From: a virus
Reading direction: 5' to 3' (one strand)
IMG/VR virus record: IMGVR_UViG_3300042007_000202
Location: 44,672 to 108,671 of that record
DNA length: 64,000 nucleotides
Positions within the stretch are counted from its first letter, which is position 1. Every line of letters begins with the position of its first letter. Positions 1-64,000 of the stretch are shown here, one piece after another. Below the pieces are notes generated by a model, which made no database searches, was not told where the DNA came from, and saw only the letters and a list, made by a program, of their open reading frames with translations. The position numbers were made by a program, and so were the translations under genes.

Positions 1-351
1 AGCGGTCCAGTCCACGGTGATGGCGGTGGTGGTGGGGACGCCGTCCACGGCCAGGCCGCTCGGCGCCTCGATCAGCTCGCAGTTGTTCGGGTTCACGCCG
101 CTCACCTCGGCGTCGGTGGGCTGCACGAAGGTCGTGGCCCCCTCGTCGGGGCAGGTGATGACGGTCCCGCCGGGGGTGAGCGTGAGGGCCGGGGCCCCGT
201 CACACACTCCGGCGGGGATCTCGAAGTACGGCAGGTTGCCGTCGGTGCGGTAGAGGATCTGCTGCGCGGACTCCGCGCCGCCCCAGCAGACGAGCTGCTG
301 GGCGATCTGCTGCATGGTCTCCTGAGTGGCGATGACCTTGACGCCAGCCAT
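1..351 (-). CDS. Virion structural protein (5' part; runs off the left edge), possibly with an FN3-like domain
   Basis: ATG at 351 with AGGAGG RBS; open frame MAGVKVIATQETMQQIAQQ...EAPSGLAVDGVPTTTAITVDWTA to the window edge; follows the tail gene. Confidence 0.6.
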   Translation of the reverse strand, partial: MAGVKVIATQETMQQIAQQLVCWGGAESAQQILYRTDGNLPYFEIPAGVCDGAPALTLTPGGTVITCPDEGATTFVQPTDAEVSGVNPNNCELIEAPSGLAVDGVPTTTAITVDWTA

Positions 352-462
352 GGCTGCCTCCTGTTGGTGGGGCCCGGCGCCGCCAACGTGGGATCTGGCG
401 GCGCCGGGGGTCTGCGGGTCGGCCGCCCGCCCGGCCGGGCGGCCGGGCGGAGGCTGGTGGGC

Positions 463-1926
463 TTACGGGAAGGGGACGGTGAAGTTGACCGACGTGGACG
501 CCGCCGGGTTCGCCTTGCTGGTCACGGTCACGGTCTTCGCGCCGTTCGCGGCGTACAGGTGACTCACGCTGCCCGCCTCGGTCTGGTCCACCACAGTCCC
601 GTCGCCCCAGTTGATGCTGACGGGGCCGTTGGGCGCGTTGTCCCAGGTGAGGTCGGCGGTCATGCCGGTGGCGTCGGTGGCGTCCTCCACCACGCTGGCG
701 GTCGGGTCGTCCTGGACGGGAACGCTGACGGCCTCGCGGGCGCGGTAGGTCTCCACGTCCGCCCGGCGCACGGTCACCGTGTAGACACCGGCCGCCTTGT
801 AGGTGTGGTTGACGTCGACGGTGCCGTCCCCGCCGACGGTGACTTCCTCGGGCTCGGTGCCGTCGCCCCAGTCCACCGTCGCCACGCCGCTGGCCTGTTC
901 CGGCAGCGTCACCGTGGCGGTGACGGTGAAGCGGTCGTCGGGGTCGTCGGCGGTGAGCGTGAGCTGCGGGTCGTCGGCGGGGAGCGGGACGGTGATGTCC
1001 TTCTCCACCGTGACCGCCGGGGTCTGCTGGTCGCGGACGGTGATGGTGTACTCGCCGTCGGCGGCGTACGTGTGGGTCACGTAGGCGCCGTCGCTGGCGG
1101 TGGTCTCGGCGGTGGCGTCGCCCCAGTTGATGACCACGGAGCCGAAGCCGTGGTTGTCCGCGCGCAGGCGGACCGTGCGGCGCGGCGACTCCCCGGCCAC
1201 GCCCGTGATGGTCAGCTCGGCCACCTCCGGCGTCGGGCGGTCCACCGGCTGGGCGCCGCACTCCGGCTCCGGCGGCCGGATCGTGGTCTCGAACAGCCGG
1301 TAGTGGGTGTCCTCGCCGATGGGCTGGAGCAGCGGGCCGGGCGCGCCGTTGGCCTGGGTCTGCACCGGGTAGGGGCCGCGCCGCCAGCGGGAGCCGGTCT
1401 TGGTGCGGCCGTTGAAGGTGAAGCTGATGGCGTCGTTGCCGATCTCGATGTCGCCGGGCGCGCCGCCCTTGACCCACGGCAGCAGGATGTAGCCCCAGGA
1501 GCCCTGGGCGGCCTCTCCGGAGCACGCGTCGGAGGTGCCGTAGGTGTCCATCCAGATCTCCAGCGCGAAGCCGTCGCCGGAGAGGGAGCCGTTGGCGTTG
1601 TAGCCGATCACGTTGCCTTCGGCGTCCAGCACCTTGTCCCACGACTGGTTCATGATCTGGACCATGTCGGGGTCGACCTGGCAGAACTCGATCTCCGTGG
1701 AGTACCACTGGAGGCTGTCTTCGCCGGGTTCGTTGATGCAGGTCTGGCCGTTGGCCTTGGTGACGGTGATGGCGTCACCCTCCTGCACTTCGGCCGACAG
1801 GGTCGCCGTGACGAACCCGTCGCTGACGACCTGGTTCCCGTCCCCGTAGACGGGTCGGCCGCAGGCGTCCAGCCGCGTCACGCGCATGGCGGTGCCGCGC
1901 AGGAAGCTCGGGCAGCTCGTAGCCAT
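463..1926 (-). CDS. Major tail(-tube)-like protein with C-terminal PKD/Ig-like repeats
   Basis: N-terminal RVTRLDACGRP...DGFVT...KANGQTC typical of actinophage tail proteins; three WGDG...HTY PKD-type repeats. Confidence 0.7.
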   Translation of the reverse strand: MATSCPSFLRGTAMRVTRLDACGRPVYGDGNQVVSDGFVTATLSAEVQEGDAITVTKANGQTCINEPGEDSLQWYSTEIEFCQVDPDMVQIMNQSWDKVLDAEGNVIGYNANGSLSGDGFALEIWMDTYGTSDACSGEAAQGSWGYILLPWVKGGAPGDIEIGNDAISFTFNGRTKTGSRWRRGPYPVQTQANGAPGPLLQPIGEDTHYRLFETTIRPPEPECGAQPVDRPTPEVAELTITGVAGESPRRTVRLRADNHGFGSVVINWGDATAETTASDGAYVTHTYAADGEYTITVRDQQTPAVTVEKDITVPLPADDPQLTLTADDPDDRFTVTATVTLPEQASGVATVDWGDGTEPEEVTVGGDGTVDVNHTYKAAGVYTVTVRRADVETYRAREAVSVPVQDDPTASVVEDATDATGMTADLTWDNAPNGPVSINWGDGTVVDQTEAGSVSHLYAANGAKTVTVTSKANPAASTSVNFTVPFP

Positions 1927-2339
1927 TACTGGTCATCCCCTTCCTTCGTCTGCGCAGATCGCGCGCTGGTGGCCTTCTTCGCGGCCGTCTTCTTGGCCGC
2001 TGCCTTGCGGGCGGCCGTCTTCTTGGCGGCCGGGCGGTGGGCCTTGGGCGCGTCGGGGCCGGGGCCCTCCTCTTCCGGCCCCGACGCGGGCTCGGCAGGC
2101 GCCGCCGCGCGCGGCGCGCTGGGCGCGGGCGCGGGGGGGCTGGGGTCTTCGGGCGGCGGGGCCAGTCCCGCCTGCTCGTAGACGCGGCCGACGGACTCCT
2201 CGGGGACGCGCAGCGCCTGGCTGCCCGCGCCGGACACCGTGGTCACGTACTCGGCCCCGACCACGGCCAGAGCGGCGCGGGCCAGCCGCTCCATGGACAC
2301 GTCCGCTGTGGGGTAGACCAGCGCGTAGTTCGTGGTCAT
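1926..2339 (-). CDS. Small structural-module protein with a histone-like AAKK tail
   Basis: Translationally coupled between neighbours; AAKKTAARKAAAKKTAAKK repeat. Confidence 0.6.
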   Translation of the reverse strand: MTTNYALVYPTADVSMERLARAALAVVGAEYVTTVSGAGSQALRVPEESVGRVYEQAGLAPPPEDPSPPAPAPSAPRAAAPAEPASGPEEEGPGPDAPKAHRPAAKKTAARKAAAKKTAAKKATSARSAQTKEGDDQ

Positions 2340-3178
2340 CAGCCCTCGCCTCCCACGGTCACCAGCACCGCCGCCCGGTAGCAGTCCGCGTCCAGCGCGT
2401 ACGTCCGCTCGGCCAGCGCCATCCGTGTGTTGTCGGAAGTCGTGAAGGTCTCGTTCGCGAAGGCGGCGCCGCGCCAGCCGCGAACCGACCCCGTGGCCAC
2501 CAGCCAGAAGGTGTCTGCGGCGGGCGGGGTGACGGGGTCGAAGGGGTTGTCGGGGTAGCCGCCGCCGAACGCGACCCGCGAGCCCAGGCGGGTGCGGAGG
2601 ACTTCGCCGGTGTCGGCGGCGGGCTGAAGGAGGTTGAGGCTGTCCCAGTAGGTCTGGGTCCAGCGGGGGGCGTGGAAGGTGGGCGCGCCGCCGTAGTTGA
2701 GGGCGGCGTCCTTCTCCAGCACCCCCACGGCCCGCTTGATGCCGACGGCCGCTGCGGCTTCTCCGAGGGGGTAGCGGGGGTCTTCCAGGCCGAGCACGAG
2801 GGCGGCGAACGCCTTCTCCGCCTCACGCTCCTCGATCAGCCCCAGCCGCTCCAAGGCCATGCCGCGCGGGTCTTCGAACCCGACGGCGTTGCATTCGGCG
2901 CGGTTGTAGACGGTGAAGGGGCCGGAGCCTTCGGCCAGTTCGGGCCCGCTGAACACGGTCTTGTCGTGGGTGGTGCCGGGCCCGGGGTCAAGGGGCGCGG
3001 GGCACATGCCCAGGACGTAGCCGCCCTGGGCGCAGTGGTTGGTGAAGTACTCAACTCCGGCGCGCTGCCACGGGCCCTCGCCGTCGGTGATGCTCGCGAC
3101 GGAGAACAGGCCGTAGCGGTACGGCTCCAGGAGGGGAGCGGAGTCCACCCAGGTCTTGCCGGGGGTGGGTGTGGACAC
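2339..3178 (-). CDS. Head-associated/minor capsid protein
   Basis: 279 aa globular ORF directly downstream of the major capsid gene; YGLFSVA and ALAERTYA motifs resemble actinophage head proteins. Confidence 0.55.
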   Translation of the reverse strand: MSTPTPGKTWVDSAPLLEPYRYGLFSVASITDGEGPWQRAGVEYFTNHCAQGGYVLGMCPAPLDPGPGTTHDKTVFSGPELAEGSGPFTVYNRAECNAVGFEDPRGMALERLGLIEEREAEKAFAALVLGLEDPRYPLGEAAAAVGIKRAVGVLEKDAALNYGGAPTFHAPRWTQTYWDSLNLLQPAADTGEVLRTRLGSRVAFGGGYPDNPFDPVTPPAADTFWLVATGSVRGWRGAAFANETFTTSDNTRMALAERTYALDADCYRAAVLVTVGGEG

Positions 3179-3305
3179 GGGGTCTCCGTTGCGTCAGAGG
3201 GCCTGGGAGCGTGGCGGCCGGGGCTCCGGGCATGACTCCGATTCCCCCGGAGCCCCGGCCGCGTTCAGACGGGCGCCCGGCCGGGCGGGCGGGCGGCCGG
3301 GCTCA

Positions 3306-5153
3306 TCAGGAGCAGGTGGTGAGCTGGTGGCTTCCGGAGAGGCCGTTGGCGCAGAGCGGCACCGTGACGACGTAGGACTGGAGGCAGCGGGAGCAGACCT
3401 GCCAGCCTTCCTCGGTGAACAGGGCGGTGTAAACGTTCTGGATCAGCGAGGCGTGGTCGTAGACGCCGTCCAGGTTGATGACGTCGGCCTGGAGCTGGAA
3501 GAAGGTGCCCGCCGGGTAGAGCAGGAACTTGACCTGCTCGGGCCAGGCGGTGGGGATGTCGCCGCCGAAGTCGGTTGCGACGCCCGAGGAGAGGGCGTCC
3601 TGCCAGTCGTAGACGTACTGCGGGGAGACGCCGACCGCGCGGAGGTAGCCGTCGATCATGGCGTCGGAGACGTTCCAGCGGTTGTCGATGCCGAGCTTCT
3701 TGCGCAGGTCGGACTTGAGGATGCCGCGCATCCAGTACGGCGCCACCATCTCCAGCGTGGCGTTCTGCGACAGGCGCCAGTGGTAGCGCTGGTACTGGAC
3801 CTGGAGCTCCAGGATGGACAGCAGGCTCTCGACCGCGCCGGGGCCGTGGCCGTCAGCGATGGGCGCTGCCGGGTTGGGGTCAGCGACGGCCGGGAAGGTG
3901 ACGGCCGTGCTCATGGCCTCCATCTTGGCCAGCTTGCGGGCGTTCATCTTGTGGGCGTGGATGAGCAGCGAGCCCTGGATGAACTGCTCCACGCGCTCGG
4001 GCCAGCCGCGCTCCATCAGGATCGGCGTCCTGATGCACATGCCGCTCACGTCCATGCGGCACTCTTCGAACTCCGGCGGGCAGGGGACCTCGACGCAGGT
4101 CTTCTCGACTCCGGCGATGGCCTGGGTCTCGGTGAGGTAGAAGCCGGTGGAGCCCCAGATGGCGGACCAGTCGAAGTCGGCCGGGTAGCGGATGCCTCCC
4201 CGGCGGGCGGTGACGGAGGGCAGGTCGATCATGCCCTCTTCGGTCATGCGGATGGGGCAGAGGTCGTAGAGCTGCTCGCTGGGGGCGCACCATCCGGCCG
4301 CCGCGACCAGGCTTCCGCCGGGCAGGCGGGACTCGTCGGTGGCGCGGGCGATGACCTCTTCGGCCTGGCTGTCGTCCTGGATGACGAACTCGCTGGAGAC
4401 CTCGCGCTTGATGCGGGCGAGCCCGACGCGGGTGCGTTCGCCGTCGCGGCCGGAGTTGACGTTCCCCGTGATCATGGGGCCCATCCGGTTCTCCCACGCG
4501 CGGGCCACGTCGCCCAGGCCGTTCTCCATGGTCTGGCCGGTGGAGAACTCGGGGACGTCGGCGGCGGCGATGAGGTTGTACCGGGCGAAGGGCTGGGGGC
4601 CGTCGCTCTCCTGCTGGGCGGGGACGGCGCCACGGCGGGTGCCGAGCGGGACGCGGGCGGTGTTCTTCACGTTGGCTGCCACCAGTTCTCGTGCCTGGGC
4701 TCCGGCTCCCTCCTCGGTGTCGTCGTCCGGGGTCTGCCCCGGCGGCTGGTCCTCGGGGGTGTCCTCGGCGTTGTCGTCTTCGGGGGTCGGCTCCGGGTCG
4801 GGGGCCGGTTCGCCGTCGCCTTCGCCGCCGTCGGTGGCCTCGGCTTCCGGCTGCTGGAGTCCGCGCAGGCGTTCTCCGATCTCGGCTGCGCGGGCGGAGC
4901 GCTCGTCCTGCTGGGCGGTGACCACTCCGATGCCGTCGGCGATGCGGGCCAGCGTCTCCAGCTTCTGGAGGGTGTCTTCGCTGGCGGGTCCGGCGTCCTC
5001 GGGGGACAGCTCGTCGTAGAGCGCCAGGACGGCCTGGCTCAGCTCCTGCGGGGTGACCTCGGGGTGCTCGGTGAGGTGCTGCTGGATGACTGCGGGCTGG
5101 TCCTCTGCGGGGACGTCTGCGAGCCGGTTGAGAAGATCGTTGATGAAGCTCAC
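3306..5153 (-). CDS. Major capsid protein with an N-terminal scaffold-like/acidic region
   Basis: GTG at 5153 with GAAAGGG RBS; LVAAAGWCAPSEQLYD, RGGIRYP, YPAGTF and N.YTALFTEEG motifs of actinophage major capsids. Confidence 0.8.
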   Translation of the reverse strand: MSFINDLLNRLADVPAEDQPAVIQQHLTEHPEVTPQELSQAVLALYDELSPEDAGPASEDTLQKLETLARIADGIGVVTAQQDERSARAAEIGERLRGLQQPEAEATDGGEGDGEPAPDPEPTPEDDNAEDTPEDQPPGQTPDDDTEEGAGAQARELVAANVKNTARVPLGTRRGAVPAQQESDGPQPFARYNLIAAADVPEFSTGQTMENGLGDVARAWENRMGPMITGNVNSGRDGERTRVGLARIKREVSSEFVIQDDSQAEEVIARATDESRLPGGSLVAAAGWCAPSEQLYDLCPIRMTEEGMIDLPSVTARRGGIRYPADFDWSAIWGSTGFYLTETQAIAGVEKTCVEVPCPPEFEECRMDVSGMCIRTPILMERGWPERVEQFIQGSLLIHAHKMNARKLAKMEAMSTAVTFPAVADPNPAAPIADGHGPGAVESLLSILELQVQYQRYHWRLSQNATLEMVAPYWMRGILKSDLRKKLGIDNRWNVSDAMIDGYLRAVGVSPQYVYDWQDALSSGVATDFGGDIPTAWPEQVKFLLYPAGTFFQLQADVINLDGVYDHASLIQNVYTALFTEEGWQVCSRCLQSYVVTVPLCANGLSGSHQLTTCS

Positions 5154-5289
5154 GGCGTGGGCACACCCTTTCGGGTATCTCGTTCCGTGCCCTCGGCCCA
5201 TCAACCAGCAGAGCGTCCTACGTAGCGTAGCCGACTGCTCACGCTTCGTGCCCGAGCGGGCGTCCATCCGCGCAGATCAGGTGTCAGAT

Positions 5290-5338
5290 GTGACACGAGA
5301 TTTGCATGCGCGGTCGCACGGTGATAACTTGATGTCTC
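5290..5338 (+). promoter_or_regulatory. Promoter/operator cassette (GTGACAC...TTGCAT-17-TAACTT...ATGTCTC)
   Basis: Sigma70-type -35/-10 hexamers with a 17 bp spacer, bracketed by inverted half-sites; upstream of the 5386 operon. Confidence 0.75.
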
Positions 5339-5385
5339 GCAAGGGGGCTGCGGCCCCCACCACCACCGACCCGGAGGAGCCAGCC

Positions 5386-5808
5386 ATGGCCAGCCCGATC
5401 GCCTCATGGAACGTCACCTACACCGACGCCGAAGGCAAGCGCCACCGCATCACCGGCCTGCCCGACTGGGACACCGCCCGGGAGGAGGCCGCCCGGCTGC
5501 GCGCCACCGGCGCCCGATGGGTCAAGACCCACCCCCACTTCGCCACCCTCCAGGACACCATCGCCTACGCCAGCCGGAACCTGATCCCCAAGGCCGAGGC
5601 GGAGCCGCTGTTCATCACCGAACTGGACGGCCCCACCTTCGCGTCGGCGGAGGAGCTGGACGACTACCGCTGGCGCAACGCCTCCGACGACCGCTCCGAC
5701 TACGACGCGGAGATGGCGTACGAGCGCCACCTGGAGACCAACGACCAGTACCGGTGGGAGCACGAGCAGGACGAACTCCGCGCCGCCGCCTTCGGCTACG
5801 GCTTCTGA
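5386..5808 (+). CDS. Hypothetical early protein
   Basis: GGAGGAG RBS, ATG 5386, typical GC3 codon bias. Confidence 0.7.
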   Translation: MASPIASWNVTYTDAEGKRHRITGLPDWDTAREEAARLRATGARWVKTHPHFATLQDTIAYASRNLIPKAEAEPLFITELDGPTFASAEELDDYRWRNASDDRSDYDAEMAYERHLETNDQYRWEHEQDELRAAAFGYGF

Positions 5809-5869
5809 CCCACCCCCGGGGGCGGCCACCCGGCCGCCCCTCCCCGTCCGCGCAGATAGAGAGGCCGCC

Positions 5870-6280
5870 ATGCCCCAGCGGCGCACCCCCGCGCCCCCGT
5901 CCACCCGCCCGCTCCGCACCGACGACGAACTCCACATCCTGGCCCTGGGTGCTCTGGCCGAACGCCACGGCGCCGGGCCCGACGAGGCCCTGGCCCAGCA
6001 GTACGCCACCGAGTACGACGAGATCATGCGCGCCTTCCGGGGCGCCCGCCGCCAGCGCATGGCGCACCTGTACCCGAACGTCGCCGCGCAGCACCTGGAC
6101 GGCCAGGTGCTCACCGTGCTCAAAGACGACCTGGACGGCGAGAGCACGGCGGACCTGGTCATCACGCTGGTCCATCACCTGGAGATGCTGACCAAGAGCA
6201 CCACCTACGACGACGGACACGCCTTCAAGGTGGCCGCTCTCTGGCGCGAGCTGGCCTTCCGGGGCATCACCCTCACCTGA
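5870..6280 (+). CDS. Hypothetical protein
   Basis: GAGAGG RBS; in operon. Confidence 0.65.
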   Translation: MPQRRTPAPPSTRPLRTDDELHILALGALAERHGAGPDEALAQQYATEYDEIMRAFRGARRQRMAHLYPNVAAQHLDGQVLTVLKDDLDGESTADLVITLVHHLEMLTKSTTYDDGHAFKVAALWRELAFRGITLT

Positions 6281-6305
6281 TCCACGCAGATAGGACACAC
6301 ACCGC

Positions 6306-6806
6306 ATGAGTAACGCAACCTTCCGGCTCGTCTCCGAGCTGCCCGAGGTGGACAACCCCCTCATCAGCAAGCCGGACCACATCGTCAACCCGTTCGCCGG
6401 GCAGGCGCGCAACCCCGGCCACCGCTTCACGCTCCTGCGGGGCGAGGCGCGCTGGGCGTGGGCGCACGTGCTGCGCGCCGTGGGCGGCTGGACCGTGATC
6501 TCCGCTGGCGTCCTGTCCACGTCGGTTTTCCCGACCGCCGACGAGGCCGGGGAGTACCTGGTCCGCCAGTTCCTGGGCGCCAACGGCGACGGCTACGACC
6601 ACCTCTCCCACGAGGCGTACGCCCAGCGGGGGCGCATCGCCCACATCCGGGACGAGGCCGAGCCCCACACCACGTACTGCGGGGAGGCCGCTACCACCCC
6701 GGCGGTGTTCGACCTGGGCGAGCCCAACCACGTGGAGCAGCACTGCATCAAGTGCGACCGGTCCTACCGCGCCACGCACTACGGCCGGATGGCGGTGACC
6801 CACTGA
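6306..6806 (+). CDS. Hypothetical protein with a C-terminal H..C..CxxC Zn motif
   Basis: IAHIRD...TYCGE...HCIKC. Confidence 0.65.
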   Translation: MSNATFRLVSELPEVDNPLISKPDHIVNPFAGQARNPGHRFTLLRGEARWAWAHVLRAVGGWTVISAGVLSTSVFPTADEAGEYLVRQFLGANGDGYDHLSHEAYAQRGRIAHIRDEAEPHTTYCGEAATTPAVFDLGEPNHVEQHCIKCDRSYRATHYGRMAVTH

Positions 6807-7012
6807 TGGCGCTCGGCAAGCCCGAGGGGTGGGCGTGCGCGCACAACCCCTGGCACGCGTACGCCCCGGCCAGCCCGACCCGGTGCCGCCACTGCGGCGA
6901 GGAGCGCTCAGCGGCCGACGCCTTGGTGTCGCTGGTGGCCGGGTGGGAGGGCTGGTCGGAGCAGATGGCGCGGGACCTGGTGGAGCTGCACGCCGAGCAG
7001 GTGAAGGCGTGA
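6806..7012 (+). CDS. Small Cys/His protein
   Basis: TGATG coupling; CAHNPWH...CRHC. Confidence 0.55.
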   Translation: MALGKPEGWACAHNPWHAYAPASPTRCRHCGEERSAADALVSLVAGWEGWSEQMARDLVELHAEQVKA

Positions 7013-7029
7013 GGGGGCCGCGCGCCACC

Positions 7030-7344
7030 ATGAGCAACGACGGCGAGATGCGCGTCGATCTGAAGGTGGCGGTGCGCGCCAGCCGGGATGAGCTGGCGAT
7101 CGTGCTGATCCGGGGGAAGGCGCCGTACCACGTGGCCGGAGAAGACCGCGAGGAGCTGTCGGCCGCCGCCGCAGAAAGGGCGATCAAGCAATTCCTGTGC
7201 CAGTGGGGCACGGAGGTGGAGGGCTGGTCGGACCACATGGAGGAAGGCCAGCGGGATGAGTGGCTGGAGTGGGCGCGGCGCCAGGTGGACCGCGCCTACC
7301 CGGCCCTGGCCCCCGGCGGGAGCGACGGCCCGCCCGGCAGCTGA
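7030..7344 (+). CDS. Hypothetical protein
   Basis: ATG 7030; ends before a hairpin. Confidence 0.6.
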   Translation: MSNDGEMRVDLKVAVRASRDELAIVLIRGKAPYHVAGEDREELSAAAAERAIKQFLCQWGTEVEGWSDHMEEGQRDEWLEWARRQVDRAYPALAPGGSDGPPGS

Positions 7345-7356
7345 GCCGCCCGCGAC

Positions 7357-7404
7357 GCGCGAAGGCGCCCCCGGGTGCCAACGGGGCCGGGGGCGCCTTC
7401 GCGC
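7357..7404. terminator. Stem-loop between convergent genes
   Basis: GCGCGAAGGCGCCCCCGG...CCGGGGGCGCCTTCGCGC inverted repeat. Confidence 0.65.
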
Positions 7405-7450
7405 GCATGGAACACACAAACGGCCACTTCGAGGAGAAGCGGCCCTCACT

Positions 7451-7654
7451 CTAGCGGCCGTACATGGCGTCGCGGGCGAACCACACCAGGGCGCCCGGCC
7501 ACACGGCCACCATGACTCCCCACAGGGCCCAGCGCTTGCGCTGGGTAAGGTCCCGGCCGCCGGTCTCCTGGAAACCAGCGGCGAGCCAGCGGGGGGAGGG
7601 CCCGAGCGCCGCCATGAGGACGGCGCCGGTGAGCCAGATCCAGAAGGCGGTCAT
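7451..7654 (-). CDS. Small membrane protein
   Basis: Two hydrophobic segments; overlaps the upstream stop. Confidence 0.5.
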   Translation of the reverse strand: MTAFWIWLTGAVLMAALGPSPRWLAAGFQETGGRDLTQRKRWALWGVMVAVWPGALVWFARDAMYGR

Positions 7655-7854
7655 GCGATCGGCAGTCCGGTGCGGTGGTCGATCTTCTGGTAGGTGGAGC
7701 CCGGGTTGGCCTGCTGTGCCTTCTTGGCGGCGGGCTCTTCCCAGTAGTCGACGGTGGCCCCGTTGGTGTGGGTGAGGCGCCACACGGCGGCGGTGCCGCC
7801 TGCCATCACCGTGGACGCGACCGCGCCCCGGCGGCCTCCGCAGTTGCAACCCAT
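7651..7854 (-). CDS. Small MGCNCG-type actinophage protein
   Basis: MGCNCGGRR start typical of actinophage head modules; GGAGGAGG RBS. Confidence 0.65.
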   Translation of the reverse strand: MGCNCGGRRGAVASTVMAGGTAAVWRLTHTNGATVDYWEEPAAKKAQQANPGSTYQKIDHRTGLPIA

Positions 7855-8019
7855 CTGTTCCTCCTCCACCGGCCCGCGCCGGACGCTAACGTTGTGTGTG
7901 CAACCGGGCACGGAACGAGACGGCGAGAAGGCGTCCTGTGCGCGGCCTGTCGGGGGGTCCCCCGGGCGTCGCACTGGGCGTCGTGCGAGCAAGCCGGGGG
8001 ACCACCTGATCCGCGTGGA

Positions 8020-8523
8020 TCAGGCAGGGTCGAGCCACTTCACCCGCGTTCGCCCCTCGTGGCCGTTGATGGCCATGGCCTCTTCGATGGACGGCCACTC
8101 CACGATGGAGCGGACTTCGCCCAGCCACATGAGCACCACCCCGCCGTGGGGGAAGACGGCGCCCTCCACGGCGATGCCCGGCCCGCTGGTGCCGGTCTCG
8201 TCCTCGCGGCGGTCGTAGATGAACCGGCGGGGGGCGACCTCGTAGTCCAGCGGCTCACCGATGCTGGTCGCGCACCACCGCAGCTTCCCCCGGCCCCACC
8301 AGTCCTCCATCAGGGCGGCCATGTTGGCGTACCGCTGGCAGGTCTGGCCGGACTGCGACATGACGACGATGCGCCCGTCGGAGAACACCGCGCCGGAGGC
8401 GATGGGGACCTGGTTGCGGTCCAGCATCACGAAGGTGCGCAGGTTGCCCTCGTAGGTGGCGGGGATGAGGTGCCCCTTGTTGATCTCGGCCGGGATGACC
8501 TCATCCTCAGTGTCGACTGGCAT
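8020..8523 (-). CDS. Conserved actinophage hypothetical protein (internally duplicated GAVF.DG domain)
   Basis: Two repeats, IASGAVFSDGRIVV and AVEGAVFPHGGVVL. Confidence 0.6.
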   Translation of the reverse strand: MPVDTEDEVIPAEINKGHLIPATYEGNLRTFVMLDRNQVPIASGAVFSDGRIVVMSQSGQTCQRYANMAALMEDWWGRGKLRWCATSIGEPLDYEVAPRRFIYDRREDETGTSGPGIAVEGAVFPHGGVVLMWLGEVRSIVEWPSIEEAMAINGHEGRTRVKWLDPA

Positions 8524-8549
8524 GCATTTCTCCCACGGTTGTGTGCTGG

Positions 8550-8756
8550 TCACTCGTCCGGGAAGCCGCAGGCTTCGAGGAACTTGGAGCGGTTGAAGCC
8601 GTAGCCGCCCCGGTACTGGCGGGCGCAGGCGGAGGCCAACTGGCGGGCCGCCACGCCGAGGACGGCCAGGGCCGCCCCGTTGTCCTCGGCGACCCACCGC
8701 TTCGTGTCGGCCACCGCGTTGGCGATGGCCCAGAAGTCCTTCTTGCTCATGGCCAT
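8550..8756 (-). CDS. Small hypothetical protein
   Basis: MSKKDFWAIA...FNRSKFLEACG, a familiar small phage protein pattern. Confidence 0.6.
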   Translation of the reverse strand: MAMSKKDFWAIANAVADTKRWVAEDNGAALAVLGVAARQLASACARQYRGGYGFNRSKFLEACGFPDE

Positions 8757-8760
8757 GGCG

Positions 8761-11700
8761 TCAGCTCGCGCGCGCGGCGGCCTTCATCGCCTCCCACTTC
8801 TGGATGGCCGCACAGGCTTCGGCCTTGCTGCCGGGGTTGACCTGCTGGATGCCGGGCCAGTTCAGGTCGCCGGAGGCGCACATCTTCTTCGCGGCGTTGA
8901 CCCCGGTGGCGATGGCCCGGCTGGTGTCCATGCCCTTGCTCTTGAGGTGGTCAGCGATCCGCTTGATGTACGGCGGCAGCCCGCCTTGCTGGTCGACCCA
9001 GTTCTTCGCCAGGGCGATGTCCTGGTTGCTCGGGGTGGGCAGGCCGCCGAACCCGGCCAGGGGCATGGGCACTTCGGTCTTGCGCTGGGGCTGGAGGCCG
9101 CTGATGCGCTTCCTGGCGAGGGCTGTGCGGCGGGCCAGGTCGGTGGCGCGGCGCTGGCTGGCGGTCTCCCTGAAGGCGGCCATGCGCTCTTCCAGGGAAG
9201 CGGCGCGCTGGCGGCGGGCGGCGCGGCCTTCCAGCTCATCCGCGACGGCCGCCGCCAGGTGCACCGGCTCCGCCTGGCGCAGCTCGAACGCCTGGAGGCC
9301 GCTGGCCTGGGCGGCGGGCTGGCTGTCGGGGGCGGAGGGCGGGGTGGCCTCTTCCTCCTTGGGCCAGAACCCGGCCGCGACGAGGGAGAAGAACGAGCCG
9401 TCGGGGCCGGTCTTCTTCGCGGCGAGGGGGAAGCCGGGGCTGTTGACCGCCAGCGCGGCGATCAGCTCGGCGCCGCCCCGGACCTCGCGCCAGTCCCCGG
9501 AGAACGAGGCGAGGGAGAGGCGGAGGCGGTCTTCCTGGCTGACGAAGGGGAGCACTGCCCCGGCGACCCAGATGCCGTGGGCGTCTTCACCGACGCGGAC
9601 CACGGCGGCCTGGGTGCCGGTGTGGTCGTAGTGGGACATGGCGCCGGTCGCGCTGGCTGTCAGCTTGGCGTGGCCGGTGTTCATGGTGATCAGGCCGCAG
9701 CGGACCGTGCCTGTGCTGGTGCGGACGGGGCGCAGGTTGTAGTAGGCGTAGCCGGAGGCGGAGTGCGGCGGGGGGACGCAGCGGTCCTTGAAGCCGACGT
9801 GGCAGGAGCCCCAGGCGGCGAGGTAGCCGGATACCTGCCCGGTCTCTACATCCACGCGGATGGAGTGGGCGCCGGAGCTGCCGTCGGGCTGCTCGAACCA
9901 CTCGCCGGGCGGGGTCCAGCCGGGGGCGAAGGTCTCTGTGGTGGCGGAGGCGGTGATGGCGACGGCCTGGCACGGCTCGCATCCGGCCGGAGGCTCGGAC
10001 GCCTCGGCCTCCTGCACGATGGACTCGGCCTCGTCCACCACGGCGGCGGCGGCCTCGGTCTCCGGCGCCCCGGCTGCTGTGATCTTGTCCCACGGGGTGG
10101 CCTTGACCTCCTCGCGCAGGGCGCCCATGTCCGCCAGTCCGGCCGGGTCCCACCACGCGACGACCTCAATACTGTCGCCGTCGGGGTCGTCCGGGTTCAG
10201 GACGGTGCGGTCGTCGGGGTCGGGGTTGATGCCGACGCCGCTCTCCTCCGGCACCAGCAGCAGGAAGCCCTGGTACACGCCGTTGTCGCTGGTCCAGGTG
10301 TCCACGATCTCGCCCTGGCCGCGCATGTCGCAGCCGGTCTCCTCGCAGAACTCCCGGAAGGCGGCGTCCTCGGCGGTCTCGCCCTCCTCGATGCCGCCGC
10401 CCGGCCACTCCCACATGCCGGAGGCGGGGTCTTCGTCGTCCAGGGCGCGCTGGATCAGCAGCACGCGGCCGGTGTCCTGTGCCTTGACCGCCAGCCCGGC
10501 GTGCGTGGGGGTGGATGCCGGGCTGGCGGGGTCTTCGTCCTCCGCGAGACGCGTGACGCCCATCTGCGCGGATGGGGTGACGTCGTCGGGGGTGGAGGGG
10601 CGGGCGCCGGGGGCGTCGCAGGGGGCGGGCTCCCATCCGGTGCCGTCCTCGGTCGGCGCGACGCACTCCCCCGTCACGACAGGGGTTTCAGGGTCAAGCT
10701 CTTCAGCGGCCTGCTCGTCGTCTGCGGCGATGTCCTGGGGGACATCCCCCGCCTCGGCCTCCTCGTCATCCTCAGTGGCCGTCTGGGAGTCCTCAGCCGG
10801 TACCGCCTCTTCCTCCGGCTCCACGGGTGCTTCGCCCTGGGCCTGTTCCGGCTCGAACGGGCCGTCGCCGGTGGGGTTCGCCGGGACCGCTTCGGGGTCT
10901 TCGCAGTCAGCCGCCATCCACGCGCCGATCTCGTCCTGCTTCACGCAGCCCCAGGCCGGGTCGTAGCCCACGATCTCCGAGAACGCCGCAGCGGTGAGGG
11001 CCTGGCCGTCCGCGTCCGCGAGAGCGATGGCCGCGTTGGGGAAGGCCGGGTGGGCCAGGAGGGTGGCGCCCATAATGCGCCAGCCGTCGTAGACGTCGCC
11101 GACCATGAGGGAGCGGTCGTTGGGGTCGCCGTCCGGCACGATGGTGCCGTCTTCCCTGAGGAGCACCTGGTGGGCGCTGGCGTCGTCCACGTCCAGACTG
11201 ACGAAGCGGACGAAGCCCAGGCCGACCTTGCGGGCCAGGTCGCGCCCGACCGGGTCCTCCATGTCGAAGCGGCCCTCGCCCCACACCTGGCTCCCTTCGG
11301 TCCAGATGCGGTCGATGACGCCGACGCCGAGTTCGGAGCCGTCGTGGCCCTTGGCCAGGGTGCCCTGGACGAGGAGCGGCAGCGGAAGGGGGCGGGAGCG
11401 GACGCCGCCCTCGGGGGTGGCGAGCATTCGCTGATCCGCGGACCACTCGTCCATGAAGCCCAGGACGCCGCGCCACCGGCCGCTGGGCTCCACGGTCACG
11501 GGTCCTGTCTCGGTGACGGTGGGCGTGGTCATGGACTCCTCCTGTGGTGCTGAGGCGGCGGTGAGGGCGGGGTCCCCGGCGGGGCCGTAGCGGGCGGAGC
11601 AGCGGCAGTTGATGACTTCGCCTGCGGGGCCGAGGGGGTCGCCGGGGAACTGGAGGCGGTGGCCGCCGATCTCGAACGGCTCGGTCAGGGGGCGGACTTG

Positions 11701-12339
11701 GCCGTCGGCGTTGAGGTGGGTCTCGCGTACGCGCTGGTCGTGGGTGCATTGCCAGCGCTTCTCCCACGGCTGGCCGGTGCGCTCCTGTTCCGCGAGCGCG
11801 CCGTGCGCGGCGCCCGCGTTGAGGGCCGTCATGGTCTCGGTGCGGGTCATGGTCATGATCTGGCCGTCCCACTCCTCCAGCGTCATCAGCGCGGACAGGC
11901 GTTCCTTGAGCTGGGCGGGGGATTCGCCGCTCGGCCGGTGCAGGATGGCGCGCAGCAGCCGGTCAGCGAAGGCGCGCCGGAACCCGGCGAGGCGGTCGCC
12001 CAGGCCTTCGCCGTGGCCTTGGTCGTCGTCGGGGGCGTCGTCGGGGCGGCCGGTGATCCGTCCGAAGCTGCCGCGCCACAGGGCGCGGGTGGGGCCGAGG
12101 ACGAAGCGGTTCAGGATGCGCCGCCAGGTCGCCTCTGACGGCACGCCCGGCGGGTGGCCGGGCTCGGGCTCGGCGGCGGCTGTCAGGGCCTCCAGAGAGC
12201 CGCCCAGCGGTCCCTTGCGGGCTTCCGCGAGGAAGGCTTCCACGGCGTCCCGGATGGCGGGGTAGAGCTGGGCTTCGGCCCGGCGGATGTAGGTGTAGTC
12301 CTTCATCCGCTCGGACAGCCACGGGTCAGGCATGGGCAA
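8761..12339 (-). CDS. MuF (minor head) - putative maturation protease - Nudix hydrolase multidomain protein
   Basis: MuF motifs TRTE...KRW...D.RVRETH...FPGDP.GP..EVINCRCS; Nudix box GGGIEEGETAEDAAFREFCEETG; lies between portal and capsid. Confidence 0.75.
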   Translation of the reverse strand: MPMPDPWLSERMKDYTYIRRAEAQLYPAIRDAVEAFLAEARKGPLGGSLEALTAAAEPEPGHPPGVPSEATWRRILNRFVLGPTRALWRGSFGRITGRPDDAPDDDQGHGEGLGDRLAGFRRAFADRLLRAILHRPSGESPAQLKERLSALMTLEEWDGQIMTMTRTETMTALNAGAAHGALAEQERTGQPWEKRWQCTHDQRVRETHLNADGQVRPLTEPFEIGGHRLQFPGDPLGPAGEVINCRCSARYGPAGDPALTAASAPQEESMTTPTVTETGPVTVEPSGRWRGVLGFMDEWSADQRMLATPEGGVRSRPLPLPLLVQGTLAKGHDGSELGVGVIDRIWTEGSQVWGEGRFDMEDPVGRDLARKVGLGFVRFVSLDVDDASAHQVLLREDGTIVPDGDPNDRSLMVGDVYDGWRIMGATLLAHPAFPNAAIALADADGQALTAAAFSEIVGYDPAWGCVKQDEIGAWMAADCEDPEAVPANPTGDGPFEPEQAQGEAPVEPEEEAVPAEDSQTATEDDEEAEAGDVPQDIAADDEQAAEELDPETPVVTGECVAPTEDGTGWEPAPCDAPGARPSTPDDVTPSAQMGVTRLAEDEDPASPASTPTHAGLAVKAQDTGRVLLIQRALDDEDPASGMWEWPGGGIEEGETAEDAAFREFCEETGCDMRGQGEIVDTWTSDNGVYQGFLLLVPEESGVGINPDPDDRTVLNPDDPDGDSIEVVAWWDPAGLADMGALREEVKATPWDKITAAGAPETEAAAAVVDEAESIVQEAEASEPPAGCEPCQAVAITASATTETFAPGWTPPGEWFEQPDGSSGAHSIRVDVETGQVSGYLAAWGSCHVGFKDRCVPPPHSASGYAYYNLRPVRTSTGTVRCGLITMNTGHAKLTASATGAMSHYDHTGTQAAVVRVGEDAHGIWVAGAVLPFVSQEDRLRLSLASFSGDWREVRGGAELIAALAVNSPGFPLAAKKTGPDGSFFSLVAAGFWPKEEEATPPSAPDSQPAAQASGLQAFELRQAEPVHLAAAVADELEGRAARRQRAASLEERMAAFRETASQRRATDLARRTALARKRISGLQPQRKTEVPMPLAGFGGLPTPSNQDIALAKNWVDQQGGLPPYIKRIADHLKSKGMDTSRAIATGVNAAKKMCASGDLNWPGIQQVNPGSKAEACAAIQKWEAMKAAARAS

Positions 12340-14431
12340 GGGAGGACCCCTCTCCGTCGCACTGGAACTGGGCGACGGCCCGCTCCAGGTAGTCGGGGTG
12401 GTGTTCCTCGCGGGCGAGTAGGAGCGCGCGCACGTAGTGGTCCACCGCCTGGTGCAGGCACGGTTCGCCGGGGGTGGACTCGTGGAACTCCGCGTACGCG
12501 CCGCGCAGCATCTGGTCGAGCTGGCCGGGGTCTGCGTGGAGGGTGAGGTGGACGGACTCGGGGGGGAGCTGCTGGAGCTGCGTGCGCTGGTTGCGGGGGG
12601 TGGAGCGGATGAGGAACTGTCCGGCCCGGCTGAGGGCGCGGCGGACGGCCATGTCGAGGCAGCGGGTGCGCCAGTCGCCGCCGTGGCTGAGGGCGGGGCG
12701 GGCGCTGGCGGTCATGGCGCGCTCCAGCCCTTCGCGGGTGACGGGGCGGCTGGCTCCGGCCTGGGGTGCGTTGTTGCGGCCTCCGGCGGCCGGGAGCCCG
12801 GCCGGGCGGGCGGCCGGGCGGCCGGGCTGCTGGGCGGGGGTGGGGCCGGGGGTGCCGGGGTAGCCGCCGATGCGGCTGATGTTGGTGGGGTTGCCCAGGG
12901 GGGCCTGTACGCCTTGGGGTGTGGCGGCGGCGATGGCCTCCGGGGGGAGGGGGATGCCCAGGCGCGGGAGCAGGTAGGGGGCGAGGTTGGCGTTCGTCAG
13001 GGCGACGCGTTCCATCAGGCGGCGGGCGCGCTCCTGCTCGTCGGGGGCGTCCTCTTCGGAGAAGCCCAGTTCGCGCAGGTAGGCGGCGTCGGAGATGACC
13101 TGGTTGGCGAAGGCGGTGTCGGCCTCGGGGGCGCGGTTGGGGCGGAGGGTGAGGTCGCTGGTGTCGTACCAGATGGCGTACTTCTGCCAGCCCTGGATGC
13201 GCAGGGCTTTGAGCGCCGGGCGCAGGAGGTTGGTGGTCAGGGAGTCGCAGATCAAGCCGAGCAGTGGCTCGATGTGCAGCTTGATGGCCGATTCCTCCAC
13301 TTGCCAGGCCGACCAATGGTTCGCGTCGCCCAGGCCGGTCAAAACCTCTGGCGGCATGTCCATGCCAGTGGCCACGCGGCGGATCGCGCTCTCGCGCAGT
13401 TCCTGGACGTTCTCGTCGAGCTTCGTGCTGAAGCTGATGTGCTTCAGTTCCTTGCCCTTTTCGGCCGGGCCCCGCACCACCAGCGGCACCACGGCGGACG
13501 CGCTGTCGCGGTTCTTCAGGGGGGCGGCCATGGCCTCGATGAGGGCGGCCGTGAAGGGGTCCGGGTGGAGGGGGTTGACGCCCTCGGACTGCTCGGGGCT
13601 GGGAGTGGTCAGCTCGTCGGGGACGAACAGGACACCGGCGCCTGCCAGGCGGGACTCCGCGCTGGCGGTGATGTGGGCGGAGAGGTCGACGAGTTCGCGC
13701 AGCGGCTGGCGCAGGGCGAGCAGGGGGGAGTCGGGGTTGTAGCCGACGCGGGGGTGGGGGCGCCAGATGCGCAGGATGGTCGCCTGCTCGGGGTCGATGT
13801 CGATGTACTCGTTCGGCATGTCCGGGCTGACGATCTTGAGCCCGGCGCCGGTGGACTGGAGCTCGTCCGCCGAGCACACCAGCCAGCGGCGCCCTTCGTC
13901 GCCGTCTTCACCGACGACGACGCTGGTGACGTCCTGGCCGTATCCGGCGCTCTGGCCGCCGGGGTCGTCGAAGCCGATGAGGTAGCTCTCGCCGGGGATG
14001 TTGAGGTGGATGGCGAGGCGGCGCAGCATCTCCGCCTGCCCGAGCTGCCCGCCGCCCAGCTCGTCCAGGACGGCGACGGCCTGCTGGGCTTCGAGGTCTA
14101 CGGCACCGGTGGTCTCGTCGGTGCTGAGGTCGACGGGGGTGGGCTCGCTGGAGCCGTCGGGATCCACCACGCCGACGTAGAGGCGGGCGCGGGAGCAGGC
14201 GTTGGCGATCCAGGTGACGCCGAAGCGGAGTTCGGTGACGGTGTCGTAGAGGTCCCAGGCGTCGCGCTGCCAGTCCTGCTTGCGGCCGACGACGGTGCGG
14301 ACCTGGGCCTTGCTGACGAGGGCCGCCGACGCCATCACCGTGGTGCCCGCGTTCTGGTAGGTGACGACCCTGCCCGCGCGGTCGCGGCGGATCAGGTGCT
14401 TGGGGCGGCGGTGGATATTCCAGAGCGGCAC
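12326..14431 (-). CDS. Portal protein
   Basis: WQRDAWDLYD, WRPHPR, SRLAGAGVLFVP and PPEVLTGLGDANHWSAW motifs; synteny. Confidence 0.8.
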   Translation of the reverse strand: MPLWNIHRRPKHLIRRDRAGRVVTYQNAGTTVMASAALVSKAQVRTVVGRKQDWQRDAWDLYDTVTELRFGVTWIANACSRARLYVGVVDPDGSSEPTPVDLSTDETTGAVDLEAQQAVAVLDELGGGQLGQAEMLRRLAIHLNIPGESYLIGFDDPGGQSAGYGQDVTSVVVGEDGDEGRRWLVCSADELQSTGAGLKIVSPDMPNEYIDIDPEQATILRIWRPHPRVGYNPDSPLLALRQPLRELVDLSAHITASAESRLAGAGVLFVPDELTTPSPEQSEGVNPLHPDPFTAALIEAMAAPLKNRDSASAVVPLVVRGPAEKGKELKHISFSTKLDENVQELRESAIRRVATGMDMPPEVLTGLGDANHWSAWQVEESAIKLHIEPLLGLICDSLTTNLLRPALKALRIQGWQKYAIWYDTSDLTLRPNRAPEADTAFANQVISDAAYLRELGFSEEDAPDEQERARRLMERVALTNANLAPYLLPRLGIPLPPEAIAAATPQGVQAPLGNPTNISRIGGYPGTPGPTPAQQPGRPAARPAGLPAAGGRNNAPQAGASRPVTREGLERAMTASARPALSHGGDWRTRCLDMAVRRALSRAGQFLIRSTPRNQRTQLQQLPPESVHLTLHADPGQLDQMLRGAYAEFHESTPGEPCLHQAVDHYVRALLLAREEHHPDYLERAVAQFQCDGEGSSLAHA

Positions 14432-14453
14432 GGCGGCAGTCCTCCTCGCTCGG

Positions 14454-14951
14454 TCAGGGGGTCGTGGGCGGCTGTGTGAGCTGGATAGCTACGTGGCCGG
14501 AGTGGACCTGCTGAGTGGGCGGGGGCGGGGAGTCGAGCCAGTCGGCTGCGATGGCGGTGACCCAGGACATGGCGAAGACGGCCACGGTGTAGGTGAAGCC
14601 GGTGGCGAGGGAGTGGGTGGGCCACAGGCCGAGCCAGCAGCGGTAGTAGGCGAGGGTGAGGGCGGCGGAGACCCAGAAGCCGGAGCACCAGGGGCAGGTG
14701 ACGAGCTTGGCCGCGTAGCGCCAGAAGCGGGGGGCAGGGCGGAGGGGGCCGGGGCCGTCGGGGGTTTCGCCGTAGATCTGGCGGGGCGCCCGGCCGCCCG
14801 CCCGGCCGGGCGGCCGGGCGTGTCGGGGCTGGGCTTTCATGTCGATCCAGTCACGCAGGGGCTGAGTGATGGTGTCCTCGGTGATGAGCCTGGTGATGCG
14901 GGCGGTCGCGAGGAGGGTGAGGAGGGAGATGAGTACGGAGAGCCATGCCAC
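14454..14951 (-). CDS. DUF1360-like membrane protein
   Basis: ATARITRLITEDTIT..LR...LVTCPWCSGFWVS. Confidence 0.7.
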   Translation of the reverse strand: MAWLSVLISLLTLLATARITRLITEDTITQPLRDWIDMKAQPRHARPPGRAGGRAPRQIYGETPDGPGPLRPAPRFWRYAAKLVTCPWCSGFWVSAALTLAYYRCWLGLWPTHSLATGFTYTVAVFAMSWVTAIAADWLDSPPPPTQQVHSGHVAIQLTQPPTTP

Positions 14952-15093
14952 GCTCCACAGAGTAACGATGTGCTCACGGACTGTCGCGTAAGTGGGTGAC
15001 TGGCTTCCTGGGGAAGGGCGCTGGCCTGCACGGATGCGGCCCGGCCGGGCGGGCGGCCGGGCACTGTCAGTGGCGAGCCGTAACTTTCCGTGA

Positions 15094-15564
15094 ATGGACG
15101 CCGAGGAGTGGGCCGGGGAGCTGCTGCGGGTGATCCGCGCGTACGGCCAGGGCCGGGCGCGGACCTTCGCGGAGGCGGGCTACCCGCTGCCGTGGGGGGT
15201 GGAGCTGACGCTGCCCACGGGGGCCCGCATCTATCTCCAGACGGTGACCGACCCCTCCGACTCCGACCACCCGCCCACGGGGCCCGTGGCGCCCGCGATG
15301 GACCCGGTGGAGCTTCCCGCCGAGGGGCCGACGGAGCTGGCCGCCGTGGAACGCTGGCTGGGCTGGTGCCTCACCGGCCATCAATCCGCGTGGATCAGGG
15401 AGGTGGAGCTGTTCCAGGCGCGGCGCGGCCGTCGCTCCGTCCCCCACGGCCTTGCCGTCAAGGCGCACTCAGGGGCGCGGATGTGGATCTACTTCCGGCA
15501 TGCCACCCCCGCCGGGCGCGACCCGCGCGGCATGGCCGTGTGGCGGCTCCAGCCGACCGTGTAG
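15094..15564 (+). CDS. Hypothetical protein
   Basis: Globular-looking ORF with GC3 bias. Confidence 0.55.
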   Translation: MDAEEWAGELLRVIRAYGQGRARTFAEAGYPLPWGVELTLPTGARIYLQTVTDPSDSDHPPTGPVAPAMDPVELPAEGPTELAAVERWLGWCLTGHQSAWIREVELFQARRGRRSVPHGLAVKAHSGARMWIYFRHATPAGRDPRGMAVWRLQPTV

Positions 15565-15568
15565 GGCC

Positions 15569-15919
15569 TCAGCCGCCCGGGGGCGGCACGATCATCCGCG
15601 CGGGGCGGCCGGTGGTGCTGATGCTGAAATCGTCGAGCCAGGCGAGCGCGGCATGAACGGGGTCTTCACCGTCGGGATACTCGTACAGGGCGAAGCACAT
15701 GATTCCATCGCCTGTCGACATATGGACCAGGTCATCTTCCGCCCCCCGGCGCCACGTGCGGGATGCCGCGCCCATGAGGTCGGGGTAGGTTTCGGCGAGA
15801 CGATCAATGATCGCCTGCATCTCGGCGTGCGCCTGCTCGTGGCTGTAGCCGCCCGTGCCGTAGACGGGCGAGCCGAAGCCGTCGCTGATGCTGAGCCTGA
15901 CGGTGAGGGTGTTCCACAT
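15569..15919 (-). CDS. Hypothetical protein
   Basis: ORF composition. Confidence 0.55.
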   Translation of the reverse strand: MWNTLTVRLSISDGFGSPVYGTGGYSHEQAHAEMQAIIDRLAETYPDLMGAASRTWRRGAEDDLVHMSTGDGIMCFALYEYPDGEDPVHAALAWLDDFSISTTGRPARMIVPPPGG

Positions 15920-16070
15920 GGGCCGACCCTATTGGGCGGCGGGCGGCGCGGGGCCGGTTCGGCGGCGCTGCGCCGCGATGTCAGCGGGAGCGCCTACCGT
16001 GGTTGACGTAGGCCCGCCCCGGACATCCCATGTCCATGCTGCTGGCGCTCGCGCGGGGCGGGCCTCGCTC

Positions 16071-16349
16071 TTATCCGTTGACCTTGTCGAACGTGGGCGT
16101 CTCCTCATGCTCCACGTCCAGGCGCCACTTCGCCATGCAGCCGTCCTGGTAGACGGCCATGGTCGGCAGGTGGCCGCCCTGGGGGTCGGAGACGAACAGC
16201 TCCTTGTAGAAGGTCAGTACGGGGTCGCCGTGCCAGGGGCAGCCCTTCTTGAGTTCTTTCCGGCGGTCGACCACGCGCTGGAGCGTGGCGGCGTCCCAGT
16301 CGGGCCGGGGGAAGCCGGGCGGGAAGCTGGCGAACGGGTCTTCGTTCAT
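16071..16349 (-). CDS. Hypothetical protein
   Basis: ATGA overlap with the upstream gene. Confidence 0.55.
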   Translation of the reverse strand: MNEDPFASFPPGFPRPDWDAATLQRVVDRRKELKKGCPWHGDPVLTFYKELFVSDPQGGHLPTMAVYQDGCMAKWRLDVEHEETPTFDKVNG

Positions 16350-16672
16350 GTCGTGATACTCCGGGGCGGGGTCAGCGGCAGCCCGTCAGCCGCGACCCAA
16401 GGCGGGTTCTTGAAGTCCCAGGGCTCAGCTGTGAGCTGCATGGCGTGGGTGGGGTTGTCCGCGCGGTGGACTTCGGCCCAGGCGTCCCTGTCGGACGCCG
16501 AGAAGAAGGGCTCCCGCACGGTGCAGCAGCAGCAGGAAGCGTAGTACGCCCAGAGTTCGGTGAGGCCGTTGGCGTAGGTGACGATGGTGGCGCCGGTGGC
16601 CTGGCCGTCTGCGTTGACGGGCATCTCGCGGCGGATAATGTCGCGGTTCTTGTCCGCGTGGATGGCGCTCAC
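16346..16672 (-). CDS. Hypothetical protein
   Basis: ORF composition; coupling. Confidence 0.5.
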   Translation of the reverse strand: MSAIHADKNRDIIRREMPVNADGQATGATIVTYANGLTELWAYYASCCCCTVREPFFSASDRDAWAEVHRADNPTHAMQLTAEPWDFKNPPWVAADGLPLTPPRSITT

Positions 16673-16900
16673 CGGGTACGCCTACCCGGCCGGAAGGGAA
16701 TGATCTGCGCGGATCGTTCGATGGGGGTAGTCATGGGTGGCTTGGTCTCCATCACAGCACCGTATTGGTGTAGCGCCGTCCGGAGTGGCTGGCGGCCGGT
16801 GGGGGTCGGGGGCAGCTCACGCGGACGGGCGGAGAAGGGCGGGCCGGTCAGGCTGGCGAGAAGGCGAGGAGACGCGGCGGCCCGGACAGGTGAAGCTGGT

Positions 16901-17572
16901 TCAGCCGGTGAACCACTCCAGGAGCTGGCCGCGCAGCCGCTCCTGCGCCTCGGCCTCGGTGGCGCCTTCGGCGCGGAGCTGAGTCACGGGGCACACGGCC
17001 ACGTACCCCCCGGCGCCCAGCCGCTCTCGCGTCTGCACCATCAGCTCCCGGCCCGGCTCGTGCCCGGCGTCGGGGAAGTATGTGGCGTGCACCCGGCGCA
17101 TGGCTTCGCTGAAGCGCTCGGCCAGCTCGTCAGCGGAGCTGGAGGAGTTGATGTAGCGGGCGGTGGCGTGGTCGCCCTGGATGGCGATGTACTCCACCCA
17201 ACGCAGGATGAACATGCGGAAGCGGCGGATCTGCCCGTCCCGGCCGGTCTCGGTCAGGCGGGTCATCTGCTGTAGCTCGGCGTCGAAGTGGCTCACGGTC
17301 TCCGGGCTGATCTCCGCTACGGCGTCCCGGAGGCAGCCGACGGAGCGGGTGAGCGGGACGTAGGTCTGCTCTCGGCCCTCGCTGTGGTCCACGGAGACGG
17401 GGACCACAGCGAAGGACTCGGCCACGGCAGCGCCGGGGTTGTCGCGGAGGCGGCCGATGGCGTCGGCCAGCTCGTCGAACACCTGGGGCGGCAGGCCCTT
17501 GATCTGCTCCATGGCCTCGTCGCTGATGACGACTTCGTAGGGGGCCTCGGAGGCGGTGGGTGGCTCGGTCAT
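16901..17572 (-). CDS. Composite protein: RelE-like N-terminus / DUF6247-like middle / HicB-like C-terminus
   Basis: YEVVISDEAMEQIKGLP..., LRDAVAEISP...FRMFILRW and GYVAVCP...AEGATEAEAQERL segments. Confidence 0.45.
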   Translation of the reverse strand: MTEPPTASEAPYEVVISDEAMEQIKGLPPQVFDELADAIGRLRDNPGAAVAESFAVVPVSVDHSEGREQTYVPLTRSVGCLRDAVAEISPETVSHFDAELQQMTRLTETGRDGQIRRFRMFILRWVEYIAIQGDHATARYINSSSSADELAERFSEAMRRVHATYFPDAGHEPGRELMVQTRERLGAGGYVAVCPVTQLRAEGATEAEAQERLRGQLLEWFTG

Positions 17573-17612
17573 ACCCGGAGAGTACCTGTGGGAGATGGCG
17601 GAGGGGCTGACC

Positions 17613-17891
17613 TCAACCGAACAGCGTGGGCTGCTGGTAAGGGCTTGCTGCGGGGGTGGTGGGGCCGGGGGTGCCGGGCAGGCGCGGGAGGCCCTTGATG
17701 GGGTGCAGGGAGCCGGGGCACAGGGTGTAGGCGTCGCCGGTGGGGGCCCGGTGCCGGGCCAGTAGGCCGGTCCTCATGTGCTCGGCTGGCCACCTCTTGC
17801 ACGACTTCTCGGGGCAGAGGTAGCGGTCGGGGGCCGCCGCCGCCCGTTTTCCTGAGCTGGCGGGGCCCCCCGGGGTGGGGGGTTGGGTCAT
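17613..17891 (-). CDS. Small Zn-ribbon-like protein
   Basis: CPEKSC...ARHR...LCPGS. Confidence 0.5.
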   Translation of the reverse strand: MTQPPTPGGPASSGKRAAAAPDRYLCPEKSCKRWPAEHMRTGLLARHRAPTGDAYTLCPGSLHPIKGLPRLPGTPGPTTPAASPYQQPTLFG

Positions 17892-17901
17892 GCAGGTGAG
17901 G

Positions 17902-18144
17902 CTAGTTGGCGATCCGTAGTGCCGGGCGGGCGGGCGGCCGGGCGGGCGGGCGGCCGGGCATCTCGGCTCCGAGGGCGCGCCCGGCTGCCAGGAGCTTGTC
18001 CGCTGCATCCCGGACCAGGCAGCGGACCTCGAAGTGCCCGCCGGAGTGGAGATCCTTGAGGAGTTCGCGCAGATCAGCCTCTTGGGCCATCACTGCTTCG
18101 CGGATCTGGACAGGGTCCGGAGGTGGCAAGAAGTCGTTGTCCAT
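17902..18144 (-). CDS. Hypothetical protein
   Basis: ORF composition. Confidence 0.45.
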   Translation of the reverse strand: MDNDFLPPPDPVQIREAVMAQEADLRELLKDLHSGGHFEVRCLVRDAADKLLAAGRALGAEMPGRPPARPPARPALRIAN

Positions 18145-18726
18145 TCAGTCACATTAGCGACGAAGTGACTACGGAGTGGAAGCGTTTGTACAAGTCGCCT
18201 GTGAGGGTTTCCTGCGCGAGGTGTGCACTTGCCCCCGGCATCGGATGATCGCGTTCCGGTTTAGGGCGTGCCGCAGGTGACACGTGCCTGCCTGGGCTCG
18301 GAGGAAACGTGCCTGGCCCCTCCCCCGGGCTGAGCGCGAGGGAGGGGCCAGGTGTTCGGGGGGCCACCCCTGTGGTGCGGAAGAGGCGGGGTGGCCCCCG
18401 GCGCCCGCAGCGGCACGGGTGCCCGTCCCGGCGTGCGCGTCTGAGGTCGGCAAAGGAGGGTGCCGCAGCGCAGGCCGGGGAGGTTCCTGGGCCGCGCCCC
18501 CGCTTGTGCTGGAGGGCGGGGGCGCGGTGGGTGCACACGACCGACAGAGGCTGTCCTGGGGAGGTAGCGCGCCCATCCCGTGCACCGCGTACATGAAGTT
18601 AGCACACGCGCACGCTGTGTGCATGGGGTAGGGCGGCCCCTTCTCTTGCGGGTGGTGTGGGGGCGCCGCCGCCCCGGGCCCGTAAGCGGCCCGGGGGGCG
18701 GACATGGGGTTTGCGTACGCGCGCCG

Positions 18727-20316
18727 TTACCGCCCGCCGCCTGGCAGTCCCGGCCCGCTGCGCCCGAGCGGGATCGAGCCGAACCCGCCGCGCTGCCCTG
18801 CCTGCTGGGCGGCCTGGGCGATGCTGACCTGGGAGGCGTTGCCGATGTGCTGGCTGGCGCCGGGGATCTTGAGCAGTCCGTAGGCGAGGTACGTGCTGGC
18901 GTCGATGCGGCCCGGCGAGTCGGTGTGGTCCGGCTGCCACGTGGCCCACTCCTCCTCCATCTCCGGCAGGTACGCCGTGGTGCGGATCCGGTCCTCCAGC
19001 CACTGCTGGGCGATGGGCTCCGCCCGCAGGTGCTTCCCCGTCTTCGCGGTGACGGGCTGGATGTACGGCTTGAGGGCGCCCTTGGGGATGGCGCCTTCCT
19101 TCTGGAGGGCTTCCCACGCGGTGGCGATGGCCAGGTTGACCATGTCGCCTCCGTAGTTGCGTTCTACGAGGATGACCGTCGCGCCGATCTCGAACGCCAG
19201 CAGGCATGCCCGCCGCGACCACTGCGCGGACGAGCACGGGCGGGAGCGGTCGTGGGTGATGTAGAGCCGCTGGTCTGTGCCCCGGAACCCGCCGATGATC
19301 CCGGCGACGTCCCGGCCGCCGCCGGACGGGTCGACCGCGACGGCGATCCGCTCGGGCTGGGGGACGGCGGGGTGGCCGTGCAGGCGGCGCTGGTCGGCGA
19401 GCTGGTCGCGGGTGATGAGTGCGCCCTCAGCCGGTTGGGGGTCGCCCTGGTAGAGGGCGCCCCAGTCGCGCGGGGTGGATGTGGAGCGCTTGTCGGCCCA
19501 GTGGGCGCTGAGGGCTTCGGTGTCCTCGTCGGGGAGGGCGGGGTGGGTGAGGGGGTCGCCCGGCTGGCGGCCGAGCGGGTCGTCCGGGCTGACGGCCACG
19601 GCCGGGAGGTGGATGACGCGCCACCGGCCGCCGGTGTCGGTGGTGCCTTCGTGGCGGAGGACCCGCCCGGCGAGGTCGTCTTCGTGCCAGCGGGTCATCA
19701 CCAGCACGATCGGCACCCCGGGGCGCAGGCGGGACAGGAAGACGCTGCTCCACCACTCCCAGACGTGGTTGCGCATCCTCAGGCTGTCGGCGTCGCGACG
19801 GTCCTTGTGGGGGTCGTCGACGATGCCCACACCGGTGATGGGGAAGCCCGTGAGGGAGCCGCCCACGCCGGTAGCGCGGACGCCGCCGCCGGAGGTGACG
19901 GACCAGTCGTAGACGTTGGACTCGCCGCGCTGGAGGTGCAAGCCGTAGGCGGCGCCGCGCTCGATGACGTGGCGGCGGACCGCGCGGGACTTCTTGATGG
20001 CCAGGGACGCGGCGTAGGAGGCGATCGCGTTACGCGAGGTGGGGTGGCGGGTGAGCCACCAGAACGGCAACAGCTCGGACACCAGTGTCGACTTGCCGAC
20101 CTGCGGGGGGGTGGCCAGCAGGAGCCGGTCGTAGTCCTTGCCGAGGCGGGTGAGTTCGCCGCCGATGAGGCGGGTGTGGGCCCGCGCCATGAAGCCGGGC
20201 GGGTCGAGGTAGCGGCCCATGGCGGCCGGGTTGGTCAGGGCGGCCAGCCGCTTGGCCTCGGCGCGGGTGTCGGCTGACGTGAGGTCAGCGAAGGTCGTGC
20301 TCACCCCGCCCCCCAT
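18727..20316 (-). CDS. terL: Terminase large subunit
   Basis: Walker A PPQVGKS, Walker B IVDDP, MTRWHEDDLAG, LYQG.P.PAEG, nuclease motifs AVDPSGG and SPGRIDA. Confidence 0.9.
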   Translation of the reverse strand: MGGGVSTTFADLTSADTRAEAKRLAALTNPAAMGRYLDPPGFMARAHTRLIGGELTRLGKDYDRLLLATPPQVGKSTLVSELLPFWWLTRHPTSRNAIASYAASLAIKKSRAVRRHVIERGAAYGLHLQRGESNVYDWSVTSGGGVRATGVGGSLTGFPITGVGIVDDPHKDRRDADSLRMRNHVWEWWSSVFLSRLRPGVPIVLVMTRWHEDDLAGRVLRHEGTTDTGGRWRVIHLPAVAVSPDDPLGRQPGDPLTHPALPDEDTEALSAHWADKRSTSTPRDWGALYQGDPQPAEGALITRDQLADQRRLHGHPAVPQPERIAVAVDPSGGGRDVAGIIGGFRGTDQRLYITHDRSRPCSSAQWSRRACLLAFEIGATVILVERNYGGDMVNLAIATAWEALQKEGAIPKGALKPYIQPVTAKTGKHLRAEPIAQQWLEDRIRTTAYLPEMEEEWATWQPDHTDSPGRIDASTYLAYGLLKIPGASQHIGNASQVSIAQAAQQAGQRGGFGSIPLGRSGPGLPGGGR

Positions 20317-20347
20317 CCACGCAGATGGGGGGCGGGGGAGCCATGGC

Positions 20348-20608
20348 TCAGTCCCCCAGGTACAGCGAGAGACTGAAGACGCCGTACAGGCTGGCGATGT
20401 GCGTCAGCAGCGGCGCCAGGGCCTCCTTGGTCGGGTGTTCGACGCCCAGGGCGGGCGCGCCGTTGCTCATCTCGGTTCGGTAGATCTGCGCGGATGAGGC
20501 TTCGGTGGCCCTGGCCAGGGCTGCCTCCGTCTCGGCCAGGCACTTGTCCCGCTCGTCGGCGCGGGCGAACGCCGCGATCAGCGTCCAGGGGCGGGTGGGT
20601 TGGGTCAT
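20348..20608 (-). CDS. Hypothetical protein
   Basis: GGAGGAG RBS; preceded by a half promoter cassette (20631). Confidence 0.55.
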   Translation of the reverse strand: MTQPTRPWTLIAAFARADERDKCLAETEAALARATEASSAQIYRTEMSNGAPALGVEHPTKEALAPLLTHIASLYGVFSLSLYLGD

Positions 20609-20707
20609 GGGTGGTCTCCTCCGCATTGGGGAGACACGAGGTTAGCGTACGCAGCGCGCGTCCACCCGGCCGCCCGCCCGGCCGGGCGGGCGGCCGGGTG
20701 TCGGCGT

Positions 20708-20950
20708 CTAGTACTCGCCCGGACTGCCGCTGTCCGTGACCAGCGTTACCCGTGCCGAGGTGAAGTCCAGGGCCCACTTGCCGAGCGAGGCCAGCGGGGC
20801 GCGCTCCACGGAGCGCACCACCAGTTGCTGGTCGTTGGGGTACTTGGTGACGCGGACGCCGGGGGTGGCGGTCTCGGGTCGGCTGTCGATGCCGGTCAGG
20901 GCCTGCTGCGCCTGGGCGGCGTCGGGCAGCCTGATGATCAGCTCCCACAT
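20708..20950 (-). CDS. Hypothetical protein
   Basis: AAAGGAA RBS. Confidence 0.55.
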   Translation of the reverse strand: MWELIIRLPDAAQAQQALTGIDSRPETATPGVRVTKYPNDQQLVVRSVERAPLASLGKWALDFTSARVTLVTDSGSPGEY

Positions 20951-20995
20951 GGGGGGTTTCCTTTCCTGGGGGTTGGGGGGTGCGCGTCATCGCGT

Positions 20996-21598
20996 TCAGT
21001 CCGGGAGGTCGAGCACGTCGTAGGGGTCGATCTGCCCGCTGGTGGCGTGCTTGCGGGCCAGGTGCATGATCGCCTCGTCCAGCTCGGCGCGGAGGGCGTT
21101 GTCGTCCGGGGGGACGTGGGAGAAGCGGACGGGGCCGCCGGAGCGGCCGGTGACGGCCACGTTCTGGTCGGGTTCCCCGAGCGCGAAGCGGATGAGCTTG
21201 CTGTAGGCGTCGGCCACGCGCACGGTCTCCGTGGCGTTGAGGTTCTGTCCGACCAGCGAGGTGATCGCTTCGGTGGCCTTCTCGTGGAAGGCGGCGGCCA
21301 GCTTCAGGTGGTCCTGGACCATCCGGCGCTGGCGCTCCATGATCGCCGCCACCCACTGGTCGTCCATGTGCCGGTCGAAGGCTTCGGCGCGGACGGTCCA
21401 GCGGAAGGTGTGGCTGTACTGCTGGGCGGTGCGGTGGGTGACGTTCAACCTTTCCGCGACCCGCTTCAAGGTTCGGGTGCGGCCCAGGTCGCGGTAGACG
21501 GTGAACTGGCCCCAGCGCTTGACGCTCTCTCCGGGCTGGCGGTCCCAGGGGTCGCGGCCGTCTTCGGCGAGCGTGATGGGCTCGCGCGGGGTGGGCAT
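20996..21598 (-). CDS. Terminase small subunit-like HTH protein
   Basis: PWDRQPGES....F..YRDLG..RTL..VA...W..RAEAFD family pattern; upstream of TerL. Confidence 0.65.
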   Translation of the reverse strand: MPTPREPITLAEDGRDPWDRQPGESVKRWGQFTVYRDLGRTRTLKRVAERLNVTHRTAQQYSHTFRWTVRAEAFDRHMDDQWVAAIMERQRRMVQDHLKLAAAFHEKATEAITSLVGQNLNATETVRVADAYSKLIRFALGEPDQNVAVTGRSGGPVRFSHVPPDDNALRAELDEAIMHLARKHATSGQIDPYDVLDLPD

Positions 21599-22104
21599 CA
21601 GGTCCTCTTCTCATCCGCGTGGATGGGGGGCGTGGGGTCCGCGAAGAAGCCCTTGCACACCTGGGCGGGCAGGTGCTGGGGGTCGGGGTTGTGGGGCATG
21701 TGGCAGCGTTCGCAGCGGGGGTGGGGGCTGGTGGCGGCGTCGGCGGGCGGGCTGTGCGGCATCACCTGGGGGGAGGGTCCGCGTCCGTCGGCGCAGACCC
21801 GGCAGAACGGCATCATGGCGTGGTTGTAGTAGGTGATCTTGGCGGAGCCGCACTGGACGCACCGGGCGGTGGCGTGCTCGGGGACGGTGGGGTCGGTGCG
21901 GTCCAGGGTGTTGTGGGCGAGGCGGACGGCCGTGGTGACGGCTTCCTGGAGGGGGGTGACGGGTGGGGGGCTGCCGTCGCCGGGGCCGGTGAGGAGGTGG
22001 GTGGCCTGGGCCTGGCAGGCGAGGTAGTTCCCGACGTGGATGAGGGTGGCCAGGGCGTGTTCCAGGGTGGTGCGGGCTTCGGTGAGGTCGTCGGTGCGGG
22101 TCAC
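21598..22104 (-). CDS. Hypothetical Cys-rich protein
   Basis: GTGA coupling; several CxxC. Confidence 0.5.
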   Translation of the reverse strand: MTRTDDLTEARTTLEHALATLIHVGNYLACQAQATHLLTGPGDGSPPPVTPLQEAVTTAVRLAHNTLDRTDPTVPEHATARCVQCGSAKITYYNHAMMPFCRVCADGRGPSPQVMPHSPPADAATSPHPRCERCHMPHNPDPQHLPAQVCKGFFADPTPPIHADEKRT

Positions 22105-23042
22105 GCGCCCACCTCCTGGGGGGTGTCGGCGGCGTCCATCTGGGCGGCGAGCCGCTTGCGGTTGCGGGCTTCGACGCTGTTCACAGCCTTGGCGGCCTCC
22201 TCGCTGTAGCTGCCGCACTTGATCATGTTGGCGCGGAAGTAGCTGACCACGCTGATGCGTTCGGCTCCGCACCGCTCGCACATGCCGTTGCGGCGCTCGC
22301 CGCACTCGCAGAAGATCGCCGTGTTGCCGTGGTACTCGTGGGCGTCGATCAGGGCCAGGTCGCCGTGCTGCATGTCCAGCGCCACCCGGTACTTGGGGAA
22401 GACGAGCTGGCCGCCGGTGTAGGAGCCCTTGCGGAGGCAGGCCAGGGTGGAGAACCCGGCCTCCAGGTCGCCCGCGTCCAGGTGGGTGCCGGTGGGGTAG
22501 GTGTTGTTGACCGTGACCGTGCTGAAGGGTGTGCCGGGCACGACCCACTCGGGGTAGGTCTTGTTCACCTCGGCCATCTGCACGGCGTACCGGTCGGGCA
22601 GGCGGGCCTCGAAGTGCCGCGCGATGGCCTGGAGGAAGGGGCGTAGCGTCTCCCACTGGGGCAGGTTCGCGCCGGTCCACGCGGTCAGGCGGCAGTACTT
22701 CTGGTGTCCGGCGGAGTCGAACGCGCCGATGATGGCGGAGGGGACGGGCAGGGCGCGGGACTTGTTGCCGGAGCCGGACTTGACCCTCCTTGACCCCGAG
22801 GCTGCTCCACGGTTCTCGGTCTTGGCGGACTTCAGGGCGTGCAGGGTCTCGTAGACGCCGGGGAGTTCGGCTTCCTTGAGGAGCGCGCCGGGCAGGTACA
22901 CCACGAGCGGGTGGCCGTTGGGCTTGAGGAGCTTGGCCGGGCCGGTGAGGAGGGCGTTGAAGTCTTCCTGGCCGAGGATCTTGCCGATCTTGGACTCCAG
23001 CTCGGCTGTGGGGATGCGGGTGCGCAGGCGGGCTTCAATCAC
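22101..23042 (-). CDS. TET/JBP-family 2OG-Fe(II) dioxygenase
   Basis: CRLTAWT, TPFSTVTVN.TYPTGTHLDAGD (HxD), GGQLVFP, H.YHGNT and RISVVSYFR motifs. Confidence 0.8.
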   Translation of the reverse strand: MIEARLRTRIPTAELESKIGKILGQEDFNALLTGPAKLLKPNGHPLVVYLPGALLKEAELPGVYETLHALKSAKTENRGAASGSRRVKSGSGNKSRALPVPSAIIGAFDSAGHQKYCRLTAWTGANLPQWETLRPFLQAIARHFEARLPDRYAVQMAEVNKTYPEWVVPGTPFSTVTVNNTYPTGTHLDAGDLEAGFSTLACLRKGSYTGGQLVFPKYRVALDMQHGDLALIDAHEYHGNTAIFCECGERRNGMCERCGAERISVVSYFRANMIKCGSYSEEAAKAVNSVEARNRKRLAAQMDAADTPQEVGA

Positions 23043-23838
23043 GGCTCTCCCCCTTCTGAGCGGCGGCGTGGTGGCGCTGGGGCTTGGGGATGAAGGACAG
23101 TTCGCCGGGCCGCTTGGGGTGGGGGCGCAGGTACTGGGGCCAGCGTTCGGTGAGGCGGTTGACGAGGCCCATCTCGGCGCCGGGGGTGCGGTTGGCGACG
23201 GCTCCGCCCCGGTTGCTGTAGTGCTGGTATCCGGCGACGTACATGTCCAGGCGGGCCACCTTCCCGTAGGTGTCCAGGTGGGCGCAGGTGTAGTCGTAGT
23301 CCTCCTTGAAGGGGAGGGTCTGGTCCCAGCGGGGTTCGGCCGTGTCGGCGGCGCACAGGGAGCCGATGATGAAGCCGTAGTCCAGGGTCCGGCCGCGCGC
23401 GAAGTAGGCGTTGTCGGTGGGTGGTACGCCGACCAGGTGCACGCTGCCGTTGAGGGCGGCGAGCATGGCGTTGCGGAGCTGGATCCAGGGGACGGGGCGG
23501 CCCTTGGGGTGGGAGTCGGTGACGTGCTTGAAGCCCTTGGCGTCGTCGTCGGTCTGGATGCACACGGCTCCGGCTTCAACCGCGTGGATCAGGGCCGCGT
23601 TGCGGGCGGCCGCAAGGGCGAACTCGCCCTGGCCGGGGTCGCGTACGGCGAGGACGGCGTCGGCTCCGGCGGCGGCGTAGTCGTGCCGCTCGTGCCACGG
23701 CACCACCCACGTGATCATGTCCGGGGCGAACAGGGCCTGCATGGCGGGGACGTTGCCGGGGCGTCCGGCGCTGATGCAGTACACGCCGAAGGAGCGGCCG
23801 TCCACGGACTGGTACACGGCGATGGCGGGGGTGCTCAC
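23035..23838 (-). CDS. TET-associated glycosyltransferase (GT-A fold)
   Basis: CISAGRP, AARNAAL, QTDDD (DxD), KEDYDYT and N.GGA motifs; coupled to the TET gene. Confidence 0.7.
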   Translation of the reverse strand: MSTPAIAVYQSVDGRSFGVYCISAGRPGNVPAMQALFAPDMITWVVPWHERHDYAAAGADAVLAVRDPGQGEFALAAARNAALIHAVEAGAVCIQTDDDAKGFKHVTDSHPKGRPVPWIQLRNAMLAALNGSVHLVGVPPTDNAYFARGRTLDYGFIIGSLCAADTAEPRWDQTLPFKEDYDYTCAHLDTYGKVARLDMYVAGYQHYSNRGGAVANRTPGAEMGLVNRLTERWPQYLRPHPKRPGELSFIPKPQRHHAAAQKGESRD

Positions 23839-24065
23839 GCGGTCCTCCGGCGGGGGGCGGGGCCGTACGGGCTGGCCCAGGCCGGGCGGTCGGGGCGGCG
23901 GCCGTTGAGGAGGGCCGCGTACCGCTGTAGGGCGCGGGCGGCGGCGCGGACGTGCTTGAGGATGGCGTCGATGGCGGCGTGCAGGCGCGCCTTCTGCTCG
24001 GGGGTGAAGCGGGGCACCTGGACGCGGGGGCGGGCGGGCGGCCGGGCGGCCGGGCGGGCGCTCAT
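23835..24065 (-). CDS. Small basic hypothetical protein
   Basis: Coupled at both ends; RPAWASPYGP motif. Confidence 0.5.
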   Translation of the reverse strand: MSARPAARPPARPRVQVPRFTPEQKARLHAAIDAILKHVRAAARALQRYAALLNGRRPDRPAWASPYGPAPRRRTA

Positions 24066-24361
24066 GCGGGGTGTTCCTCCTTGAGGCGGTAGGTGACGGC
24101 GAACTCGCTGTCGGGGACGGGGTACAGGCGGCCCTTCCCGTCCATGACCAGGACGTCGCCGGGGGCGGCGTAGACCGTGCCGCAGCGGCTGACGAGGGGG
24201 ACGCACGGGCCGAGGCCGGGCATGTGCACGGGGTGCAGGACGCGGTTGAAGAATGTGCACGCTTCGGCCAGGTTGTCGCCGGTCCACACCATGGCCTGGA
24301 CCTTGGTGGGTCGGTGGACGTAGAGCCCGGCCGGGCGGGCGGCCGGGCGGCCGGGCGTCAC
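24062..24361 (-). CDS. Conserved phage protein (xVQAxxWTGDN...GD family)
   Basis: KVQAMVWTGDN...APGDVLV...YPV...F..TY. Confidence 0.6.
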   Translation of the reverse strand: MTPGRPAARPAGLYVHRPTKVQAMVWTGDNLAEACTFFNRVLHPVHMPGLGPCVPLVSRCGTVYAAPGDVLVMDGKGRLYPVPDSEFAVTYRLKEEHPA

Positions 24362-24924
24362 GAGGGGAGTCCCTTGAGGAAGCGCCAGCGGCTGTAGACG
24401 AGGAAGGCGTCGTGGAGGGCGTGGTGGGCGCCGTCGGGGGCGGACTGGGGCAGCTCGGTCTCCGTGACGCCCAGGCGGGAGGCCTCCTGCTGGATGTCGT
24501 GGGTGAAGCGGGGCATGTAGGGCGGGAGCGCGGCCATGGGCCCGTAGAGCTGGCAGAGGGCGACGTGGTCGTAGGCGCCGTAGTCGGCCCAGAGTTCGGC
24601 GGGTCCGGCCGCCGCCATGAAGGCGTCGATGGTGCGGCGGAACTGGCCGAGGGGGCGGACGTCGGGGTGTTCGCGGTCGAGGTGGCCGAGTCCGGCCTGC
24701 ATGCAGCGGCAGCCCGGTTTGCACGGGCGGACGGGCAGGTGGGGCCAGACGTGTTCCTTGAGGTAGGGGTGGGTGGCGACGCGGTGTTCGTCCAGGTCGC
24801 CGTTGACGACGTACAGGGAGGCGCCGCCTTGGGTGGTGGCTCCGAAGCTGATGGGGTCGATGAGGTGGCCGTCCTCCAGGAACTCGAAGTCGTAGAAGAC
24901 GCGGTCGTGGGCGGGGGCGGTCAC
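24358..24924 (-). CDS. DEDDh 3'-5' exonuclease (RNase AS-like)
   Basis: FYDFEF, ELWADYGAYDHV.LCQLYG and HHALHDA motifs. Confidence 0.8.
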   Translation of the reverse strand: MTAPAHDRVFYDFEFLEDGHLIDPISFGATTQGGASLYVVNGDLDEHRVATHPYLKEHVWPHLPVRPCKPGCRCMQAGLGHLDREHPDVRPLGQFRRTIDAFMAAAGPAELWADYGAYDHVALCQLYGPMAALPPYMPRFTHDIQQEASRLGVTETELPQSAPDGAHHALHDAFLVYSRWRFLKGLPS

Positions 24925-25748
24925 TGGGCGTCTCCGCCCACGCGGATGGCGGCCTGGCCGAGGATCTTGTCCCACTCCAGCGGCGGGCTGCCGTGGTGGG
25001 CGGCTTCCAGGACGACGTTGGCGATGCGGACGGCTGAGCACATCAGCGGGCCGGTGGGCTGGTCGCCCAGGTGCTCGCGCATGGCTTCGATGTCCAGCAG
25101 GAGCTGGCTCTTGGCGTCGACCTCCATCACGAACACCATCTCGGCCAGGCCCTTGGCGGCGAGGGACTGTTCTCCGGCTACGCGGGCGCCCCGGCTGGTC
25201 TCCTGTTCGGGGGTCTCGGCGTAGTGGGCGCCGGACGGTCCGGCCTCCATCACCACGCCCCCGTCGTCGTCTTCGTCGCCGGTGTCGGGCAGCTCGGGCT
25301 CCACGCGGGCCATCAGGTCGTCGAGGAAGGCGTCGTCGTAGCCGGTGCCTTCCAGGCCGGTGTCGCTGTCGGCGATGTCGGACAGGAGTTCCGCCAGCAG
25401 GTAGTCGTTGCGCTTGGAGAGCTCGGCGGTGCGGTTGGCGGCGGCGACGATCTTCTTGGCGCGGGTGTTGTCCACGTCCACGCGGATGGCGTCCAGGTGG
25501 GTCCAGCCGATCCTTTCGGCGGCCTGGGTGACGTGGTTGTGGGAGAGGATGTAGCCGGTCGACTTCTGCACGATGACCGGTTCGAACAGGCCGTTCTCTG
25601 CGAGGCTCTCCGCGATGGCGTCCACGTCGCCTTCGTTGGGGTTGCCGGGGAACTGGCGCAGCTCGCTGATGGGGATGCGCTCCACCTGGCTCAGGAGGGA
25701 GTGCAGGTTCTCCGCCGTGTCGGCGGCGGCCGGGGCCTTGGGGGTCAT
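24921..25748 (-). CDS. ParB/Srx N-terminal domain protein
   Basis: IPISEL..FPGNP..GDVDAIAESL..NG...PVIV...ILSHNH...AA..IGW. Confidence 0.75.
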   Translation of the reverse strand: MTPKAPAAADTAENLHSLLSQVERIPISELRQFPGNPNEGDVDAIAESLAENGLFEPVIVQKSTGYILSHNHVTQAAERIGWTHLDAIRVDVDNTRAKKIVAAANRTAELSKRNDYLLAELLSDIADSDTGLEGTGYDDAFLDDLMARVEPELPDTGDEDDDGGVVMEAGPSGAHYAETPEQETSRGARVAGEQSLAAKGLAEMVFVMEVDAKSQLLLDIEAMREHLGDQPTGPLMCSAVRIANVVLEAAHHGSPPLEWDKILGQAAIRVGGDAQ

Positions 25749-25887
25749 CGGATCTCCGTGGATCAGGGTGGTTCGACTACCCCGAAGATAGCTCTAGGTG
25801 ACTGATCCGAAGCTCCCCGTGACGACACGCGCCGCGCCTCCCTGGTCTGTCGGGTGGCGCGGCGCGTGGGGGGAAGGGGGAGGGTTG

Positions 25888-26889
25888 TCAGGTGACGGGC
25901 ACGGGGCGGCCGTGGCCTCCGGTGGGGTCGGGGGTGGTCTCCTCGTCTTCTCCTCCCCCGCCGCCGGGGTGGCAGATGGGGCACCAGGGCTGGTAGCTGA
26001 CGTGGAACTTGCTGAGCATCATGCCCGCGACCATGATCAGGAAGGCGGTAGCGGAGGCGGATCGGCTCCACGGCTCAGGGATGTAGGGGGCGCCGCACAT
26101 CAGGGCCAGGGCGACGAAGATGCCTCGGTCGCTGAGCTGGTGGCTGAGGAAGAACCGCCTGCGCCGGGCGGAGGCGTACTCGGGGGCGTCGGTGCGGAAC
26201 TCGTGGACGCACTTCTCGCACAGGGACATCGTGTGCTGCCGGTCCATGAACAGGGCGAGGGCGAGGAAGACGAGGGACAGACCGCTGATGAGGGGGGCGG
26301 GCCCGGCCTTGGGGAGGAAGAGGGTGACGAGCGCGAACAGCATGGCTGCCAGCGACAGGTGGAAGCTGCGGTGGATGAGCCCCTCGGCGTGCGTCTTGAT
26401 CCAGGTGTGCAGTTCGCCGCTGCTGGCGCGGCCGGGGTCGTTGAGCTGGTAGAAGCGGCGGGCGGAGAGGTAGCCGATGAGCAGGAGCACCAGCGTGAAG
26501 TGGACGGCCTGGGAGGTGGCGCTGAACGTGGTGTCGGCGTCGGCGTCGGCGTCCCGTCCGTCGGACAGCAGGGGCAGGCCGACGAACAGGAAGAGGAGCA
26601 GCAGCGCCATGACGACCAGGCCGTACCTGCCGTAGGCCAGCCAGAGCCGGTGCAGTGGCGTGCGCCGTTCTGCGGGGACGGGTGTGCAGTAGGCGCACGC
26701 GGTGGTGTAGCGGATGTGGAGGTATGCCATGCACAGCAGGGCCCCGGCGATGATGGCGAGGGTCAGGCTGGCGGCGTGGATGGCCCAGTGGCGGCCGTCG
26801 ATGTCGGTCAGGGGGACCTGGACGGCGGACACCAGCAGCGCTGCCTTGAGCGCGTGGTGGACGAGGGGGGATGGCAGGGACAGTTTCAC
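25888..26889 (-). CDS. Polytopic membrane protein with H..C..C motifs
   Basis: Multiple hydrophobic segments; repeated H...C.xC; GTGA coupling to the XRE gene. Confidence 0.6.
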   Translation of the reverse strand: MKLSLPSPLVHHALKAALLVSAVQVPLTDIDGRHWAIHAASLTLAIIAGALLCMAYLHIRYTTACAYCTPVPAERRTPLHRLWLAYGRYGLVVMALLLLFLFVGLPLLSDGRDADADADTTFSATSQAVHFTLVLLLIGYLSARRFYQLNDPGRASSGELHTWIKTHAEGLIHRSFHLSLAAMLFALVTLFLPKAGPAPLISGLSLVFLALALFMDRQHTMSLCEKCVHEFRTDAPEYASARRRRFFLSHQLSDRGIFVALALMCGAPYIPEPWSRSASATAFLIMVAGMMLSKFHVSYQPWCPICHPGGGGGEDEETTPDPTGGHGRPVPVT

Positions 26890-27161
26890 TCGGTCTCTCC
26901 GGGTTTCTCGAACTTGACGACCAGCCGTACGCCGAGGGCTTGGGCGATGCGCAGGAGCAGTCCGAGGGAGGGGATGCCGTTCGCGCTCTCCACGACGGAG
27001 ATGCGCGGTTGCTTGGTGCCAGCCTTCTCGGCCAGCCCCCCCTGGCTGAGCCCTTGTTGGGTGCGCAGCGTGAAGACTTCCTGTGCGATGGCGTAGGCCA
27101 GTTCCCTCTCTTGATCGTTCTGCGTGCTTTCGACGCCGTGTGTTTTCTTGAGCACCTTCAT
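26886..27161 (-). CDS. XRE-family HTH regulator (probably leaderless)
   Basis: LRTQQGLSQ..LAEKAGTKQPRIS..E. Confidence 0.8.
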   Translation of the reverse strand: MKVLKKTHGVESTQNDQERELAYAIAQEVFTLRTQQGLSQGGLAEKAGTKQPRISVVESANGIPSLGLLLRIAQALGVRLVVKFEKPGETE

Positions 27162-27194
27162 AACGCAAACGTTATCTTATACGGGTTGCGTTAT
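27160..27194 (-). promoter_or_regulatory. Operator/promoter of the XRE gene
   Basis: ATAACGCAA...TTGCGTTAT inverted repeat; TAACGT -10 box 7 nt before the ATG. Confidence 0.55.
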
Positions 27195-27310
27195 ATGCCA
27201 AACCGGCTGGCTGGCGGGCCGGGCGAGCGGAAAGGAGAGGCGCCGCCCCCGGCAGCGGGGGCGGCGCGTGCGCCGCTCCTGTGGGCGCCCCCCTGCTCCA
27301 GAGCGCGGTT

Positions 27311-27586
27311 TCAGGGGGTGTCGGAGGGAGGGGTCGTGCAGGCTCGCACGAGCACCTTCCAGACCTTCACGGCGGACGCCGGGGCCGGGGCCTCGGCGCC
27401 GCTCTCCCAGAGCGCCAGGCGCCACGTGGGGACGTTGCAGGCGCGGGCCATGTCATCCACCGACCAGCCCGACAGCGTCCGCAGCCGGGTGGCCGTGCCG
27501 TCGCGGAGGGCCTGGAGCGCCAGCCGGGCGCGGTCGTTGTCGGTCAGGCGCGGCGGCGGGAAACGGTCGTCGGCCATGGGCGTCAT
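27311..27586 (-). CDS. XRE-like HTH protein
   Basis: LRTLSGWSVDDMARACNVPTWRLALWESG. Confidence 0.7.
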   Translation of the reverse strand: MTPMADDRFPPPRLTDNDRARLALQALRDGTATRLRTLSGWSVDDMARACNVPTWRLALWESGAEAPAPASAVKVWKVLVRACTTPPSDTP

Positions 27587-27743
27587 GTTGCCCGGCCGGG
27601 CGGGCGGCCGGGCGGCGACACACCTACAGCGGTCGGCCCGTCTGCGCGGACAGCGCGCAGGCCCCCGGCCGGTGTGCCGCCTGGGGGACAGAGCGGCGTA
27701 CCGGCCGGGGGCCTGCGCAGGCGGCGAACAGGGGGGGTGGTGC

Positions 27744-28097
27744 TCAACCGCCGGGCGCCAAGCTACCGCGCTGGTGCCACAGATCCCAGGCCGCCAGCGC
27801 CTCGGCGCGCCGTTCGGCCGGGTTCACCGGCTGGAAGTTCTCGCCGCCGTGACAGGAGCACTTGCCGAGCTGGTGGAACGGGGAGCCCACGGTCGTGCGC
27901 AGGAAGCACTCCCGGTGGTAGGCGACGGTGCCGAGCTGGCCGCCTTCCAGGACGGCCGGAATGACGACCCCCCGGTCACCCTCCTCGAAGGCCAGCGCGC
28001 AGAAGCCGCACAGCCTCCCCACGGGGGTGTCGGTGCGGGGGGCGGTGTCGCACAGGGGTGAGTCCCAGGGCTCACCGAAGTACGGGCTGGGGGTCAC
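27744..28097 (-). CDS. Cys-rich hypothetical protein
   Basis: CGFC...HREC...CSC. Confidence 0.55.
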   Translation of the reverse strand: MTPSPYFGEPWDSPLCDTAPRTDTPVGRLCGFCALAFEEGDRGVVIPAVLEGGQLGTVAYHRECFLRTTVGSPFHQLGKCSCHGGENFQPVNPAERRAEALAAWDLWHQRGSLAPGG

Positions 28098-28110
28098 GGT
28101 TCTCCGGTCG

Positions 28111-28479
28111 TCAGGTCACGTCGGCCGGGCGCTTGGCCTTGGGCGGGACGTAGGTGAACAGGGCGGGCTGGAACTCGCCGTACGGGAGCAGGACCTGCTC
28201 CGGCGCGGCCAGGATGCGCACGCACTTCTGGCAGTTGACCGGCTTCCGCACGGCGCGCAGCGCCGTGGGCGACCAGCCGTAGACCGGGGTGTGGCAAAGG
28301 GGCTGGGGTACGAGTTCGCCGTACAGCCAGCGCTCGGAGTCGACGGCGTGGACCACATCGCTGTCGCGGACGGACATGCGCTGGCCGTCCGCGAACTTGA
28401 GTCGCATCTCGCGGGCGAACGCGCGCAGGTCCGCGACCGCGATGAGCGGCACGTCCTGAGGGTTCGTCTCTGTCGTCAT
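28111..28479 (-). CDS. Hypothetical protein with an H..C..CxxC motif
   Basis: VVHAV...PLCH...VNCQKC. Confidence 0.55.
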   Translation of the reverse strand: MTTETNPQDVPLIAVADLRAFAREMRLKFADGQRMSVRDSDVVHAVDSERWLYGELVPQPLCHTPVYGWSPTALRAVRKPVNCQKCVRILAAPEQVLLPYGEFQPALFTYVPPKAKRPADVT

Positions 28480-28578
28480 GCCCTTATTGTCACCCGTTCG
28501 GTGCAGCGGTATCCAGGGTTTTCGGTGTGAGTGCGCCGCCGTGACGGCGTGTCACGATGTGTGCACTCGCTGAATGTG

Positions 28579-28851
28579 TTATCGGGGCAGCGCCACGGCC
28601 AGGCATGCGACGGCGTGTGTGGTCAGCAGGGCCATGCCGATGGCGACAGTGGGGAGAGCGTAAGTGCAGTGCTGGCGCCACACCCGGCGGGCGCGACGCT
28701 CTGTAGCCGCTACGGCGGACCGGTTGCCCGAAAGGGCGGCGCCGTGCGTCAGGGCGCGCACCCGGCGGGCCCTGACGTCGGCCAGGAAGCTGACGCCGAG
28801 GGTGACGGCGGCCACCACTGTGACGGTCGCCGGGGAGAGGGGCCACATCAT
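28579..28851 (-). CDS. Small membrane protein
   Basis: Hydrophobic segments. Confidence 0.4.
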   Translation of the reverse strand: MMWPLSPATVTVVAAVTLGVSFLADVRARRVRALTHGAALSGNRSAVAATERRARRVWRQHCTYALPTVAIGMALLTTHAVACLAVALPR

Positions 28852-28868
28852 TCTGTACGCCTCCCCTC

Positions 28869-29150
28869 TCACGCCTGCTCGATGCGTTCGTGCGCTCCGC
28901 CCCACCATCCCGGCCGCTGCCGGGCGCGCGCCCGGTGCGCCCAGAAGGCTGCCGCTCCCCCGTTCACGCTGGCGCAGAGCCAGTTCACCCAAGAGGGGAG
29001 GCCGCTGGTGTACCAGGCGGTGACGGCCAGGGCGGAGTACAGCGCGCAGGCGGCGGTGCAGAAGCCGGGGCCGGTGGCTCTCCCGGCGAAGTAACCGAGT
29101 ACGGCCGCCGCAGCCAGGCTTGCGGCGAACAGGGTGGACGGGGTCAGCAA
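28869..29150 (-). CDS. Small membrane protein
   Basis: Three hydrophobic segments. Confidence 0.5.
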   Translation of the reverse strand: MLTPSTLFAASLAAAAVLGYFAGRATGPGFCTAACALYSALAVTAWYTSGLPSWVNWLCASVNGGAAAFWAHRARARQRPGWWGGAHERIEQA

Positions 29151-29437
29151 CGGTCGTTCCTATCTGCGTGGATCAGGGAGGCGAGGTGGGCGTGCCGGGC
29201 CCGGCGGGCCGGGGCGGTGCGGGCGGCCAGGGCGAACAGGCAGGCGACCCCGCCGGGCATGAGCGCCCACCAGGTGCCCGTGCAGGCCACGGCGCCGGTC
29301 ACCGCGAACTGGACCATGGCCGACAGGCGGTAGAAGCCCTCCGCCCCCACGCGGCGCGGCGCCAGCACGGAGACGCACGCCAGGGCGACCTGGAGGGTGG
29401 CGCCCACGGCGATGGCCCAGAGGGCGGAGTCGGGCAT
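29144..29437 (-). CDS. Small membrane protein
   Basis: Hydrophobic; TGATG coupling. Confidence 0.5.
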   Translation of the reverse strand: MPDSALWAIAVGATLQVALACVSVLAPRRVGAEGFYRLSAMVQFAVTGAVACTGTWWALMPGGVACLFALAARTAPARRARHAHLASLIHADRNDRC

Positions 29438-30516
29438 CAGGCGACTTCCACCGTCTGGAGGAACTGCCCCAGGGCGTGGACTTCGCGGCCGGTGTGCTTG
29501 TGGCGGGTGAGCTGCCTGGCCTTGAGGCGCCCGAGCGCCTTGTGCGCGTCGGACTTCACGCAGTAGGCGAAGCCGTCCCCGGGGATGCTCAGGAGCAGGA
29601 AGCGGATGCGGTGGGCGGCCATCTCGGGGTCGGGGTCCAGGGTGGCCTCCCCGATCCGCATGAGCTGACGGTCCATCCAGCCCAGGGTGGGGTCTTCCAG
29701 GGCGTGGGCCTGGGCCTCGGCCTGGCGGTCGGCGTCACCGAGGGCGGCGTACGCTCCGGCCGAGGAGAACCACACCTTGGTCGCGCTGTAGTGGAGGGCG
29801 TGGTGCGGCTCCAGGGCGCCGTGCACGCGGGGGATGTTGGCCTGGGCGGTGGCCAGGTCGGCGCGGGCGGCTTCCTTGTTGCCGAAGACGGCGTGGGCGT
29901 TGGCGCGGTGGGTGTAGGCCATGAGCAGTGCCGGGCCGCCGTGGTGTTCGGCCGCCTTGATGATGTTCTCCGTCCGGCGGAGCACGGTGTTCCACTTGCC
30001 GGAGTACATGGGGACCCAGTTGGCCTGGGCGCTGATGAAGGCGCGCAGGTCGGGGTTGGCGTCCCCGGCGGCGTGGTGGCCGCGCGAGTACAGCTCGGTC
30101 GCGGCGCGCATGTGGCCGAAGTCCACGTAGCACCCGGCGGCGAAGGCGGCGGCTTCGGCGGCGAGGCGGCGGGCCTCGTTGCGCCGGTTGGCCGGGGCCC
30201 CGTCGCGCAGGGCGTTGGCCTGGGCGTAGAGCCACAGACCGGAGTCGCGGACCTCGTGATGGTTGGTCATGCCGGGCTCGGTGACGTAGTGCCGGGCCAG
30301 GTAGTCCAGCTCGTGGCGGGCGCGGGTGAAGCGCTCCTGCCAGGTCCCGGACTGGAGGGTGTGGTCGCCGTCGGGGGTTTCGGCGGCGCTGGCCGCCCAT
30401 TCGGGAAGGCCGGTGGCGGCGAAGCCGAGGGCGGCGGCGATGAGTGCGCGTCGGCGCATGATGACAGGGTCCTTGTCGTCCGGAGGTGCAGAGGCGGATG
30501 AGCGGATGAGGTACAC
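29437..30516 (-). CDS. TPR-like helical protein resembling the C-terminal domain of Streptomyces XRE regulators
   Basis: MRRRALIAA.. then alpha-helical repeats; paralog of 30554-31663. Confidence 0.6.
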   Translation of the reverse strand: MYLIRSSASAPPDDKDPVIMRRRALIAAALGFAATGLPEWAASAAETPDGDHTLQSGTWQERFTRARHELDYLARHYVTEPGMTNHHEVRDSGLWLYAQANALRDGAPANRRNEARRLAAEAAAFAAGCYVDFGHMRAATELYSRGHHAAGDANPDLRAFISAQANWVPMYSGKWNTVLRRTENIIKAAEHHGGPALLMAYTHRANAHAVFGNKEAARADLATAQANIPRVHGALEPHHALHYSATKVWFSSAGAYAALGDADRQAEAQAHALEDPTLGWMDRQLMRIGEATLDPDPEMAAHRIRFLLLSIPGDGFAYCVKSDAHKALGRLKARQLTRHKHTGREVHALGQFLQTVEVA

Positions 30517-30553
30517 GACTTCGCTCCTTGGAAGGCGTGCCGGGTGGCAGGAG

Positions 30554-31663
30554 TCAGTGGCCGGTGATGCGGAGCAGGTGCAGGCGGAGTGCTTGGACGG
30601 TGTCGCTGCGGGGGTCGCGCTGGGCGGCGCGGATCGCGACGGCGCGGGCGCGGCCGACGATGGGCTCGGGGGGGTGGTCGTATCCGCGCAGAATGGTGAG
30701 GGCGTGGTGGGCGGCGGCGGCCGGGTCCCGGGTGACTTCGGCGCGGCCCATGTCGAGCATCGGCCGGTGCATCTGGCTGACGCTGGAGTCGCTCATGGCG
30801 GCTTCGTAGGCCTTGGCGTGACGGCGGCCGTCACCGAGGCTGGCGTAGACCTCGGCGGTGGCGAGGCGGAGCTTGACCCACGCGAAGCGCTGGGGGTGGT
30901 GGGGGGCGGGCAGGCTGGCGCTCCCCGCGTCCCTGTAGTGGCCCATCGAGCCGTAGGCCAGCCGCATGGCCTGCTCGGTGGTGTGGGTGTCCCCCAGGGC
31001 CGCGTAGGAGCGCGCCAGCAGGGCGTAGGCGGCCACGGCCGCGCGCCCGCCGGGCCGGGTGGCCTTGGCCAGGTGGCTGAGGGCGGTGGTGGCGGTGTCG
31101 ATGGAGCGCTCGAACTTCCCCGCGTACAGCGGCATGTAGGCGCGGCCGGTGTAGATGGTCGCCGTCATCTCGTGGTTCCCGGCTTCCTGGGCGGCGCGGA
31201 GGGCCGCGCCGTACATCTTGACCGCTGCGGCGCGCTGGCGGCGGTCGCCGTAGATCATGGCGCACTGGCGGGCGGCCTCGGCTTCCACGGTCAGGGCGCG
31301 GCGGAACTGTTCGGCGTTGCGGGCGGAGCGCTTGGCCGCGACGTGCGCCTGGGCCCACTGCCACAGCGCCACGTCGAGCAGTTCGGCGCGGGCGGGGGCG
31401 GAGGCGGGGCTGACGTAGGCGGCGCCGGTCTTCCAGATGTCGGCGGCGATGTCGTTGATGGCGGTGGGCAGGGTGACGGACCCGTCGAGCCTGTTGGGCG
31501 CGTTGACGGCGGCCTCGGCGAGGTTCGCGGGGAGTAACCCGGCTCCGGTCGCGGAGACGACAGCAGCGATGAAGCGGCGGCGTCGCATCGGCTCCTCCTT
31601 GGCTCTGACTCGGGGCGCCCAGCTCGGGCGCCGGGGCACGGGGGGCGGTGTCGCTGTCGTCAT
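30554..31663 (-). CDS. TPR-like helical protein, paralog of the previous gene
   Basis: MRRRRFIAA..; shared PMY.GK, PHH..F...K and AAH motifs. Confidence 0.6.
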   Translation of the reverse strand: MTTATPPPVPRRPSWAPRVRAKEEPMRRRRFIAAVVSATGAGLLPANLAEAAVNAPNRLDGSVTLPTAINDIAADIWKTGAAYVSPASAPARAELLDVALWQWAQAHVAAKRSARNAEQFRRALTVEAEAARQCAMIYGDRRQRAAAVKMYGAALRAAQEAGNHEMTATIYTGRAYMPLYAGKFERSIDTATTALSHLAKATRPGGRAAVAAYALLARSYAALGDTHTTEQAMRLAYGSMGHYRDAGSASLPAPHHPQRFAWVKLRLATAEVYASLGDGRRHAKAYEAAMSDSSVSQMHRPMLDMGRAEVTRDPAAAAHHALTILRGYDHPPEPIVGRARAVAIRAAQRDPRSDTVQALRLHLLRITGH

Positions 31664-31676
31664 GATGGCTTGGTCC

Positions 31677-32258
31677 TCAGTCGAGGGGGGCCGTGCGGGC
31701 GGCCAGTTGGCGGGAACCGAACGTGGCGCGGGCCGCCCACACGGCGAGCGTCGCGCGGAATGCGGGCAGGAGCAGGGGGGCGTGGTCGGCCTGTTCGCAC
31801 AGGCGCGCCCACTGCCACTCGGCCTCCCGGGTGTTCCTGCTGTGAAGGTGCAGGGCGAAGGTCTGGAGCTGGAGGCGTGCGGCGGCGAAGGCGGCGTGCT
31901 GTTCGGCGGGGGGTGTGGCCAGCCGCCGGTGGGCGGCCGTGCTCTCCAGCAGCGCGGCGGCCTCCAGGTCGCCGTCGGGGACGGCCCAGGACAGGGAGGG
32001 CGCGTCCGTGCTGGGGCGGCCCTGGCAGACGCGGCGGACGAGTTCCGTGCACAGGAAGAACTCGCCCGGCGCGCCGTAGTGCACGGCCGCCCACTCCCCG
32101 TGGCTGACGGCCTCACGGGGGCGGCCGGTGGCCGCGCAGACGAGCAGGCGGCGGGCGTGGTAGCCGATGTCTTCCGCGCCCTCCAGGTCCACGGTGCGGT
32201 GCTTTCCGGTGCAGCCGTCGCCCTCGTGGTGAGCGCTACGGCCGGGCGGTGGAGTCAT
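31677..32258 (-). CDS. Hypothetical protein
   Basis: Downstream of a degenerate promoter cassette (32283-32331). Confidence 0.5.
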   Translation of the reverse strand: MTPPPGRSAHHEGDGCTGKHRTVDLEGAEDIGYHARRLLVCAATGRPREAVSHGEWAAVHYGAPGEFFLCTELVRRVCQGRPSTDAPSLSWAVPDGDLEAAALLESTAAHRRLATPPAEQHAAFAAARLQLQTFALHLHSRNTREAEWQWARLCEQADHAPLLLPAFRATLAVWAARATFGSRQLAARTAPLD

Positions 32259-32359
32259 CGGGGCCTCACTCTCTGTGTCAGTGGTACCCATGATTATCGG
32301 TCGCGCATGCCGTGTGCAAGCTGCATGTCACATTACCGCCCGGCTTTGTGCTCAGCCGG

Positions 32360-33166
32360 TTACGGTTTGCGACGGAGCGCCGACCGGGCCATGTATCCGC
32401 CGCCGTTGTTCCAGCCGGGGCTGATGGACGCGTCGGAGACCACCTCCCGCCCCTGGGCCACCTCCTCGTAGCGGGCGGCCATGGCGTCGTGGTGACGAAC
32501 GCCGTAGGCGGCCGTGCCCAGGATGGCGGCGCCCTTGATCAGCTCCGTGGGGTCCTTGCGGTCGGGCGACTTGAACAGCTCGGCTGCGATGGCGCGCCGG
32601 TCGCGGGAGGTGTGAGCGGCGACCAGGGCGGCATGCAGGTAGGGGAGCCACCGCTTGGTCAGGTTGATACCGGCCTCGGTCTCGGCCAGGCCTTGCTGGA
32701 GCGCCAGGTGGGGGGCGAGGCCCTCCTGCTGGAGCTTCTGCTGCTTGTCGGCGGCCATGCGCAGCCGCTGCTCTTCGGTGGCCTCGATGACGATGAGCGT
32801 TCGCAGGTCCACGGCTCCGACCAGGTCGCGGAAGCGGCTGTCGCGGGTGAGCGGGGCGGTCTCGATCTGCGCGATCCACTCGGACATCACGTCGATCGGG
32901 CCTCGCCAGCCGTAGTCGTTCCACAGCAGCCTGAGGGCGCCGATCACGCGTTCCAGGTCGTCCATGTGCGCCACGGTCGCGATCGCCTGGGCGTATTCGG
33001 CGCTGTCACGCTTGGGCGGCGCGGGGGGCTGCGCGTCGTCCACTGCGGCCAGGGCGAGAGCCAGGAACTCGGCCAGGAAACCGGCCGCGCCCTCCTCCGC
33101 GCCGGTGTCGATGACGGTGGCGACGTTGGGGTCGAACAGGTCGGCCAGGAATTCATCCATGTTCAC
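32360..33166 (-). CDS. Hypothetical helical protein
   Basis: AAGGAG RBS, GTG 33166. Confidence 0.6.
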   Translation of the reverse strand: MNMDEFLADLFDPNVATVIDTGAEEGAAGFLAEFLALALAAVDDAQPPAPPKRDSAEYAQAIATVAHMDDLERVIGALRLLWNDYGWRGPIDVMSEWIAQIETAPLTRDSRFRDLVGAVDLRTLIVIEATEEQRLRMAADKQQKLQQEGLAPHLALQQGLAETEAGINLTKRWLPYLHAALVAAHTSRDRRAIAAELFKSPDRKDPTELIKGAAILGTAAYGVRHHDAMAARYEEVAQGREVVSDASISPGWNNGGGYMARSALRRKP

Positions 33167-33231
33167 GGGGCTCCTTGATGTGCGGACGCCCGCCAGCCGG
33201 GCGGCTGGCGGGCGGGTGGGGCAGTGTGTGG

Positions 33232-34092
33232 TCAGTCGCGTGCGGGAGCGGCCTTGGTGTCGCCCTCGGCGCACATGGCGTTCGCGGTCTCGGCGTGCCA
33301 CCAGAACGTTCCGTAGCGGCCGTCGGTATGCAGGATGCGCCCGGCGCAGTGCGCGCACCGGACGAGCGGCTGCGACTCGATGCAGGCCTTGGTTCCGGCG
33401 TCCAGGATCGTGTGCAGCACGGCCACGCTGAGGTCGCCGCTCGCGTGGATGTGCACGGATGCCTCGCGCTGGGAGGGCGGCAGTGCGGCCGTCTTGTCTC
33501 CCGGCGGGTTGTCCAGGTACGCCGTGAAGCTGGCTTCGCCGCCCTTGCGGCCGTTGCCGAGCAGGGCCGCCTTGCGCAGGGCCCGGCGCAGCCCCGGGAA
33601 GCGGCGGGCTATCTCGTCGCGCTCCGCCTTCTTGGCGGCGGCGCGGGCCTCCCGATCGGCGTTCTGCGTCGCCGTCTTCTCGCTGGCGAGCGCTTGCAGG
33701 TAGTCGCGGGCCTGCTGGGGGTCGACCAGGTATGTGGTGCGGCCGGGGCCCCACGGGCTGGGGGCCGGTAGGCCGTTGTCCTTGGTGAGGATGATGCGTC
33801 GTTCGGGGCCGCCCTCCACCGTCTCGGCGGAGATGTAGTGGGGGCCGACTGCGGCGGCCTGCGCTCCGGGCAGTTCGACGGTCCAGTGGCGAGACGGTGT
33901 CAGTTCGAGGAGCGCGCCGGAGGCGCAGGCGGCGCGGAGCCACTTTCGGGCGGTGCCCGTGGTGACGTGGGTGCGCTCCGCGACCTTCTCTGCGACCTCC
34001 GCCATGGAGAGCAGGCCGGGCGTGGCGGCGTGAATCGCCTCCAGGGCGATCGTGGCCGCTTGGTCGGCCTTCGTCGGTGGGGTGGTGGGCAT
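33232..34092 (-). CDS. Hypothetical protein with a possible N-terminal wHTH
   Basis: First gene behind the cassette at 34186-34234. Confidence 0.55.
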   Translation of the reverse strand: MPTTPPTKADQAATIALEAIHAATPGLLSMAEVAEKVAERTHVTTGTARKWLRAACASGALLELTPSRHWTVELPGAQAAAVGPHYISAETVEGGPERRIILTKDNGLPAPSPWGPGRTTYLVDPQQARDYLQALASEKTATQNADREARAAAKKAERDEIARRFPGLRRALRKAALLGNGRKGGEASFTAYLDNPPGDKTAALPPSQREASVHIHASGDLSVAVLHTILDAGTKACIESQPLVRCAHCAGRILHTDGRYGTFWWHAETANAMCAEGDTKAAPARD

Positions 34093-34185
34093 CGCGTTCT
34101 CCCGTCCGTGTGGCGGCGGGTGTCCACCGGCGTCCCGGCCGGGCGGACCCGGCCGGGACGCTGTCCTTCCCGCCCCTCAATGCGT

Positions 34186-34234
34186 GAGACACGAGATTAG
34201 CATTGGGTGGACGCGTATGCAAACCTAATGTCTC
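34186..34234 (-). promoter_or_regulatory. Promoter/operator cassette
   Basis: Reverse complement reads GAGACATtaggtTTGCAT-17-TAATCTcGTGTCTC. Confidence 0.75.
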
Positions 34235-34244
34235 ATTAGGGTGT

Positions 34245-35033
34245 TCAGCGGCGTTTCTTCCCGCAGTCGGGGCAGCACCCGCGCTTCTTGCTCCGTCTCT
34301 TCTCCGAGCGGCCCGCACTCTTCCAGCCGTCTACCAGCTCCGGCTGCATCCGGCGGAGGTCACCCACGCCCGCGCGGACAGTCCAGGCCAGCGATCCGCT
34401 CAGATCCGGCGGGGGGTTCACCATGTCCTCCACCCACTCGTTGCCCATAGGCATGGCCCTGGTCCGCCAGTAGAGGTGAGTCGCTGACGCGCCCAGGCAG
34501 GCCGCCCACACGCGCCGGTCCTTGTAGTGGGCGTTCAGCCAGCGAGTGAAGACCGCCCGCCCCTTGTCCATGTCCGCGAGGGACACCGCCGGGCGCAGCA
34601 CCGTGGCGGCCTCGTCCCAGTACGGGGCCAGGGACCGCAGCAAGTCCCGCAGCTCCTCCCCCTCGCGGATGGACTCCGCCAGGGCTTCATGCCGGGGCAG
34701 CCCCGGGTGCGCCTTCGGGGCCAGCTCGTGTGCCTGCCTCAGGATGAAGTCGTCATCCAGAAGGCTCACGACGTCGTCCAGGCGCACATTGCCGAAGGCG
34801 TCGACACACCGGTCCGGGACGTTGATCGACAGAGCGCCGATCAGCTCCACCATCACCTCCACCGCGCACCGCCAGCCGCGCCACTGGAACACCGGCTCGA
34901 TGGCGGCGTCGAACTCGTCCTTGGTGTGCGTCGCGCAGACGTTGAGGATGATCCGGCGGTAGGCGGCGCTGCCCAAGGGCGGCGGCTCGTCCGCGATGAA
35001 CTCCCCTTCCTGTTCGGCCTCAAAGATCGGCAT
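34245..35033 (-). CDS. Hypothetical protein
   Basis: ORF composition; coupling. Confidence 0.55.
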   Translation of the reverse strand: MPIFEAEQEGEFIADEPPPLGSAAYRRIILNVCATHTKDEFDAAIEPVFQWRGWRCAVEVMVELIGALSINVPDRCVDAFGNVRLDDVVSLLDDDFILRQAHELAPKAHPGLPRHEALAESIREGEELRDLLRSLAPYWDEAATVLRPAVSLADMDKGRAVFTRWLNAHYKDRRVWAACLGASATHLYWRTRAMPMGNEWVEDMVNPPPDLSGSLAWTVRAGVGDLRRMQPELVDGWKSAGRSEKRRSKKRGCCPDCGKKRR

Positions 35034-35643
35034 CCCTGGTCTCCCCCTTTTCGTCGTCCACGTCGGGCACATCCGCGTGGATATGCGCCATGAACAGTTC
35101 GTGCTCCATCTCCGCCTCCGTGACCTGGCTGTAGCGCAGCCGGACAGCGGCTTCCGCCATCAGGATCAGGAGCGTCAGTTTCAACCTGCGCGGCTCCTCT
35201 CTGGCGTAGTCGGAGATCACGCGGACCAGTTCGGCAAGATCGCCCTTGCTGGCGGCCTGGGCTACCGCGTTGCAGGCGGCGCCCAGTTGATCCCCCTCGG
35301 CCACGAGCCGCGCCACCGTCTCCGGGCTGGGCTCCTCCCCCTCCACGCGCCGGATCAGCTGCGTCATCTGCTCGTAGCCGAGCGAGTCGGGGCGCCCCGG
35401 GGGAGAGGGCAGGAGCGCCCTGGCGGACCCCCACACGTACGCCATCCGCGCCAGGCCCGCGCTGCCCCAGATGGCTCCCATGTCGGCCATGTAGCCACGG
35501 GCGGCGTCGTGCCAGCCGGTGGCGTAGGCGGTCGACGCCAGGAGGGCGGCATGAGTGGCCTCGTTGATCATCCGGTCGAAGGTCTCTTCGGTGAGATCGA
35601 TCCGGCGCTTCATGTCGCCCTCGCAGCGGTCACACATGATCAT
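35020..35643 (-). CDS. Hypothetical protein
   Basis: ATGA coupling. Confidence 0.55.
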   Translation of the reverse strand: MIMCDRCEGDMKRRIDLTEETFDRMINEATHAALLASTAYATGWHDAARGYMADMGAIWGSAGLARMAYVWGSARALLPSPPGRPDSLGYEQMTQLIRRVEGEEPSPETVARLVAEGDQLGAACNAVAQAASKGDLAELVRVISDYAREEPRRLKLTLLILMAEAAVRLRYSQVTEAEMEHELFMAHIHADVPDVDDEKGETRDADL

Positions 35644-36173
35644 TCCTCTTCTAGTTCGATTCCCCTCGCCTCCAGGTGGGCGCGCAGCGCCGTTTCCACC
35701 TCGTCGTAACGGCGAGTGCCGTCGCGTTCCACCAGGGCCGCCAGGCCGTCGATGAGGAAGGAGGGGACCTGAACGGTGAGCTTGTCTCGGGGGATGCGCT
35801 TGGTCCGCTCCCGGGGCAGTACGGCCGGTGCGCCGCGCTGAGCCAGGGCGCCGGTGGTGCGGCCGGTGCGCGCGGGCAGCCGCTTGGGCTCGGCCGTTTC
35901 CGGCTCCAGCTCCATCACGCTGAAACCGCCCTGTAGGCCGGTCTCCTCGGACACCCGCGCGACGGCGGCGTCCGCGTCCGGCGCGTAGACGCGGGCCAGC
36001 TCCCGGCTGGAGCGGTTGTCGGTGGCCGCCCACAGCCGGTCCGGCGCCGTCGCCCGCTTGCCCTTGCGTCGTGCCTGGTGGGCGGCGAAGTCCGGGTCCT
36101 CCTCGGCGGTCGGCGCTGGGGAGGCGAGCAGGGAGCCGAGTCCTGCGGCGCGGGAGTTCCTGTTGCTGCTCAT
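35640..36173 (-). CDS. Ribbon-helix-helix partition partner (ParG-like)
   Basis: Directly after ParA; C-terminal RDKLTVQVPSFLIDGLAALVERDGTRRYDEVETAL RHH pattern. Confidence 0.6.
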   Translation of the reverse strand: MSSNRNSRAAGLGSLLASPAPTAEEDPDFAAHQARRKGKRATAPDRLWAATDNRSSRELARVYAPDADAAVARVSEETGLQGGFSVMELEPETAEPKRLPARTGRTTGALAQRGAPAVLPRERTKRIPRDKLTVQVPSFLIDGLAALVERDGTRRYDEVETALRAHLEARGIELEEE

Positions 36174-36187
36174 GCGGTGATGTCCTC

Positions 36188-36892
36188 TCAGGGGTTGTCC
36201 AGCTCGTGCTGGACGGCGGGGTAGTCGTGGAACCCCTTCACCGACTCCGTGTAGGCGTACTGGTAGGCGGTGCGGTGCTTCACGACGTTGGACAGCACAG
36301 GGATTCCGGCCTTGCGCATCTCGCTCTTGGCGTCTTCGGCCATGCGCTGGGACTTGACGCCCGTGAGCAGGATGCTGGCGGGGATCTCCCGTGCTTCTTC
36401 TTCCTTGCCGATCGCGGTCCGCGCGGAATCGACAAGGGTGTCCAGGTCGACGGGGCTGGGGCTGGCGGTGAGCAGCATGTAGTCCGCGATGCGGTACGCG
36501 GCCTGCAAGATGCGGTCGTTGTCGCCGCCCGTGTCGATGATGATCAGGTCGTACATCTCGTGCCAGCCGTCGTCGAGGATGCGTTCCTTCAGGTCGTCGG
36601 AGGGGTGTGTCTCGACCTTGAAGGGCAGGGGCGCGCGGCGCTCCCTGGCGCGGCGGTTCCACTTCCGGCTGGTGCCGGACTTGGGGTCGGCGTCGACCAC
36701 GAGCACGCGAAGGCCCACCGCCGTGTAGACGTGAGCCAGGTAGATCGCCGTGGTGGACTTGCCGATGCCGCCCTTGATGCCGCCGATGACCAGGATCGCC
36801 GCGCGGGCGAGCTGGTCCAGCGGGAGGCCGAGGAGGCGGGTGGTTCTTGCCGTCTTGGTGGTGCGGCGGGATGCGAACACGGATTCAGACAC
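36188..36892 (-). CDS. parA: ParA-family partition ATPase
   Basis: Deviant Walker A KGGIGKST, VDADP, IIIDTG. Confidence 0.9.
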   Translation of the reverse strand: MSESVFASRRTTKTARTTRLLGLPLDQLARAAILVIGGIKGGIGKSTTAIYLAHVYTAVGLRVLVVDADPKSGTSRKWNRRARERRAPLPFKVETHPSDDLKERILDDGWHEMYDLIIIDTGGDNDRILQAAYRIADYMLLTASPSPVDLDTLVDSARTAIGKEEEAREIPASILLTGVKSQRMAEDAKSEMRKAGIPVLSNVVKHRTAYQYAYTESVKGFHDYPAVQHELDNP

Positions 36893-36967
36893 GGTTGGGT
36901 TTTCTCTCTGTGGGGGCCGCCCGCCCGGCCGGGCGGGCGGCCTCGTAAGGGCAGTGTGGCAGGTGGT

Positions 36968-38311
36968 CTAGTCGATCGGGGGGAAGGTGTGCACGCCGTC
37001 CTTGGGGGCGAGGGGGTTGGGGATGATGAACTTCTCGGGGTCGTAGCTGACGCTCCGGACTTCCTTCCCGAGGCAGGTGTTGTTCCACGCCTGCATGATC
37101 AAGTACATGTCCAGGTCGCGCTTGGAGCGGCCCTTGAGCGGCTGTCGGCGCCGGGTGGAGGAGCCCAGGTAGTACAGGCCCAGGGTGTGTCCGGGCTCGC
37201 CGCGCTTGAGGTCCATGGTCTGGACGCGCTTGTACCAGGACGTCACCAGGCGGTGGTCGCCGCCCATCTTCCGGGTGATCAGGTAGTGGGCCAGCATGGT
37301 GGCCTGGGTGCTGATGGACAGCTTGCCGAGGACGCCGTGCTTCACGGAGACCCGCAGGTTGGGGTGGGCTTCCAGGGTGGCGAACACCTGGGCTTCGGTG
37401 ACCTTGGGCGCGTGGCGCCACTGGTCCTGGTCGTCGTAGTTGAACCAGAGGAACGCGAAGGTGGCGAGGGATGCGAGGCGGCTCGTGTTGACTTCCTGCG
37501 CGCCGTAGAGCATGTCGGCCGTGGTGCGCTTCTTGCCCCGGTCCATGACGTCGTAGGTGTCGGGCGGGGTGTCGTAGGAGACCCAGCAGGGGAACGGGAC
37601 CTCGGACTCCACGCACGCGTGAAGGCGGTGCTGCCCGTTGGCCGTCATGTTGTTGGTGTCGATGCACACCGGGTCGGCCGGGTTCAGCTTCCACTCCCCG
37701 CGCCGCATCGCCTCCGCGTAGTCGCGGACCTTCTTGTCGTCCAGCCGCCGCTGGTAGGGGGCCAGCCGCGTGAGCAGCTCCAGGGCGCGTTCGGGGTGGA
37801 TCAGCTCGGCCTGCATACGGCCCGCGTTCTCCAGGAGCTGCACGGGCGCGTCATCCAGGAGGGAGGGCCCGGCGGGCTGGGCGGCGGGGGCTTGCACCCT
37901 GGCGGAGCCGTTGACGGAGCCGCCCTTGCCGTGGCGCTTGCGCTGGTGCTGGCGCCTGTCGGGGCTGGGGTCCTCGGGGGTGTCGGTGTTGATGCCCCAG
38001 TACGCCAGGAGGAACCGGTGCTGCTGCTCGGCGGGGTCCGTCTCCTCGATGCGGCACTGGCGGCCGATCTTCTCCAGCTCCTCGTAGAGGGCCTGCGTCC
38101 AGCCGAGCTTGTTCTTGGCGCGGGTCAGGTCGTTCTGGTACTGGCGTTCCGCGGAGTTCGCGCTGACGGTGATCGTCGCTTCGGGCACGCCGTATTCCGG
38201 GACGGCCAGGCGGATCAGCTTGTACCGGCCGCGCTCCTGCGGCTCCATGGCGTAGCCCGGCGTCTGGCCGACGAAGCGGATGAATGCCAGTGCGTGTGCG
38301 TTCTTGCTCAT
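36968..38311 (-). CDS. Protein with a ParB/Srx-like domain
   Basis: IHPERALELL...QRRL...V..YA..M..G.W...NGQHRL.A. Confidence 0.65.
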   Translation of the reverse strand: MSKNAHALAFIRFVGQTPGYAMEPQERGRYKLIRLAVPEYGVPEATITVSANSAERQYQNDLTRAKNKLGWTQALYEELEKIGRQCRIEETDPAEQQHRFLLAYWGINTDTPEDPSPDRRQHQRKRHGKGGSVNGSARVQAPAAQPAGPSLLDDAPVQLLENAGRMQAELIHPERALELLTRLAPYQRRLDDKKVRDYAEAMRRGEWKLNPADPVCIDTNNMTANGQHRLHACVESEVPFPCWVSYDTPPDTYDVMDRGKKRTTADMLYGAQEVNTSRLASLATFAFLWFNYDDQDQWRHAPKVTEAQVFATLEAHPNLRVSVKHGVLGKLSISTQATMLAHYLITRKMGGDHRLVTSWYKRVQTMDLKRGEPGHTLGLYYLGSSTRRRQPLKGRSKRDLDMYLIMQAWNNTCLGKEVRSVSYDPEKFIIPNPLAPKDGVHTFPPID

Positions 38312-38790
38312 ACGTGTGCCCCCTGGGCGGGCAGTAGGTGCTCGCCGTCTTCTGTGATGCGGGTGAGGTGCGGTACGCGGGCGGGCGGGCGGCCGGTCAG
38401 GGCCTTGACGCTTGCGGTGTAGGTGCTGATGGCGGCGTCAAGGGATCGGTGGGCCAGCAGCTCGACGAAGCCGCGAGAGGCGGTGAGGGTGGTGAGGGTG
38501 GTGCGGGCGAGAGCGACGCGGGGGTGGCCGTGGGCGTCGCAGTGCCACAGCTCGTGCGTCAGCCCGGCGGGCGGCGCGCTGTCGGCCCAGCCGTGCCCGC
38601 CCCACAGCAGCGTGCGCCGCTCCGCGTGGAACAGGAGGGCGTCCAGGGCGTGGGCGGGGTGCGCGGGATAGGCGGCCACCAGCCAGTAGTCGATGCCGTC
38701 GCGCCGGTGGACGGAGGGGCGCCCGCGCGTGGCGTGCGTCCCTCCGTCCGGCGGCGCGGGCCGTGCGGCGTAGATGTGCAGGTCGCTCAT
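38308..38790 (-). CDS. Hypothetical protein
   Basis: ATGA coupling. Confidence 0.5.
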   Translation of the reverse strand: MSDLHIYAARPAPPDGGTHATRGRPSVHRRDGIDYWLVAAYPAHPAHALDALLFHAERRTLLWGGHGWADSAPPAGLTHELWHCDAHGHPRVALARTTLTTLTASRGFVELLAHRSLDAAISTYTASVKALTGRPPARVPHLTRITEDGEHLLPAQGAHV

Positions 38791-38791
38791 C

Positions 38792-39100
38792 TCAGGCGCC
38801 GTCCCGGGCGGTGAGCTTGCGCAGGCTGGCGGCGATGTCCGCGAGGGACAGCGCGATGGACACCTGGGCCAGGGGGGCGACGTTCTGGGAGTCGACCCCG
38901 GCCAGGAGGACGCCGGTGTACTCGGGTCCGGGGAGGTTGACCCGGCGGCCGAGTTCGGCGTTGATGGCGGACACGGCGTCCAGCGGCTCCTCCGGGATGC
39001 CCGTGGGCTGGCCGGAGGCCTTCCGCCTTTGCGTGTCGTCGAAGCTGCTCATTTGGCTTGAACCCTCGCTTTGGTCGATCCTATCGATGCCGTGTGTCAT
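38792..39100 (-). CDS. Hypothetical protein (start may be internal, MSSFDD)
   Basis: Behind a degenerate cassette at 39094-39142. Confidence 0.45.
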   Translation of the reverse strand: MTHGIDRIDQSEGSSQMSSFDDTQRRKASGQPTGIPEEPLDAVSAINAELGRRVNLPGPEYTGVLLAGVDSQNVAPLAQVSIALSLADIAASLRKLTARDGA

Positions 39101-39235
39101 GACGTTATCACACGTGATCGTTGTACACGTGCTTTGTGTTGCCCGGCCGGGCGGGCGGGCGGGAGTACCCCCGGCCGGGCGGCCGGGCGGGTCTCGCCGG
39201 TGCGTGCGGGCCGGAGGGCTGCCCCGGCCTGCGCG

Positions 39236-39961
39236 TCAGCCCTCCGGCCCCTCTTCGAGTTCACGCACAGCGGCCCTCAGCCGGTCGCGCGACCGGCGGA
39301 AGAACTCGCGAGGCGGGAGATCGTCCTCGGGGTTTTCCACGGGCAGGCGGGGGCTGGGCCAGGTCTTGCCGACGCGGAAGGCCGGGCGGCCGAACCAGAC
39401 GGTGGCCATGTCCCAGGTGTAGAGGGACGGGACGCCGCTGTCGGGGTCGGGCAGGCGCGTCTGGACCATCCCCTGGTGGGTCAGGTAGACCCCGGCGATC
39501 CCCGTGGACAGCATCGCCTTCCAGTCGATCATCCTGGACATGATGCCGGTGCGAAGGCCGCAGGTTTCCAGGAGCCGGGACAACGGGTGGTCGTCCTGGG
39601 GGAACGCGGCGTACAGGGCGACGGCGTCCTCGGCCCGGTCGACCACGGCGAACGGCGCGGCGGGGGCCGGGAAGATCTGCGTCTGCCACGCGTAGTTGAC
39701 GAACGTCTGCATGCCCTCCTGCTCGCACCACTCCGTCCACGCGGATCGGCGGGGGACGGGGCGCCACTTGCCCTCGGGGAGGACGGCCGGGGACGTCCAG
39801 AGGCCGCCTGAGGGTTTGCTGTCGCCGGGGTGGTTGGTGATGGGGCGCCACTTCTTGCGGGCCATGGTGTGGGGGGCGGGGTCGTGCCGGAGGAGGACCG
39901 GCAGCTCACTGCCGAACCGGATCGGGATCCTGAGATCGCGCCAGGGGCTGCGCGTAGCCAT
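39236..39961 (-). CDS. Hypothetical protein (KP.GGLWTSP...W.EWC family)
   Basis: AAGGA RBS; KPSGGLWTSP, IDW and LYTWD motifs. Confidence 0.6.
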   Translation of the reverse strand: MATRSPWRDLRIPIRFGSELPVLLRHDPAPHTMARKKWRPITNHPGDSKPSGGLWTSPAVLPEGKWRPVPRRSAWTEWCEQEGMQTFVNYAWQTQIFPAPAAPFAVVDRAEDAVALYAAFPQDDHPLSRLLETCGLRTGIMSRMIDWKAMLSTGIAGVYLTHQGMVQTRLPDPDSGVPSLYTWDMATVWFGRPAFRVGKTWPSPRLPVENPEDDLPPREFFRRSRDRLRAAVRELEEGPEG

Positions 39962-40086
39962 GCGGTGGTCCTTCGTTCGTTGCCGTGTGCGAGGGGTCGG
40001 CCGTGGGCCGAAGGGTAGACGCCCCCGGCCGCCGCCCGGCCGGTCTTTACAGGATCGGCAGGAGCGGCGGCCGGGGGCCGGGCGGG

Positions 40087-41145
40087 CTACAGGCGGCCGT
40101 CGGCGGCCAGGACCGCCAGGTTCTTCGCGCGGACCTTGAGCTTCTCCTGGGAGAAGATCGTCCGGCCCATCAGGGTGTCGGTGTTCTTGTAGCGCCGGTC
40201 GTGGTCCAGGTACTCGCCGCCCGCCTGCATCAGGCCGTAGGCCGTGTTGCCGATGCCCTCGCAGGTCGGGGAGTCCAGGATGACGCGGACCTTCTGGCGG
40301 GCGATGGTGACGTTCTCCAGCGCCTTCGGCTTGAGCTTGTGCTCCAGCTTGGTCGGGTAGACGAACTCGTCGACCCAGCGGCTGACCTGCTCGTCCGAGA
40401 CGGTCTTGAGGATCATCTCGTCAGCCAGCTCGGCGTAGGCCTTCATCTCCTTCTCGGCGCCGGACAGGGCCGCCTTGACGTCGGCCTGGAGCTCGGCCAT
40501 GCGCTGGCGCCACTGGGAGCGGTGGTGGAAGGCGAAGGTGGTGGCGCTGGCCTCGGACTGGGTGTCGGCGTAGTGCCAGGTGTTGGCGCAGACCACGCGG
40601 ATGTTCGTGGCGATGGCCTTGCAGGCGCCGTGGCCGTCGTGGCGGTTGAGGAGCGCGATGTAGCGGGCGGTGGGGCTGGGGTCGCCCTTGATCTCCAGGA
40701 AGTCGCCCATCTGGAGCAGCGCCCACACCTGGCGCCCGCTGTCCAGGCACCCGGCGGTCTCGAACTTGATCTCGTGCCCCGACATGAACGTCTCGATGAT
40801 GTCGCCCATGTCGGAGTTGGTGATCAGCTCGTACTGCTCCAGGGCGGTGTCCAGCACCATGTTGTTGTCGGAGCGGACGATGAGCTTGTGGCCCTCCACC
40901 GCCTCGTAGGTGGTGGTGGGCTCGCCGTCCACGACGGCCGGGACCCGGCGGTACAGGGGCTCCTCGATGGGGTCCCAGTCCAGCCCGGCCGGGACGCGCG
41001 CCTCCTGCCACGTCTTCGGCGCCTCCTCCAGGATCACGGTCCGGCCGTCCTGGCCGGTCTCCCCGTAGTGCCACGGGAGCTCCCGCAGCGGCGCGTTCGC
41101 GCCTTCCTGGTGGACGCTGAACATCTTTTCGACCTTGTGTGCCAT
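40087..41145 (-). CDS. DUF932/DUF945-family phage/plasmid protein
   Basis: PWH.G, AGLDW, ETAGCL..GR.VW, LLN.HDG, IRVVCANT and T.YGL..A..EY.DH motifs. Confidence 0.8.
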   Translation of the reverse strand: MAHKVEKMFSVHQEGANAPLRELPWHYGETGQDGRTVILEEAPKTWQEARVPAGLDWDPIEEPLYRRVPAVVDGEPTTTYEAVEGHKLIVRSDNNMVLDTALEQYELITNSDMGDIIETFMSGHEIKFETAGCLDSGRQVWALLQMGDFLEIKGDPSPTARYIALLNRHDGHGACKAIATNIRVVCANTWHYADTQSEASATTFAFHHRSQWRQRMAELQADVKAALSGAEKEMKAYAELADEMILKTVSDEQVSRWVDEFVYPTKLEHKLKPKALENVTIARQKVRVILDSPTCEGIGNTAYGLMQAGGEYLDHDRRYKNTDTLMGRTIFSQEKLKVRAKNLAVLAADGRL

Positions 41146-41194
41146 GCGGCTTCTTCCTCCTGTGTCGGCGGGGTTGGCCCGGTCCGCTGGGCCG

Positions 41195-41275
41195 ATCCGC
41201 GCGGATTGACGCAACACCAATATTACACACACATGCTGCGTGCGCAAATCCCGTGTCTCTTGTATCTGCGTGGAT
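41195..41275 (-). promoter_or_regulatory. Promoter cassette flanked on both sides by 12-bp palindromes
   Basis: ATCCGCGCGGAT-4-[cassette 41211-41259]-4-ATCTGCGTGGAT. Confidence 0.7.
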
Positions 41276-41311
41276 CGGCCCGGCCGGAGGCGCCCGCCCC
41301 CGCCCGAACAG

Positions 41312-41352
41312 CAGACGGCCCCGTCTCCCTCGGGGGGAGACGGGGCCGTCTG
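41312..41352. terminator. Intrinsic-type hairpin
   Basis: CAGACGGCCCCGTCTCCC/GGGAGACGGGGCCGTCTG. Confidence 0.75.
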
Positions 41353-41369
41353 GGGTGGTCGGCCGACCG

Positions 41370-41780
41370 CTACACGGCCACCGACACCGGCAGCTCACTG
41401 CCGTCGCCGCTGAAGAACGCGGCGGCGGCGGCCAGCTTGCCTCCGCACCGCTCGTCCAGGTTGGCCAGAACAGCCGCCAGCAGGTCCTCCCGGTCCTTCA
41501 CATCCGGGTCCGCCAGGGCGGCATCCAGAGCCTCCTGGATGTGGGCCCGGACGCCGGGGTACATGTCCGCCTGCCCGAGCACGTAGGCGGGAACCTCCCG
41601 CGTGTTCAGGTTCCGTGCTTCGCCGTCCGTGGTCACGACCTGGTACGCCGGGCGTTCGCCGGTCCTGTCGTATCGCTTGTACTGCGGCCCGCCCGCCTCA
41701 TTCATTGCGCGCAGAGCCGCGACCCGGCGGGCGATGGCGTTCTTGCCCAGCTCCGGGGCCGACGGCGCGTACACCGACAT
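41370..41780 (-). CDS. Hypothetical protein
   Basis: Behind a cassette half-site at 41808. Confidence 0.55.
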   Translation of the reverse strand: MSVYAPSAPELGKNAIARRVAALRAMNEAGGPQYKRYDRTGERPAYQVVTTDGEARNLNTREVPAYVLGQADMYPGVRAHIQEALDAALADPDVKDREDLLAAVLANLDERCGGKLAAAAAFFSGDGSELPVSVAV

Positions 41781-41852
41781 CCTGATCACCTTCTTCCCAT
41801 GGTCTATGAGACACCAGTATTGCACGCGCGTGATGCGTCAGCCATCGTGCAC

Positions 41853-42386
41853 TCACTCGCCCGGCTGTTCGGACGGCAGCTCAGAGTCGGATTCCGCCTC
41901 AGGACTCGGGGCGGGTTCGGCCCGCTGAGCACGGCGGCGCTGGGCTTCGCTGGTGATCCCGGCGATGTCGACCAGGGCCGCGCGCACCTGGCGCGTGACG
42001 CATCCGGGGAGCGACGCCAGCAGCTCCACTGAGCCCTCCCAGCCCCCGTCGGCACGCAGGTCGGCCAGGGCGCGGCCGAACACCCGGCGCACCACGTAGT
42101 CGCCCATGGAGCCCCAGTCCGTACGCTCGCGCAGCGCCTTGGCTCTGGGGCTGCCGAGGCTGGACGCCTCCAGCAGCTCCGCGAACTCGCGCTCCTGCTC
42201 GGTGGGTGCCGCCTCGGTGCCGGTGCGGGCGGCCACGTCGCCCGGCGGGATGTCCAAGGCCGCCGCCACGGCGGAGTCGAACTCCTCCACCAGTCCACGC
42301 AGATGGGGATCGTCTTGGGCGTAGTAGCGCAGGCGGCCCAGAGTGGAGAGTGCGGCGGCATGCGTGATGGCGTCCATGCTGGTCAC
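41853..42386 (-). CDS. Hypothetical protein
   Basis: Coupled to the upstream stop. Confidence 0.5.
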   Translation of the reverse strand: MTSMDAITHAAALSTLGRLRYYAQDDPHLRGLVEEFDSAVAAALDIPPGDVAARTGTEAAPTEQEREFAELLEASSLGSPRAKALRERTDWGSMGDYVVRRVFGRALADLRADGGWEGSVELLASLPGCVTRQVRAALVDIAGITSEAQRRRAQRAEPAPSPEAESDSELPSEQPGE

Positions 42387-43564
42387 TAGGAGCCCTCCTC
42401 CAGGTTCACGACGGCGGCCGGGGTGGCGCCGCCTTCCTTGCGGCGGCGGATCTCTGCCTTGGTCATGCGGCGGACGGCCACAGCCGATTCGCACTCCTTG
42501 TCGCCCACGCCGTAGCGGGCGGGCTCCTTCACCCGGCGGACGGCGAACCCGCGCCCCGGCAGGATCTCCTCCAGCCGGGCCAGCGCCTCCGCGTTGGGTA
42601 CCACCGTTCCGGTGTCCGGGTTGTACCAGCCGATCATCTCCTCGTAGGGCTCGATCAGCTTCTCATCGCGGTAGAACTTGCTGCTCATGACGGTGTAGCC
42701 GGGGGTGCGGTAGGAGCGCCACTCGTCCTTGAGGCCGAGGGCGGAGGCCATGCCCTTGGTCGTGGGCATGGGGTCCTGGGTGGACTCCACGGCTTCCAGC
42801 CAGTCTTCGTAGACCGCGCCGAGCGCCTTGTGCAGGGACTCGCCCGGCTTGCACCGGCCGCACAGCTTCGTCGGCAGCCTGTCTGCGGTGGCCCGGCCGC
42901 GCGCGTAGCGGAACGCCCCGGCCAGCAGCACCTCCTGTACCTCGGCCTTGCGGGCGTACTTGTAGGCGTTGGGGTAGGACAGGTTTTCGTGGCCCTTGGT
43001 GACCGTGCAGCCAGCCACGTGGATGACCGGCACCATCATGTCCGGGGCGACCTTCGTCTCCCGGATGCGCGGCGTGAACGTGACCCAGGTTCGCGGGCCG
43101 AGTTCGGCGTCTTCGCGGTCCTGCGCTTCCTGTGCCGCGCGGGCCTCGGCGCGCCGCTCCTCCTCCTCCGCCTCCCGGCGCATCTCCACGACCTCGTCCC
43201 GGCGCGCGGTCAGGGCGGCGTCGGTGGGGGCGTAGTCGGTCCATGCGTCCTGGAAGGCTGCCCAGTGGCGGCTCTGGGCGGACTCCCATGCGGCGCGGGC
43301 GGCGGCCAGCTTGTCGTCGGCGCGCTGGAGTTCGGCGGTGAAGGTCTCGTACGCCTTGGCCCAGGCGGCGCGTTCCTCGTCGCTGGCGCGGACGGCGTGC
43401 TGGTCGTAGTAGCCCTCGCCGGTGTCGTACGGGTCCACCTCCATGTCGGTGATGGCGTGGACCATGTCGTCGTCGTTGATGTTGTCCAGAACGTCGCTGA
43501 CGCTGCTGTCGCTGTGGAGGCGGTAGTACTTCGGCTTCTCGCCAGGGGTGTCATGCGGTGTCAT
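42386..43564 (-). CDS. Hypothetical protein (coiled coil plus H..C..CxxC motif)
   Basis: VIHVAGC...KLCGRC. Confidence 0.6.
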   Translation of the reverse strand: MTPHDTPGEKPKYYRLHSDSSVSDVLDNINDDDMVHAITDMEVDPYDTGEGYYDQHAVRASDEERAAWAKAYETFTAELQRADDKLAAARAAWESAQSRHWAAFQDAWTDYAPTDAALTARRDEVVEMRREAEEEERRAEARAAQEAQDREDAELGPRTWVTFTPRIRETKVAPDMMVPVIHVAGCTVTKGHENLSYPNAYKYARKAEVQEVLLAGAFRYARGRATADRLPTKLCGRCKPGESLHKALGAVYEDWLEAVESTQDPMPTTKGMASALGLKDEWRSYRTPGYTVMSSKFYRDEKLIEPYEEMIGWYNPDTGTVVPNAEALARLEEILPGRGFAVRRVKEPARYGVGDKECESAVAVRRMTKAEIRRRKEGGATPAAVVNLEEGS

Positions 43565-43569
43565 GGGTG

Positions 43570-44199
43570 TCAGTTCTCCAGGAGTCCCCATCCGGCGGGG
43601 CCGCGCCACGTGAGCGGCTGGCCGTCGGCGGGGGTGTCGTAGTAGGCCATGGCGGGCGCGGGGGCGTTCGCCTTGACGATGGCGAGCAGCGTATTGAGGC
43701 CGGTGGTCAGGCGCCCTTGCCGGTCCACGCGGATGGGGCTGACGAGGCGGTAGTCCCACTCGCCGTTCGTGAGCTGGGCGGCCATCTCGTTGACGCTGAC
43801 CAGGTCGAAGCAGTCGGCGGCGTACTTGGCGTCGGCGGTGTTGGCGAGGGTCAGTGCGACGCCCGGCTCGAAGATGGCCACCGGGTCTTCGCTGTGCTCG
43901 GTGTCGTCGGGGAAGAGCAGGTGTTCCGCGTGGAACAGGGTCAGGGCGCGGCCCAGCGTGGTCACCACGGTGCCGTCGTCGGTCTTGCGGGCCACGGGGA
44001 CGGGGATGCCGGTCTCCAGGACGGCGTCCGGGACGGCCAGCTCCAGGTTCGGGTCCGCTCCGGCTTTGGCGCGGTGGGCCAGGTCGCGCAGCCAGGCGCC
44101 GAAGGCCGTGGGCAGGGGGGGCCAGATGGCCTGGCGTACGTAGGCGATGGGGTCGGTGGCCGGGTCGGGGCCCGGCGGGGTGTTCCTCGTGTCGCTCAT
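43570..44199 (-). CDS. Hypothetical protein
   Basis: GAGG RBS. Confidence 0.55.
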   Translation of the reverse strand: MSDTRNTPPGPDPATDPIAYVRQAIWPPLPTAFGAWLRDLAHRAKAGADPNLELAVPDAVLETGIPVPVARKTDDGTVVTTLGRALTLFHAEHLLFPDDTEHSEDPVAIFEPGVALTLANTADAKYAADCFDLVSVNEMAAQLTNGEWDYRLVSPIRVDRQGRLTTGLNTLLAIVKANAPAPAMAYYDTPADGQPLTWRGPAGWGLLEN

Positions 44200-44285
44200 G
44201 TCGGCCTCTGTGGAGTTGCGGGTCGGCGGGTGGGCGGCGAGGCCCGGCGGGCGCTGGCAGGTCCTGGGGCGCCCGCCGGGGGCCG

Positions 44286-44537
44286 TCAGGGGCGGGTGGC
44301 CTCGTAGACGGTCAGGTAGAAGACGGGGCCGTCGATCAGCGTGGACCGGACGCGGCCTTCGCGTTCCAGGCGGAGCAGCCGCCGGTGGGTGGAGCGGCGG
44401 GTGGAGCGCAGGGCTTCTGCCACCTCGTGGAGTTCGCTGTGCGGGTTGCGTTCCAGCCAGCGGAGCAGGGCTTCGTCCCTGCGCTGGCCGAGGCGCATCC
44501 GACCGGCGGCCGTCACGTAGTCGGCCAGCGCCATCAT
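44286..44537 (-). CDS. Winged-HTH protein
   Basis: LLRWLERNP..ELHEVAEAL..TRRSTHRRLLRLE.EGRV. Confidence 0.6.
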   Translation of the reverse strand: MMALADYVTAAGRMRLGQRRDEALLRWLERNPHSELHEVAEALRSTRRSTHRRLLRLEREGRVRSTLIDGPVFYLTVYEATRP

Positions 44538-44541
44538 CCGG

Positions 44542-44805
44542 TCACCTCTTCGGGGGGTGGAGCACGACGCCGGGCGCGTGGTCCGGCATGGGGCCGTCGT
44601 CGGGGTTGGGGGCCTTGGGGCATTCGCGGTCTTCGCCTCCGACGAGGTTGCCCACGGTCCAGGGGGCGCCCTCTTCGGCCAGGCTGATGACCTCCCCGCA
44701 GTACGTGCAGCAACTGCGCTTGGGGTAGCCGTCCGGGTCGGGCTCCGGCGGCGAGGGCGGGGGGCCGTGCACCACGGGCGGACTGGCGGGAATGAACGGG
44801 ATCAC
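44542..44805 (-). CDS. Small Cys-containing protein
   Basis: CTYCG...ECP; coupling. Confidence 0.45.
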   Translation of the reverse strand: MIPFIPASPPVVHGPPPSPPEPDPDGYPKRSCCTYCGEVISLAEEGAPWTVGNLVGGEDRECPKAPNPDDGPMPDHAPGVVLHPPKR

Positions 44806-45275
44806 GGTGCCTGCTTCGGGTCGTGTTCGGGGGTGTCCGGCGCGCCGGGGAGGGGGTGGGCGGCCACGTCGGCTTCGAGGATGTCATCGGGGTGGACCTG
44901 TTCGATGCGCTCGCCGTGGCACACGTCCACGTAGAAGCGGCGGGCCACGGCGGTGTCGATGTGGTCGTGCCGTCCCAGGGCGCCGATGTGGGTGTAGCCG
45001 TTGGCGACGACGCGGACGTGGACCGCCTGTCCGGTGGTGCACCCGCGCAGCATCGCGTCCAGCGCCATCCCGGTGTACGGGGGCACGGGGGCGCCCTGGT
45101 CCCTCAGGGCGCTCAGCAGGTGCTTCGCGCGGAGCTGGGGGCAGGGCTTGGTGCCGGTCCAGTGGTGGGCGGTGCAGAAGCCGTGTGCTTCCAGGTCGCA
45201 CGGGGTGTCTTCGTAGAGGTCGGCCACGATGCCGAGGGCGACGGTGAGGGCGGCCTGCTGGCTGAGGAGAGCCAT
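44802..45275 (-). CDS. Hypothetical protein
   Basis: AGGA RBS; PC.L.AHG.C.AH.W....PCP. Confidence 0.55.
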   Translation of the reverse strand: MALLSQQAALTVALGIVADLYEDTPCDLEAHGFCTAHHWTGTKPCPQLRAKHLLSALRDQGAPVPPYTGMALDAMLRGCTTGQAVHVRVVANGYTHIGALGRHDHIDTAVARRFYVDVCHGERIEQVHPDDILEADVAAHPLPGAPDTPEHDPKQAP

Positions 45276-45331
45276 GGGTTCCTGTCTGCGCGGATAGGCC
45301 GGGCGGGCGCCCGCCCGGCCGGGTGGGCGGG

Positions 45332-45670
45332 TCAGGTGAGGGTGATCTCGAAGGCGTCGGGCCAGCCGTGGGTGCGGACGATGCGCTCCTGGTCGGCCTG
45401 GGGGTGCTTGGCGTAGTTCCGGATCAGCGTGGCCATGCGTTCGGTCTGGCGCTGCTTGAGGTGGAGGGGCATGCCGGAGCGGTGGCCGAGCACGATGTAG
45501 GGGCGGTCGCTGGAGTGGCGGGCCCAGCCCGCTTCGAACCGGCCGCGCCGGTCGGTGGAGACCATGATGGCCTTGCGGGTGAAGTGCTCGGCGGCCAGCT
45601 CGCGCAGTTCCTCCAGGAGCGCTTCGGCGGCCAGGGGCATCCGGTTGCCGGGCCGGGGTTTGGTGTTCAC
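45332..45670 (-). CDS. Hypothetical protein
   Basis: GAGGA RBS. Confidence 0.55.
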   Translation of the reverse strand: MNTKPRPGNRMPLAAEALLEELRELAAEHFTRKAIMVSTDRRGRFEAGWARHSSDRPYIVLGHRSGMPLHLKQRQTERMATLIRNYAKHPQADQERIVRTHGWPDAFEITLT

Positions 45671-45718
45671 GGTGGCTTGGTCCTCTCTCGATCTGCGCGG
45701 ATCGGGTGGGGGTGCTGT

Positions 45719-46855
45719 TCAGCGCATGGGGTGGTTGGTGATGGTGCGGCCGTCGTCCTTCGCCGCGTTCACCGGGATCGGCGCCAGCCAGTGGATGTCG
45801 ATCTCCTGGCGGCCGGGGCCGACCCGGTACAGGTGCAGGTGTGCGCCGCGCACGTGGGGGCGGACCTTCTTGCCGGTCCCCGGGCCGAGCTGGGCGGCGG
45901 CGGGCGGGCGGCGGATGTGGTCGGCGATGACCGAGCCGGTGACCCAGCCCAGGCGGCGGACGCGGGGGGACTTGGGGCGCCGGGGCTTGCCTTTGGCGGC
46001 CGGGGGGCGGATGGCGCGGGGCTTGGCGTCCACCTCCGCGCTCCGGGAGCACGCGTACAGCAGGTGTGCCACGGCGGCGCGGGCGCACGTGGTCATGTAG
46101 GTGCGGCGGGTGTCGTCGTCGGTGCGGCGCAGGCGGACGTCCGGCGCCCAGGCGAACGTCTTGTCGACGATCACTTCCACCAGCTCGTCGATGGTGAACT
46201 CCCCGCTGAGGGGGACGGAGAACTGGACGGCGTCAAGGTCCTGGACGCGGTTGTCGGCGGTCAGCACCGTGGAGTGGACGACCACCCGGTAGGCGTTGGC
46301 CTCGGGGTCGTGGGTGTCCACGGGGATGCCCTGGCCCGTCTCCATGGCCGCGCGCATCTGCCCCACGTAGGGGTAGCGCGGGCTGACCACACCCGTCACG
46401 GTGACGGCGATGATCCGCCCGGGGAGTCCGTCCGCGTGGACCAGCTCGGGGGCGCCCGGCAGCAGGAACATGGGGTTGATGTGGGGCAGCCGGGTGAGCA
46501 CCGCGCCGGGGATCTTGACGTCGGACTTGAGTTCCATCAGCTTCGCCGTCATGGCGGGGTGGGGCTCGTAGGTGTCGCGCTGGGCCTCCCAGAGCCGGTG
46601 CAGCCGCAGTTCGCCCGCCGCCTGGACCATCCGCTGCTGATCGGCGTAGCCCAGCTTCCTGAGCGCGTCTTCGATCTGGGCGGTCGGGACCTTGCCGGGC
46701 CCGCTCAGGAGCCCGTCCAGGCCGAGCTTGCGCAGCTTGCGCTCACTGTAGGCCGCGCTGTCCTGGATCGTGTCCGCGATCCACTCGGCGGTGTACGGGT
46801 CCGGCGCGGGGGGTGGCGGGTAGAGCGGGTGGTCCAGGAGGACGGACGGGGCCAC
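45719..46855 (-). CDS. Hypothetical protein with a C-terminal PHxRxxH...GPGR...W motif
   Basis: RPHVRGAHLHLYRVGPGRQEIDIHWLAPIPVN. Confidence 0.6.
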   Translation of the reverse strand: MAPSVLLDHPLYPPPPAPDPYTAEWIADTIQDSAAYSERKLRKLGLDGLLSGPGKVPTAQIEDALRKLGYADQQRMVQAAGELRLHRLWEAQRDTYEPHPAMTAKLMELKSDVKIPGAVLTRLPHINPMFLLPGAPELVHADGLPGRIIAVTVTGVVSPRYPYVGQMRAAMETGQGIPVDTHDPEANAYRVVVHSTVLTADNRVQDLDAVQFSVPLSGEFTIDELVEVIVDKTFAWAPDVRLRRTDDDTRRTYMTTCARAAVAHLLYACSRSAEVDAKPRAIRPPAAKGKPRRPKSPRVRRLGWVTGSVIADHIRRPPAAAQLGPGTGKKVRPHVRGAHLHLYRVGPGRQEIDIHWLAPIPVNAAKDDGRTITNHPMR

Positions 46856-46867
46856 GGCGGGACTCTC

Positions 46868-47749
46868 TCAATCTGCGTGGATGGACTCGGTGGGGGTGCC
46901 GAGCGCGGAGGTCAGGACGGTGAGGTCAGCGAGCGCGTCGCGCTTCGCTTCGTCGGCGGTCGGCCGGACCACGAGGGTGCGGCCGTCAGCGACCTGGATG
47001 ACGCGGAAGCCGCCCTCGGGGTGGACGGCCTCCAGCCGGAGCACAATGCCACGGGCGCGGAAGTCCTCGCGCCAGTAGCCCACCTCCTCGGCGCGCAGTC
47101 GCTCCATGCGGTAGCCGCCGCGCGTGTTGAGCAGGCCGTTCCCGCGTAAGGCTGCGCCGGTCTGCGTGGATGCGCGCACCCGGGCCAGCTCGCGGCCGTC
47201 GCTCCTGGCGGTCAGGCGCCACACGTCGGTGCGCTCGCCGCGCGGGGCCGGGATGCCGCCGGGCAGCGGGCACTGGCCGGTCATGTGGCGGAGCATCATC
47301 ACCTGGTCCAGCAGCCGTTCCACCGGCCACGCCAGGGCCTCCTGGTACGCCTTGCACACGCTGTAGCGCGCGGAGCGGGCGGGGCTGCCTTCCAGGGCGG
47401 CGGCGGGCGCGGTGTGCGCCACGTACGCGGCGGCGTGCTCGCGCTGCGAGCGGCGCAGGGCGCCTTCCTGGTTGGCGATGATCAGGTCCAGCTCGGCCAT
47501 CTCTTCGGCGTCCGGCATCTGCGGCAGGAGCTGCGCACTCCAGTCGACCGTGACGTACCGGGTGGTGGTGCCGTTGCGGTGGCGGCGGATGCGTTCGGTG
47601 GTGGTGCGCGTCATCTCCGCGAGGCCCCTGCGTTCCAGGGCCTCGGCGGTGGTGCGGGCGACGCGGTGCGTGCCGCCGCTGTGGATCTTTCCGTCAGGGG
47701 CCTCGCGCAGGGCGTCGTAGGCCCTGGTTTGCGCCTTGCTGAGCTTCAT
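46868..47749 (-). CDS. Hypothetical early protein
   Basis: First gene behind the cassette at 47781-47829. Confidence 0.6.
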   Translation of the reverse strand: MKLSKAQTRAYDALREAPDGKIHSGGTHRVARTTAEALERRGLAEMTRTTTERIRRHRNGTTTRYVTVDWSAQLLPQMPDAEEMAELDLIIANQEGALRRSQREHAAAYVAHTAPAAALEGSPARSARYSVCKAYQEALAWPVERLLDQVMMLRHMTGQCPLPGGIPAPRGERTDVWRLTARSDGRELARVRASTQTGAALRGNGLLNTRGGYRMERLRAEEVGYWREDFRARGIVLRLEAVHPEGGFRVIQVADGRTLVVRPTADEAKRDALADLTVLTSALGTPTESIHAD

Positions 47750-47780
47750 GTGGCTTGGTCCCTCAGTCGCGGTGCCGTGT

Positions 47781-47829
47781 GAGACATGACGTTATCACCG
47801 GGGATTGGTGTGCGCAAATGTTGTGTCAC
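47781..47829 (-). promoter_or_regulatory. Promoter/operator cassette
   Basis: Reverse complement reads GTGACACaacatTTGCGC-17-TAACGTcATGTCTC. Confidence 0.75.
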
Positions 47830-48110
47830 GCGGGCGGGCGGCGGGCCGACCGGCCGGACCAGTCCTCCTCACCTGGCCCGAAGACGTCCAGGAACTCGAC
47901 CGCGCCGTCGGGCGGCAGGCGGTCGATGCGGAAGCTGTCGCCTCCCCGGAAGCGGTGCGGCTCGGGCGGCCGGGCCGTCCAGGTGAGCCGGTCCTTGCGG
48001 GTGATTGCGCAGTCCACCCGGCGGCCGTCGGCCGTGGCGATCCAGCACTCGCTGGGCTCGGCGGGTTCCCCTGGTGTGAGTTCGCGGTCGTATCCGGACT
48101 GGGTGCTCAC
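47826..48110 (-). CDS. Hypothetical protein
   Basis: AGGAAGG RBS, GTG 48110. Confidence 0.45.
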   Translation of the reverse strand: MSTQSGYDRELTPGEPAEPSECWIATADGRRVDCAITRKDRLTWTARPPEPHRFRGGDSFRIDRLPPDGAVEFLDVFGPGEEDWSGRSARRPPA

Positions 48111-48360
48111 CGGTGCCCTTCCTGTTGCTGCTGCGTTCGCTGCTGGCCATCCTGCCGCCCCCTGACGGCCGATTGGGGGAACGGCCGCCCGGAGGGCCCG
48201 CAGGCCGTCCACGGGGCGCCAGGAGGCCGCCAGGCGCCCGCCGGGCCGCGCCTGCGCCCACGGGGGCGCCAGTGACCTCAGGCGCGCAGGGTCGAAGACC
48301 CGAGCACCTGAGGTTGCTGGCGGTGGGCGGTCCAGCGCGCCCTGGGCGCTGGCGAGGGGG

Positions 48361-48880
48361 GTGCAGGGGGGGCGAGGAGCCCCCCTTGCGAGGCCGGGCG
48401 GAAGGGGGGCTGCTGACCCCCCTTGGGGGCCCCGGCCCCCCGCTGCCCGCAGACGGCCGGAAAGGGCCCCTGACCTGCGGGGATGGCCGCCTTCGCGCGC
48501 GCCCACGCGTGCGCGCGCGTTCTTCCTAAAGAGCAGTTTGCTGCAAATCGTCCTCTGACCTGCGCAAACGCGATTTGCAAAGGGGGGCTGTAGCCCCCCT
48601 TCGAATGCCGCAAGGGGGGCTACAGCCCCCCTTTGCGCAGGTCGGCGCAGGAGGGCGTGAATTGTCAGTGTGGCCATGTATCGACATCTCGACAGACACG
48701 CGTTCGTAGCTCTTCGGGTGATTGCACGCTGGTGAGCGGGGTGATACGCAGGGTGAACGTTGGACAACCGGGCGGCCGGGCGGCCGGGCGGGCGGCCGAG
48801 TTCCGTCACCCCTTCGGTGGACATGACACCAGGGTTGCGGGGGCACCAGACCCCCCTTAAGTTATGGTGTCGCATAACTT
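48361..48880. repeat. Probable replication origin: clustered GGGGGG-N-CCCCCC palindromes and a long inverted repeat
   Basis: Non-coding; AAAGGGGGGCTGTAGCCCCCCT and its inverse at 48579-48634, nested in GACCTGCGCAAA...TTTGCGCAGGTC; directly upstream of the RepL-like genes. Confidence 0.5.
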
Positions 48881-48923
48881 GATCAAGGGCGGCGGAGCGC
48901 AGGTGGGAGAGGGCGTGTGAACG

Positions 48924-49523
48924 TTGGAGCGGGCTTATGACCACCACGTGGTGCGCTTGCAGGCGGAGGAGGAGGAACGTCTCCCTGCTGGCGAGGAACC
49001 GCGTTCCCCGAGGCCGGTGCGGCTGGTGGACGCCGCCGGGGGAAAGGTCCAGGAAGTCACCGCGCTCCGCCTGGGCCACGGCCACCGGCTCGCGGTCGAG
49101 AACGCACGCACGCAGTACGAGTTCTACGGCGGATCGTTCTACCTGGCCTCCAGGGAGCTGTCAGCGAAGCTGCCGACGCTCGGGCTCACCGCCTTGCAGT
49201 ACGACGTCTGGCACACGCTCCTGGGCGTTCAGCAGCGGGGAGGGGTGATCACCATGACGCAGGCACAGCTCGCTGAGCGGCTGCACACGGACCGCAAGGA
49301 GATCGGCGCGGCCGTGGGCATCTTCCGCCGGTGGGGGCTTCTCTACACGCCCGCGCGCGGCCGGATCTGCCTCAACCCGCGCATCGCCTTCTACGGCTCC
49401 AGCGAGCGCCAGGAAGAGGCGCTGGCGGACATGCTGCCGTACGACGTGCCTCCGATTACGCTGCCAGCAGGGACCGCCCGGCCGCGCAGCAGGAAGCCCC
49501 GCACGGGGCCGAAGGGAGTCTGA
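48924..49523 (+). CDS. RepL-like wHTH replication/maintenance protein
   Basis: MTQAQLAERL...LNPRIAF.G. Confidence 0.6.
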   Translation: MERAYDHHVVRLQAEEEERLPAGEEPRSPRPVRLVDAAGGKVQEVTALRLGHGHRLAVENARTQYEFYGGSFYLASRELSAKLPTLGLTALQYDVWHTLLGVQQRGGVITMTQAQLAERLHTDRKEIGAAVGIFRRWGLLYTPARGRICLNPRIAFYGSSERQEEALADMLPYDVPPITLPAGTARPRSRKPRTGPKGV

Positions 49524-49963
49524 TGACGGTGAGCGCCGAAGAGGCACCCCAGACCGTCGCCGTGGAGGACTTCAGCTACTACACCGCCCAGGAGCTGGCC
49601 CGCGCGCTGCCGATGTACCGGCTGACGGCCGCCCAGTACGACGTGTGGAACGTTCTGCTGGGCCGGATGGAGCGCGGCGGCCGGGTCTACATGACGCAGG
49701 ACGACATCGCTGAGTACCTGGGCACGGACAAGGCCAACATCTCCCCGGCGCTCAAGGTGCTCAGGGAGAAGGGCCTGGTCTGGATGGAGTCGCGGGCCGT
49801 CTACCGGATCAACCCGCGCATCGCCTTCAAGGGCAGCGTGACCGAGTGGAACGACGCGATGGAGGACGTGCCGCCGGACGTGCCGGAGGTGCTGATCCCG
49901 AAGTACCGGCGGCGCCCGCCGCGCGCCAGCCGCACCGGAGGGCGCCCGCTGCGGAGCGTGTAG
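49523..49963 (+). CDS. RepL-like wHTH protein (tandem paralog)
   Basis: QYDVW..LLG...GG...MTQDDIAEYLG...YRINPRIAFKG. Confidence 0.65.
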   Translation: MTVSAEEAPQTVAVEDFSYYTAQELARALPMYRLTAAQYDVWNVLLGRMERGGRVYMTQDDIAEYLGTDKANISPALKVLREKGLVWMESRAVYRINPRIAFKGSVTEWNDAMEDVPPDVPEVLIPKYRRRPPRASRTGGRPLRSV

Positions 49964-49973
49964 CGATCCACGC

Positions 49974-50014
49974 GGAAGGGCCCGCCGCCCCGACCCGGGG
50001 CGGCGGGCCCTTCC
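49974..50014 (+). terminator. Hairpin after the rep genes
   Basis: GGAAGGGCCCGCCGCCCCG/CGGGGCGGCGGGCCCTTCC. Confidence 0.75.
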
Positions 50015-50082
50015 TCATCCGCCGCGCGGCTCGCCCGGCCGGGCGCCCGGCCGCCCGGCCGCCCGGCCGGGACAATGCGCCC

Positions 50083-50472
50083 ATGACGATCTCTGTCGAC
50101 TTCGACGTCCCCATCCACGACTACACCCGGGGCTGGCAGGACGGCTCCATCTACGGGGATGAGACACCCGGCGCCTTCCAGGCCCTGCGCGACCTCATGG
50201 CCGTCGACGCCGTCTTCATCCACACCACTCGCCCCGCCGGGCCGGTAGCCGCATGGCTGGCCGAACGCGGCGGCTTCGCCACCGTCGTCGATGACGGCAC
50301 GCTGGACCTGGAGTTCTGGAACCGGCGCGGCATCCTGCTGGTGACCAACCGCAAGTACCCCGCCCACGCCTACATCGACGACCGCGCCGTTCCCTTCACG
50401 GGCGACTGGCAGGAGGCCATCCGGCGGGCGGCGGAGTTCCTGCCGGTACTGCGGGCGGAGGGGGACGGCTGA
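50083..50472 (+). CDS. HAD-superfamily phosphatase-like protein
   Basis: ISVDFD motif I; K.PA.AYIDDRA motif III/IV. Confidence 0.7.
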   Translation: MTISVDFDVPIHDYTRGWQDGSIYGDETPGAFQALRDLMAVDAVFIHTTRPAGPVAAWLAERGGFATVVDDGTLDLEFWNRRGILLVTNRKYPAHAYIDDRAVPFTGDWQEAIRRAAEFLPVLRAEGDG

Positions 50473-50717
50473 TGCGCCCCGAGGCCGCTGACGTACTAGC
50501 CAGGCTCCGCCGGTCCATCCTCCGGGGAGACTGGCCGGTCGGCTGCCGCGCGCCCGCCCTGGCCGAGCTGGTGAGCGTGCACGGCCTCAACCGGTCACAG
50601 GCGTCCCTGGTCCTGAGCGCGCTCGCGAAGGAGGGGCTGATCGTCCGGGCGCGCGGCATCGGCCCCACCGTGGTGTACGAGCCTGAGCAGCCCTCGAAGG
50701 ACCGGCCGGAGCCGTGA
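50472..50717 (+). CDS. GntR-type wHTH protein
   Basis: LRRSIL.GDWPVG.R.P...EL....G.NR......L..LAKEGLI..ARG.G..V. Confidence 0.7.
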   Translation: MRPEAADVLARLRRSILRGDWPVGCRAPALAELVSVHGLNRSQASLVLSALAKEGLIVRARGIGPTVVYEPEQPSKDRPEP

Positions 50718-50854
50718 ATGCGCAGCCGCCCCCGCCGTGCCGCTCACGCGACGCACGGCGCCCCCAGGGCCGTGAACCCCGGGGGCCACTGCAAATCTCA
50801 TGTCACCCGGCCGGGGGGGGGCCCGGGGGGGCGCCCCCCCCGGGGGGGGCACGG

Positions 50855-51079
50855 TCAGGCGTCGCCGTCTTCGTCCGTGACGCCCTGCGCCTCCGCCCAC
50901 TCGCAGCACGCCTTGGCGAAGAGCGCGGGGCCCTGCGCCGCCTGCTCGGAGCGGAACACCTCCGGCGCCGCGCCCAGGGTCTCCACGACCACCACGCCGC
51001 CGGGCAGCAGGTAGAAGTCGGTGTCGCTGAACGCCTCGGTGTGGAAGACGTCGACGCTGATCTGCGAGTAGCGGTCCAT
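50855..51079 (-). CDS. Small acidic cassette gene
   Basis: GAGGAG RBS, conserved leader hairpin, half cassette at 51124-51141. Confidence 0.6.
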   Translation of the reverse strand: MDRYSQISVDVFHTEAFSDTDFYLLPGGVVVVETLGAAPEVFRSEQAAQGPALFAKACCEWAEAQGVTDEDGDA

Positions 51080-51188
51080 GGTGATCTCCTCGTCCGTGGT
51101 GGGGGGCTCCGCGCCCCCGAAGAATGCGAATCTCGTGTCACCCGGCCGGGCGGGCGGCCGGGGGGCCGCCCGCCCGGGGGTCAGGGGG

Positions 51189-51725
51189 TCAGTGCTTGCA
51201 CCCGGCGGCGCACCAGCCGCCCGCCTTGCGGACGGCGCGCTCGTCCACCAGTCGGGCCACCGTGTACGCGGTGCCCGTGTTCACGCAGATCAGGGCGTAC
51301 TGACCGTCGCGGCGCCCGACCTGCGCCGCCTGGCGCGGCTTGTCGTACAGCAGCTCCCAGCCCTTGGCGGCCGACTCGCCCAGGCCCGCCCGGCGCGCGG
51401 CCTTGCGCGGCGCCTTGCGGGGGGCGGCCTCCACGCGGGCGGCCGTCTTGGCGGCCAGCGCGGCCAGCGCGGCGGCCACGCCGGTCAGGGCCTCCGCGCG
51501 CTCCTCGGCCGCGAGAACGGCCTCCACCTCGGCCTGGTCGGCCACCGGCAGCGCCTCGGCCACGGCGGTGTGGCTCACCCGGCCGGTCGCCTGAGTGGTG
51601 ACCAGGACCACCAGGCCCGTGGCGGCGGCGCGGCGGTCGGCCTCGCGCTTGGCGGCGGCCAGGTTGGCGTAGGACTTGGCGGCGAACTCGGCGGCGGCGG
51701 AGACGGTGTAGCGGGTGGCGGCCAT
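51189..51725 (-). CDS. WELLYDKP-domain protein A
   Basis: AAGGAG RBS; Ala-rich N-terminus plus the conserved C-terminal domain. Confidence 0.8.
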   Translation of the reverse strand: MAATRYTVSAAAEFAAKSYANLAAAKREADRRAAATGLVVLVTTQATGRVSHTAVAEALPVADQAEVEAVLAAEERAEALTGVAAALAALAAKTAARVEAAPRKAPRKAARRAGLGESAAKGWELLYDKPRQAAQVGRRDGQYALICVNTGTAYTVARLVDERAVRKAGGWCAAGCKH

Positions 51726-51774
51726 GGTGGGCTCCTTCGGGTGGGAGGTGGTGGGGGGCCGTTTGCCCTCCGGT

Positions 51775-51840
51775 GTGACACCAGTATTGCATACGCCACT
51801 CAGGGAATGCAAATCTCGTGTCTCATCAATCCACGGGGAT
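51775..51840 (-). promoter_or_regulatory. Promoter cassette plus 12-bp palindrome
   Basis: GTGACAC...GTGTCTC (50 bp), 4 bp, ATCCACGGGGAT. Confidence 0.75.
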
Positions 51841-51928
51841 AGGCGGAGCGGGGGGCGCGGACAGGAGCCGTGAGTGCCGGTGGCCCCGCGCGAACTCCTC
51901 AGGCGGGAACTCAGGGGCCCCCGCACAG

Positions 51929-51970
51929 CCGAATGCCCCCGCCCGGCCGGAGCCGGGCGGGGGCATTCGG
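51929..51970 (-). terminator. Hairpin after protein B
   Basis: CCGAATGCCCCCGCCCGGC/GCCGGGCGGGGGCATTCGG. Confidence 0.7.
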
Positions 51971-51974
51971 GAGG

Positions 51975-52469
51975 TCAGTGCTTGCAGTCGGGGCACCAGC
52001 CACCGGCGCTCCGGGCGGCGCGCTCATCCGTCAGGCGGGACAGGCGGTGGACCGTCAGGTGCTCGACGCAGATCAGGGCGTACTGGCCGTCGCGGCGGCC
52101 GACCTGGCACCCCTGGCGCGGCTTGTCGTACAGCAGCTCCCAGCCGGAGCCGACGACCGTCTCGCCCTGAGCGGCGCGGAGCTGGCGGGGGGCGGTCTTC
52201 GTCTCAGCGGCGGCCTCGGCCTCGGCCTGCGCCTCAGCGGCGGCGGCGCAGTGCTTGCAGAGCTTCTTGCCTCCGACCGCGACCGCCAGCTTGCGGGCCT
52301 CCTCCAGCACCCCGGCCGCCGTGGTGGCCTTGGCCCCCCGCTCCACGAAGCGGTACGAGCGGGACAGAGCCGGGCAGGCGCTCTTGGCGTAGTCGAACTC
52401 GCTGCCCTCGGTGCGGATGTTCAGGCCGTCGATGTGGACCGTGCCGCTGTTGTACTTGATGGTGAACAT
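51975..52469 (-). CDS. WELLYDKP-domain protein B
   Basis: AGGAG RBS; N-terminal H..C..CKHC plus the conserved C-terminal domain. Confidence 0.8.
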   Translation of the reverse strand: MFTIKYNSGTVHIDGLNIRTEGSEFDYAKSACPALSRSYRFVERGAKATTAAGVLEEARKLAVAVGGKKLCKHCAAAAEAQAEAEAAAETKTAPRQLRAAQGETVVGSGWELLYDKPRQGCQVGRRDGQYALICVEHLTVHRLSRLTDERAARSAGGWCPDCKH

Positions 52470-52515
52470 CCGGTGCTCCTGAGTTCGTCGGTGGTGGGGG
52501 GCCCTTGCCCCCCGT

Positions 52516-52565
52516 GTGACACCAGTATTGCATACATCGCTCACGGAGTGCAAATGTCGTGTCAC
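52516..52565 (-). promoter_or_regulatory. Promoter cassette
   Basis: GTGACAC...GTGTCAC 50 bp. Confidence 0.75.
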
Positions 52566-52606
52566 CCGGCCGGGCGGGCGGGTGGCCGCCCGCCCGGCCG
52601 GTCCGC

Positions 52607-52996
52607 TCAGTAGCGGCGCGGGGGGCGGACCCTGGCGGCGCCGCTGGCCCGGCGCGCGGCTCGCCGGGCGCGGGCCTCCTCCAGTTCCCTGGCCTGGAAG
52701 GCGCGGCCCGCCTCGATCACCCCGGCGGGCGCCTTGACGATCTCGCCGCCGTTCCGGCCGACCTCCGCCAGGGCGCTCAGCGCGCTCCAGTGGCCGCTCC
52801 GGCGGCCGTAGCGGTCGACGGTGACGATGGGCGCCACTCCCGCGCCCCTGCTGGCGAGGAGTTCCCGGTAGAGCTCCGAGCCCTGCTCGCAGTAGCGGCC
52901 GGTCTCCCCGGAGGTGGAGCAGACCCGGCAGGCGGCGGCGTGCTCGCGGTGGGCGACCTCGGCGGGGTTGAGGACCTCGTGGGTGTTGGCGGCCAT
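52607..52996 (-). CDS. Cassette gene (H..C..C..C motif, no WELLYDKP domain)
   Basis: AAGGAG RBS; HAAACRVC...YC. Confidence 0.65.
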   Translation of the reverse strand: MAANTHEVLNPAEVAHREHAAACRVCSTSGETGRYCEQGSELYRELLASRGAGVAPIVTVDRYGRRSGHWSALSALAEVGRNGGEIVKAPAGVIEAGRAFQARELEEARARRAARRASGAARVRPPRRY

Positions 52997-53038
52997 CGCG
53001 GGCTCCTTGGGGTGGTGGGGGGCCGCTTGCCCCCCGGT

Positions 53039-53104
53039 GTGACACCAGTATTGCATACGCCGTTCAAGCAATGCAAATCTCGTGTCTCATCAATCCACGG
53101 GGAT
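53039..53104 (-). promoter_or_regulatory. Promoter cassette plus 12-bp palindrome
   Basis: Near-identical to the 51775 cassette. Confidence 0.75.
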
Positions 53105-53254
53105 GCAGACGCCCGCGCCCCCGGCGGGCGGAACCATGAGTGCGGCCGGTCCGCGTGAACTCCTCACGCGGATGCTCAGCGACCCAAGCGACCGACTTCC
53201 CGACATGGCTCTGCCGCCGCCCGGCCGGGCGGCGGCAGAGCGCGCGGTGAGGGC

Positions 53255-53734
53255 TCAGCCCTCGCTGTGGGCGCAGCCCTCGCACCAGGCCGCCTTGCCC
53301 GCCCGGCGCAGCTCGCGCTCATCGACCAGCTTCTCCAGCGGCCGGGCGTACTTGTGCTCGGTGCAGATCAGCGCGTAGCTCTTGTCGCGGCGCCCGACCT
53401 GGGTGGCCGTGCGCGGCTTGTCGTACAGCAGCTCCCAGCCGGTCACGGCCGACTGGCCGTCCGTCAGGCGCCGCGCCCGGTCGGTGTTCATGATCCGCTC
53501 CCGGTCCGCCTCGGCCGCCTCCTGGGCGGCGTCGAAGACCTCCTGGAGGGCCGCGCACGCCTTGCAGATGGTGTTCGCCTGGAGCTGGCGGACGACCGGC
53601 GCCAGCGTGAACTCCGCGCCGCACAGGTTGCCGGTGCCGACCCAGAGGTGGGTGACCTTGGCGGTGCGGGAGGAGACCGTCAGGGCGGTGTAGGTGGACG
53701 GGGCGATGACGGCGGAAGCGGTCTTGCGGGCCAT
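53255..53734 (-). CDS. WELLYDKP-domain protein D
   Basis: GAGGAG RBS; N-terminal THL..LCG..ICKAC plus the conserved C-terminal domain. Confidence 0.8.
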   Translation of the reverse strand: MARKTASAVIAPSTYTALTVSSRTAKVTHLWVGTGNLCGAEFTLAPVVRQLQANTICKACAALQEVFDAAQEAAEADRERIMNTDRARRLTDGQSAVTGWELLYDKPRTATQVGRRDKSYALICTEHKYARPLEKLVDERELRRAGKAAWCEGCAHSEG

Positions 53735-53782
53735 GGCGGGCTCCTCGGGTCGGAGGGGGTGGGGGGCCGTTTGCCCCCCGGT

Positions 53783-53848
53783 GTGACATCAGTATTGCAT
53801 ACGCCGTTCGGGGAACGCAAATCTCATGTCTCATCAATCTGCGGGGAT
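53783..53848 (-). promoter_or_regulatory. Promoter cassette plus 12-bp palindrome
   Basis: GTGACAT...ATGTCTC, 4 bp, ATCTGCGGGGAT. Confidence 0.75.
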
Positions 53849-53969
53849 TGAACTCGCGGACCTCTGGAGCCGCCCGGCCGGGCGGGCGTCGCTGAGTCGC
53901 CCGTGAGCGGCACCGGGTGCGGGGCTGCGCACTCATCAGTCCTGGGGCGCCCTCCGGTCGCTCAGGGGT

Positions 53970-54018
53970 GAGACACGGGGCATGCGCACACCACCATTGA
54001 TAGATAGCCTGATGTCAC
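53970..54018 (+). promoter_or_regulatory. Promoter cassette (divergent arm)
   Basis: GAGACAC...TAGCCT.ATGTCAC 49 bp. Confidence 0.6.
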
Positions 54019-54041
54019 ATGGCACCGACGAGAGGACCCCC

Positions 54042-54419
54042 ATGAACACGCGCTACCCGCGCGCCGTCGACCTGGCGCAGATCCCCCACTGCTCCGTCTG
54101 CGGCGAGACGAACCCCATCACCGACGAAGAGGGCGGCACCGCATGCTGCGGGCGGCGGGAGTGCGGCGGCGTGGGGCCCGAGGCCCAGGACGTGTGCTGC
54201 CAGGCACTCCAGGACCGCGTGGACCACGAGTCCGCGCACGGAACGCCCGCCTCCCCGCTGTCGGCCGCGCGGCCGGTGGCGGCAGCCCCCCGGCGAGCGC
54301 GAACCCGATCCACGCGGATCAAAGAGACACGAGACTTGCTGACGCTGAGTGACGTATGCAAAAGTGATGTCACACCGGGGGACGGACAGCCCCCCACCAC
54401 CGAGCCGAAGGAGGCCCCG
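54042..54419 (+). CDS. Cys-rich cassette ORF without a stop codon, reading in frame into protein F
   Basis: GAGGA RBS, ATG 54042; CSVC...CC...C...CC. Confidence 0.5.
54308..54373 (+). promoter_or_regulatory. 12-bp palindrome plus promoter cassette
   Basis: ATCCACGCGGAT-4-GAGACAC...ATGTCAC. Confidence 0.7.
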
Positions 54420-55073
54420 ATGGCCCTCTCCACCACCGCCGCCACCAGCGCCGTCTGCCGCAACCTCTTCAAGGACGGCCCGAACTCCTTCGAGCCCGTC
54501 GGCGGAACCTTCGGCACGGACCGCGAGATCTACGAGAGCCTGGCCAAGGCATACCTCAAGGACAAGACCGACCTGAGCGGCAGCACGATCGAGGCCGCCG
54601 ACTGGGACGAGGTGTTCGCCACCTTCCAGCCCGACCCGGCCCCCGCCGCCGAGGCCGCCCCGCAGCTCGCCGCCGGTTCCCGCGTCACCACCACCGGCCA
54701 GCCCGCGCTCACCCCGACCGGTTACGTCGTCTCGGTCCAGTACGACCCCCCGTTCGCCCACCTGGCGGCGTCCGGCGGCGCGGACCACCTCGTCCGCGAC
54801 CTGGCCCCGGCCCCCGCCGAAGCGGCCACCCCGGCCCCGGCCCCGGCGCCCGCCCCCAAGGGCGCCAGGAAGCCCCTGGGGGACGCCAGCGCGCCCGGCT
54901 GGGAGCTGCTGTACGACAAGCCCAAGGCGGGCGCCGAGGTGGGGCGCCGGTACGTGGACGGCAAGCCCCAGTTCTCCCTGATCTGCAAGGCCCACGGTCA
55001 CGTGCACAAGCTGGACCGCCTGAGCGATGAGGGCAAGGTCCGCAAGGCCGGTGGCTGGTGCCCCTCCTGCTGA
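54420..55073 (+). CDS. WELLYDKP-domain protein F
   Basis: AAGGAGG RBS; unique N-terminal domains, PA linker, conserved C-terminal domain. Confidence 0.8.
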   Translation: MALSTTAATSAVCRNLFKDGPNSFEPVGGTFGTDREIYESLAKAYLKDKTDLSGSTIEAADWDEVFATFQPDPAPAAEAAPQLAAGSRVTTTGQPALTPTGYVVSVQYDPPFAHLAASGGADHLVRDLAPAPAEAATPAPAPAPAPKGARKPLGDASAPGWELLYDKPKAGAEVGRRYVDGKPQFSLICKAHGHVHKLDRLSDEGKVRKAGGWCPSC

Positions 55074-55109
55074 ACCCCCGGGCGGCCGGGCGGCCACCCG
55101 CCCGGCCGT

Positions 55110-55159
55110 GTGACACGAGATTTGCATTCGGCTCACGGCTGATGCTAATCTCGTGTCAC
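55110..55159 (+). promoter_or_regulatory. Promoter cassette (most symmetric copy)
   Basis: GTGACACGAGATTTGCA-16-TGCTAATCTCGTGTCAC, a 17-bp inverted repeat with one mismatch. Confidence 0.8.
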
Positions 55160-55202
55160 GCGGGGGCGGCGCCCCCACCACCGGCGAACTCAGGAGCCCG
55201 CG

Positions 55203-55682
55203 ATGGCCGTCATCAAGACCGACCCCCAGACCACCTACGACGGCTACCTGCTCATCGCGGCCACCAACGGCCGGGTCTGGCACCTCAGCAACCACGACGA
55301 CGAAGCCCTGTGCCGCGCGAAGGTCGACCGCTACATCGAACTGGAAGAGGCCGCAGAACTCAGCGGTATCTGCGCCCGCTGCTCCCGCATCCTGGACCGG
55401 CGCGGCCCGTACGTGCCCTACGCGGAGCGTGTGGCCGCCGGGCAGACCGAGCCCACCGGCCCGCGCCCGGCCCTGGGCCCGTCCAGTGTGGACGGCTGGG
55501 AGCTGCTGTACGACAAGCCCAGGGCGGGCTACGAGATCGGCCGCCGCTACTGGGGCGACAAGCCCGAGTACGCCCTGATCTGCAAGGCCCACCGCTACGC
55601 CCTCGGGATCGGGTCGCGGCTCAAGTCCGAGGGCGTGCACCGCCGCGCGGGCAACTGGTGCCCCGGCTGCAACAGCCGCTGA
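55203..55682 (+). CDS. WELLYDKP-domain protein G
   Basis: AGGAG RBS; N-terminal WHL..LC..ICARC plus the conserved C-terminal domain. Confidence 0.8.
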   Translation: MAVIKTDPQTTYDGYLLIAATNGRVWHLSNHDDEALCRAKVDRYIELEEAAELSGICARCSRILDRRGPYVPYAERVAAGQTEPTGPRPALGPSSVDGWELLYDKPRAGYEIGRRYWGDKPEYALICKAHRYALGIGSRLKSEGVHRRAGNWCPGCNSR

Positions 55683-55728
55683 ACTCCCGGCCGGGCGGGC
55701 GGCTGCGCTTCCATCCCCGCGAATTGAT

Positions 55729-55777
55729 GTGACACGAGGTTTGCAAACGGTGAACCGTGGTGCTAATCTGGTGTCAC
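55729..55777 (+). promoter_or_regulatory. Promoter cassette
   Basis: GTGACACgaggtTTGCAA-17-TAATCTgGTGTCAC. Confidence 0.8.
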
Positions 55778-55824
55778 ACCAGGGGGTGCCGCCCCCACCA
55801 CGAACCACCCACAAGGAGCCCGCC

Positions 55825-56175
55825 ATGATGAACTTCCCCGGCTACACCCTGCTCGGCACCATCAACCTCACCGACGAGGAGTACGACTCCGAGCGCCAGC
55901 TGTCGGTCTACCGCAACGCGAACGGCGCGGTGTTCACCCTCGACGCGGGCGGCTGCATCTGCTGCTGCGACCTCTACGACGGCGTCACCGTCTCGGACCT
56001 GGTGGAGTTCACCGGCTCTGCGGTGGAGCTGGCGGAGCTGCTGGTGGCGGAGGTCACTGCGATCGGGTGGCCCGTCGACCCCGAGGGCCGCATGGAGGTC
56101 GAGGAGGAGCTGCGGAACATCATGCGCGGCGTGGCGGGCGTGCCCGTGGCGGCGCCGCTGGCGCTCCCGCGCTGA
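55825..56175 (+). CDS. Acidic cassette gene (GCxCC motif)
   Basis: AAGGAG RBS. Confidence 0.65.
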   Translation: MMNFPGYTLLGTINLTDEEYDSERQLSVYRNANGAVFTLDAGGCICCCDLYDGVTVSDLVEFTGSAVELAELLVAEVTAIGWPVDPEGRMEVEEELRNIMRGVAGVPVAAPLALPR

Positions 56176-56210
56176 CCCCACTCCGCCCGGCCGCCCGGCC
56201 GGGCAAACGA

Positions 56211-56239
56211 AAGGCCCGACACTGCTCGTGTCGGGCCTT
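56211..56239. terminator. Hairpin closing the right arm of the array
   Basis: AAGGCCCGACAC/GTGTCGGGCCTT. Confidence 0.7.
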
Positions 56240-56271
56240 CGCTGCTGCTCACCTAACCCTGCGTGACCAGC

Positions 56272-56646
56272 CTACACGCCGCGTGACTCCCTCCCGCACA
56301 GCCCACACACCAGCCAAGGCCACAGCCGGGCGGCGGCCTCCCGCTGGCACGACTCGCACGTCAGCCAGGGCCGCTCCTGGGCGGCCACCTTGGGCGTCAC
56401 CCCGGCCGCGCTGGCACCCAGGGCGGCCACCAGCCGCGTGGAGCGGGACAAGAAGTCCGAGCCGCACCCCCGGCACGCCGCCGCCAGCCGCGCCGCCGCC
56501 ACGCCCGGCGGCCAGCCGCCCTCCGGCGGGTCCAGCCACTCCAAGCGGTGTTCCAGCACCAGGCCGCCCCGGTGGCCGCACGCGCCGCACCGGCCGTCCA
56601 CCGGGCCCTGCCGAACCTGGGACAGGTCCGACTCCCGCTCAGTCAC
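56272..56646 (-). CDS. Multi-CxxC Zn-ribbon protein
   Basis: Four CxxC pairs. Confidence 0.5.
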   Translation of the reverse strand: MTERESDLSQVRQGPVDGRCGACGHRGGLVLEHRLEWLDPPEGGWPPGVAAARLAAACRGCGSDFLSRSTRLVAALGASAAGVTPKVAAQERPWLTCESCQREAAARLWPWLVCGLCGRESRGV

Positions 56647-57016
56647 CGGCCGCCTCCTTCTCCCGGGCTACGCACCGGCGGCACCTGGTGAGCAGCCACG
56701 CTGTGTCGGCCGGGTCCACCGCCATGTCCTCCGGCAGCAGCCACTCCTCGCAGCACGCCGACAGCTTGGCGCCAGAGCGCGCCAGCGACATGGCATACGC
56801 TGCCGCGCCGGGGCCCGAGCGCACATCGAACCGTCGCCCGGCCAGCGGTTCCGGCTGCACCGGGTGCGCCACGGACCACGTGTGCACCGCCTTCGCGAAC
56901 TCCGCCGGGTGCAGCTCCTCCAGGCCCGGCCGCTCCGGGTCCAGGCCGTGCGCCTGCGCCACGGCCAGCGCCGCATGCGCGTCCGCCCGGCGCCGCCGCG
57001 CGTCCCAGTCAGTCAC
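56639..57016 (-). CDS. Hypothetical Cys-containing protein
   Basis: GTGA coupling. Confidence 0.45.
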   Translation of the reverse strand: MTDWDARRRRADAHAALAVAQAHGLDPERPGLEELHPAEFAKAVHTWSVAHPVQPEPLAGRRFDVRSGPGAAAYAMSLARSGAKLSACCEEWLLPEDMAVDPADTAWLLTRCRRCVAREKEAAGD

Positions 57017-57396
57017 AGCATCCTCCGCCAGTCTCGCTTCGGGGCCGGGCGGCCCTTGGCGCCGCCGTACAGGCGCACCCGGGCCTCCTGCTCCTCTGTC
57101 AGCAGCCTGCACGGCAGCTCCCTGACACCCTGGTCCCAGGCGCGCCACACGCGATGCCAGCCGTCGATAACGAGCGCCGAGCCGACCTCCTTGACGTAGG
57201 CCAGCAGGACCGGCTCGGCCAGGTCGACCGTCGCCGCGTGCGCCTCATCCACGCGGATAAAGGGCAGGAGCTGGAGCGCCGACCGCACTTCGAACGTCCG
57301 CACCGGCTCACTGGCCGCCTCGCGCGCGGCGGCCGTCACGTCCCACGTGTAGGACAGGAACGTGAAGGTGTCCCGGGCGTGGCCGTCACTCGTCAT
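57013..57396 (-). CDS. Small ParB/Srx-like protein
   Basis: DLAEPVLL...LVIDGWHRVWRA...G..ELP. Confidence 0.6.
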   Translation of the reverse strand: MTSDGHARDTFTFLSYTWDVTAAAREAASEPVRTFEVRSALQLLPFIRVDEAHAATVDLAEPVLLAYVKEVGSALVIDGWHRVWRAWDQGVRELPCRLLTEEQEARVRLYGGAKGRPAPKRDWRRML

Positions 57397-57691
57397 CGTC
57401 GCCTCCAGGGTCCATGGCGATCTGCCGACCCCACGCCGCAATGACCGCCCCCACCGCCCGCGTCTCGTCCGCGCACACGTCGATGCGCGGCCAGCCGTCC
57501 CCGGTGCCGTGGGCCGAAACGGCGTCGCCCAGGGGGGCGATGTAACCCACGTGCACCGGCTCGCCGTTGGCGAGCTGGCACGTCACCCAGCGCTTGCCGT
57601 CCGGTCCCGGCAGCGTCTCCGCCGCGAAGGTGATCTGCACCGCGTTCATCAGGTCAGCCGCCACTGCCGCCCCCTCGCTCCTTCTGCTCAC
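57386..57691 (-). CDS. Hypothetical protein
   Basis: Coupling. Confidence 0.5.
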   Translation of the reverse strand: MSRRSEGAAVAADLMNAVQITFAAETLPGPDGKRWVTCQLANGEPVHVGYIAPLGDAVSAHGTGDGWPRIDVCADETRAVGAVIAAWGRQIAMDPGGDDDE

Positions 57692-57775
57692 CCATCCACG
57701 CGGATACGTAAGCCTGTCCCGCGTCCCGCGTGGGGGCCGGGGTCGCCGCCCGGCCCCCCTGCGCGTTCCCCATTC

Positions 57776-58885
57776 CTACTCCTCCGCCGTATGTCCGGGG
57801 TTGTACCGGATGTTCCTGTTGCCTCGCCTGGGCTTCATGGGGATCTCCGCCCCCAGCAGCGCCAGCATCTCCACCGCAGCCTTCTTGTCGACCTCCTCAC
57901 CGTCCCGCCCGTACGTGATCTTCATGGGCCCGTAGACGCCCGGCTTGGGCCGCCCGACCATGGCCGCGTACATCGCCTGATCCTTCTCCAGCGGGCTGAT
58001 CTGCGCCCGGAGTTCGGCGTACTTCTCCGCCGCGAACGCGATCTCCGGGGCGGTGTGGACCTGGAGCGCGGAGCTGTCGCCCGGCTTGGCGTCCGGGCCG
58101 AAGCACTCCCTGAGCCAGGCGCAGCCGTCGCACACCCACGACAGCCCCGGGCCCCGGTGGCCGCGCGGCGCGGCGTCCGGCGAGGCCGACAGCCCCACCA
58201 GCCACCGCACCCGCTCCTCAAGGGCCAGCTCCGCGTCCTCGTCGAACGGCTCGATGTGGACGGCGACCTCACCGTTGGCGCGGTCCATGTAGAGCCACGC
58301 CACCCACGCCACCGGGAAGCCCCACTGGCGCAGCGCCGTGGCGTACCCGCGCACCTGCACCCGGTGCTCCTCGTGCACCCCGTCGTGCTCGACTCCGCCC
58401 AGCAAGTACGCCCCCAGCGTCTTGAGGTCGATCACCCCGCCGCCCATCACCTGCGTGTAGAGGTCCGTGGTCCCGTCGACCACCTGCTGGCCGGTGACCT
58501 CACCGGTGGCCGGGTCGTAGAGGGGGACGGTGAGGCGGACCGCCATCTCCACCTCGCCGTCCGCCAGCTCGGCCGCGTAGTACGGCAGGTACTTCTCGTG
58601 GATCCACGTCCCGATGAGCGCCTGCCGCGCCTCGGTGTCATAGGCCAGCTCGGGGTCGGACGGCGGCACCCCGGCCAGCTTGTACGCCGACTCGCGCGGG
58701 CACCCGCCCAGGTCCGACATGGACAGCTTCCACATGCGGTCCGCGCGCTTGGACTGGTTGTCGCGATTGGCCTTCTTGAAGGCGCGCCCGGCCGCCCGCT
58801 CCAGCCCCTTGCGCAGGGCCGGGATGGCCGCCACCGGCAACGGCGCCGAAGGGGCCATCCCCTGGGGCTCCAGCGCGGCCGTCAC
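57776..58885 (-). CDS. Cas4/RecB-like PD-(D/E)XK exonuclease
   Basis: S.LGGCPR, GTWIH, GTTD...VIDLKT, QVRGY and C.GCAW..EC motifs. Confidence 0.75.
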   Translation of the reverse strand: MTAALEPQGMAPSAPLPVAAIPALRKGLERAAGRAFKKANRDNQSKRADRMWKLSMSDLGGCPRESAYKLAGVPPSDPELAYDTEARQALIGTWIHEKYLPYYAAELADGEVEMAVRLTVPLYDPATGEVTGQQVVDGTTDLYTQVMGGGVIDLKTLGAYLLGGVEHDGVHEEHRVQVRGYATALRQWGFPVAWVAWLYMDRANGEVAVHIEPFDEDAELALEERVRWLVGLSASPDAAPRGHRGPGLSWVCDGCAWLRECFGPDAKPGDSSALQVHTAPEIAFAAEKYAELRAQISPLEKDQAMYAAMVGRPKPGVYGPMKITYGRDGEEVDKKAAVEMLALLGAEIPMKPRRGNRNIRYNPGHTAEE

Positions 58886-60159
58886 TGCTCACCGCCCTGG
58901 AGGTCGGCGCAGGCGCCCGCGTGGACCCCGGTGGCGATCACGTGGTCCGTGAGGCACCCGCACGGCAGCCGGTCGTCATCGGCCCGGCCGCCCGGCCGCC
59001 CGCCCGACCGGGCGGCCGGGCGGGCGGGCGGGCTCGCCTGCGTCTTGCTGGCGGCCTTGCGCGTCTTTTCCCCGGCCCGGGGCCCGGCCGCCTGCGCCGT
59101 GCCGCCCTGCGGGCTGCTGGCCTTCTTGGCGGAGGCCTTCTTGCGCGGCTTCTTCTCCGGCTCCGGCTTCTCCTCCGGCTCCGGGGGCGCGGCCTGCTCC
59201 TGCGCCGCCGCGCCGTTCCCGGGGGGCTGGGGCTCCTCCGCCGCGTCCAGCCCGCGCAGAGCTTCCAGGGTGCACGGGCCCGCGTCCGGGTCGGCCGGGG
59301 CCACGGTGCCCGCGCCCTGCTCCCTGGCGAGCGCGTCAGCCGCCCGCATCGCGTCCACCAGCACATGCCGCACGCTCACCGCGCTGGTCTCGTCCGTGGC
59401 GTAGTCCAGCAGCATCGCGTCGCGGCACTCCATGAACAGCTCCCGCAGCAGGTTCAGCCGCACCGTGCCGTTGGGCTGCCGCCCGGTCAGCGCCACCAGC
59501 CGGAGCACCTGCAACACGTGAGCGCGGCGCTCCTCCCGCACCTCCACCACCTGGCTCGCGTTCTGCGGGTCGTCGGCGTGCTCGCGCAGGTCAGTCCCCA
59601 TCCCCAGCAGCACCTCCGGGCAGAACCAGTTGACCGCGCGCGTGGTCACGCGGGCCACCAGCATGTCCTCCGGCATCCTGGTCCAGGCGTCGCAGAACTC
59701 GTATCCGGGGTCGGTGTAGCCCCGCTCGATGGCTTCCTGGATGGTGAAGCTGACCTCGTGCTTCTTGCCGTCGGCCATCTCCAGCAGCGCCACCGCGTGG
59801 AAGCGGTCCCGCTCCACGAAGGTGATCCGGTGCCCGGCCCGGCGCGCCAGCGCCCGTACCAGCTTGGCCCGCCGCCCGACGTCACCGTCCTTTGTGGCGT
59901 ACAGCTCATCCCACGCAACCGCCAGGGGGACATCCAGCCCCCGCGCCCGGAACATGAGCGCCAGGATGTCAGCGGGCTTGCCGTGCAGGTGGGGCGGCAT
60001 GAACAGCTCCGCCTTCGACAGCATCTCCGCCATCTGGAGCATCTGCGTGAAATCGACGGGAACGTCCGTGCCGGGCAGGCCGTGACTGGACACTTCCACG
60101 AGTGGCGTGGATGCTGTCTCCGTCGGATGGTTCTGGGGAGTCAATGGCTTGGTCCTCAC
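58882..60159 (-). CDS. RecT-like single-strand annealing protein
   Basis: P.HL.GKPADIL...VSFTIQEA..RG...W...PEDML.AR...RA...CPEVL.G; paired with the exonuclease. Confidence 0.7.
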   Translation of the reverse strand: MRTKPLTPQNHPTETASTPLVEVSSHGLPGTDVPVDFTQMLQMAEMLSKAELFMPPHLHGKPADILALMFRARGLDVPLAVAWDELYATKDGDVGRRAKLVRALARRAGHRITFVERDRFHAVALLEMADGKKHEVSFTIQEAIERGYTDPGYEFCDAWTRMPEDMLVARVTTRAVNWFCPEVLLGMGTDLREHADDPQNASQVVEVREERRAHVLQVLRLVALTGRQPNGTVRLNLLRELFMECRDAMLLDYATDETSAVSVRHVLVDAMRAADALAREQGAGTVAPADPDAGPCTLEALRGLDAAEEPQPPGNGAAAQEQAAPPEPEEKPEPEKKPRKKASAKKASSPQGGTAQAAGPRAGEKTRKAASKTQASPPARPAARSGGRPGGRADDDRLPCGCLTDHVIATGVHAGACADLQGGEQ

Positions 60160-60213
60160 GATCTTCTTCGACGCCGTGTAGACGGCCCCCGGTGCGCGCC
60201 GGGGGCCGTCGTC

Positions 60214-60894
60214 TTACGGCCTTTCCTTGCGGCGCTTGTCGGCCGCCGCAGCCTCAGCAGCCTCGGCGTTCGCCTCCTGGTGCATCCGCCACTTTTCCAG
60301 GGCCTCCTCCACCGTCCTGTAGAGGGCGGGCCGCGCGGCCATCCGCCTGCGCACCCACTCGATGTCCGGCGAAAGCCCGAACTCCGCCGTCCGCCGCCGC
60401 ACCCACTCGTCGATCTTGGCGTCGTCCAGGCGGCCGGTCTGCTCACCGAACTCGATGACGCGTTCCTCGCTCCAGCCGTACGTCTTCGGCTCGATCTTCA
60501 CATCAGCGGGGATGAAAGCCTTCCGCTGGCGCATGAAGTAGACCGCGTTCTTCTTGAGCCCGTACACGTACGAGCACAGCCACGACGACAGGTACACCCT
60601 CGGCGTGACGCTGTAGCGGGTCTTGGCCAGCGTCTCCGCCTTGGCCAGCGAGCCGTCCGGCGGCGGCCCGATGGGGCGGAAGTCGGAGTCCAGGCGGTCG
60701 GCGTCCACGCCGAAGCGCTGGGCTCTCCTGGGGTCCCAGCCGAACCGGTCGGCTGCGATCACGATGTCCGGCCCGAGCATCTGACCCTGGTCCAGGAGCC
60801 GGTACAGGTGACCACGCGACAGGTGCAGCCCCTTCGCCAGGTCCATGTGCGACCAGTACTGCCTGGTCAGCCCTTCTTTCTCGTCCTGAATCAT
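60214..60894 (-). CDS. Tandem-HTH DNA-binding protein (candidate regulator)
   Basis: Two repeats, Y.S...LA..L.L....LY...GQ..PDIVI..FGW and YLS....YG......M.....IPADV.I...YGW. Confidence 0.6.
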   Translation of the reverse strand: MIQDEKEGLTRQYWSHMDLAKGLHLSRGHLYRLLDQGQMLGPDIVIAADRFGWDPRRAQRFGVDADRLDSDFRPIGPPPDGSLAKAETLAKTRYSVTPRVYLSSWLCSYVYGLKKNAVYFMRQRKAFIPADVKIEPKTYGWSEERVIEFGEQTGRLDDAKIDEWVRRRTAEFGLSPDIEWVRRRMAARPALYRTVEEALEKWRMHQEANAEAAEAAAADKRRKERP

Positions 60895-60981
60895 GGCTAT
60901 GCAAATCTCCTGTCTCGGATACACGAAGTTTACGCGTGGGAGCCGGGGCTGCTGGGCCCCACGCGCCCGCCCGGCCGGTAC

Positions 60982-61479
60982 CTACAGGTAGATCCCCAGG
61001 TACCGGTCCTTGTCCCATTCCGGCTCGTACGGGCGGCACTCCGGGCAGAAGTCCTCCCCCGGCAGCGCCGCCTCGGTGCAGTGGGAGCACTGCACCGGCA
61101 CGGGCGTGTCGCACATTTCGGCCTGGTGGGGCGCCCCGCACGGCTCACCCCCGTCCGCGCAGTCCGGGCACACCGGGTTCCCGGCGTCGTCGGCCGCGTG
61201 CGCGTGCGTCATCTCGTACTCCACGGGCATGGCCCGTCCGAGCGTGACCACCACGCGCGCCAGCTTCACCGGCCGGGGCAGCTCCACCAGGAGCAGGCCG
61301 CAGTCGCACTGCGCGCCCTCGTTCTCCCAGTCCCAGTCCCGGTCCACGCGGATGGCGCGCTGCCCCAGGGCCTCCACCAGCGTCTGGACGGTGGCGCCCT
61401 GTGCGATGAGCTGGGCCAGCTCCGCGTGCGACCCCGGCCGCACGCGCTGCGCCGTCACGTCGTCTGCCGGAAGCTTCAT
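60982..61479 (-). CDS. Cys-rich hypothetical protein
   Basis: Behind the cassette at 61514-61562; several CxxC. Confidence 0.55.
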   Translation of the reverse strand: MKLPADDVTAQRVRPGSHAELAQLIAQGATVQTLVEALGQRAIRVDRDWDWENEGAQCDCGLLLVELPRPVKLARVVVTLGRAMPVEYEMTHAHAADDAGNPVCPDCADGGEPCGAPHQAEMCDTPVPVQCSHCTEAALPGEDFCPECRPYEPEWDKDRYLGIYL

Positions 61480-61577
61480 GGCTTGGTCCCTTCCGTGTGC
61501 CCTCTACTGCCGTGTGACACGAGATTATCACGCGCGGCATGCGTGCGCATAGGTTGTGAAACCCGGGTGACACGAAA

Positions 61578-61617
61578 TGAGCCCCCAGTCGCGAAGGCCG
61601 ACGCGACTGGGGGCTCA
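61578..61617 (-). terminator. Hairpin
   Basis: TGAGCCCCCAGTCGCG/CGCGACTGGGGGCTCA. Confidence 0.7.
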
Positions 61618-61676
61618 AGGGCCGCCCGGCGGCAGCGGGAACTGCGACGCGCACCCCCGCCGGACGGAGCCCTACG

Positions 61677-61985
61677 CTATCCGCTCTCGGGCCGCAGGGC
61701 GGCCACCAGCGAGCGGATGTGCGCCTTCACGTCGGCCAGCTCCGCGAACGACGCGATCGGCGGGGGCGGCGCCTCGCCCCTGGGGACCTCGGGCACCTCG
61801 CGGTAGAGGTGCCAGGTGTGGTGCTCCCGGTACCACCACGGCGCGAACTCGCCCCTGCTGGCCCGTGGTTTGGCCGCCCACTGGATCACCCCCCAGCGCC
61901 GCTGGTCACCGGTGGCGGACAGCTCGAACCGCTGCCCCGCCCCAGCCCGCCGGGCCTCGATCTCGATCTCCTGCTCCTCAGGCAC
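61677..61985 (-). CDS. Hypothetical protein
   Basis: Coupling. Confidence 0.5.
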   Translation of the reverse strand: MPEEQEIEIEARRAGAGQRFELSATGDQRRWGVIQWAAKPRASRGEFAPWWYREHHTWHLYREVPEVPRGEAPPPPIASFAELADVKAHIRSLVAALRPESG

Positions 61986-62499
61986 CGCTCACGTCCTCCG
62001 CCCGGTCGCTCACCTGGTCCATGCGCGCCTGGGTGGCCTGGGCCAGCGCCCGCTGGATCTGCTCCACCACCGCGCGGTGCCCGCCCGGAACCGGCGGCGC
62101 CACGGCGTGAGACTCCCACACCGGGAGCAGCTCCATCGCCCGGCCGACCGCCGTCATGGCCATGGTCAGCGTCCCCAGCAGCACCGTGTCCGGCGGCAGG
62201 AACTCCGCCCTGCGGCCGTGCAGGGCGTAGTCCCTGGCGCTGGTCCACTCCTCGGTCCCGTTGGCGATGTCCGCCACGATGGCCGCCGCCGCCAATCCAC
62301 GCAGATAGCCGACGAGCATGAACTCCACGCTCCCCGGCCGGGCGTACGGCTGCGGCGTGCCCAGGTCCGCCAGCGACTCCAGCGCTGACAGCACCAGCGT
62401 GTACGCCGTGGTCGTGGGCTGGTCCACCAGCTCCAGCGCCAGCGCGTGGCCGGGCCCCGACTTGAGCGGGCGCGAGTCGTTCCAGTCCAGCATGATCAT
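61978..62499 (-). CDS. Hypothetical protein
   Basis: GAGG RBS. Confidence 0.5.
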   Translation of the reverse strand: MIMLDWNDSRPLKSGPGHALALELVDQPTTTAYTLVLSALESLADLGTPQPYARPGSVEFMLVGYLRGLAAAAIVADIANGTEEWTSARDYALHGRRAEFLPPDTVLLGTLTMAMTAVGRAMELLPVWESHAVAPPVPGGHRAVVEQIQRALAQATQARMDQVSDRAEDVSGA

Positions 62500-62504
62500 T
62501 CCTC

Positions 62505-62816
62505 TCAGTTCCCCCGCCCGGCCGGGCGGGCGGGCGGCCGGGCGGACTCGTGCCAAGGCGCCTCGATGAGCACGGCGGCGAGCTGGCTCGCCGCCGCCCG
62601 CATCCAGACGCGGGCCAGCTCCGGGCGGCCGTTGGACCAGTAGACGGCCGCCTTGTCCATGGCGACGGCCGCGCCGTACTCGACGACCGCCCGCTCCGCC
62701 TGGAGCTGGCTGGCGCCGTCGGCGCTCAGGCGCAGGGCCTGGGCGTGCGTGGAACACAGCACCGCCCACTGCTGGGCGGGGCTCCGGGGGGAGGGGCGGG
62801 CCAGGCTGATGGCCAT
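62505..62816 (-). CDS. Hypothetical protein
   Basis: AAGGAG RBS; behind the cassette at 62840-62889. Confidence 0.55.
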   Translation of the reverse strand: MAISLARPSPRSPAQQWAVLCSTHAQALRLSADGASQLQAERAVVEYGAAVAMDKAAVYWSNGRPELARVWMRAAASQLAAVLIEAPWHESARPPARPAGRGN

Positions 62817-62839
62817 TCGTGGTCTCCTTCGATTGCCGT

Positions 62840-62979
62840 GTGACACGACATTATCTGTCGGTCGCGCGTGTGCGCAAATCTCATGTCACGCGCGCCGGTC
62901 GGGCGCCCGGCCGCCCGGCCGCCCGGCCGTGCGACATGAGATTTGCAAGGGGCGCCCTGGTGCACTAATGTCGTGTCTC
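62840..62979. promoter_or_regulatory. Back-to-back divergent promoter cassettes separated by the GC-only motif
   Basis: 62840-62889 (-) and 62931-62979 (+). Confidence 0.7.
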
Positions 62980-63015
62980 GTCGGGTCACCAGGCCCTGAC
63001 GGACAGGAGAGACAC

Positions 63016-63327
63016 GTGACGGAACTGAATCTGCCCACCAGCGATACCACCGCTCTGGTGGAGGCGCTCCGCCAGCTCCAGGCGAAAGCGGGCTCCGACT
63101 CCCTGACGGAGACCATGCTCGTCGCCCTCAACGACCTGGAGGACACCATCGAGGAAGTCTTCACCAACTGCGCGCGCGCCGTCATGGCCCACGCCCCAGC
63201 AGACGACGCCCTCATGGTGGACTACGCCGTGGCCGCCCTGGTCACCGAGCGCGCCAGGCTCGCCGTGGACGGCCAGCTCACCTCCCGGGCCAGTCAGGCC
63301 CCGGCCAAGGAGCGGCCGCACGCCTGA
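63016..63327 (+). CDS. Hypothetical protein
   Basis: AGGAG RBS, GTG. Confidence 0.55.
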   Translation: MTELNLPTSDTTALVEALRQLQAKAGSDSLTETMLVALNDLEDTIEEVFTNCARAVMAHAPADDALMVDYAVAALVTERARLAVDGQLTSRASQAPAKERPHA

Positions 63328-63449
63328 CCGGCCGGGCGGCCGGGTCCACCACGGGCCCGGCCGCCCCCCCCGGCTGGTGCCACGCCCCGCCCTGGGAACG
63401 TGGCACCAGCCGGGGAAAGCACCGGTTCATCCCAACCAAGGAGGAAGCC

Positions 63450-63926
63450 TTGAGCGAGAACGCACCCGAGACCCCGCCGCCCGCCGAGGAGGAGACGCCC
63501 GCCAGCCCGCCCGCCGAGGAAGGCGGCGGCACCACCGACACCCCCGGCGACGAGACGCCCGGCGGCGGCGAGGGCGGCGACGAGCCGCCGCCGGTGGTGG
63601 TGCTCCCGCCCCCGCCGGACTACCAGCAGGGCGTGGGCACCATCTACGGCGAACTCACCGACGAGGTGAACGCGGCCCGCTGGTCCACGCAGATGGACAA
63701 CATGGCGAACGCTGTCCGCGTCACCTACGACTACATCCTGCCGATCGCCTACGAACTCGCCGGTCCCGAGGCGCAGAGCCGCGCCATGGCCCGTGACGCG
63801 GTCGCCTCGCTGCTGCTCACGCGGGCCACGGAGGAGGTTCAGGGCGCCCGGGTGGCGGCCGAGCTGGCCGACGCGCCGGAGCCCACCCCGCCGCCCGCGC
63901 CGTCGGAGCCGCCCTCCGAGGGCTGA
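63450..63926 (+). CDS. Acidic Pro-rich hypothetical protein
   Basis: AAGGAGG RBS, TTG start. Confidence 0.55.
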   Translation: MSENAPETPPPAEEETPASPPAEEGGGTTDTPGDETPGGGEGGDEPPPVVVLPPPPDYQQGVGTIYGELTDEVNAARWSTQMDNMANAVRVTYDYILPIAYELAGPEAQSRAMARDAVASLLLTRATEEVQGARVAAELADAPEPTPPPAPSEPPSEG

Positions 63927-64000
63927 TGAGTACGCGGCGGGCGGCCGGGTCCACCACCGGGCCCGGCCGCCCCCCCCCCCCCCCCGCCCGGCGCCAAGAG

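Follow-up and report, generated by a model that had tools for sequence, protein, structure and literature searches.

The window analysed here spans 64,000 nucleotides (positions 44,672 to 108,671 of the 108,671-bp IMG/VR record IMGVR_UViG_3300042007_000202), and the virus is a 108-kb Streptomyces phage, probably a phage-plasmid. Among its genes, a 12-bp near-palindrome, ATCYRCGYRGAT, recurs at gene junctions, beside promoters and within coding sequence (Table 1). Two of its copies bracket the promoter of a minus-strand operon that encodes DUF932, ParB/Srx-fold, ParA and ribbon-helix-helix (RHH)-like proteins.

Form, abundance and distribution of the motif

The motif is the dyad ATCC(G/A)C·G(C/T)GGAT, which contains three CpGs and is at times extended to 18 bp. 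In the window, ATCYRCGYRGAT occurs in 20 exact copies compared with 0.05 expected from dinucleotide shuffles (shuffle maximum 1). Allowing one mismatch gives 41 sites (1.13 expected) and allowing two gives 73 (17.4 expected), while the whole record holds 30 exact copies and 63 with at most one mismatch. A perfect 18-mer palindrome, CTGATCCGCGCGGATCAG, lies outside the window at bases 1484-1501 of the record; among IMG/VR records, the extended 18-mer is matched in the relative G001 only. The figure of about 38 copies given in the first-pass annotation was a fair one, and all 20 of its exact coordinates were reproduced. Its near matches are likewise all present, except that 39736 is really 39735 and that six one-mismatch copies (23578, 30682, 34394, 43013, 50149 and 63683) were missing from the list.

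Copies lying wholly inside called genes, which the same annotation had described as embedded in coding sequence, number 12 in this genome and 20 in G001. Codon-order shuffles predict 0.03 and 0.04 such copies, respectively, and resampling of synonymous codons with the proteins held fixed predicts 0.26 and 0.17, an excess of ~50-fold over the synonymous-codon controls. The over-representation within genes thus survives the codon-preserving control that had been proposed as a check, and it arises through synonymous codon choice.

The other proposed check, a comparison with the host chromosome, likewise leaves the excess with the phage. In the Streptomyces andamanensis assembly, 23 copies lie on a related 106-kb phage contig and six in the remaining ~8.8 Mb, where ~7 are predicted by chance (extrapolated from the shuffle rate of the window); two other Streptomyces genomes have one and five copies. 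The motif is present in three related Streptomyces phage genomes. G001 carries 41 copies, and TerL relatives that share 65-72% identity have 0-1; a search of the related phage-plasmid pSITFR-21c returned 0 copies. The motif is confined to this phage lineage.

Table 1. Motif copies in the window and genes of the bracketed operon (window coordinates; a dot marks features given no strand)
Feature	Coordinates	Strand	Context	Relatives
Exact copy ATCCGCGCAGAT	5266..5277	+	divergent intergenic; 14 nt upstream of promoter cassette for rightward gene 5386-5808	exact in G001
One-mismatch copy GTCCGCGCAGAT	5846..5857	+	after GC hairpin; 12 nt before ATG of gene 5870-6280	
Exact junction copy	6280..6291	+	first A is last base of TGA stop of gene 5870-6280; AGGA directly after; ATG of gene 6306-6806 14 nt downstream	
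Exact junction copy, extended palindrome ctgATCCACGCGGATcag (sense)	8009..8020	-	supplies TGA stop of gene 8020-8523	identical in G001, flanks 78% identical
Exact copy	9850..9861	.	inside minus-strand gene 8761-12333 for 1190-aa head polyprotein	one mismatch in G001, exact in G006
Exact copy	10562..10573	.	inside 1190-aa head polyprotein gene (8761-12333)	lost by indel in G001; ATCTGCGCAGAT in G006
Exact copy	15384..15395	.	inside called plus-strand ORF 15094-15564 (uncertain call) in minus-strand block; minus-strand reading ctgATCCACGCGGAT	two mismatches in G001
Exact junction copy	16703..16714	-	30 nt upstream of start of gene 16346-16672	exact in G001
Exact copy	20315..20326	+	centre of G/C hairpin 20304-20337, between ORF 20348-20608 and large terminase gene; among few junction copies in anti orientation	
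Exact copy	20484..20495	.	inside 86-aa ORF 20348-20608	
Exact junction copy	21613..21624	-	within final codons of gene 21598-22104; start of small-terminase-like gene 20996-21598 14 nt downstream	exact in G001
One-mismatch copy (sense ATCCACGGAGAT)	25752..25763	-	3 nt upstream of ATG of ParB-N-like gene 24921-25748, which heads TET/glycosyltransferase/terminase block	unchanged in G001
Exact junction copy (sense ctgATCCACGCAGATagga)	29162..29173	-	11 nt upstream of start of gene 28869-29150	identical in G001
Exact copy	35071..35082	.	close to 3' end of gene 35020-35637; start of gene 34245-35033 37 nt downstream	three mismatches in G001, one in G006
Candidate binder 1, 177 aa	35640..36173	-	directly after ParA gene; C-terminal RHH-like domain, ribbon KLTVQV	
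Small ParA/MinD-type ATPase, 234 aa	36188..36892	-	CbiA 7e-14, MipZ 3e-13; same operon as DUF932 gene	
Candidate binder 2, 447 aa	36968..38311	-	ParB/Srx-fold domain (residues 165-261, NGQHRL motif), helical C-terminal domain	
DUF932 gene	40087..41145	-	first of bracketed operon	same arrangement with motif-like sites in G003, G007
Perfect palindrome ATCCGCGCGGAT	41195..41206	.	13 nt downstream of -10-like TAATAT; about +7 to +19 of operon promoter	identical in G001
Exact copy	41264..41275	-	6 nt upstream of operon promoter cassette, centred near -57	identical in G001
One-mismatch copy	45284..45295	-	after GC hairpin; 8 nt upstream of ATG of gene 44802-45275	exact in G001
Exact junction copy	45691..45702	-	20 nt upstream of GTG start of gene 45332-45670; RBS-like GAGAGAGGA directly after	identical in G001 and G006
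Exact junction copy	46871..46882	-	within final codons of gene 46868-47749; start of gene 45719-46855 15 nt downstream	exact in G001 and G006
One-mismatch copy	49966..49977	+	directly after stop of MarR/RepL-like gene 49523-49963; overlaps 19-bp-stem terminator-like hairpin	
One-mismatch copy (sense ATCCCCGTGGAT)	51829..51840	-	6 nt upstream of promoter cassette, leftward gene 51189-51725	conserved in G001
One-mismatch copy (sense ATCCCCGTGGAT)	53093..53104	-	6 nt upstream of promoter cassette, leftward gene 52607-52996	
One-mismatch copy (sense ATCCCCGCAGAT)	53837..53848	-	6 nt upstream of promoter cassette, leftward gene 53255-53734	
Exact copy	54308..54319	+	6 nt upstream of rightward promoter cassette; start of called gene 54042-55073 probably set too far upstream	exact in G001
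Exact copy	57247..57258	.	inside 127-aa gene 57013-57396; product has ParB/Srx-like DGxHR motif	one mismatch in G001
Exact junction copy, anti orientation	57694..57705	+	after hairpin; 29 nt upstream of start of gene 57386-57664	identical in G001
Exact copy	62295..62306	.	inside gene 61978-62493	one mismatch in G001, exact in G006
Fourteen more in-gene one-mismatch copies (range 1948..63694)	1948, 16652, 23578, 25476, 30682, 34394, 39735	.		16652 exact in G001
Remainder of the fourteen	42293, 43013, 43723, 47160, 50149, 61342, 63683	.		42293, 43723 exact in G001

Copies at gene junctions and beside promoters

In the whole record, 21 of the 30 exact copies (70%) lie at gene junctions, which make up 16.6% of the genome (p=1e-10); the gene calls are our own, based on codon bias, and assignments near gene ends can be a few codons off. 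At stop-to-RBS joints the enrichment is 20-fold. The A of the upstream TGA stop is donated by 8/30 exact copies (11/63 with at most one mismatch), most junction copies end 3-30 nt ahead of the next start codon, and many abut the Shine-Dalgarno sequence (AGGAG/GAGG). The earlier placement of copies just upstream of the next RBS is correct for many of them, with the refinement that the sense strand reads ATCCRCGCRGAT and not freely ATCYRCGYRGAT. At junctions, orientation relative to the gene is 16:2 and 19:3 (p about 1e-3 for each), compared with 4:5 and 3:6 within genes. Since it flips along with a 2-kb island of plus-strand genes, orientation tracks transcription and not replication.

Comparison with G001 reveals strong purifying selection on the motif at gene junctions and beside promoters. 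All 16 alignable junction copies are still exact in G001, motif identity is 0.96 compared with 0.77 in the flanks, and every change in the motif falls on a degenerate transition position. Copies within genes are poorly conserved in position (one of eight exact in G001). The flanks share no extended homology beyond RBS, hairpins and promoter cassette, which speaks against copies as boundaries of cassette-shuffling recombination, as does the finding that G000/G001 homology breakpoints fall within 40 nt of copies in 10% of cases compared with 13% for ordinary gene boundaries. Some accessory genes are nevertheless flanked by copies (whole-record 959, 1487 and 1822; window 5266-6291). Together with the related idea that the copies are targets of site-specific DNA modification (TET/JBP, glycosyltransferase, ParB-like block), this reading is in our judgement most unlikely. 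The phage encodes TET/JBP and ParB-like proteins and the motif offers its CpGs, but the C5-methyltransferase that would provide 5mC at these CpGs is missing from the phage, and the first-pass suggestion of a ParB-TET modification system gained nothing from the analysis. A 12-bp target in ~60 copies would also differ from the phage hypermodifications known to us.

The directional sense form, adjoining the Shine-Dalgarno sequence at the short distance from the start codon given above, would also be expected of an mRNA start-associated element, such as the SAS of Cluster K mycobacteriophages, that is, a site for a translational regulator or for an endoribonuclease processing polycistronic transcripts just 5' of the Shine-Dalgarno sequence. 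In SAS, too, the repeat takes in the upstream stop codon (PMC3203893), and some copies in the phage read GATAGGAG, which overlaps the SAS core. However, perfect 12- and 18-bp palindromes make a DNA dyad that would be useless in a loop-less RNA, and copies within genes occur in both orientations and yet are strongly over-represented. Copies also lie after terminator-like hairpins and, at a fixed distance, upstream of -35 elements, and an Rfam search of the window gave no family match. Hence, we regard an mRNA element as distinctly unlikely. The abutment of junction copies on the Shine-Dalgarno sequence, taken by itself, also suits an mRNA role.

Beside promoters the spacing is fixed: exactly 6 nt separate a copy from the repeated promoter cassette downstream of it in 5/8, 7/8 and 3/4 cases in three genomes. 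At the DUF932 operon, the promoter of G000, G001 and G006 lies between a pair of copies spaced 69 bp apart, and the corresponding promoter carries motif-like sites in G003, where there are two, and in G007, which has one copy. Judged from its sequence, this layout resembles that of an autoregulated promoter. The position near -57 that copies take at the cassette promoters would suit a class I activator, and several copies that follow terminator-like hairpins and precede an RBS have no other visible promoter. Moreover, orientation follows the downstream gene, so the copies might themselves be promoters or promoter-proximal activator sites of a phage-specific mode of transcription for middle or late genes, with transcription starting just downstream to give short, RBS-containing leaders. 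This is very unlikely: the whole record yielded no sigma-70 region 2 domain, and the scan of the seven largest unknown proteins no RNA polymerase family. Nor would a promoter element be expected to be palindromic, to recur within genes in both orientations or to lie at +7 to +19 of a promoter.

Candidate binding proteins and partition

Because the motif is palindromic, phage-specific, strictly conserved at junctions and fixed in position beside promoters, it fits a site for a dimeric protein, as the first-pass annotation had it. The best putative binders are two products of the ParA operon, the RHH protein and the ParB/Srx-fold protein (Table 1), as judged from sequence and predicted folds. 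The RHH assignment has a profile E of 0.0056 (Pfam RHH_1 E 0.07 in one member), and the model (pLDDT 68) gave no Foldseek match. In the 447-aa protein, the N-domain alone matched ParB/Srx, with Z about 6-7. The RHH ribbon reads KLTVQ or KLTAN in four motif-rich genomes, KLTCA in G003 with few sites and KTSVD in G002 with none; this covariation comprises five genomes, which differ in everything else too.

These genes raise the possibility, put forward for the ParA/RHH pair in the first-pass annotation, that phage-plasmid partition by ParA with the RHH and/or the ParB/Srx protein uses the copies as dispersed centromere-like sites or as loading sites. In this scenario, segregation or DNA organisation would be the main role and any effect on transcription secondary, which is compatible with an operator function. 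Dispersed centromeres are found in N15, and parS or Noc sites lie inside genes. The KorB OB sites are a further precedent (PMC11790492). Apart from the indirect support of the bracketed operon and the ribbon residues, partition is favoured by the replicon-like behaviour of the phage (assemblies of Streptomyces isolates include free contigs of phage size, and three phage assemblies are circular permutations of one another), by in-gene copies that are kept in number and not in place, as expected if density matters, and by the finding of no separate repeat array near the par genes. Type Ib centromeres, however, are normally clustered repeats adjoining the operon, and the 447-aa protein is without demonstrated CTPase motifs or a DNA-binding HTH. 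Partition alone does not predict the stop-to-RBS enrichment, the positional conservation at junctions, the sense-strand directionality or the fixed promoter spacing, and as the main role we consider it unlikely.

A predicted operator and its possible action

We give about an even chance to the reading that the motif serves as operator for a dimeric, sequence-specific DNA-binding protein, which the phage encodes and which is predicted to act genome-wide on transcription. At about seven promoters, a protein bound 6 nt upstream of the cassette would regulate initiation, and at the DUF932 operon, with its second copy downstream of the start, it would probably control its own synthesis. A protein bound at any of the ~20 to 30 stop-to-RBS junctions would be a roadblock to elongating host RNA polymerase and would silence the gene downstream of it during prophage carriage, as the stoperators of mycobacteriophage L5 (PMC9283540) and of R4 in Streptomyces phages (PMC10276819) do. 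The likeliest binder would be a product of the bracketed operon, either the RHH or the ParB/Srx-fold protein; if so, the same sites may also serve partition of a plasmid-prophage.

Stoperator-like roadblocks had been among the first suggestions, and they best fit the layout, with its short intergenic spaces, promoter sites and orientation following transcription. The likeness does not extend to the protein or to the symmetry of the site: the phage encodes nothing related to the L5 or R4 repressor, and the L5 stoperators are asymmetric whereas this motif is palindromic. The motif falls outside the L5 repressor family and is most likely a palindromic cousin of the L5 stoperators.

A symmetric dimer alone does not account for the directional junction copies. 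Their form (always A and not T at the two variable steps on the sense strand) would point to a second, strand-specific constraint, for which blocking that depends on orientation and the mRNA beside the RBS are two possible sources. The poor positional conservation of the in-gene copies fits a density-dependent role (partition, condensation or marking) and roadblocks equally well.

Abundance and distribution of the palindrome

The pattern ATCYRCGYRGAT is matched exactly 20 times in the window, while dinucleotide shuffling predicts 0.05 matches, and relaxing the search gives 41 sites at ≤1 mismatch (1.13 expected) and 73 at ≤2 mismatches (17.4 expected). The 20 matches reproduce every exact coordinate reported in the first-pass annotation, which had proposed sites for a dimeric protein. 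Over the whole record (108.7 kb), there are 30 exact copies and 63 at ≤1 mismatch, and the 12-mer occurs as the variants ATCCGCGCGGAT, ATCCACGCAGAT, and ATCCCCGTGGAT. Copies lying wholly inside called genes number 12 in this genome (G000) and 20 in a collinear IMG/VR relative (G001). Codon-order shuffles yield 0.03 and 0.04 such copies, respectively, and synonymous codon resampling with the proteins held fixed yields 0.26 and 0.17. These values are far below those observed, which means that even within genes the motif arises from the choice among codons and not from the encoded proteins. Collectively, the dinucleotide, codon-order, and synonymous-codon controls exclude chance or codon usage as the origin of the motif.

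The Streptomyces andamanensis assembly carries 23 copies on its 106-kb phage contig (G006) and six in the remaining ~8.8 Mb, which is approximately the chance number, and two other Streptomyces genomes have one and five copies. Hence, a host regulon motif is excluded, and the expectation attached to the dimeric-protein proposal, that host and shuffled sequences should have far fewer copies, is borne out. Among the phage relatives, G001 has 41 exact copies, those with a terminase at 65 to 72% identity have zero or one, and the more distant 52-kb relative G003 has three. The related phage-plasmid pSITFR-21c was scanned and has none. In IMG/VR, a scan with the extended 18-mer matched only G001 and a 14-mer scan returned single chance matches only, while a literature search on the motif strings yielded nothing beyond primers and oligonucleotides of no relation to it. 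The motif is a real, strongly selected, and lineage-specific DNA element.

The source record (108,671 bp, 99% complete according to CheckV, ~72% G+C) has no close relative at the DNA level among cultured phages, and its large terminase is ≤48% identical to those of Gordonia phages and Saccharomonospora phage PIS 136. Related genomes were located via this terminase. G001, a 111,261-bp contig, is collinear at 75 to 87% identity over ~80% of G000 and circularly permuted. The S. andamanensis PCU 347 contig (NZ_JBHSDP010000011.1; 106,095 bp) is collinear over its entire length at 65 to 84% identity and also permuted, the three full genomes compared being circular permutations of one another. A further relative is present as fragments in Streptomyces sp. 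NPDC051907, and homologues of a 447-aa protein discussed below are found on other phage-sized contigs (99–115 kb) in assemblies of Streptomyces isolates, including contigs of S. longwoodensis (109,842 bp) and Streptomyces sp. NPDC059278 (103,011 bp) and three of 114,657, 104,532, and 98,884 bp. Moreover, the related circular 103.5-kb Streptomyces "plasmid" pSITFR-21c (NZ_CP134608.1) encodes a terminase. The permuted phage-sized contigs point away from an integrated prophage and towards a phage-plasmid or a genome with circular permutation. Together with the terminase-bearing plasmid and the ParA gene and tyrosine recombinase encoded by this phage, the phage-sized Streptomyces contigs suggest a temperate phage carried as a plasmid. 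Pfam and PHROGs searches leave most of its proteins without a name.

Coordinates of the features discussed (window positions unless whole record is stated)
Feature	Position	Remark
Perfect 18-bp palindrome	1484-1501 (whole record)	CTGATCCGCGCGGATCAG
Promoter cassettes	5292-5340, 41243-41257, 47813-47827, 51808-51822, 52549-52563, 53072-53086, 53816-53830, 54326-54340, 55112-55126, 55731-55745, 62873-62947, others	
Small divergent genes	51189-55682	
GC-rich hairpins (examples)	20663-20700, 36915-36942, 45297-45320, 52566-52601	built on GCCCGCCCGGCCGGGCGGGC
TET/JBP block	20996-25748	with ParB-N-like and small-terminase-like genes
TET/JBP dioxygenase	22101-23042	Pfam E 8e-21
Putative accessory module	25888-27161	
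333-aa gene	25888-26889	missing in G001
XRE-family HTH gene	26886-27161	missing in G001
Candidate binder, 177-aa protein	35640-36173	3′ of ParA; RHH-like C-terminal domain
Candidate binder, 447-aa protein	36968-38311	ParB/Srx fold in the model
Other DNA-binding candidates:		
two further ParB/Srx-like proteins		
two XRE HTH proteins, one at 27311-27586		
GntR-type wHTH protein at 50472-50717		
MarR/RepL-like wHTH proteins		
250-aa multi-HTH protein		
83-aa wHTH protein	44286-44537	
Gene-free region	48111-49016	906 bp
Two MarR/RepL-like wHTH genes	49017-49963	directly downstream of the gene-free region

Gene junctions and promoters

Genes were called with an uncurated codon-bias model, which leaves an uncertainty of a few codons at their ends. 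On these calls, 21 of the 30 exact copies lie within the 16.6% of the genome that is noncoding or ≤20 nt from a gene end (p=1e-10). In the direction of transcription, these junction copies read c-T-G-ATCCRCGCRGAT followed by purines. The first A of the copy is the last base of the upstream TGA stop codon in 8/30 exact copies (11/63 at ≤1 mismatch). The copies end 3 to 30 nt before the next start codon, often running directly into AGGA/GAGG, and some extend to a perfect 18-bp palindrome. Copies also flank GC-rich terminator-like hairpins on either side, and in one case the hairpin is centred on the copy itself. A hairpin family built on GCCCGCCCGGCCGGGCGGGC resembles terminator-like punctuation without T-tracts, and some of its members are inside genes; its palindrome CCCGGCCGGG occurs 39 times in G000, 34 in G001, and 28 in G006. 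An Rfam search of the window at the gathering threshold gave no family match, and a known RNA family was therefore rejected as the identity of the element.

Conservation in related phages, on which the dimeric-protein proposal had also been made to depend, is evident when every exact copy in G000 is mapped onto G001 with 60 nt of flank. Every one of the 16 junction or promoter copies that could be aligned has stayed exact, with an identity of 0.96 in the motif and 0.77 in the flanks; under neutral drift at 77% identity, a given copy would survive in approximately one case out of ten. All changes in these 16 copies fall on one of the four degenerate transition positions. Among copies deep inside genes, only 1/8 is exact in G001 and 5/8 are within one mismatch, yet the in-gene copy number is far above the codon controls in every genome. 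Hence, the junction copies are fixed in place, whereas the coding copies turn over while their number is kept. Homology between G000 and G001 does not break off preferentially near copies, and a cassette or recombination boundary was rejected on this ground.

The junction copies are also directional. On the sense strand, their two variable steps are G or A and almost never T; sites departing only towards A outnumber those departing only towards T by 16:2 in G000 and 19:3 in G001 (p about 1e-3 each), whereas inside genes the ratios are 4:5 and 3:6. The substitutions that distinguish junction copies between the genomes are likewise G/A exchanges on the sense strand. Moreover, where a minus-strand region is interrupted by a 2-kb island of plus-strand genes, the motif is reversed along with the genes, and orientation thus follows transcription and not replication. 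A symmetric dimer would be expected to tolerate both types of change, as seen for the coding copies, which implies that a strand-specific constraint is added at the junctions. This constraint is either an orientation-dependent effect on RNA polymerase or an mRNA constraint beside the RBS. For the stoperators of mycobacteriophage L5, an orientation-dependent effect on RNA polymerase has been described (PMC9283540).

A promoter cassette, present in ~25 copies in the whole record, comprises GACACGAGATTTGCA, 17 nt, a TAATCT-like −10 box, and the inverted arm ATCTCGTGTC. This arrangement resembles a second regulon controlled by a separate dyad operator. Within the arms is GACAC, the sequence recognised by WhiA in Streptomyces; a link to WhiA is putative. 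Between the cassette and the RBS there is often a conserved leader hairpin (GGGGGGC...GCCCCCC) and then ACCACC. The motif is positioned exactly 6 nt upstream of the cassette in 5/8, 7/8, and 3/4 cases in three genomes; these copies, mostly of the variant ATCCCCGTGGAT, are centred near −57. Each of the small divergent genes has its own cassette, most with an upstream motif copy. Several of their products match the same ~70-aa segment of G003, indicating that they share a domain.

One promoter is bracketed by two copies. It drives an operon with the order DUF932, ..., ParB/Srx-like, ParA, and RHH, and has one copy at the site 6 nt upstream and a perfect palindrome 13 nt past the −10 box (~+7 to +19). 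The 69-bp spacing between the two is identical in G000, G001, and the S. andamanensis element. In G003, where ParA is absent, two motif-like sites persist at the promoter of the DUF932, ParB/Srx-like, and RHH genes, and the NPDC051907 fragment also has a motif copy at the DUF932 operon promoter. The arrangement looks like autoregulation of the operon by one of its products.

Candidate binding proteins

Given that the host chromosome has only chance copies, the binder is most likely encoded by the phage. Two candidates are products of the bracketed operon, i.e., the 177-aa protein encoded 3′ of ParA and the 447-aa protein, and several other DNA-binding proteins are encoded in addition (see the table). 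Of the latter, the 83-aa wHTH protein is unlikely, as it is absent from the S. andamanensis contig, which keeps the motif. The assignment of ParA itself is clear (CbiA 7e-14, MipZ 3e-13).

The AlphaFold model of the 447-aa protein has a pLDDT of 84. Its residues 165 to 261 align modestly with KorB (Z 6.8, rmsd 2.7 over 88 residues) and also with the N-domains of ParB (Z 6.6), PadC, and Noc (Z 5.8), i.e., in the Z range 5.8 to 6.8, while the best Foldseek match of the model is pNOB8 ParB-N (E 6e-4). The invariant motif is NGQHRL and not GERRxR, and resembles the DGQHR/Srx types more closely. Residues 264 to 414 form a helical domain that, searched as part of the whole model, gave no match to a ParB HTH. 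For the 177-aa protein, a profile match to the RHH antitoxin Rv0298 is weak (E 0.0056), and Pfam RHH_1 is matched (E 0.07) in only one of six members. The model has an extended segment and two helices (pLDDT 68), and a Foldseek search with this small model returned zero matches. The predicted RHH identity is weak but consistent.

The putative ribbon sequence is KLTVQ in three of the motif-rich genomes, KLTAN in a fourth, KLTCA in G003, which has few sites, and KTSVD in a further genome, G002. The latter has ParA and a homologue of the 447-aa protein and zero copies at ≤1 mismatch in 21 kb. That the ribbon residues appear to track the motif is suggestive only, since the five genomes differ in everything else.

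An L5- or R4-type repressor was also considered as the binder. In phmmer searches of three proteomes, L5 gp71 and R4 gp52/gp47 gave no match at E≤10, and tblastn gave chance-level matches only; hence, no relative of these repressors is encoded. Searches of the whole record did not find sigma-70 region 2 (PF04542) or a C5-methyltransferase (PF00145), and a phage sigma factor or such a methyltransferase was accordingly rejected as an actor.

Comparison with repressor and partition systems

The motif is most likely a genome-wide operator that would act at promoters and as an intergenic block, possibly in common with the partition machinery. Judged by its layout and probable logic, it comes closest to the repressor-stoperators of Cluster A phages (L5 gp71) and of R4, the latter known in Streptomyces phages (PMC10276819). 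As in these phages, tens of 12- to 13-bp sites are spread across the genome of a probably temperate phage and are essentially missing from the host, which agrees with the >20 dispersed, host-rare copies of the 13-bp class that mark L5-type systems (here 30 exact and 63 at ≤1 mismatch). The sites are positioned at promoters and in short intergenic spaces with an orientation that follows transcription (21/30; 16:2 and 19:3). The L5 site, however, is asymmetric and bound by a monomer with an HTH and a stoperator domain, whereas the site discussed here has dyad symmetry, including perfect palindromes of 12 and 18 bp, and implies a dimer, and no gp71-family relative is present. The symmetric site and the absent repressor family argue against membership of the L5 family. 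Unlike in L5 and R4, many copies are inside genes, copies often donate a stop codon and abut the RBS, and the phage is ~108 kb and probably plasmid-borne.

Within Streptomyces phages, the CIRs of phiC31 are another parallel. They are reportedly operators of the c repressor, located in many intergenic regions. The CIR is a 17-bp palindromic operator beside a family of near-identical promoters, and the motif is similarly a palindrome, a probable operator, that is repeated intergenically and near similar promoters, although sequence and length differ. We know of no description of stop-codon overlap, sense-strand bias, or in-gene copies for CIRs. The start-associated sequences (SAS) of Cluster K phages are asymmetric 13-mers that contain the SD, are located 3 to 7 bp from the start codon, are confined to nonstructural genes, and are absent from the host (PMC3203893). 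As with SAS/ESAS, our motif is a short repeat within a few bases of start codons, with one orientation predominating and sometimes with an upstream stop. In contrast to them, it has dyad symmetry, is positioned 5′ of the SD, and extends to every part of the genome, structural and nonstructural, including gene interiors and sequences upstream of promoters.

Short palindromes dispersed over a replicon, both close to promoters and away from them and with some copies in genes, are also typical of KorB-OB of RK2, parS, the NBS of Noc, and N15 centromeres. KorB provides a precedent for dispersed palindromic sites with a ParA partner (PMC11790492). As in KorB/ParB systems, ParA is encoded along with a ParB/Srx-fold protein, and one protein may serve partition and global silencing. 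The 447-aa model has the N-domain fold expected for ParB, KorB, and Noc, at modest Z. The protein differs in having the motif NGQHRL and not GERRxR, the type of the CTP-binding box in this family, with only the N-domain fold supported (Z about 6–7); it is a candidate member of the CTPase-clamp family and a candidate binder of the palindrome. RK2 has 12 OB sites, whereas at least 60 sites are present here, and neither placement at gene junctions nor directionality characterises OB or parS. Type Ib partition systems combine a small Walker-type ParA with a small RHH centromere-binding protein and have a centromere of clustered repeats beside the par operon. Such a cluster is not seen here: there is no array in 34000-41600, where the only conspicuous sites are the two operon-promoter copies, the other copies being dispersed.

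It is conceivable, but in our view rather improbable, that one par-operon protein (RHH or ParB/Srx) uses the ~60 palindromes both to segregate the phage-plasmid and to silence the prophage gene by gene. In this scenario, the bound protein would sit on stop-to-RBS joints and beside promoters, which would unite KorB-like global control and stoperator-like roadblocks; the site itself would also serve as a stop codon, and its mRNA context would influence its sequence. If the binder is a partition protein, prophage silencing would be tied to plasmid segregation.

For the genome-wide operator that we favour, the ~60 sites, sharp consensus, and orthologous conservation provide a clean regulon in a so far uncharacterised lineage of ~106- to 111-kb Streptomyces phages that seemingly live as plasmids. 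If the sites are roadblocks, genome-wide stoperator silencing would have arisen with a different protein and a symmetric site, and would be a more general strategy of actinobacterial temperate phages. The motif is also an easy marker for relatives in Streptomyces assemblies, and the operator/protein pair could serve as an orthogonal repression tool in Streptomyces.

pSITFR-21c was rejected as a parallel because its palindrome TGTCCGGACA is in clustered arrays and not at junctions. There, TGTCCGGACA has 12 exact copies (0.24 expected) in iteron-like arrays, and six TAGTG-N6-CACTA copies are located beside gene starts.

The suggestion of the first-pass annotation that the palindrome is a target of TET modification gained no support: a TET/JBP dioxygenase is present, but a C5-methyltransferase was not found. 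In the absence of a C5-cytosine methyltransferase from the record, the substrate of the dioxygenase may be thymine or host-made 5mC. The 333-aa and XRE-family genes missing in G001 have the appearance of an accessory module of two genes, inserted ahead of the ParB-like/TET block. The hairpin AAGGGGGGCTGTAGCCCCCCTT occurs twice in the gene-free region, along with a CG-alternating hairpin, and the ends of the G001 assembly map to this region, which may be a replication origin or an initiator region.

Follow-up and report, generated by a model that had tools for sequence, protein, structure and literature searches.

Cassettes in the window

The window analysed here comprises the final 64 kb of the 108,671-bp genome (G000) of an uncultured Streptomyces phage with 72% G+C. 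Around 20 genes of this phage are headed by a 49-50-bp unit, in which a predicted host-type promoter lies between two mirror-image boxes. A strict pattern built on the ends alone (G.GACAY-N35/36-RTGTC.C) matches 13 times in the window, every copy being 49 or 50 bp long, and 17 times in the whole genome, against 0.18 matches in Markov shuffles. With a weight-matrix scan, 22 two-armed sites are found in the genome at a threshold of at least 12 bits, and three shuffled genomes give no match of at least 5 bits. A matrix of 56 strong copies has the consensus given in the first-pass annotation. The scan recovers 26 copies in G001, a related 111-kb IMG/VR contig, and 21 in G5, a 106-kb contig of the Streptomyces andamanensis PCU 347 assembly. 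The cassette is real and conserved. The constant length previously claimed for it also holds, since 39 of the 56 strong copies measure 49 bp and the other 17 measure 50 bp.

All 14 copies that the first-pass annotation described as full are present where it placed them, and the strict pattern recovers 13 of them. The leftmost, 5290-5338 (+, 59 bits), is divergent from the major capsid gene and is followed by a leader with a G5/C5 hairpin, then a ribosome-binding site and an ATG at around 5386. On the minus strand lie full cassettes at 34186-34234 (62 bits), heading the gene 33232-34092(-), and at 47781-47829 (54 bits), heading the gene 46868-47749(-), and between them the copy missed by the strict pattern, 41211-41259 (37 bits), which heads 40087-41145(-) and has a degenerate right end (GTGTTGC). 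A 12-bp palindrome is found 4 bp upstream of this cassette. Three full minus-strand copies of the TGCAATACT type, 51775-51824 (66 bits), 52516-52565 (62 bits) and 53039-53088 (66 bits), head 51189-51725(-), 51975-52469(-) and 52607 to about 53000(-), respectively. The full cassette at 53783-53832 (-, 65 bits), heading 53255-53734(-), stands back to back with a weaker one at 53970-54018 (+, 40 bits), which heads a rightward gene from about 54042. On the plus strand there follow the cassette at 54324-54373 (49 bits), where the gene caller fused two genes and where a leader hairpin and a ribosome-binding site precede an ATG at about 54420; the top-scoring copy, 55110-55159 (67 bits), which heads 55203-55682(+); and a full copy at 55729-55777 (61 bits), heading the gene that ends at 56175(+). 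The full cassettes 62840-62889 (-, 56 bits) and 62931-62979 (+, 47 bits) are again back to back, and head 62505-62816(-) and 63058-63327(+).

Among the copies annotated as degenerate, two are borne out. The one at 39094-39142 (-, 18 bits; ends GCAACAC / ATGACAC) is kept at the orthologous place in G001 and the S. andamanensis contig, and the one at 61514-61562 (-, 32 bits), which heads 60982-61479(-), lacks the left box, a one-armed form that recurs in both relatives. The copy at 41808 turned out to be a right arm only (TGCAATACTGGTGTCTC, 41808-41824, -), heading 41370-41789(-), and this arm and its leader are conserved in both relatives. The proposed copy at 32283 falls below the threshold, whereas its G001 counterpart, at 18818 in the orthologous place, reaches 20 bits.

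The half sites that had been reported were all found, and all are on the minus strand: a right arm at 20631 and left arms at 50790, 51125 and 60900. The right (-10) arm at 20631-20647 has no partner, and the ATG of 20348-20608(-) follows it after 24 nt. The lone left arm at 50790-50806 sits in a convergent gap and is either a relic or antisense. At 51125-51141 a left arm with no -10 arm is directly joined to the leader hairpin and ribosome-binding site of 50855-51079(-). Finally, the element at 60900-60934 is an everted pair, with a right-arm-like GCGTAAACTTCGTGTATC abutting the left arm GAGACAGGAGATTTGCA; the ATG of 60214-60894(-) follows after 5 nt, and the pair is conserved in the three genomes.

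Predicted promoter core and leaders

The core of the cassette is asymmetric (TTGCRN, 17-18 bp, TGnTAAYNT), and the reading of the cassettes as promoters, already made in the first-pass annotation, is upheld by their orientation and location. The core aims at the next gene in 48 of the 48 sites of G000 and G001, usually with 23-70 nt between cassette and start codon, and in 19 of the 21 sites of the S. andamanensis contig, the other two having an uncalled gene with a ribosome-binding site and an ATG downstream. Cassettes occupy tandem gaps (40 copies) and divergent gaps (16 copies in 10 gaps), and none is present in the 17 convergent gaps of at least 45 bp. The extended -10 element is close to invariant: the G of TGn is kept in 55 of the 56 strong copies, and the A at -11 and the T at -7 in all 56.

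A generic scan for E. coli-type promoters returned zero promoters between 47 and 64 kb. The looser actinobacterial consensus consists of TTG..., TANNNT and TGn. As each hexamer of the core shares only three of six positions with TTGACA or TATAAT, the sigma assignment rests on this looser consensus. Neither a WhiB domain nor sigma-70 region 2 or 4 was detected in G000 or G001.

The predicted transcription start is the A in the GTGTC(A/T)C that ends the cassette. Two types of leader can be distinguished: one of about 45 nt, with a 5' G-run/C-run hairpin and the ribosome-site sequence AGGAGCCC, and one of 23-36 nt that begins with ACGGCA. Other ribosome-site sequences in the leaders are GAGGGACCAAGCC or a plain GGAGG. 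A G-run/C-run hairpin is found 3-16 nt 3' of the cassette in 29 of 69 cases, and a very stable hairpin just upstream in 22 of 61 cassettes, compared with 33 of 400 random 50-mers.

The symmetry of the unit raises the question of whether it works as a two-way promoter, with short upstream-directed transcripts being part of its function. The bottom strand reads TTAGCA or TTATCA, 17-18 bp, and then TGCAAATCT, and its extended -10 (TGcAAATCT) shares its lone departure, an A at -12, with the top-strand TGCAATACT type, which heads four genes in G000 and eight in G001. We nevertheless hold this improbable: the asymmetry (TTTGC vs TWAKC, TAAY vs AAAT) is kept and fits the direction of the gene at all 48 sites, in divergent gene pairs each gene has its own cassette, the two standing back to back, and what lies upstream is in most cases a GC hairpin or the end of the previous gene.

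The framing boxes

On either side of the core is a 13-bp box, GWGACAYGRGRTT, the two copies being inverted relative to each other, with outer ends that read G-W-GACA-Y and R-TGTC-W-C. Relative to the predicted start, these boxes would extend from about -48 to -36 and from about -11 to +2. The arms are 17 bp long and the centre 15-16 bp, and those of the copy at 55110 are, as the first-pass annotation had noticed, one base off perfect symmetry. The boxes are individually asymmetric, and their centres are about 43 bp from each other, a long distance for one small dimer to span.

The conserved footprint was read from 19 orthologous pairs whose proteins are 50-90% identical. In 17-19 of them there is no change at G1, GACA, TTTG, T-A---T, TGTC or the last C, whereas centre positions are identical in just 7-14. 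Thus, the variable centre that had been described is real between orthologues; the TGCAATACT sub-family additionally keeps ..GAAC.. in its centre. A search with the core alone gave 40 sites, and both boxes were present in 37. Arm-to-arm covariation was absent (p = 0.44, 0.50 and 0.79 against shuffled pairings). These data show that the end boxes are under selection for their sequence and not for base pairing, which implies recognition by a protein. Even so, one-armed variants are stable at orthologous places in the three genomes, and isolated arms occur too, so that some promoters can do without a box, and the two-ended clamp by one protein proposed in the first-pass annotation is not obligatory.

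Given these results, it is very unlikely that the cassette works as an RNA or DNA hairpin, whether in termination, in processing or as a cruciform. A single strand of the cassette does fold better than its shuffles (-17.9 vs -10.1 kcal/mol), because of the symmetry of the unit, but a fixed T/T clash is retained at the -35/-10 position, and the convergent gaps of at least 45 bp are empty of cassettes. The window has no Rfam match. At the variable arm positions, complementarity is no higher than in shuffled pairings, and the hairpin or cruciform was rejected for this reason.

The first-pass annotation had offered recombination sites as an alternative, and a broader version of this idea would make the cassettes mainly gene-shuffling seams, either through homologous exchange like that of the promoter-early stem-loops (PeSLs) or through attC-like site-specific recombination at folded sites. 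At 5290, 34186, 62931 and several places in the G001 array, the cassette is kept while the gene behind it differs between genomes; about one cassette in three comes after a terminator-like hairpin, and PeSL units have been described as a promoter plus a stem-loop (PMC2839356). However, genome-specific genes are not enriched behind cassettes (12/54 vs 63/392 elsewhere, p = 0.25), the lack of covariation between the arms argues against a folded recombination substrate, and the cassettes are oriented with the gene downstream of them rather than the one upstream. The cassettes show no target-site duplications. We regard a role mainly in shuffling as a poor prospect.

A further explanation dispenses with a separate regulator: the transcription machinery itself would contact the whole 50 bp, boxes included, and could be a minor host sigma factor or the host polymerase altered by a small phage protein. 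The near-constant coupling of boxes and core (37/40) is in line with it, and so are the unclassical hexamers, the position of the upstream box, which is the place expected for the alpha C-terminal domain or an upstream sigma-4 partner, and that of the downstream box, which covers the discriminator and the start site. Still, polymerase contacts need no mirror symmetry across 13 bp, the phage has no detected sigma or WhiB domain, the host chromosome lacks the sites, and promoters without one box persist in three genomes. On balance, this explanation seems to us unlikely, though deserving of some weight.

Distribution of the cassette

In the 8.9-Mb assembly of S. andamanensis, all 14 full-pattern matches fall on the 106-kb phage-like contig, and the remaining approximately 8.8 Mb contain zero cassettes, so no host regulon uses them. 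No integrated state of the phage element was seen. The lineage using the cassette is a small group of 106-111-kb Streptomyces phages; more distant relatives (50% capsid identity) and the Saccharomonospora phage PIS 136 are without it. Exact-word scans of IMG/VR returned just single chance matches with GACACGAGATTTGCA, G001 plus one single match without a cassette with TGCAATACTGGTGTCAC, and G001 plus chance matches with GAGACAGGAGATTTGCA. When GAGACAGGAGATTTGCA was used on JGI metagenomes, the only cassette-bearing DNA was G001, and TGCAATACTGGTGTCAC on GTDB genomes gave chance matches and one that led to the S. andamanensis contig. Since 0 of the 20 cassette-headed genes tested had a Pfam family over the threshold, the regulon cannot be named by function.

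Proposed mechanism and candidate regulators

We lean towards reading the cassette as the standard promoter of the phage with a built-in two-box operator for a putative phage regulator, probably a repressor. The core would be the kind of signal read by host RNA polymerase with its principal sigma factor, and a putative phage-encoded DNA-binding protein would recognise the boxes and switch the approximately 20 promoters together. This protein would most likely be a repressor or shut-off factor, because the core looks strong as it is, and both the -10 element and the start fall within the downstream box.

Of the helix-turn-helix proteins put forward in the first-pass annotation, the HTH_3 protein at 26886 is an unlikely regulator, being absent from both relatives, whereas all three genomes retain those at 27311, 50472 and 60214. 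Candidates are the 81-aa GntR-type winged-helix protein 50472-50717(+), with 76% identity in G001 and 68% in the S. andamanensis contig; the 91-aa protein 27311-27586(-), with a weak HTH_31/HTH_3 match and 85% and 63% identity, respectively; and the 226-aa protein 60214-60894(-), which has two tandem HTH_17/AlpA-like repeats and a long C-terminal helix. The last one, a candidate arm-binding regulator, is encoded in an operon with a RecT-like protein and an exonuclease. It is doubtful that this AlpA/excisionase-like winged-helix protein is the box-binder, holding both boxes with its paired domains, bending the 50 bp between them and controlling its own operon via the everted pair. Its structure model has a mean pLDDT of 69, a fold search with it gave no significant match (the best being the MerR-type BmrR, E of about 0.8), and the neighbourhood of a distant homologue in another Streptomyces genome has no cassette.

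Because cultured S. andamanensis PCU 347 carries a relative as a separate 106-kb contig, direct experiments are feasible. For Streptomyces engineering, the cassettes are candidates for promoter parts that are compact and insulated.

Comparison with known systems

The conserved inverted repeats (CIRs) of the Streptomyces phage phiC31 are compact 17-bp palindromes bound by the phage repressor. The analogy with them made in the first-pass annotation is a loose one: both Streptomyces phages have about 18 dispersed, operator-like intergenic repeats, and many transcription units would answer to a single phage protein, but the cassette consists of two 13-bp boxes about 43 bp apart with the promoter between them. 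Integron attC sites differ as well, since they lie 3' of the gene cassette and are kept by their folded single-strand structure, whereas the orientation and spacing of our cassette follow the downstream gene and its arms do not covary.

The PeSLs of T4-type phages combine a strong host-type promoter with a stem-loop, an arrangement that our cassettes may resemble, and, like the cassettes, are repeated ahead of small function-unassigned genes in a variable region, each gene being its own transcription unit (PMC2839356). They have no mirror-image boxes around the promoter, and the shuffling role shown for them (PMC2839356) is unsupported here.

The closest known elements are the extended and plain start-associated sequences (ESAS and SAS) of cluster K mycobacteriophages, including Adephagia and TM4 (PMC3203893, PMC11373665, PMC12699233), an analogy aptly drawn in the first-pass annotation, even though sequence and geometry differ. 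Adephagia has a 46-47-bp ESAS with SigA-like hexamers inside an inverted repeat, for which its authors suggest an unknown regulator (PMC11373665). Both systems have an intergenic unit of about 46-50 bp in at least seven copies and a single orientation, with SigA-like -35 and -10 elements 17-18 bp apart within imperfect 15-17-bp inverted repeats whose arms are not hairpin-like, and in both a conserved ribosome-site sequence follows (AGGAGCCC in this phage, GGGATAGGAGCCC in cluster K). The full 13-bp SAS GGGATAGGAGCCC is, however, absent from our phage, where only AGGAGCCC occurs, in a subset of leaders. The arms, read for Adephagia from its genome, are unrelated (GTGACACGAGATTTGCA here vs TGTTGACATGCATACAG there) and in a different register: the left arm of Adephagia carries the -35 TTGACA at its outer end, and its right arm extends past the start, whereas here the hexamers are at the inner ends, with extra GWGACA boxes outside. 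The centre measures 15-16 bp, against a published spacer of 4-14 bp overall, given as 4-13 or 12-14 bp, the host of our phage is a Streptomyces, and the proteome overlap with Adephagia is limited to two weak tblastn matches.

The cassette is, in sum, a fresh variant of a poorly understood motif already known in cluster K mycobacteriophages. What the inverted repeats around ESAS-type promoters do has been an open question from 2011 onwards, and papers from 2024 and 2025 still call the regulator unknown. The present phage lineage offers an independent ESAS-like version with its parts more clearly separated, having boxes outside the hexamers, around 20 copies per genome and natural one-armed variants.

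Repeated probable promoter cassettes in three related phage genomes

The first-pass annotation had described a quasi-palindromic unit of 49-50 bp, repeated about 18 times, and every copy that it listed is present in the window, with single arms confirmed at 20631, 41808, 50790, 51125 and 60900. A full cassette carries a probable promoter core of host type, framed by two mirror-image boxes at the outer ends of its arms. A regular expression describing only the ends (G.GACAY, 35-36 bases, RTGTC.C) finds 13 matches in the window, all of 49 or 50 bp, where 0.18 would be expected from Markov shuffles, and 17 matches over the whole genome. With a two-arm weight matrix, 22 sites reach at least 12 bits in this genome, and no site in three shuffled genomes reaches even 5 bits.

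The window covers bases 44,672-108,671 of a single virus record of 108,671 bp with 72% G+C, in which a GC3-based gene caller defined a set of 150 genes. Among the encoded virion and packaging proteins are a large terminase, a portal, a MuF/protease/Nudix head protein, a major capsid protein and a major tail protein, and the nearest named phage, judged by the terminase, is Saccharomonospora phage PIS 136 (47% identity). Two closer relatives were found. The first, retrieved with the capsid protein (89% identity), is a syntenic IMG/VR contig of 111,261 bp (G001), which matches 116 of the 150 proteins, with an identity between orthologues of roughly 47-91%. The second, found through an exact-word scan of bacterial genomes, has 106,095 bp (G5) and carries homologues of 113 of the 150 proteins, at a median identity of 57%. 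It is contig NZ_JBHSDP010000011.1 of Streptomyces andamanensis PCU 347, a cultured Streptomyces isolate; having been assembled separately from the chromosome, it may represent a prophage kept outside the chromosome or else a carried phage.

These relatives contain 26 and 21 cassettes, respectively; the repeated cassette, besides being confirmed, is now known from three genomes in all. It is absent from PIS 136, as well as from relatives whose capsid protein is only 50% identical. In the 8.9-Mb S. andamanensis assembly, all 14 matches to the full architecture lie on the phage contig, and the cassettes therefore belong to the phage rather than being the host's own promoters. The host of the phages bearing them is very probably Streptomyces.

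Anatomy of the probable promoter core

The consensus derived from 56 strong copies reads G-W-G-A-C-A-Y-G-R-G-R-T-T-T-G-C-R for the left arm and T-G-(C/A)-(T/A)-A-(A/T)-Y-N-T-S-R-T-G-T-C-W-C for the right one. Read as a promoter, the 50-mer places TTGCRN at positions 13-18 and TAAYNT at 37-42, with a spacer of 18 bp that shortens to 17 bp in the 49-mers. All 56 copies keep an A at -11 and a T at -7, and a TG dinucleotide sits two bases ahead of the -10 element, its G being conserved in 55 of them. Transcription is predicted to start at the A in the terminal GTGTC(A/T)C.

When direction is set by the asymmetric part of the weight matrix, the cassette points in the direction of the next gene at 48 of 48 sites in the first two genomes, and in most cases the start codon follows after 23-70 nt. 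The direction agrees in 19 of 21 cases on the Streptomyces contig, where the other two cassettes precede an uncalled gene with a ribosome-binding site and an ATG. Forty cassettes separate genes of the same strand, 16 occupy 10 divergent gaps, and none was found among 17 convergent gaps of at least 45 bp. Divergent gene pairs carry two cassettes back to back, as at 53783/53970 and 62840/62931. In a comparison of 19 orthologous pairs, 17-19 keep the TTTG of the -35, the T-A---T of the -10, TGTC and GACA unchanged, and the positions of the centre match in only 7-14. Direction, position and this orthologue footprint, all read from sequence, lend good support to the promoter proposed by the first-pass annotation.

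A scan with the E. coli-type consensus found no promoter between 47 and 64 kb of the window, a result that counts against this reading; the scan came back blank because each hexamer fits the classical one at only three of six positions. Actinobacterial promoters follow a looser pattern, consisting of TTG, TANNNT and TGn, and it is on this pattern that the assignment of the cassette to the principal sigma factor rests.

The end boxes as a putative operator

Both arms end, on the outside, in the same 13-bp box in inverted orientation; the upstream copy spans about -48 to -36 and the downstream copy about -11 to +2. A search for the core only (TTGC, gap, TGnWAnnnT), leaving the flanks free, returned 40 sites in the three genomes, 37 of which have both G.GACA and TGTC.C, while the other three carry one box. 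A hairpin formed by the arms was rejected: at the variable arm positions, the complementarity of the true left-right pairs does not exceed that of shuffled pairs (p = 0.44, 0.50 and 0.79). Two mirror-image boxes under selection for their sequence indicate a sequence-specific protein, and an operator is the best available inference for them. Given a core that already appears strong, and a downstream box that overlaps both the -10 element and the start of transcription, this protein would more likely be a repressor or shut-off factor. Neither sigma-70 region 2 or 4 nor a WhiB domain was found in the first two genomes.

The first-pass annotation had also suggested that one protein clamps both ends of each promoter. 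The cassette at window position 61514 lacks the left box, and those at genome positions 3021 and 39657 lack the right one; each of the three genomes retains these one-armed forms at corresponding positions, which argues against an obligatory two-ended clamp.

Candidate regulators

Among the helix-turn-helix (HTH) proteins put forward as binders, the HTH_3 protein at 26886-27161 is missing from both relatives and is therefore an unlikely binder of a conserved box. Three candidates are conserved in the three genomes: a weak HTH protein of 91 aa (27311-27586), a GntR-type winged helix of 81 aa (50472-50717), and a protein of 226 aa with tandem HTH_17/AlpA-like repeats (60214-60894, minus strand). 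The last one has a further 28 homologues, some of them labelled 'AlpA' or 'helix-turn-helix' by their source, and shows an internal duplication (E = 5e-6); HTH_17 matches, all sub-threshold, occur in 23 of the 29 family members. Its structural model, of modest confidence (mean pLDDT 69), contains two helix-helix-strand-strand-helix units followed by a long C-terminal helix, and gave no significant structural match. Directly before its start codon, a right-arm-like sequence abuts a left arm, an arrangement kept in the three genomes which hints that the gene might control itself. As a binder of the boxes, this protein is a candidate only. The operon headed by its gene (57776-60894) also encodes a RecT-like annealing protein (58882-60093) as well as a Cas4/RecB-like exonuclease (57776-58885). 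A homologue of the 226-aa protein is also present on a contig of 109,842 bp that bears the name Streptomyces longwoodensis.

Flanking elements and downstream genes

Upstream of the cassette, a very stable GC hairpin is found in 22 of 61 cases, vs 33 of 400 random 50-mers, and the 12-bp palindrome RTCYNCGNRGAY lies exactly 4 bp from the left box in 15 of 69. The 12-bp palindrome ATCYNCGNRGAT has 39, 59 and 39 copies in the three genomes, vs 0.1-0.4 expected (for example at 5266, 41195, 41264, 51829, 53093, 53837 and 54308); in the first genome, 25 of the 39 copies fall in the 12% of non-coding DNA, and 15 cassettes have this palindrome exactly 4 bp ahead of their left box. It resembles a second operator system in its own right.

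Downstream, 29 of 69 leaders in the three genomes have a G-run/C-run hairpin 3-16 nt past the cassette end, followed by ACCAC and by the ribosome site AGGAGCCC at about 45 nt from the cassette. Such leaders, among them 5339-5390, 51725-51775, 55160-55205 and 55778-55825, open with AC(C)GGGGGG-N4-8-CCCCCC-ACCAC at the 5' terminus, where the hairpin may protect the mRNA end or serve as a further recognition site. Most remaining cassettes have a short leader of 23-36 nt starting with ACGGCA. In the TGCAATACT sub-family, the centres keep TTC..(C/T)GAAC(G/C)G (51792-51807, 53056-53071 and 53800-53815, for instance), and GAAC precedes the terminal TGTC by 17-18 bp, which recalls the spacing of ECF-sigma promoters; this conservation may reflect only recent duplication.

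No Pfam family exceeded threshold for any of the 20 tested proteins behind cassettes, a common outcome for early phage genes. Gene content varies from genome to genome in the divergent array of small genes headed by cassettes (50855-56175; 102.8-109.8 kb in G001): G001 genes 102831, 103188, 104005 and 106263 have no counterpart in the first genome, and some array proteins have only a terminal segment in common. Before the minus-strand gene 50855-51079, which has no homologue in the relatives, a left arm (51125-51141) is fused directly to the leader hairpin and ribosome-binding site, the -10 arm being missing; this looks like a deletion relic.

Comparison with known phage systems

The promoter-early stem-loops (PeSL) of T4-type phages combine a promoter with a stem-loop (PMC2839356), a design that the cassettes with a neighbouring hairpin may share. 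A PeSL-like role in gene shuffling finds no support: genome-specific genes show no significant excess behind cassettes (12/54 vs 63/392 elsewhere, p = 0.25).

[quoted passage not shown] 2011, PMC3203893). In phage Adephagia, a 2024 study reported seven intergenic motifs of 46-47 bp, with a 15-bp inverted repeat and with SigA-like hexamers separated by 17-18 bp, for which its authors propose an unidentified regulator distinct from the immunity repressor (PMC11373665); a 2025 survey still terms the function of ESAS unverified (PMC12699233). The Adephagia sites, as read from its genome, have the form GTGTTGACATGCATACAG...CTGTATGCATGTCAACA and are unrelated in sequence to the cassette. Within the arm, their -35 element is placed outermost, that of the cassette innermost. 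The ribosome sites of Adephagia and of a subset of the cassette leaders have AGGAGCCC in common, but the full SAS is absent from the cassette leaders, and the two phages have almost no proteins in common. By analogy, the cassette would work like an ESAS without being a member by sequence or descent, given the unrelated sequence, the different placement of the -35 element and the near absence of common proteins. It is thus best described as an ESAS-like variant, distinct in sequence and geometry from the ESAS of cluster K.

Follow-up and report, generated by a model that had tools for sequence, protein, structure and literature searches.

Array organisation and promoter-like cassettes

The 64-kb window, that is, the whole stretch of DNA analysed, is the 3'-terminal part (positions 44,672 to 108,671) of the 108,671-bp genome of an uncultivated Streptomyces-type tailed phage (IMG/VR record, 71% GC). 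The phage belongs to a lineage without a cultured relative, its capsid protein being at most 37% identical to that of any isolate. A Tet/JBP dioxygenase is encoded in all five phage-type carriers of the domain described below, and the lineage probably hypermodifies its own DNA, thymines in particular; the five carriers form a single lineage, so that the co-occurrence is not independent.

Nine small genes, five leftward and four rightward, diverge from about 53.9 kb (between 53734 and 54042) and have as neighbours genes for wHTH/GntR regulators, a RecT-like gene and a Cas4-like exonuclease gene (Table 1). GC3 was of coding type (0.92-0.99) in the array genes; for A, coding is indicated instead by close homologues, among them P0007 (71% identical). 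The count, strands and divergence given by an earlier sequence-only reading were confirmed, but one of its units, E, is an open frame behind a degenerate cassette: it has no stop codon and continues through the cassette of F into F (ORF 53982-55073). The same E-F open frame is present in genomes G001 and G003 and in four database homologues.

Table 1 Features of the gene array (window coordinates)
Feature	Coordinates	Strand	Description
Gene I	50855..51079	-	74 aa, without the shared domain; GC3 0.99
Gene I flanks			Half cassette ~51125-51139 and leader hairpin upstream; GC hairpin ~50806-50850 downstream
Gene A	51189..51725	-	178 aa; N-terminal beta-alpha-beta-beta 'MAxTRY' module, long helix, linker, C-terminal predicted zinc domain (51192-51392)
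A cassette	51774..51822	-	Arm GACACGAGATTTGCA, ~16 nt, then TGC-AATACT-GGTGTCAC arm; downstream, G/C leader hairpin, then GGAG site
Gene B	51975..52469	-	164 aa; distinct N-terminus ending in C-K-x-C motif
Gene B parts			Predicted zinc domain 51978-52175; cassette 52515-52563; terminator hairpin ~51922-51965
Gene C	52607..52996	-	129 aa, without the shared domain; cassette 53038-53086; hairpin ~52563-52601
Gene D	53255..53734	-	159 aa; N-terminal H..C..C-K-x-C motif
Gene D parts			Predicted zinc domain 53258-53470; cassette 53782-53830; hairpin ~53209-53241
Divergent control region	53735..54041		Cassette of D, 12-bp palindromes, degenerate E cassette ~53970-54019
Gene or module E	54042..54419	+	Cys-rich ~65-aa module and Pro/Ala/Arg linker
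Gene F	54420..55073	+	217 aa; two N-terminal modules and Pro/Ala linker; cassette 54326-54374
Gene F parts			Predicted zinc domain of long-loop subtype 54867-55070; hairpin ~55079-55108
Gene G	55203..55682	+	159 aa; N-terminal C..C-x2-C motif; predicted zinc domain 55464-55679
Gene G flanks			Perfect cassette 55112-55160; clear terminator absent
Gene H	55825..56175	+	~116 aa, without the shared domain; cassette 55731-55779; weak hairpin ~56185-56204

A full palindromic cassette of ~50 bp, with a G5/C5 leader hairpin and a GGAG site at a constant distance from the ATG, accompanies seven of the nine genes, and its first arm lies 90-97 nt upstream of the ATG in A, B, C, D, F, G and H. The suggestion that each gene has its own cassette and ribosome-binding site thus holds in full for seven genes and by half for I, but at E the cassette is degenerate. 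Across the whole genome, where we estimate roughly twenty cassette sites, a cassette precedes all seven carriers of the shared domain. Position and orientation fit the proposal that the cassette is a promoter, and we infer that role from them, but a strict scan for the generic sigma-70 consensus did not score it as one. Five genes (A, B, C, D and F) are followed by GC hairpins with energies of -30 to -52 kcal/mol and z-scores of -3.4 to -5.1. The hairpin downstream of I is deep (-42.5 kcal/mol) yet nearer to shuffled sequences (z -2.6), that downstream of H reaches only -19.8 kcal/mol (z -2.2), and a hairpin search 3' of G returned none.

A shared C-terminal domain on unrelated N-termini

Five array genes (A, B, D, F and G) end in a domain of ~60 aa with the pattern G-W-E-L-L-Y-D-K-P ... 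C-x2-H ... W-C-x2-C, and over the full 108,671 bp of the genome this peptide motif was counted seven times. The C-terminal domains are pairwise 42-66% identical (E 1e-17 to 1e-30) and the N-termini of the carriers are unrelated, with the sole exception of A and the first gene of the genome (E 1e-9), which bears out the earlier description of a common C-terminus on unrelated N-termini. Replacement of the histidine in copy A, also reported there, is seen in the sequence of that gene. Among 42 sequences C36 and C63 are invariant, and conservation is 90% or more at W12, Y16, P19, R27, H39, W62 and C66.

An AlphaFold model of the domain of D (pLDDT 88.5) has four strands and two helices; C-x2-H sits in the turn that joins strands 3 and 4, and C-x2-C opens the last helix. 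The full-length model of A reached pLDDT 93. The ligand layout of zinc ribbons and treble clefs, in which four Cys/His ligands form two knuckles, the first in a beta-hairpin turn and the second where a helix begins, is matched by the domain model, and the placement of the C, H, C and C residues suggests that the domain binds zinc. Its pI is 7.9-9.6 and its net charge +1 to +6, being nearly neutral in two paralogues, and the N-termini are acidic in five of the seven proteins. Several homologues (P0035, P0036 and P0044) have Lys-rich tails, as read from their sequences.

Searches of Pfam, PHROGs v4, NCBIfam and PADLOC gave no match over the domain in the seven proteins or their homologues, and a domain profile had no match among PDB sequences; no ScoMcrA or McrA chain, including 5ZMM, appeared at E<=10. 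Foldseek searches of the model against the PDB and BFVD returned nothing at E<=0.001, BFVD yielding just a weak match to a 'zinc-ribbon containing' phage protein (E 0.22). The best VIA score was Z 4.9, and no solved zinc-ribbon chain was among the best fold matches. Domains of the WGR, integrase arm-binding and AP2 types lay at Z 3.3-3.7, within the noise range (PARP1 7s68 3.7, 2eoc 3.5, 2cr9 3.4, 3jtz 3.4 and 6sy0 3.3). The statement that this is not a named family was therefore upheld, and the domain is best read as an undescribed small zinc-binding domain of beta-sheet and helix. It is found in just 51 clusters among 1.84 billion representatives, and in these clusters, as in this genome, the constant C-terminal module stands on interchangeable N-termini. 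Copy number is not fixed at one: the other genomes of the lineage have 7, 6, 4 and 1.

Bacterial HNH nucleases carrying the domain

Domain matches were present in seven of 401 Streptomycetaceae genomes. Of the six chromosomal matches present in single copy, five have the architecture domain-linker-HNH, with the domain at the N-terminus. The HNH half of these fusions is ~55% identical to ScoMcrA residues 433-557 (E 7.7e-32) and matches the PADLOC type IV restriction model PDLC03662 (E 1e-23 to 1e-32). One fusion gene is found immediately behind dndE in a dndA/B/C/D/E cluster. Pfam HNH was likewise found in two database members of the domain family, the HNH module being confined to bacterial relatives (P0038, P0052 and L034:6484-7179). 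Neither Pfam nor PADLOC detected an HNH module in the domain proteins of the window, and Pfam detected no SBD, SRA or EVE/PUA reader domain in the domain proteins or their homologues.

The N-terminal domains of ScoMcrA and related enzymes are sensors of DNA modification (PMC6224610, PMC7461809, PMC6765204). Given the similarity of the nuclease halves, the new domain fills the place of the DNA-modification reader in nucleases of this type. Bacterial members of the family share the linker and HNH module with the ScoMcrA-type enzymes (SBD-SRA-HNH, SRA-HNH and EVE-HNH; PDB 5ZMM), whereas in sequence their N-terminal domain resembles neither SBD nor SRA nor the head domain, and the seven proteins of the window's phage family lack a nuclease domain. 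The zinc-ribbon HNH nicking endonucleases of phages also join a small Cys/His module to HNH, and there the zinc ribbon adds to DNA specificity (PMC3592412). Their ribbons are short and lie next to terminase-linked HNH genes, in contrast to the ~60-aa domain of four strands and a helix with its W-E-L-L-Y-D-K-P core, which in the phage stands apart from any nuclease.

Identity between the phage and nuclease branches is low (~25-45%), which argues against recent capture, and both retain the W/Y/K-P/R core, which favours a common ligand over a phage-specific partner. The sequence-only reading had left the constant module's one partner as either nucleic acid or a host complex; the ScoMcrA-type fusions narrow this towards nucleic acid. 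A fusion gives a location and not a ligand, and the domain could have a regulatory or dimerisation role there.

Proposed function and alternative explanations

On balance we consider it somewhat probable that the shared module is a DNA-binding or reader domain that tethers variable modules to DNA. The position it takes in the nucleases, together with its positive charge and with the Lys-rich tails of some homologues, points to a domain that would bind nucleic acid, most likely double-stranded DNA. As a common tether it would let seven proteins deliver their differing N-terminal modules to one type of DNA target: the 'MAxTRY' beta-alpha-beta-beta module with its coiled-coil helix, fingers rich in Cys, a highly acidic stretch, and a large region with zinc-finger and barrel-like parts. 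The seven carriers would be made together, because all would be transcribed from the same palindromic promoter/operator cassette, and probably early. A role in host takeover or anti-defence, as suggested by the sequence-only reading, would be speculative. The structure searches, the nearly neutral domain of two paralogues, the sigma-70 scan and the limitation of the dnd linkage to one of five fusion genomes tell against the tethering view. If the domain does bind DNA, it would represent a small fold new among DNA binders or readers, which could serve as a probe or a fusion part much as the ScoMcrA sulfur-binding and SRA domains have, and would account for a set of unannotated Streptomyces HNH nucleases; the phage would offer a testable case of a co-regulated multi-gene family built by placing one targeting module on many front ends.

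A constant domain could also dock on one host or phage protein hub, such as RNA polymerase, a protease or a chaperone, with the N-termini as effectors, in line with the second option of the sequence-only reading. Adaptor families likewise put one small module on many unrelated N-termini, structure searches recognised no nucleic-acid-binding fold, and there is a weak resemblance between the N-terminal module of A and the T4 Dmd antitoxin (Z 5.8, 53/57 residues aligned), a protein-binding inhibitor. We nevertheless regard docking as unlikely, if credible: the domain is basic, and the same domain and core head solitary ScoMcrA-type HNH nucleases, where the equivalent place is held by a DNA sensor and a phage-specific docking site would be unexpected. 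More tentative, and rather unlikely as it stands, is the narrower idea of the domain as a novel reader of DNA modifications, for example hypermodified thymine or phosphorothioate, used by both the Streptomyces nucleases and the Tet/JBP phage. The type IV-like HNH nucleases would then find foreign DNA with it, and the seven co-expressed phage paralogues would tether modules to their own modified genome or shield it. The related view that host nucleases find modified DNA while the seven phage copies act as decoys that mark, organise or shield phage DNA seems improbable. It is consistent with the modification-dependent type of the nuclease partners, with the dioxygenase in every phage-type carrier and with the fusion gene inside the phosphorothioation (dnd) cluster. 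Against it, that linkage holds in one of five fusion genomes, the other neighbourhoods being uninformative, the phage carriers are one lineage and the two branches are far apart. That the domain has no common ligand, and is a zinc-stapled folding or oligomerisation unit duplicated along with its genes, would suit a small Cys/His domain without a recognisable fold relative; we think this highly improbable, since the surface-type residues W12, Y16, K-P and R27 are conserved over distant branches and unrelated architectures, which indicates a conserved binding function.

Equally improbable is an array kept diverse by recombination, with cassettes and 26-mer as sites for RecT/exonuclease shuffling, although several observations fit it. 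N- and C-terminal modules are reassorted among the relatives in conflicting combinations, which requires recombination, and G000 and G001 have different array content at C, G, H and I. RecT-like and Cas4-like genes lie nearby. The 26-mer described as identical in all five array carriers does occur exactly five times, in those genes (0 expected in 100 shuffles), and six of the seven copies in the genome share its exact 8 codons (P=0.154 for one copy by chance from codon usage). As an anchor, however, the 26-mer is weak. In the close relative the seven copies of the tract include five synonymous variants, and a recent F-type swap in P0006 begins, on our reading of the sequences, in the Pro/Ala linker 5' of the 26-mer, whose identity largely reflects an invariant peptide and codon bias. 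Order and orthology of A, B, D and E-F are kept between genomes of ~71% protein identity, which fits ordinary homologous recombination between repeats and not a dedicated shuffling system. In contrast to the polymorphic system of the earlier reading, the paralogues are ancient, most of them have orthologues in the relatives, and they do not vary rapidly.

Two known kinds of array were considered and set aside. For a polymorphic toxin/effector system, no array gene matched a toxin or immunity family, the part that varies is the N-terminal one, and the genes are solitary units, framed by their own cassettes and hairpins, without a paired immunity gene. An integron-like array would have promoterless attC cassettes beside an integrase and under one common promoter, but here each gene has its own promoter-like cassette and no integrase adjoins the array.

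The array and its proteins have partial counterparts elsewhere. Streptomyces phage phiC31, with its conserved early promoters and inverted repeats, and the cluster A mycobacteriophages, with their stoperators, have repeated sites that define regulons. Here too one promoter-like palindrome is repeated before many genes, probably under one regulator, but the sequence is unrelated, and the separate leader and terminator hairpins imply single-gene units. Lsr2/H-NS type nucleoid-associated proteins of actinobacteria and phages consist of an oligomerisation domain, a linker and a small DNA-binding domain. They match the present family in neither sequence nor fold, and the zinc site and many unrelated N-termini set it apart, but its commonest architecture is similar, running from a small N-terminal module, which in A includes a long helix, through a Pro/Ala/Arg linker to a small basic domain at the C-terminus.

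Organisation of the divergent array

The 26-mer contained in the shared C-terminal domain was present in exactly five copies, at the genes named beforehand (A, B, D, F and G), where no copy is expected by chance. The peptide G-W-E-L-L-Y-D-K-P occurred seven times genome-wide, the two additional copies lying outside the window. Codon-position analysis backed the coding status of eight of the nine small genes; gene A was missed by the filter, but a homologue with 71% identity exists. Genes I, A, B, C and D run leftward and E, F, G and H rightward. The exact 26-mer count, the coding evidence and the gene orientation bear out the divergent array proposed from the sequence-only reading, and the modular family is likewise genuine.

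Seven genes (A, B, C, D, F, G and H) carry a unit of ~49 bp that lies 90-97 nt before the ATG; gene I has a half unit and E a degenerate one. In this unit GACACGAGATTTGCA is separated by about 16 nt from a near-mirror arm with a TGC-TAATCT or AATACT box; a G5-loop-C5 hairpin, CACCAC and GGAG come next. It also precedes both family members outside the window, which places all seven domain genes in one putative regulon; the genome is estimated to hold roughly twenty unit sites. The unit can be read as TTGCAT, a spacer of 17-18 nt and an extended -10 box. A strict scan for sigma-70 promoters and terminators returned no promoter and no T-tailed terminator, and the cassette fails the consensus, so a promoter role is suggested by its position and orientation. 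A literature search on early promoters of Streptomyces phages with zinc proteins returned nothing relevant. A 12-bp palindrome of the ATCYRCGYRGAT type was also observed a few bases upstream of several array cassettes.

A, B, C, D and F are each followed by a perfect GC hairpin, with energies of -30 to -52 kcal/mol and z values between -3.4 and -5.1. The hairpin of I is as deep and less distinct from shuffled sequences (z -2.6); a weaker one follows H, and G lacks one. The array hairpins carry no U-tracts. Gene E has no stop codon, and its frame crosses a Pro/Ala/Arg linker and the cassette of F into F; a long E-F isoform is predicted from this, alongside a short F expressed from the internal cassette. 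This open frame is kept in the 111-kb relative (G001), in genome G003 and in the database ORFs P0017, P0018, P0023 and P0025, though linker lengths vary; in the homologues P0010 and P0036 an E-like module is joined directly to the domain.

Coordinates of features in the phage genome and in related loci
Feature	Coordinates	Strand	Remark
Gene A	window 51189-51725	-	N-terminal module, residues 3-57
Divergence point	window, between 53734 and 54042		five genes leftward, four rightward
12-bp palindrome	window 53837-53848		others also present
12-bp palindrome	window 54308-54319
Palindrome example, GATCCACGCGGATC	window 54307-54320
E-F open frame	window 53982-55073	+
Extra domain copy 1, record's first gene	genome 141-959		272 aa
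Extra domain copy 2	genome 37242-38594 (= L002:743-2095)	-	450 aa
Start of record, with first gene	genome 1-959		compared with G001
Record's last gene	window 63450-63926		compared with G001
Adjacent orthologues of first and last genes	G001 93790-95174
Domain-HNH gene of a Streptomycetaceae genome	L034:6484-7179 in G056:C146	-	directly after dndE

Conservation, fold and novelty of the shared domain

The seven C-termini of the genome share 42-66% pairwise identity, and the N-termini are mutually unrelated except for those of A and the record's first gene. In an alignment of 42 sequences two Cys residues are invariant, and W12, Y16, P19, R27, H39, W62 and C66 are at least 90% conserved. The AlphaFold model built from this alignment is confident (pLDDT 88.5) and consists of four strands and two helices, the terminal one short, with the C-x2-H at the turn between strands 3 and 4 and the C-x2-C where the last helix begins; as modelled, the Cys/His residues are arranged as in a site formed by a zinc knuckle and a helix.

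The domain is undescribed, in line with the sequence-only reading, which did not recognise it as a named family. Comparison of the array proteins with Pfam, PHROGs, NCBIfam and PADLOC gave no match to it, the profile found chance matches only among PDB sequences, and neither blastn with the 6-kb array nor tblastn with the domain found anything in 50,697 phage records, a set that may exclude the record from which the window comes. Neither the domain model nor full-length A had a convincing match by Foldseek (PDB, BFVD) or VIA-align (48,161 chains). The best Z for the domain in the exhaustive VIA-align scan was 4.9, and the ESM Atlas returned solely unnamed or 'probable zinc-ribbon' clusters with scores of at most 0.86. 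An RbpA-like zinc core was considered as the identity of the domain; no RbpA chain was among the fold matches listed.

Lineage, copy number and module exchange

The source record, a single IMG/VR virus sequence of 108,671 bp (71% GC), is judged 99% complete; the window spans its bases 44672-108671. PHROG hits for the major tail, major head, portal and large terminase proteins identify a tailed phage. None of the 50,697 deposited phages has a capsid protein more than 37% identical to its own, so the lineage is without a cultured close relative. Streptomyces is the indicated host, because a search for related loci with a seven-sequence domain alignment found related genomes within Streptomyces assemblies. 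In G001 the orthologues of the record's first and last genes are adjacent, so the ends of the record are arbitrary or permuted. The first-gene family member adjoins the genes at the right end of the window, ~6 kb past the RecT/exonuclease block.

Only 51 clusters with the domain emerged when 1.84 billion representative proteins were searched with its profile. In nearly all of them it lies at the extreme C-terminus, the proteins being 74-530 aa long and highly diverse in their front parts, so that the constant C-terminal module on varied N-termini holds in the databases as in this genome. Within the lineage, seven copies were found in G001, an IMG/VR genome (median protein identity 71%), six in Streptomyces sp. 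NPDC051907, four in a 106-kb Streptomyces andamanensis contig (named contig 11 or contig_3) and one in a distant 52-kb relative (31 of 88 genes in common, 39% identity); copy number is thus 7, 6, 4 or 1, instead of one invariant copy throughout. The andamanensis contig (PCU 347 contig_3, 106,095 bp; loci L015, L019, L022 and L029-L031) is about phage-sized; four domain genes lie within 15 kb of its start and a Tet/JBP gene is found at 42.6 kb. It is probably a complete relative, whether prophage, phage-plasmid or co-cultured phage.

The array core is syntenic in G001, with A, B and D on one side and E-F on the other. Unrelated small genes take the place of G, H, C and I, and there is one additional, inserted member in which the domain directly adjoins an E-like module. 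The C-terminal domains fall into short-loop and long-loop subtypes, the latter paired with at least six different N-modules. B-type and MAxTRY-type N-modules (the latter typified by A) are each seen with both subtypes, which requires recombination. The proposal that the repeated elements act as recombination anchors is weakened for the 26-mer: G001 has five synonymous variants of this tract among its seven copies, and a recent F-type swap in P0006, judged by reading the sequences, begins in the Pro/Ala linker upstream of it. From codon usage, a single copy would have the eight codons of the 26-mer with P=0.154, and six of seven copies have them. Judged on sequence, the 26-mer is a weak candidate for a crossover site, and a dedicated recombination system would be speculative, as would the early timing, host takeover and anti-defence roles proposed in the sequence-only reading.

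Nuclease fusions and a possible role on DNA

The domain was found in 7 of 401 Streptomycetaceae genomes. Six of these cases are single-copy and chromosomal, and five of the six encode proteins of ~230-250 aa that begin with the domain and end with an HNH nuclease; Pfam HNH is present. The nuclease half matches residues 433-557 of the modification-dependent nuclease ScoMcrA (PDB 5ZMM; E 7.7e-32) and the PADLOC type IV restriction model (E 1e-23 to 1e-32). In ScoMcrA and its relatives, N-terminal domains sense DNA modification (PMC6224610, PMC7461809, PMC6765204), and zinc ribbons add DNA specificity to phage HNH nickases (PMC3592412). One fusion gene directly follows dndE in a dndA/dndB-dndC-dndD-dndE phosphorothioation cluster and precedes a second DndB-like gene; neither DndE nor a shared neighbourhood theme was found in the four remaining genomes with a fusion.

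The best-supported mechanism, held with slightly better than even confidence, is that the domain binds DNA, possibly reading a modification, and would tether diverse modules onto DNA under one regulon. The domain is basic and five of seven N-termini are acidic; some homologues, by reading of the sequences, have Lys-rich tails. A Tet/JBP dioxygenase gene is present in each of the five phage-type carriers; as the five belong to one lineage, the link is no more than a lead. The domain might instead dock onto a protein, the host-complex alternative of the sequence-only reading. The W/Y/K-P/R core is common to the phage and nuclease branches, which makes a common ligand likelier than a phage-specific protein partner, and a protein-docking role is considered unlikely.

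Among the modules that such a DNA tether would carry, MAxTRY (beta-alpha-beta-beta, ~55 aa) is the commonest N-terminal partner of the domain. It forms the N-terminus of A in the full-length model (pLDDT 93), where the T4 antitoxin Dmd (5hy3_B; Z 5.8, rmsd 2.7, 53 of 57 residues) ranks first among its structural neighbours, with a score below the trusted level; an inhibitor-like module is a weak lead from this model. In the N-terminal ~330 aa of the 450-aa member, residues ~50-170 and ~195-325 match PHROGs 4046, 4095, 4265 and 2319 (function unknown), whose proteins in other phages are without the zinc domain. This member also has a barrel-like stretch and two C-x2-C-x-G-x-G motifs, which resemble the zinc-finger region of DnaJ.
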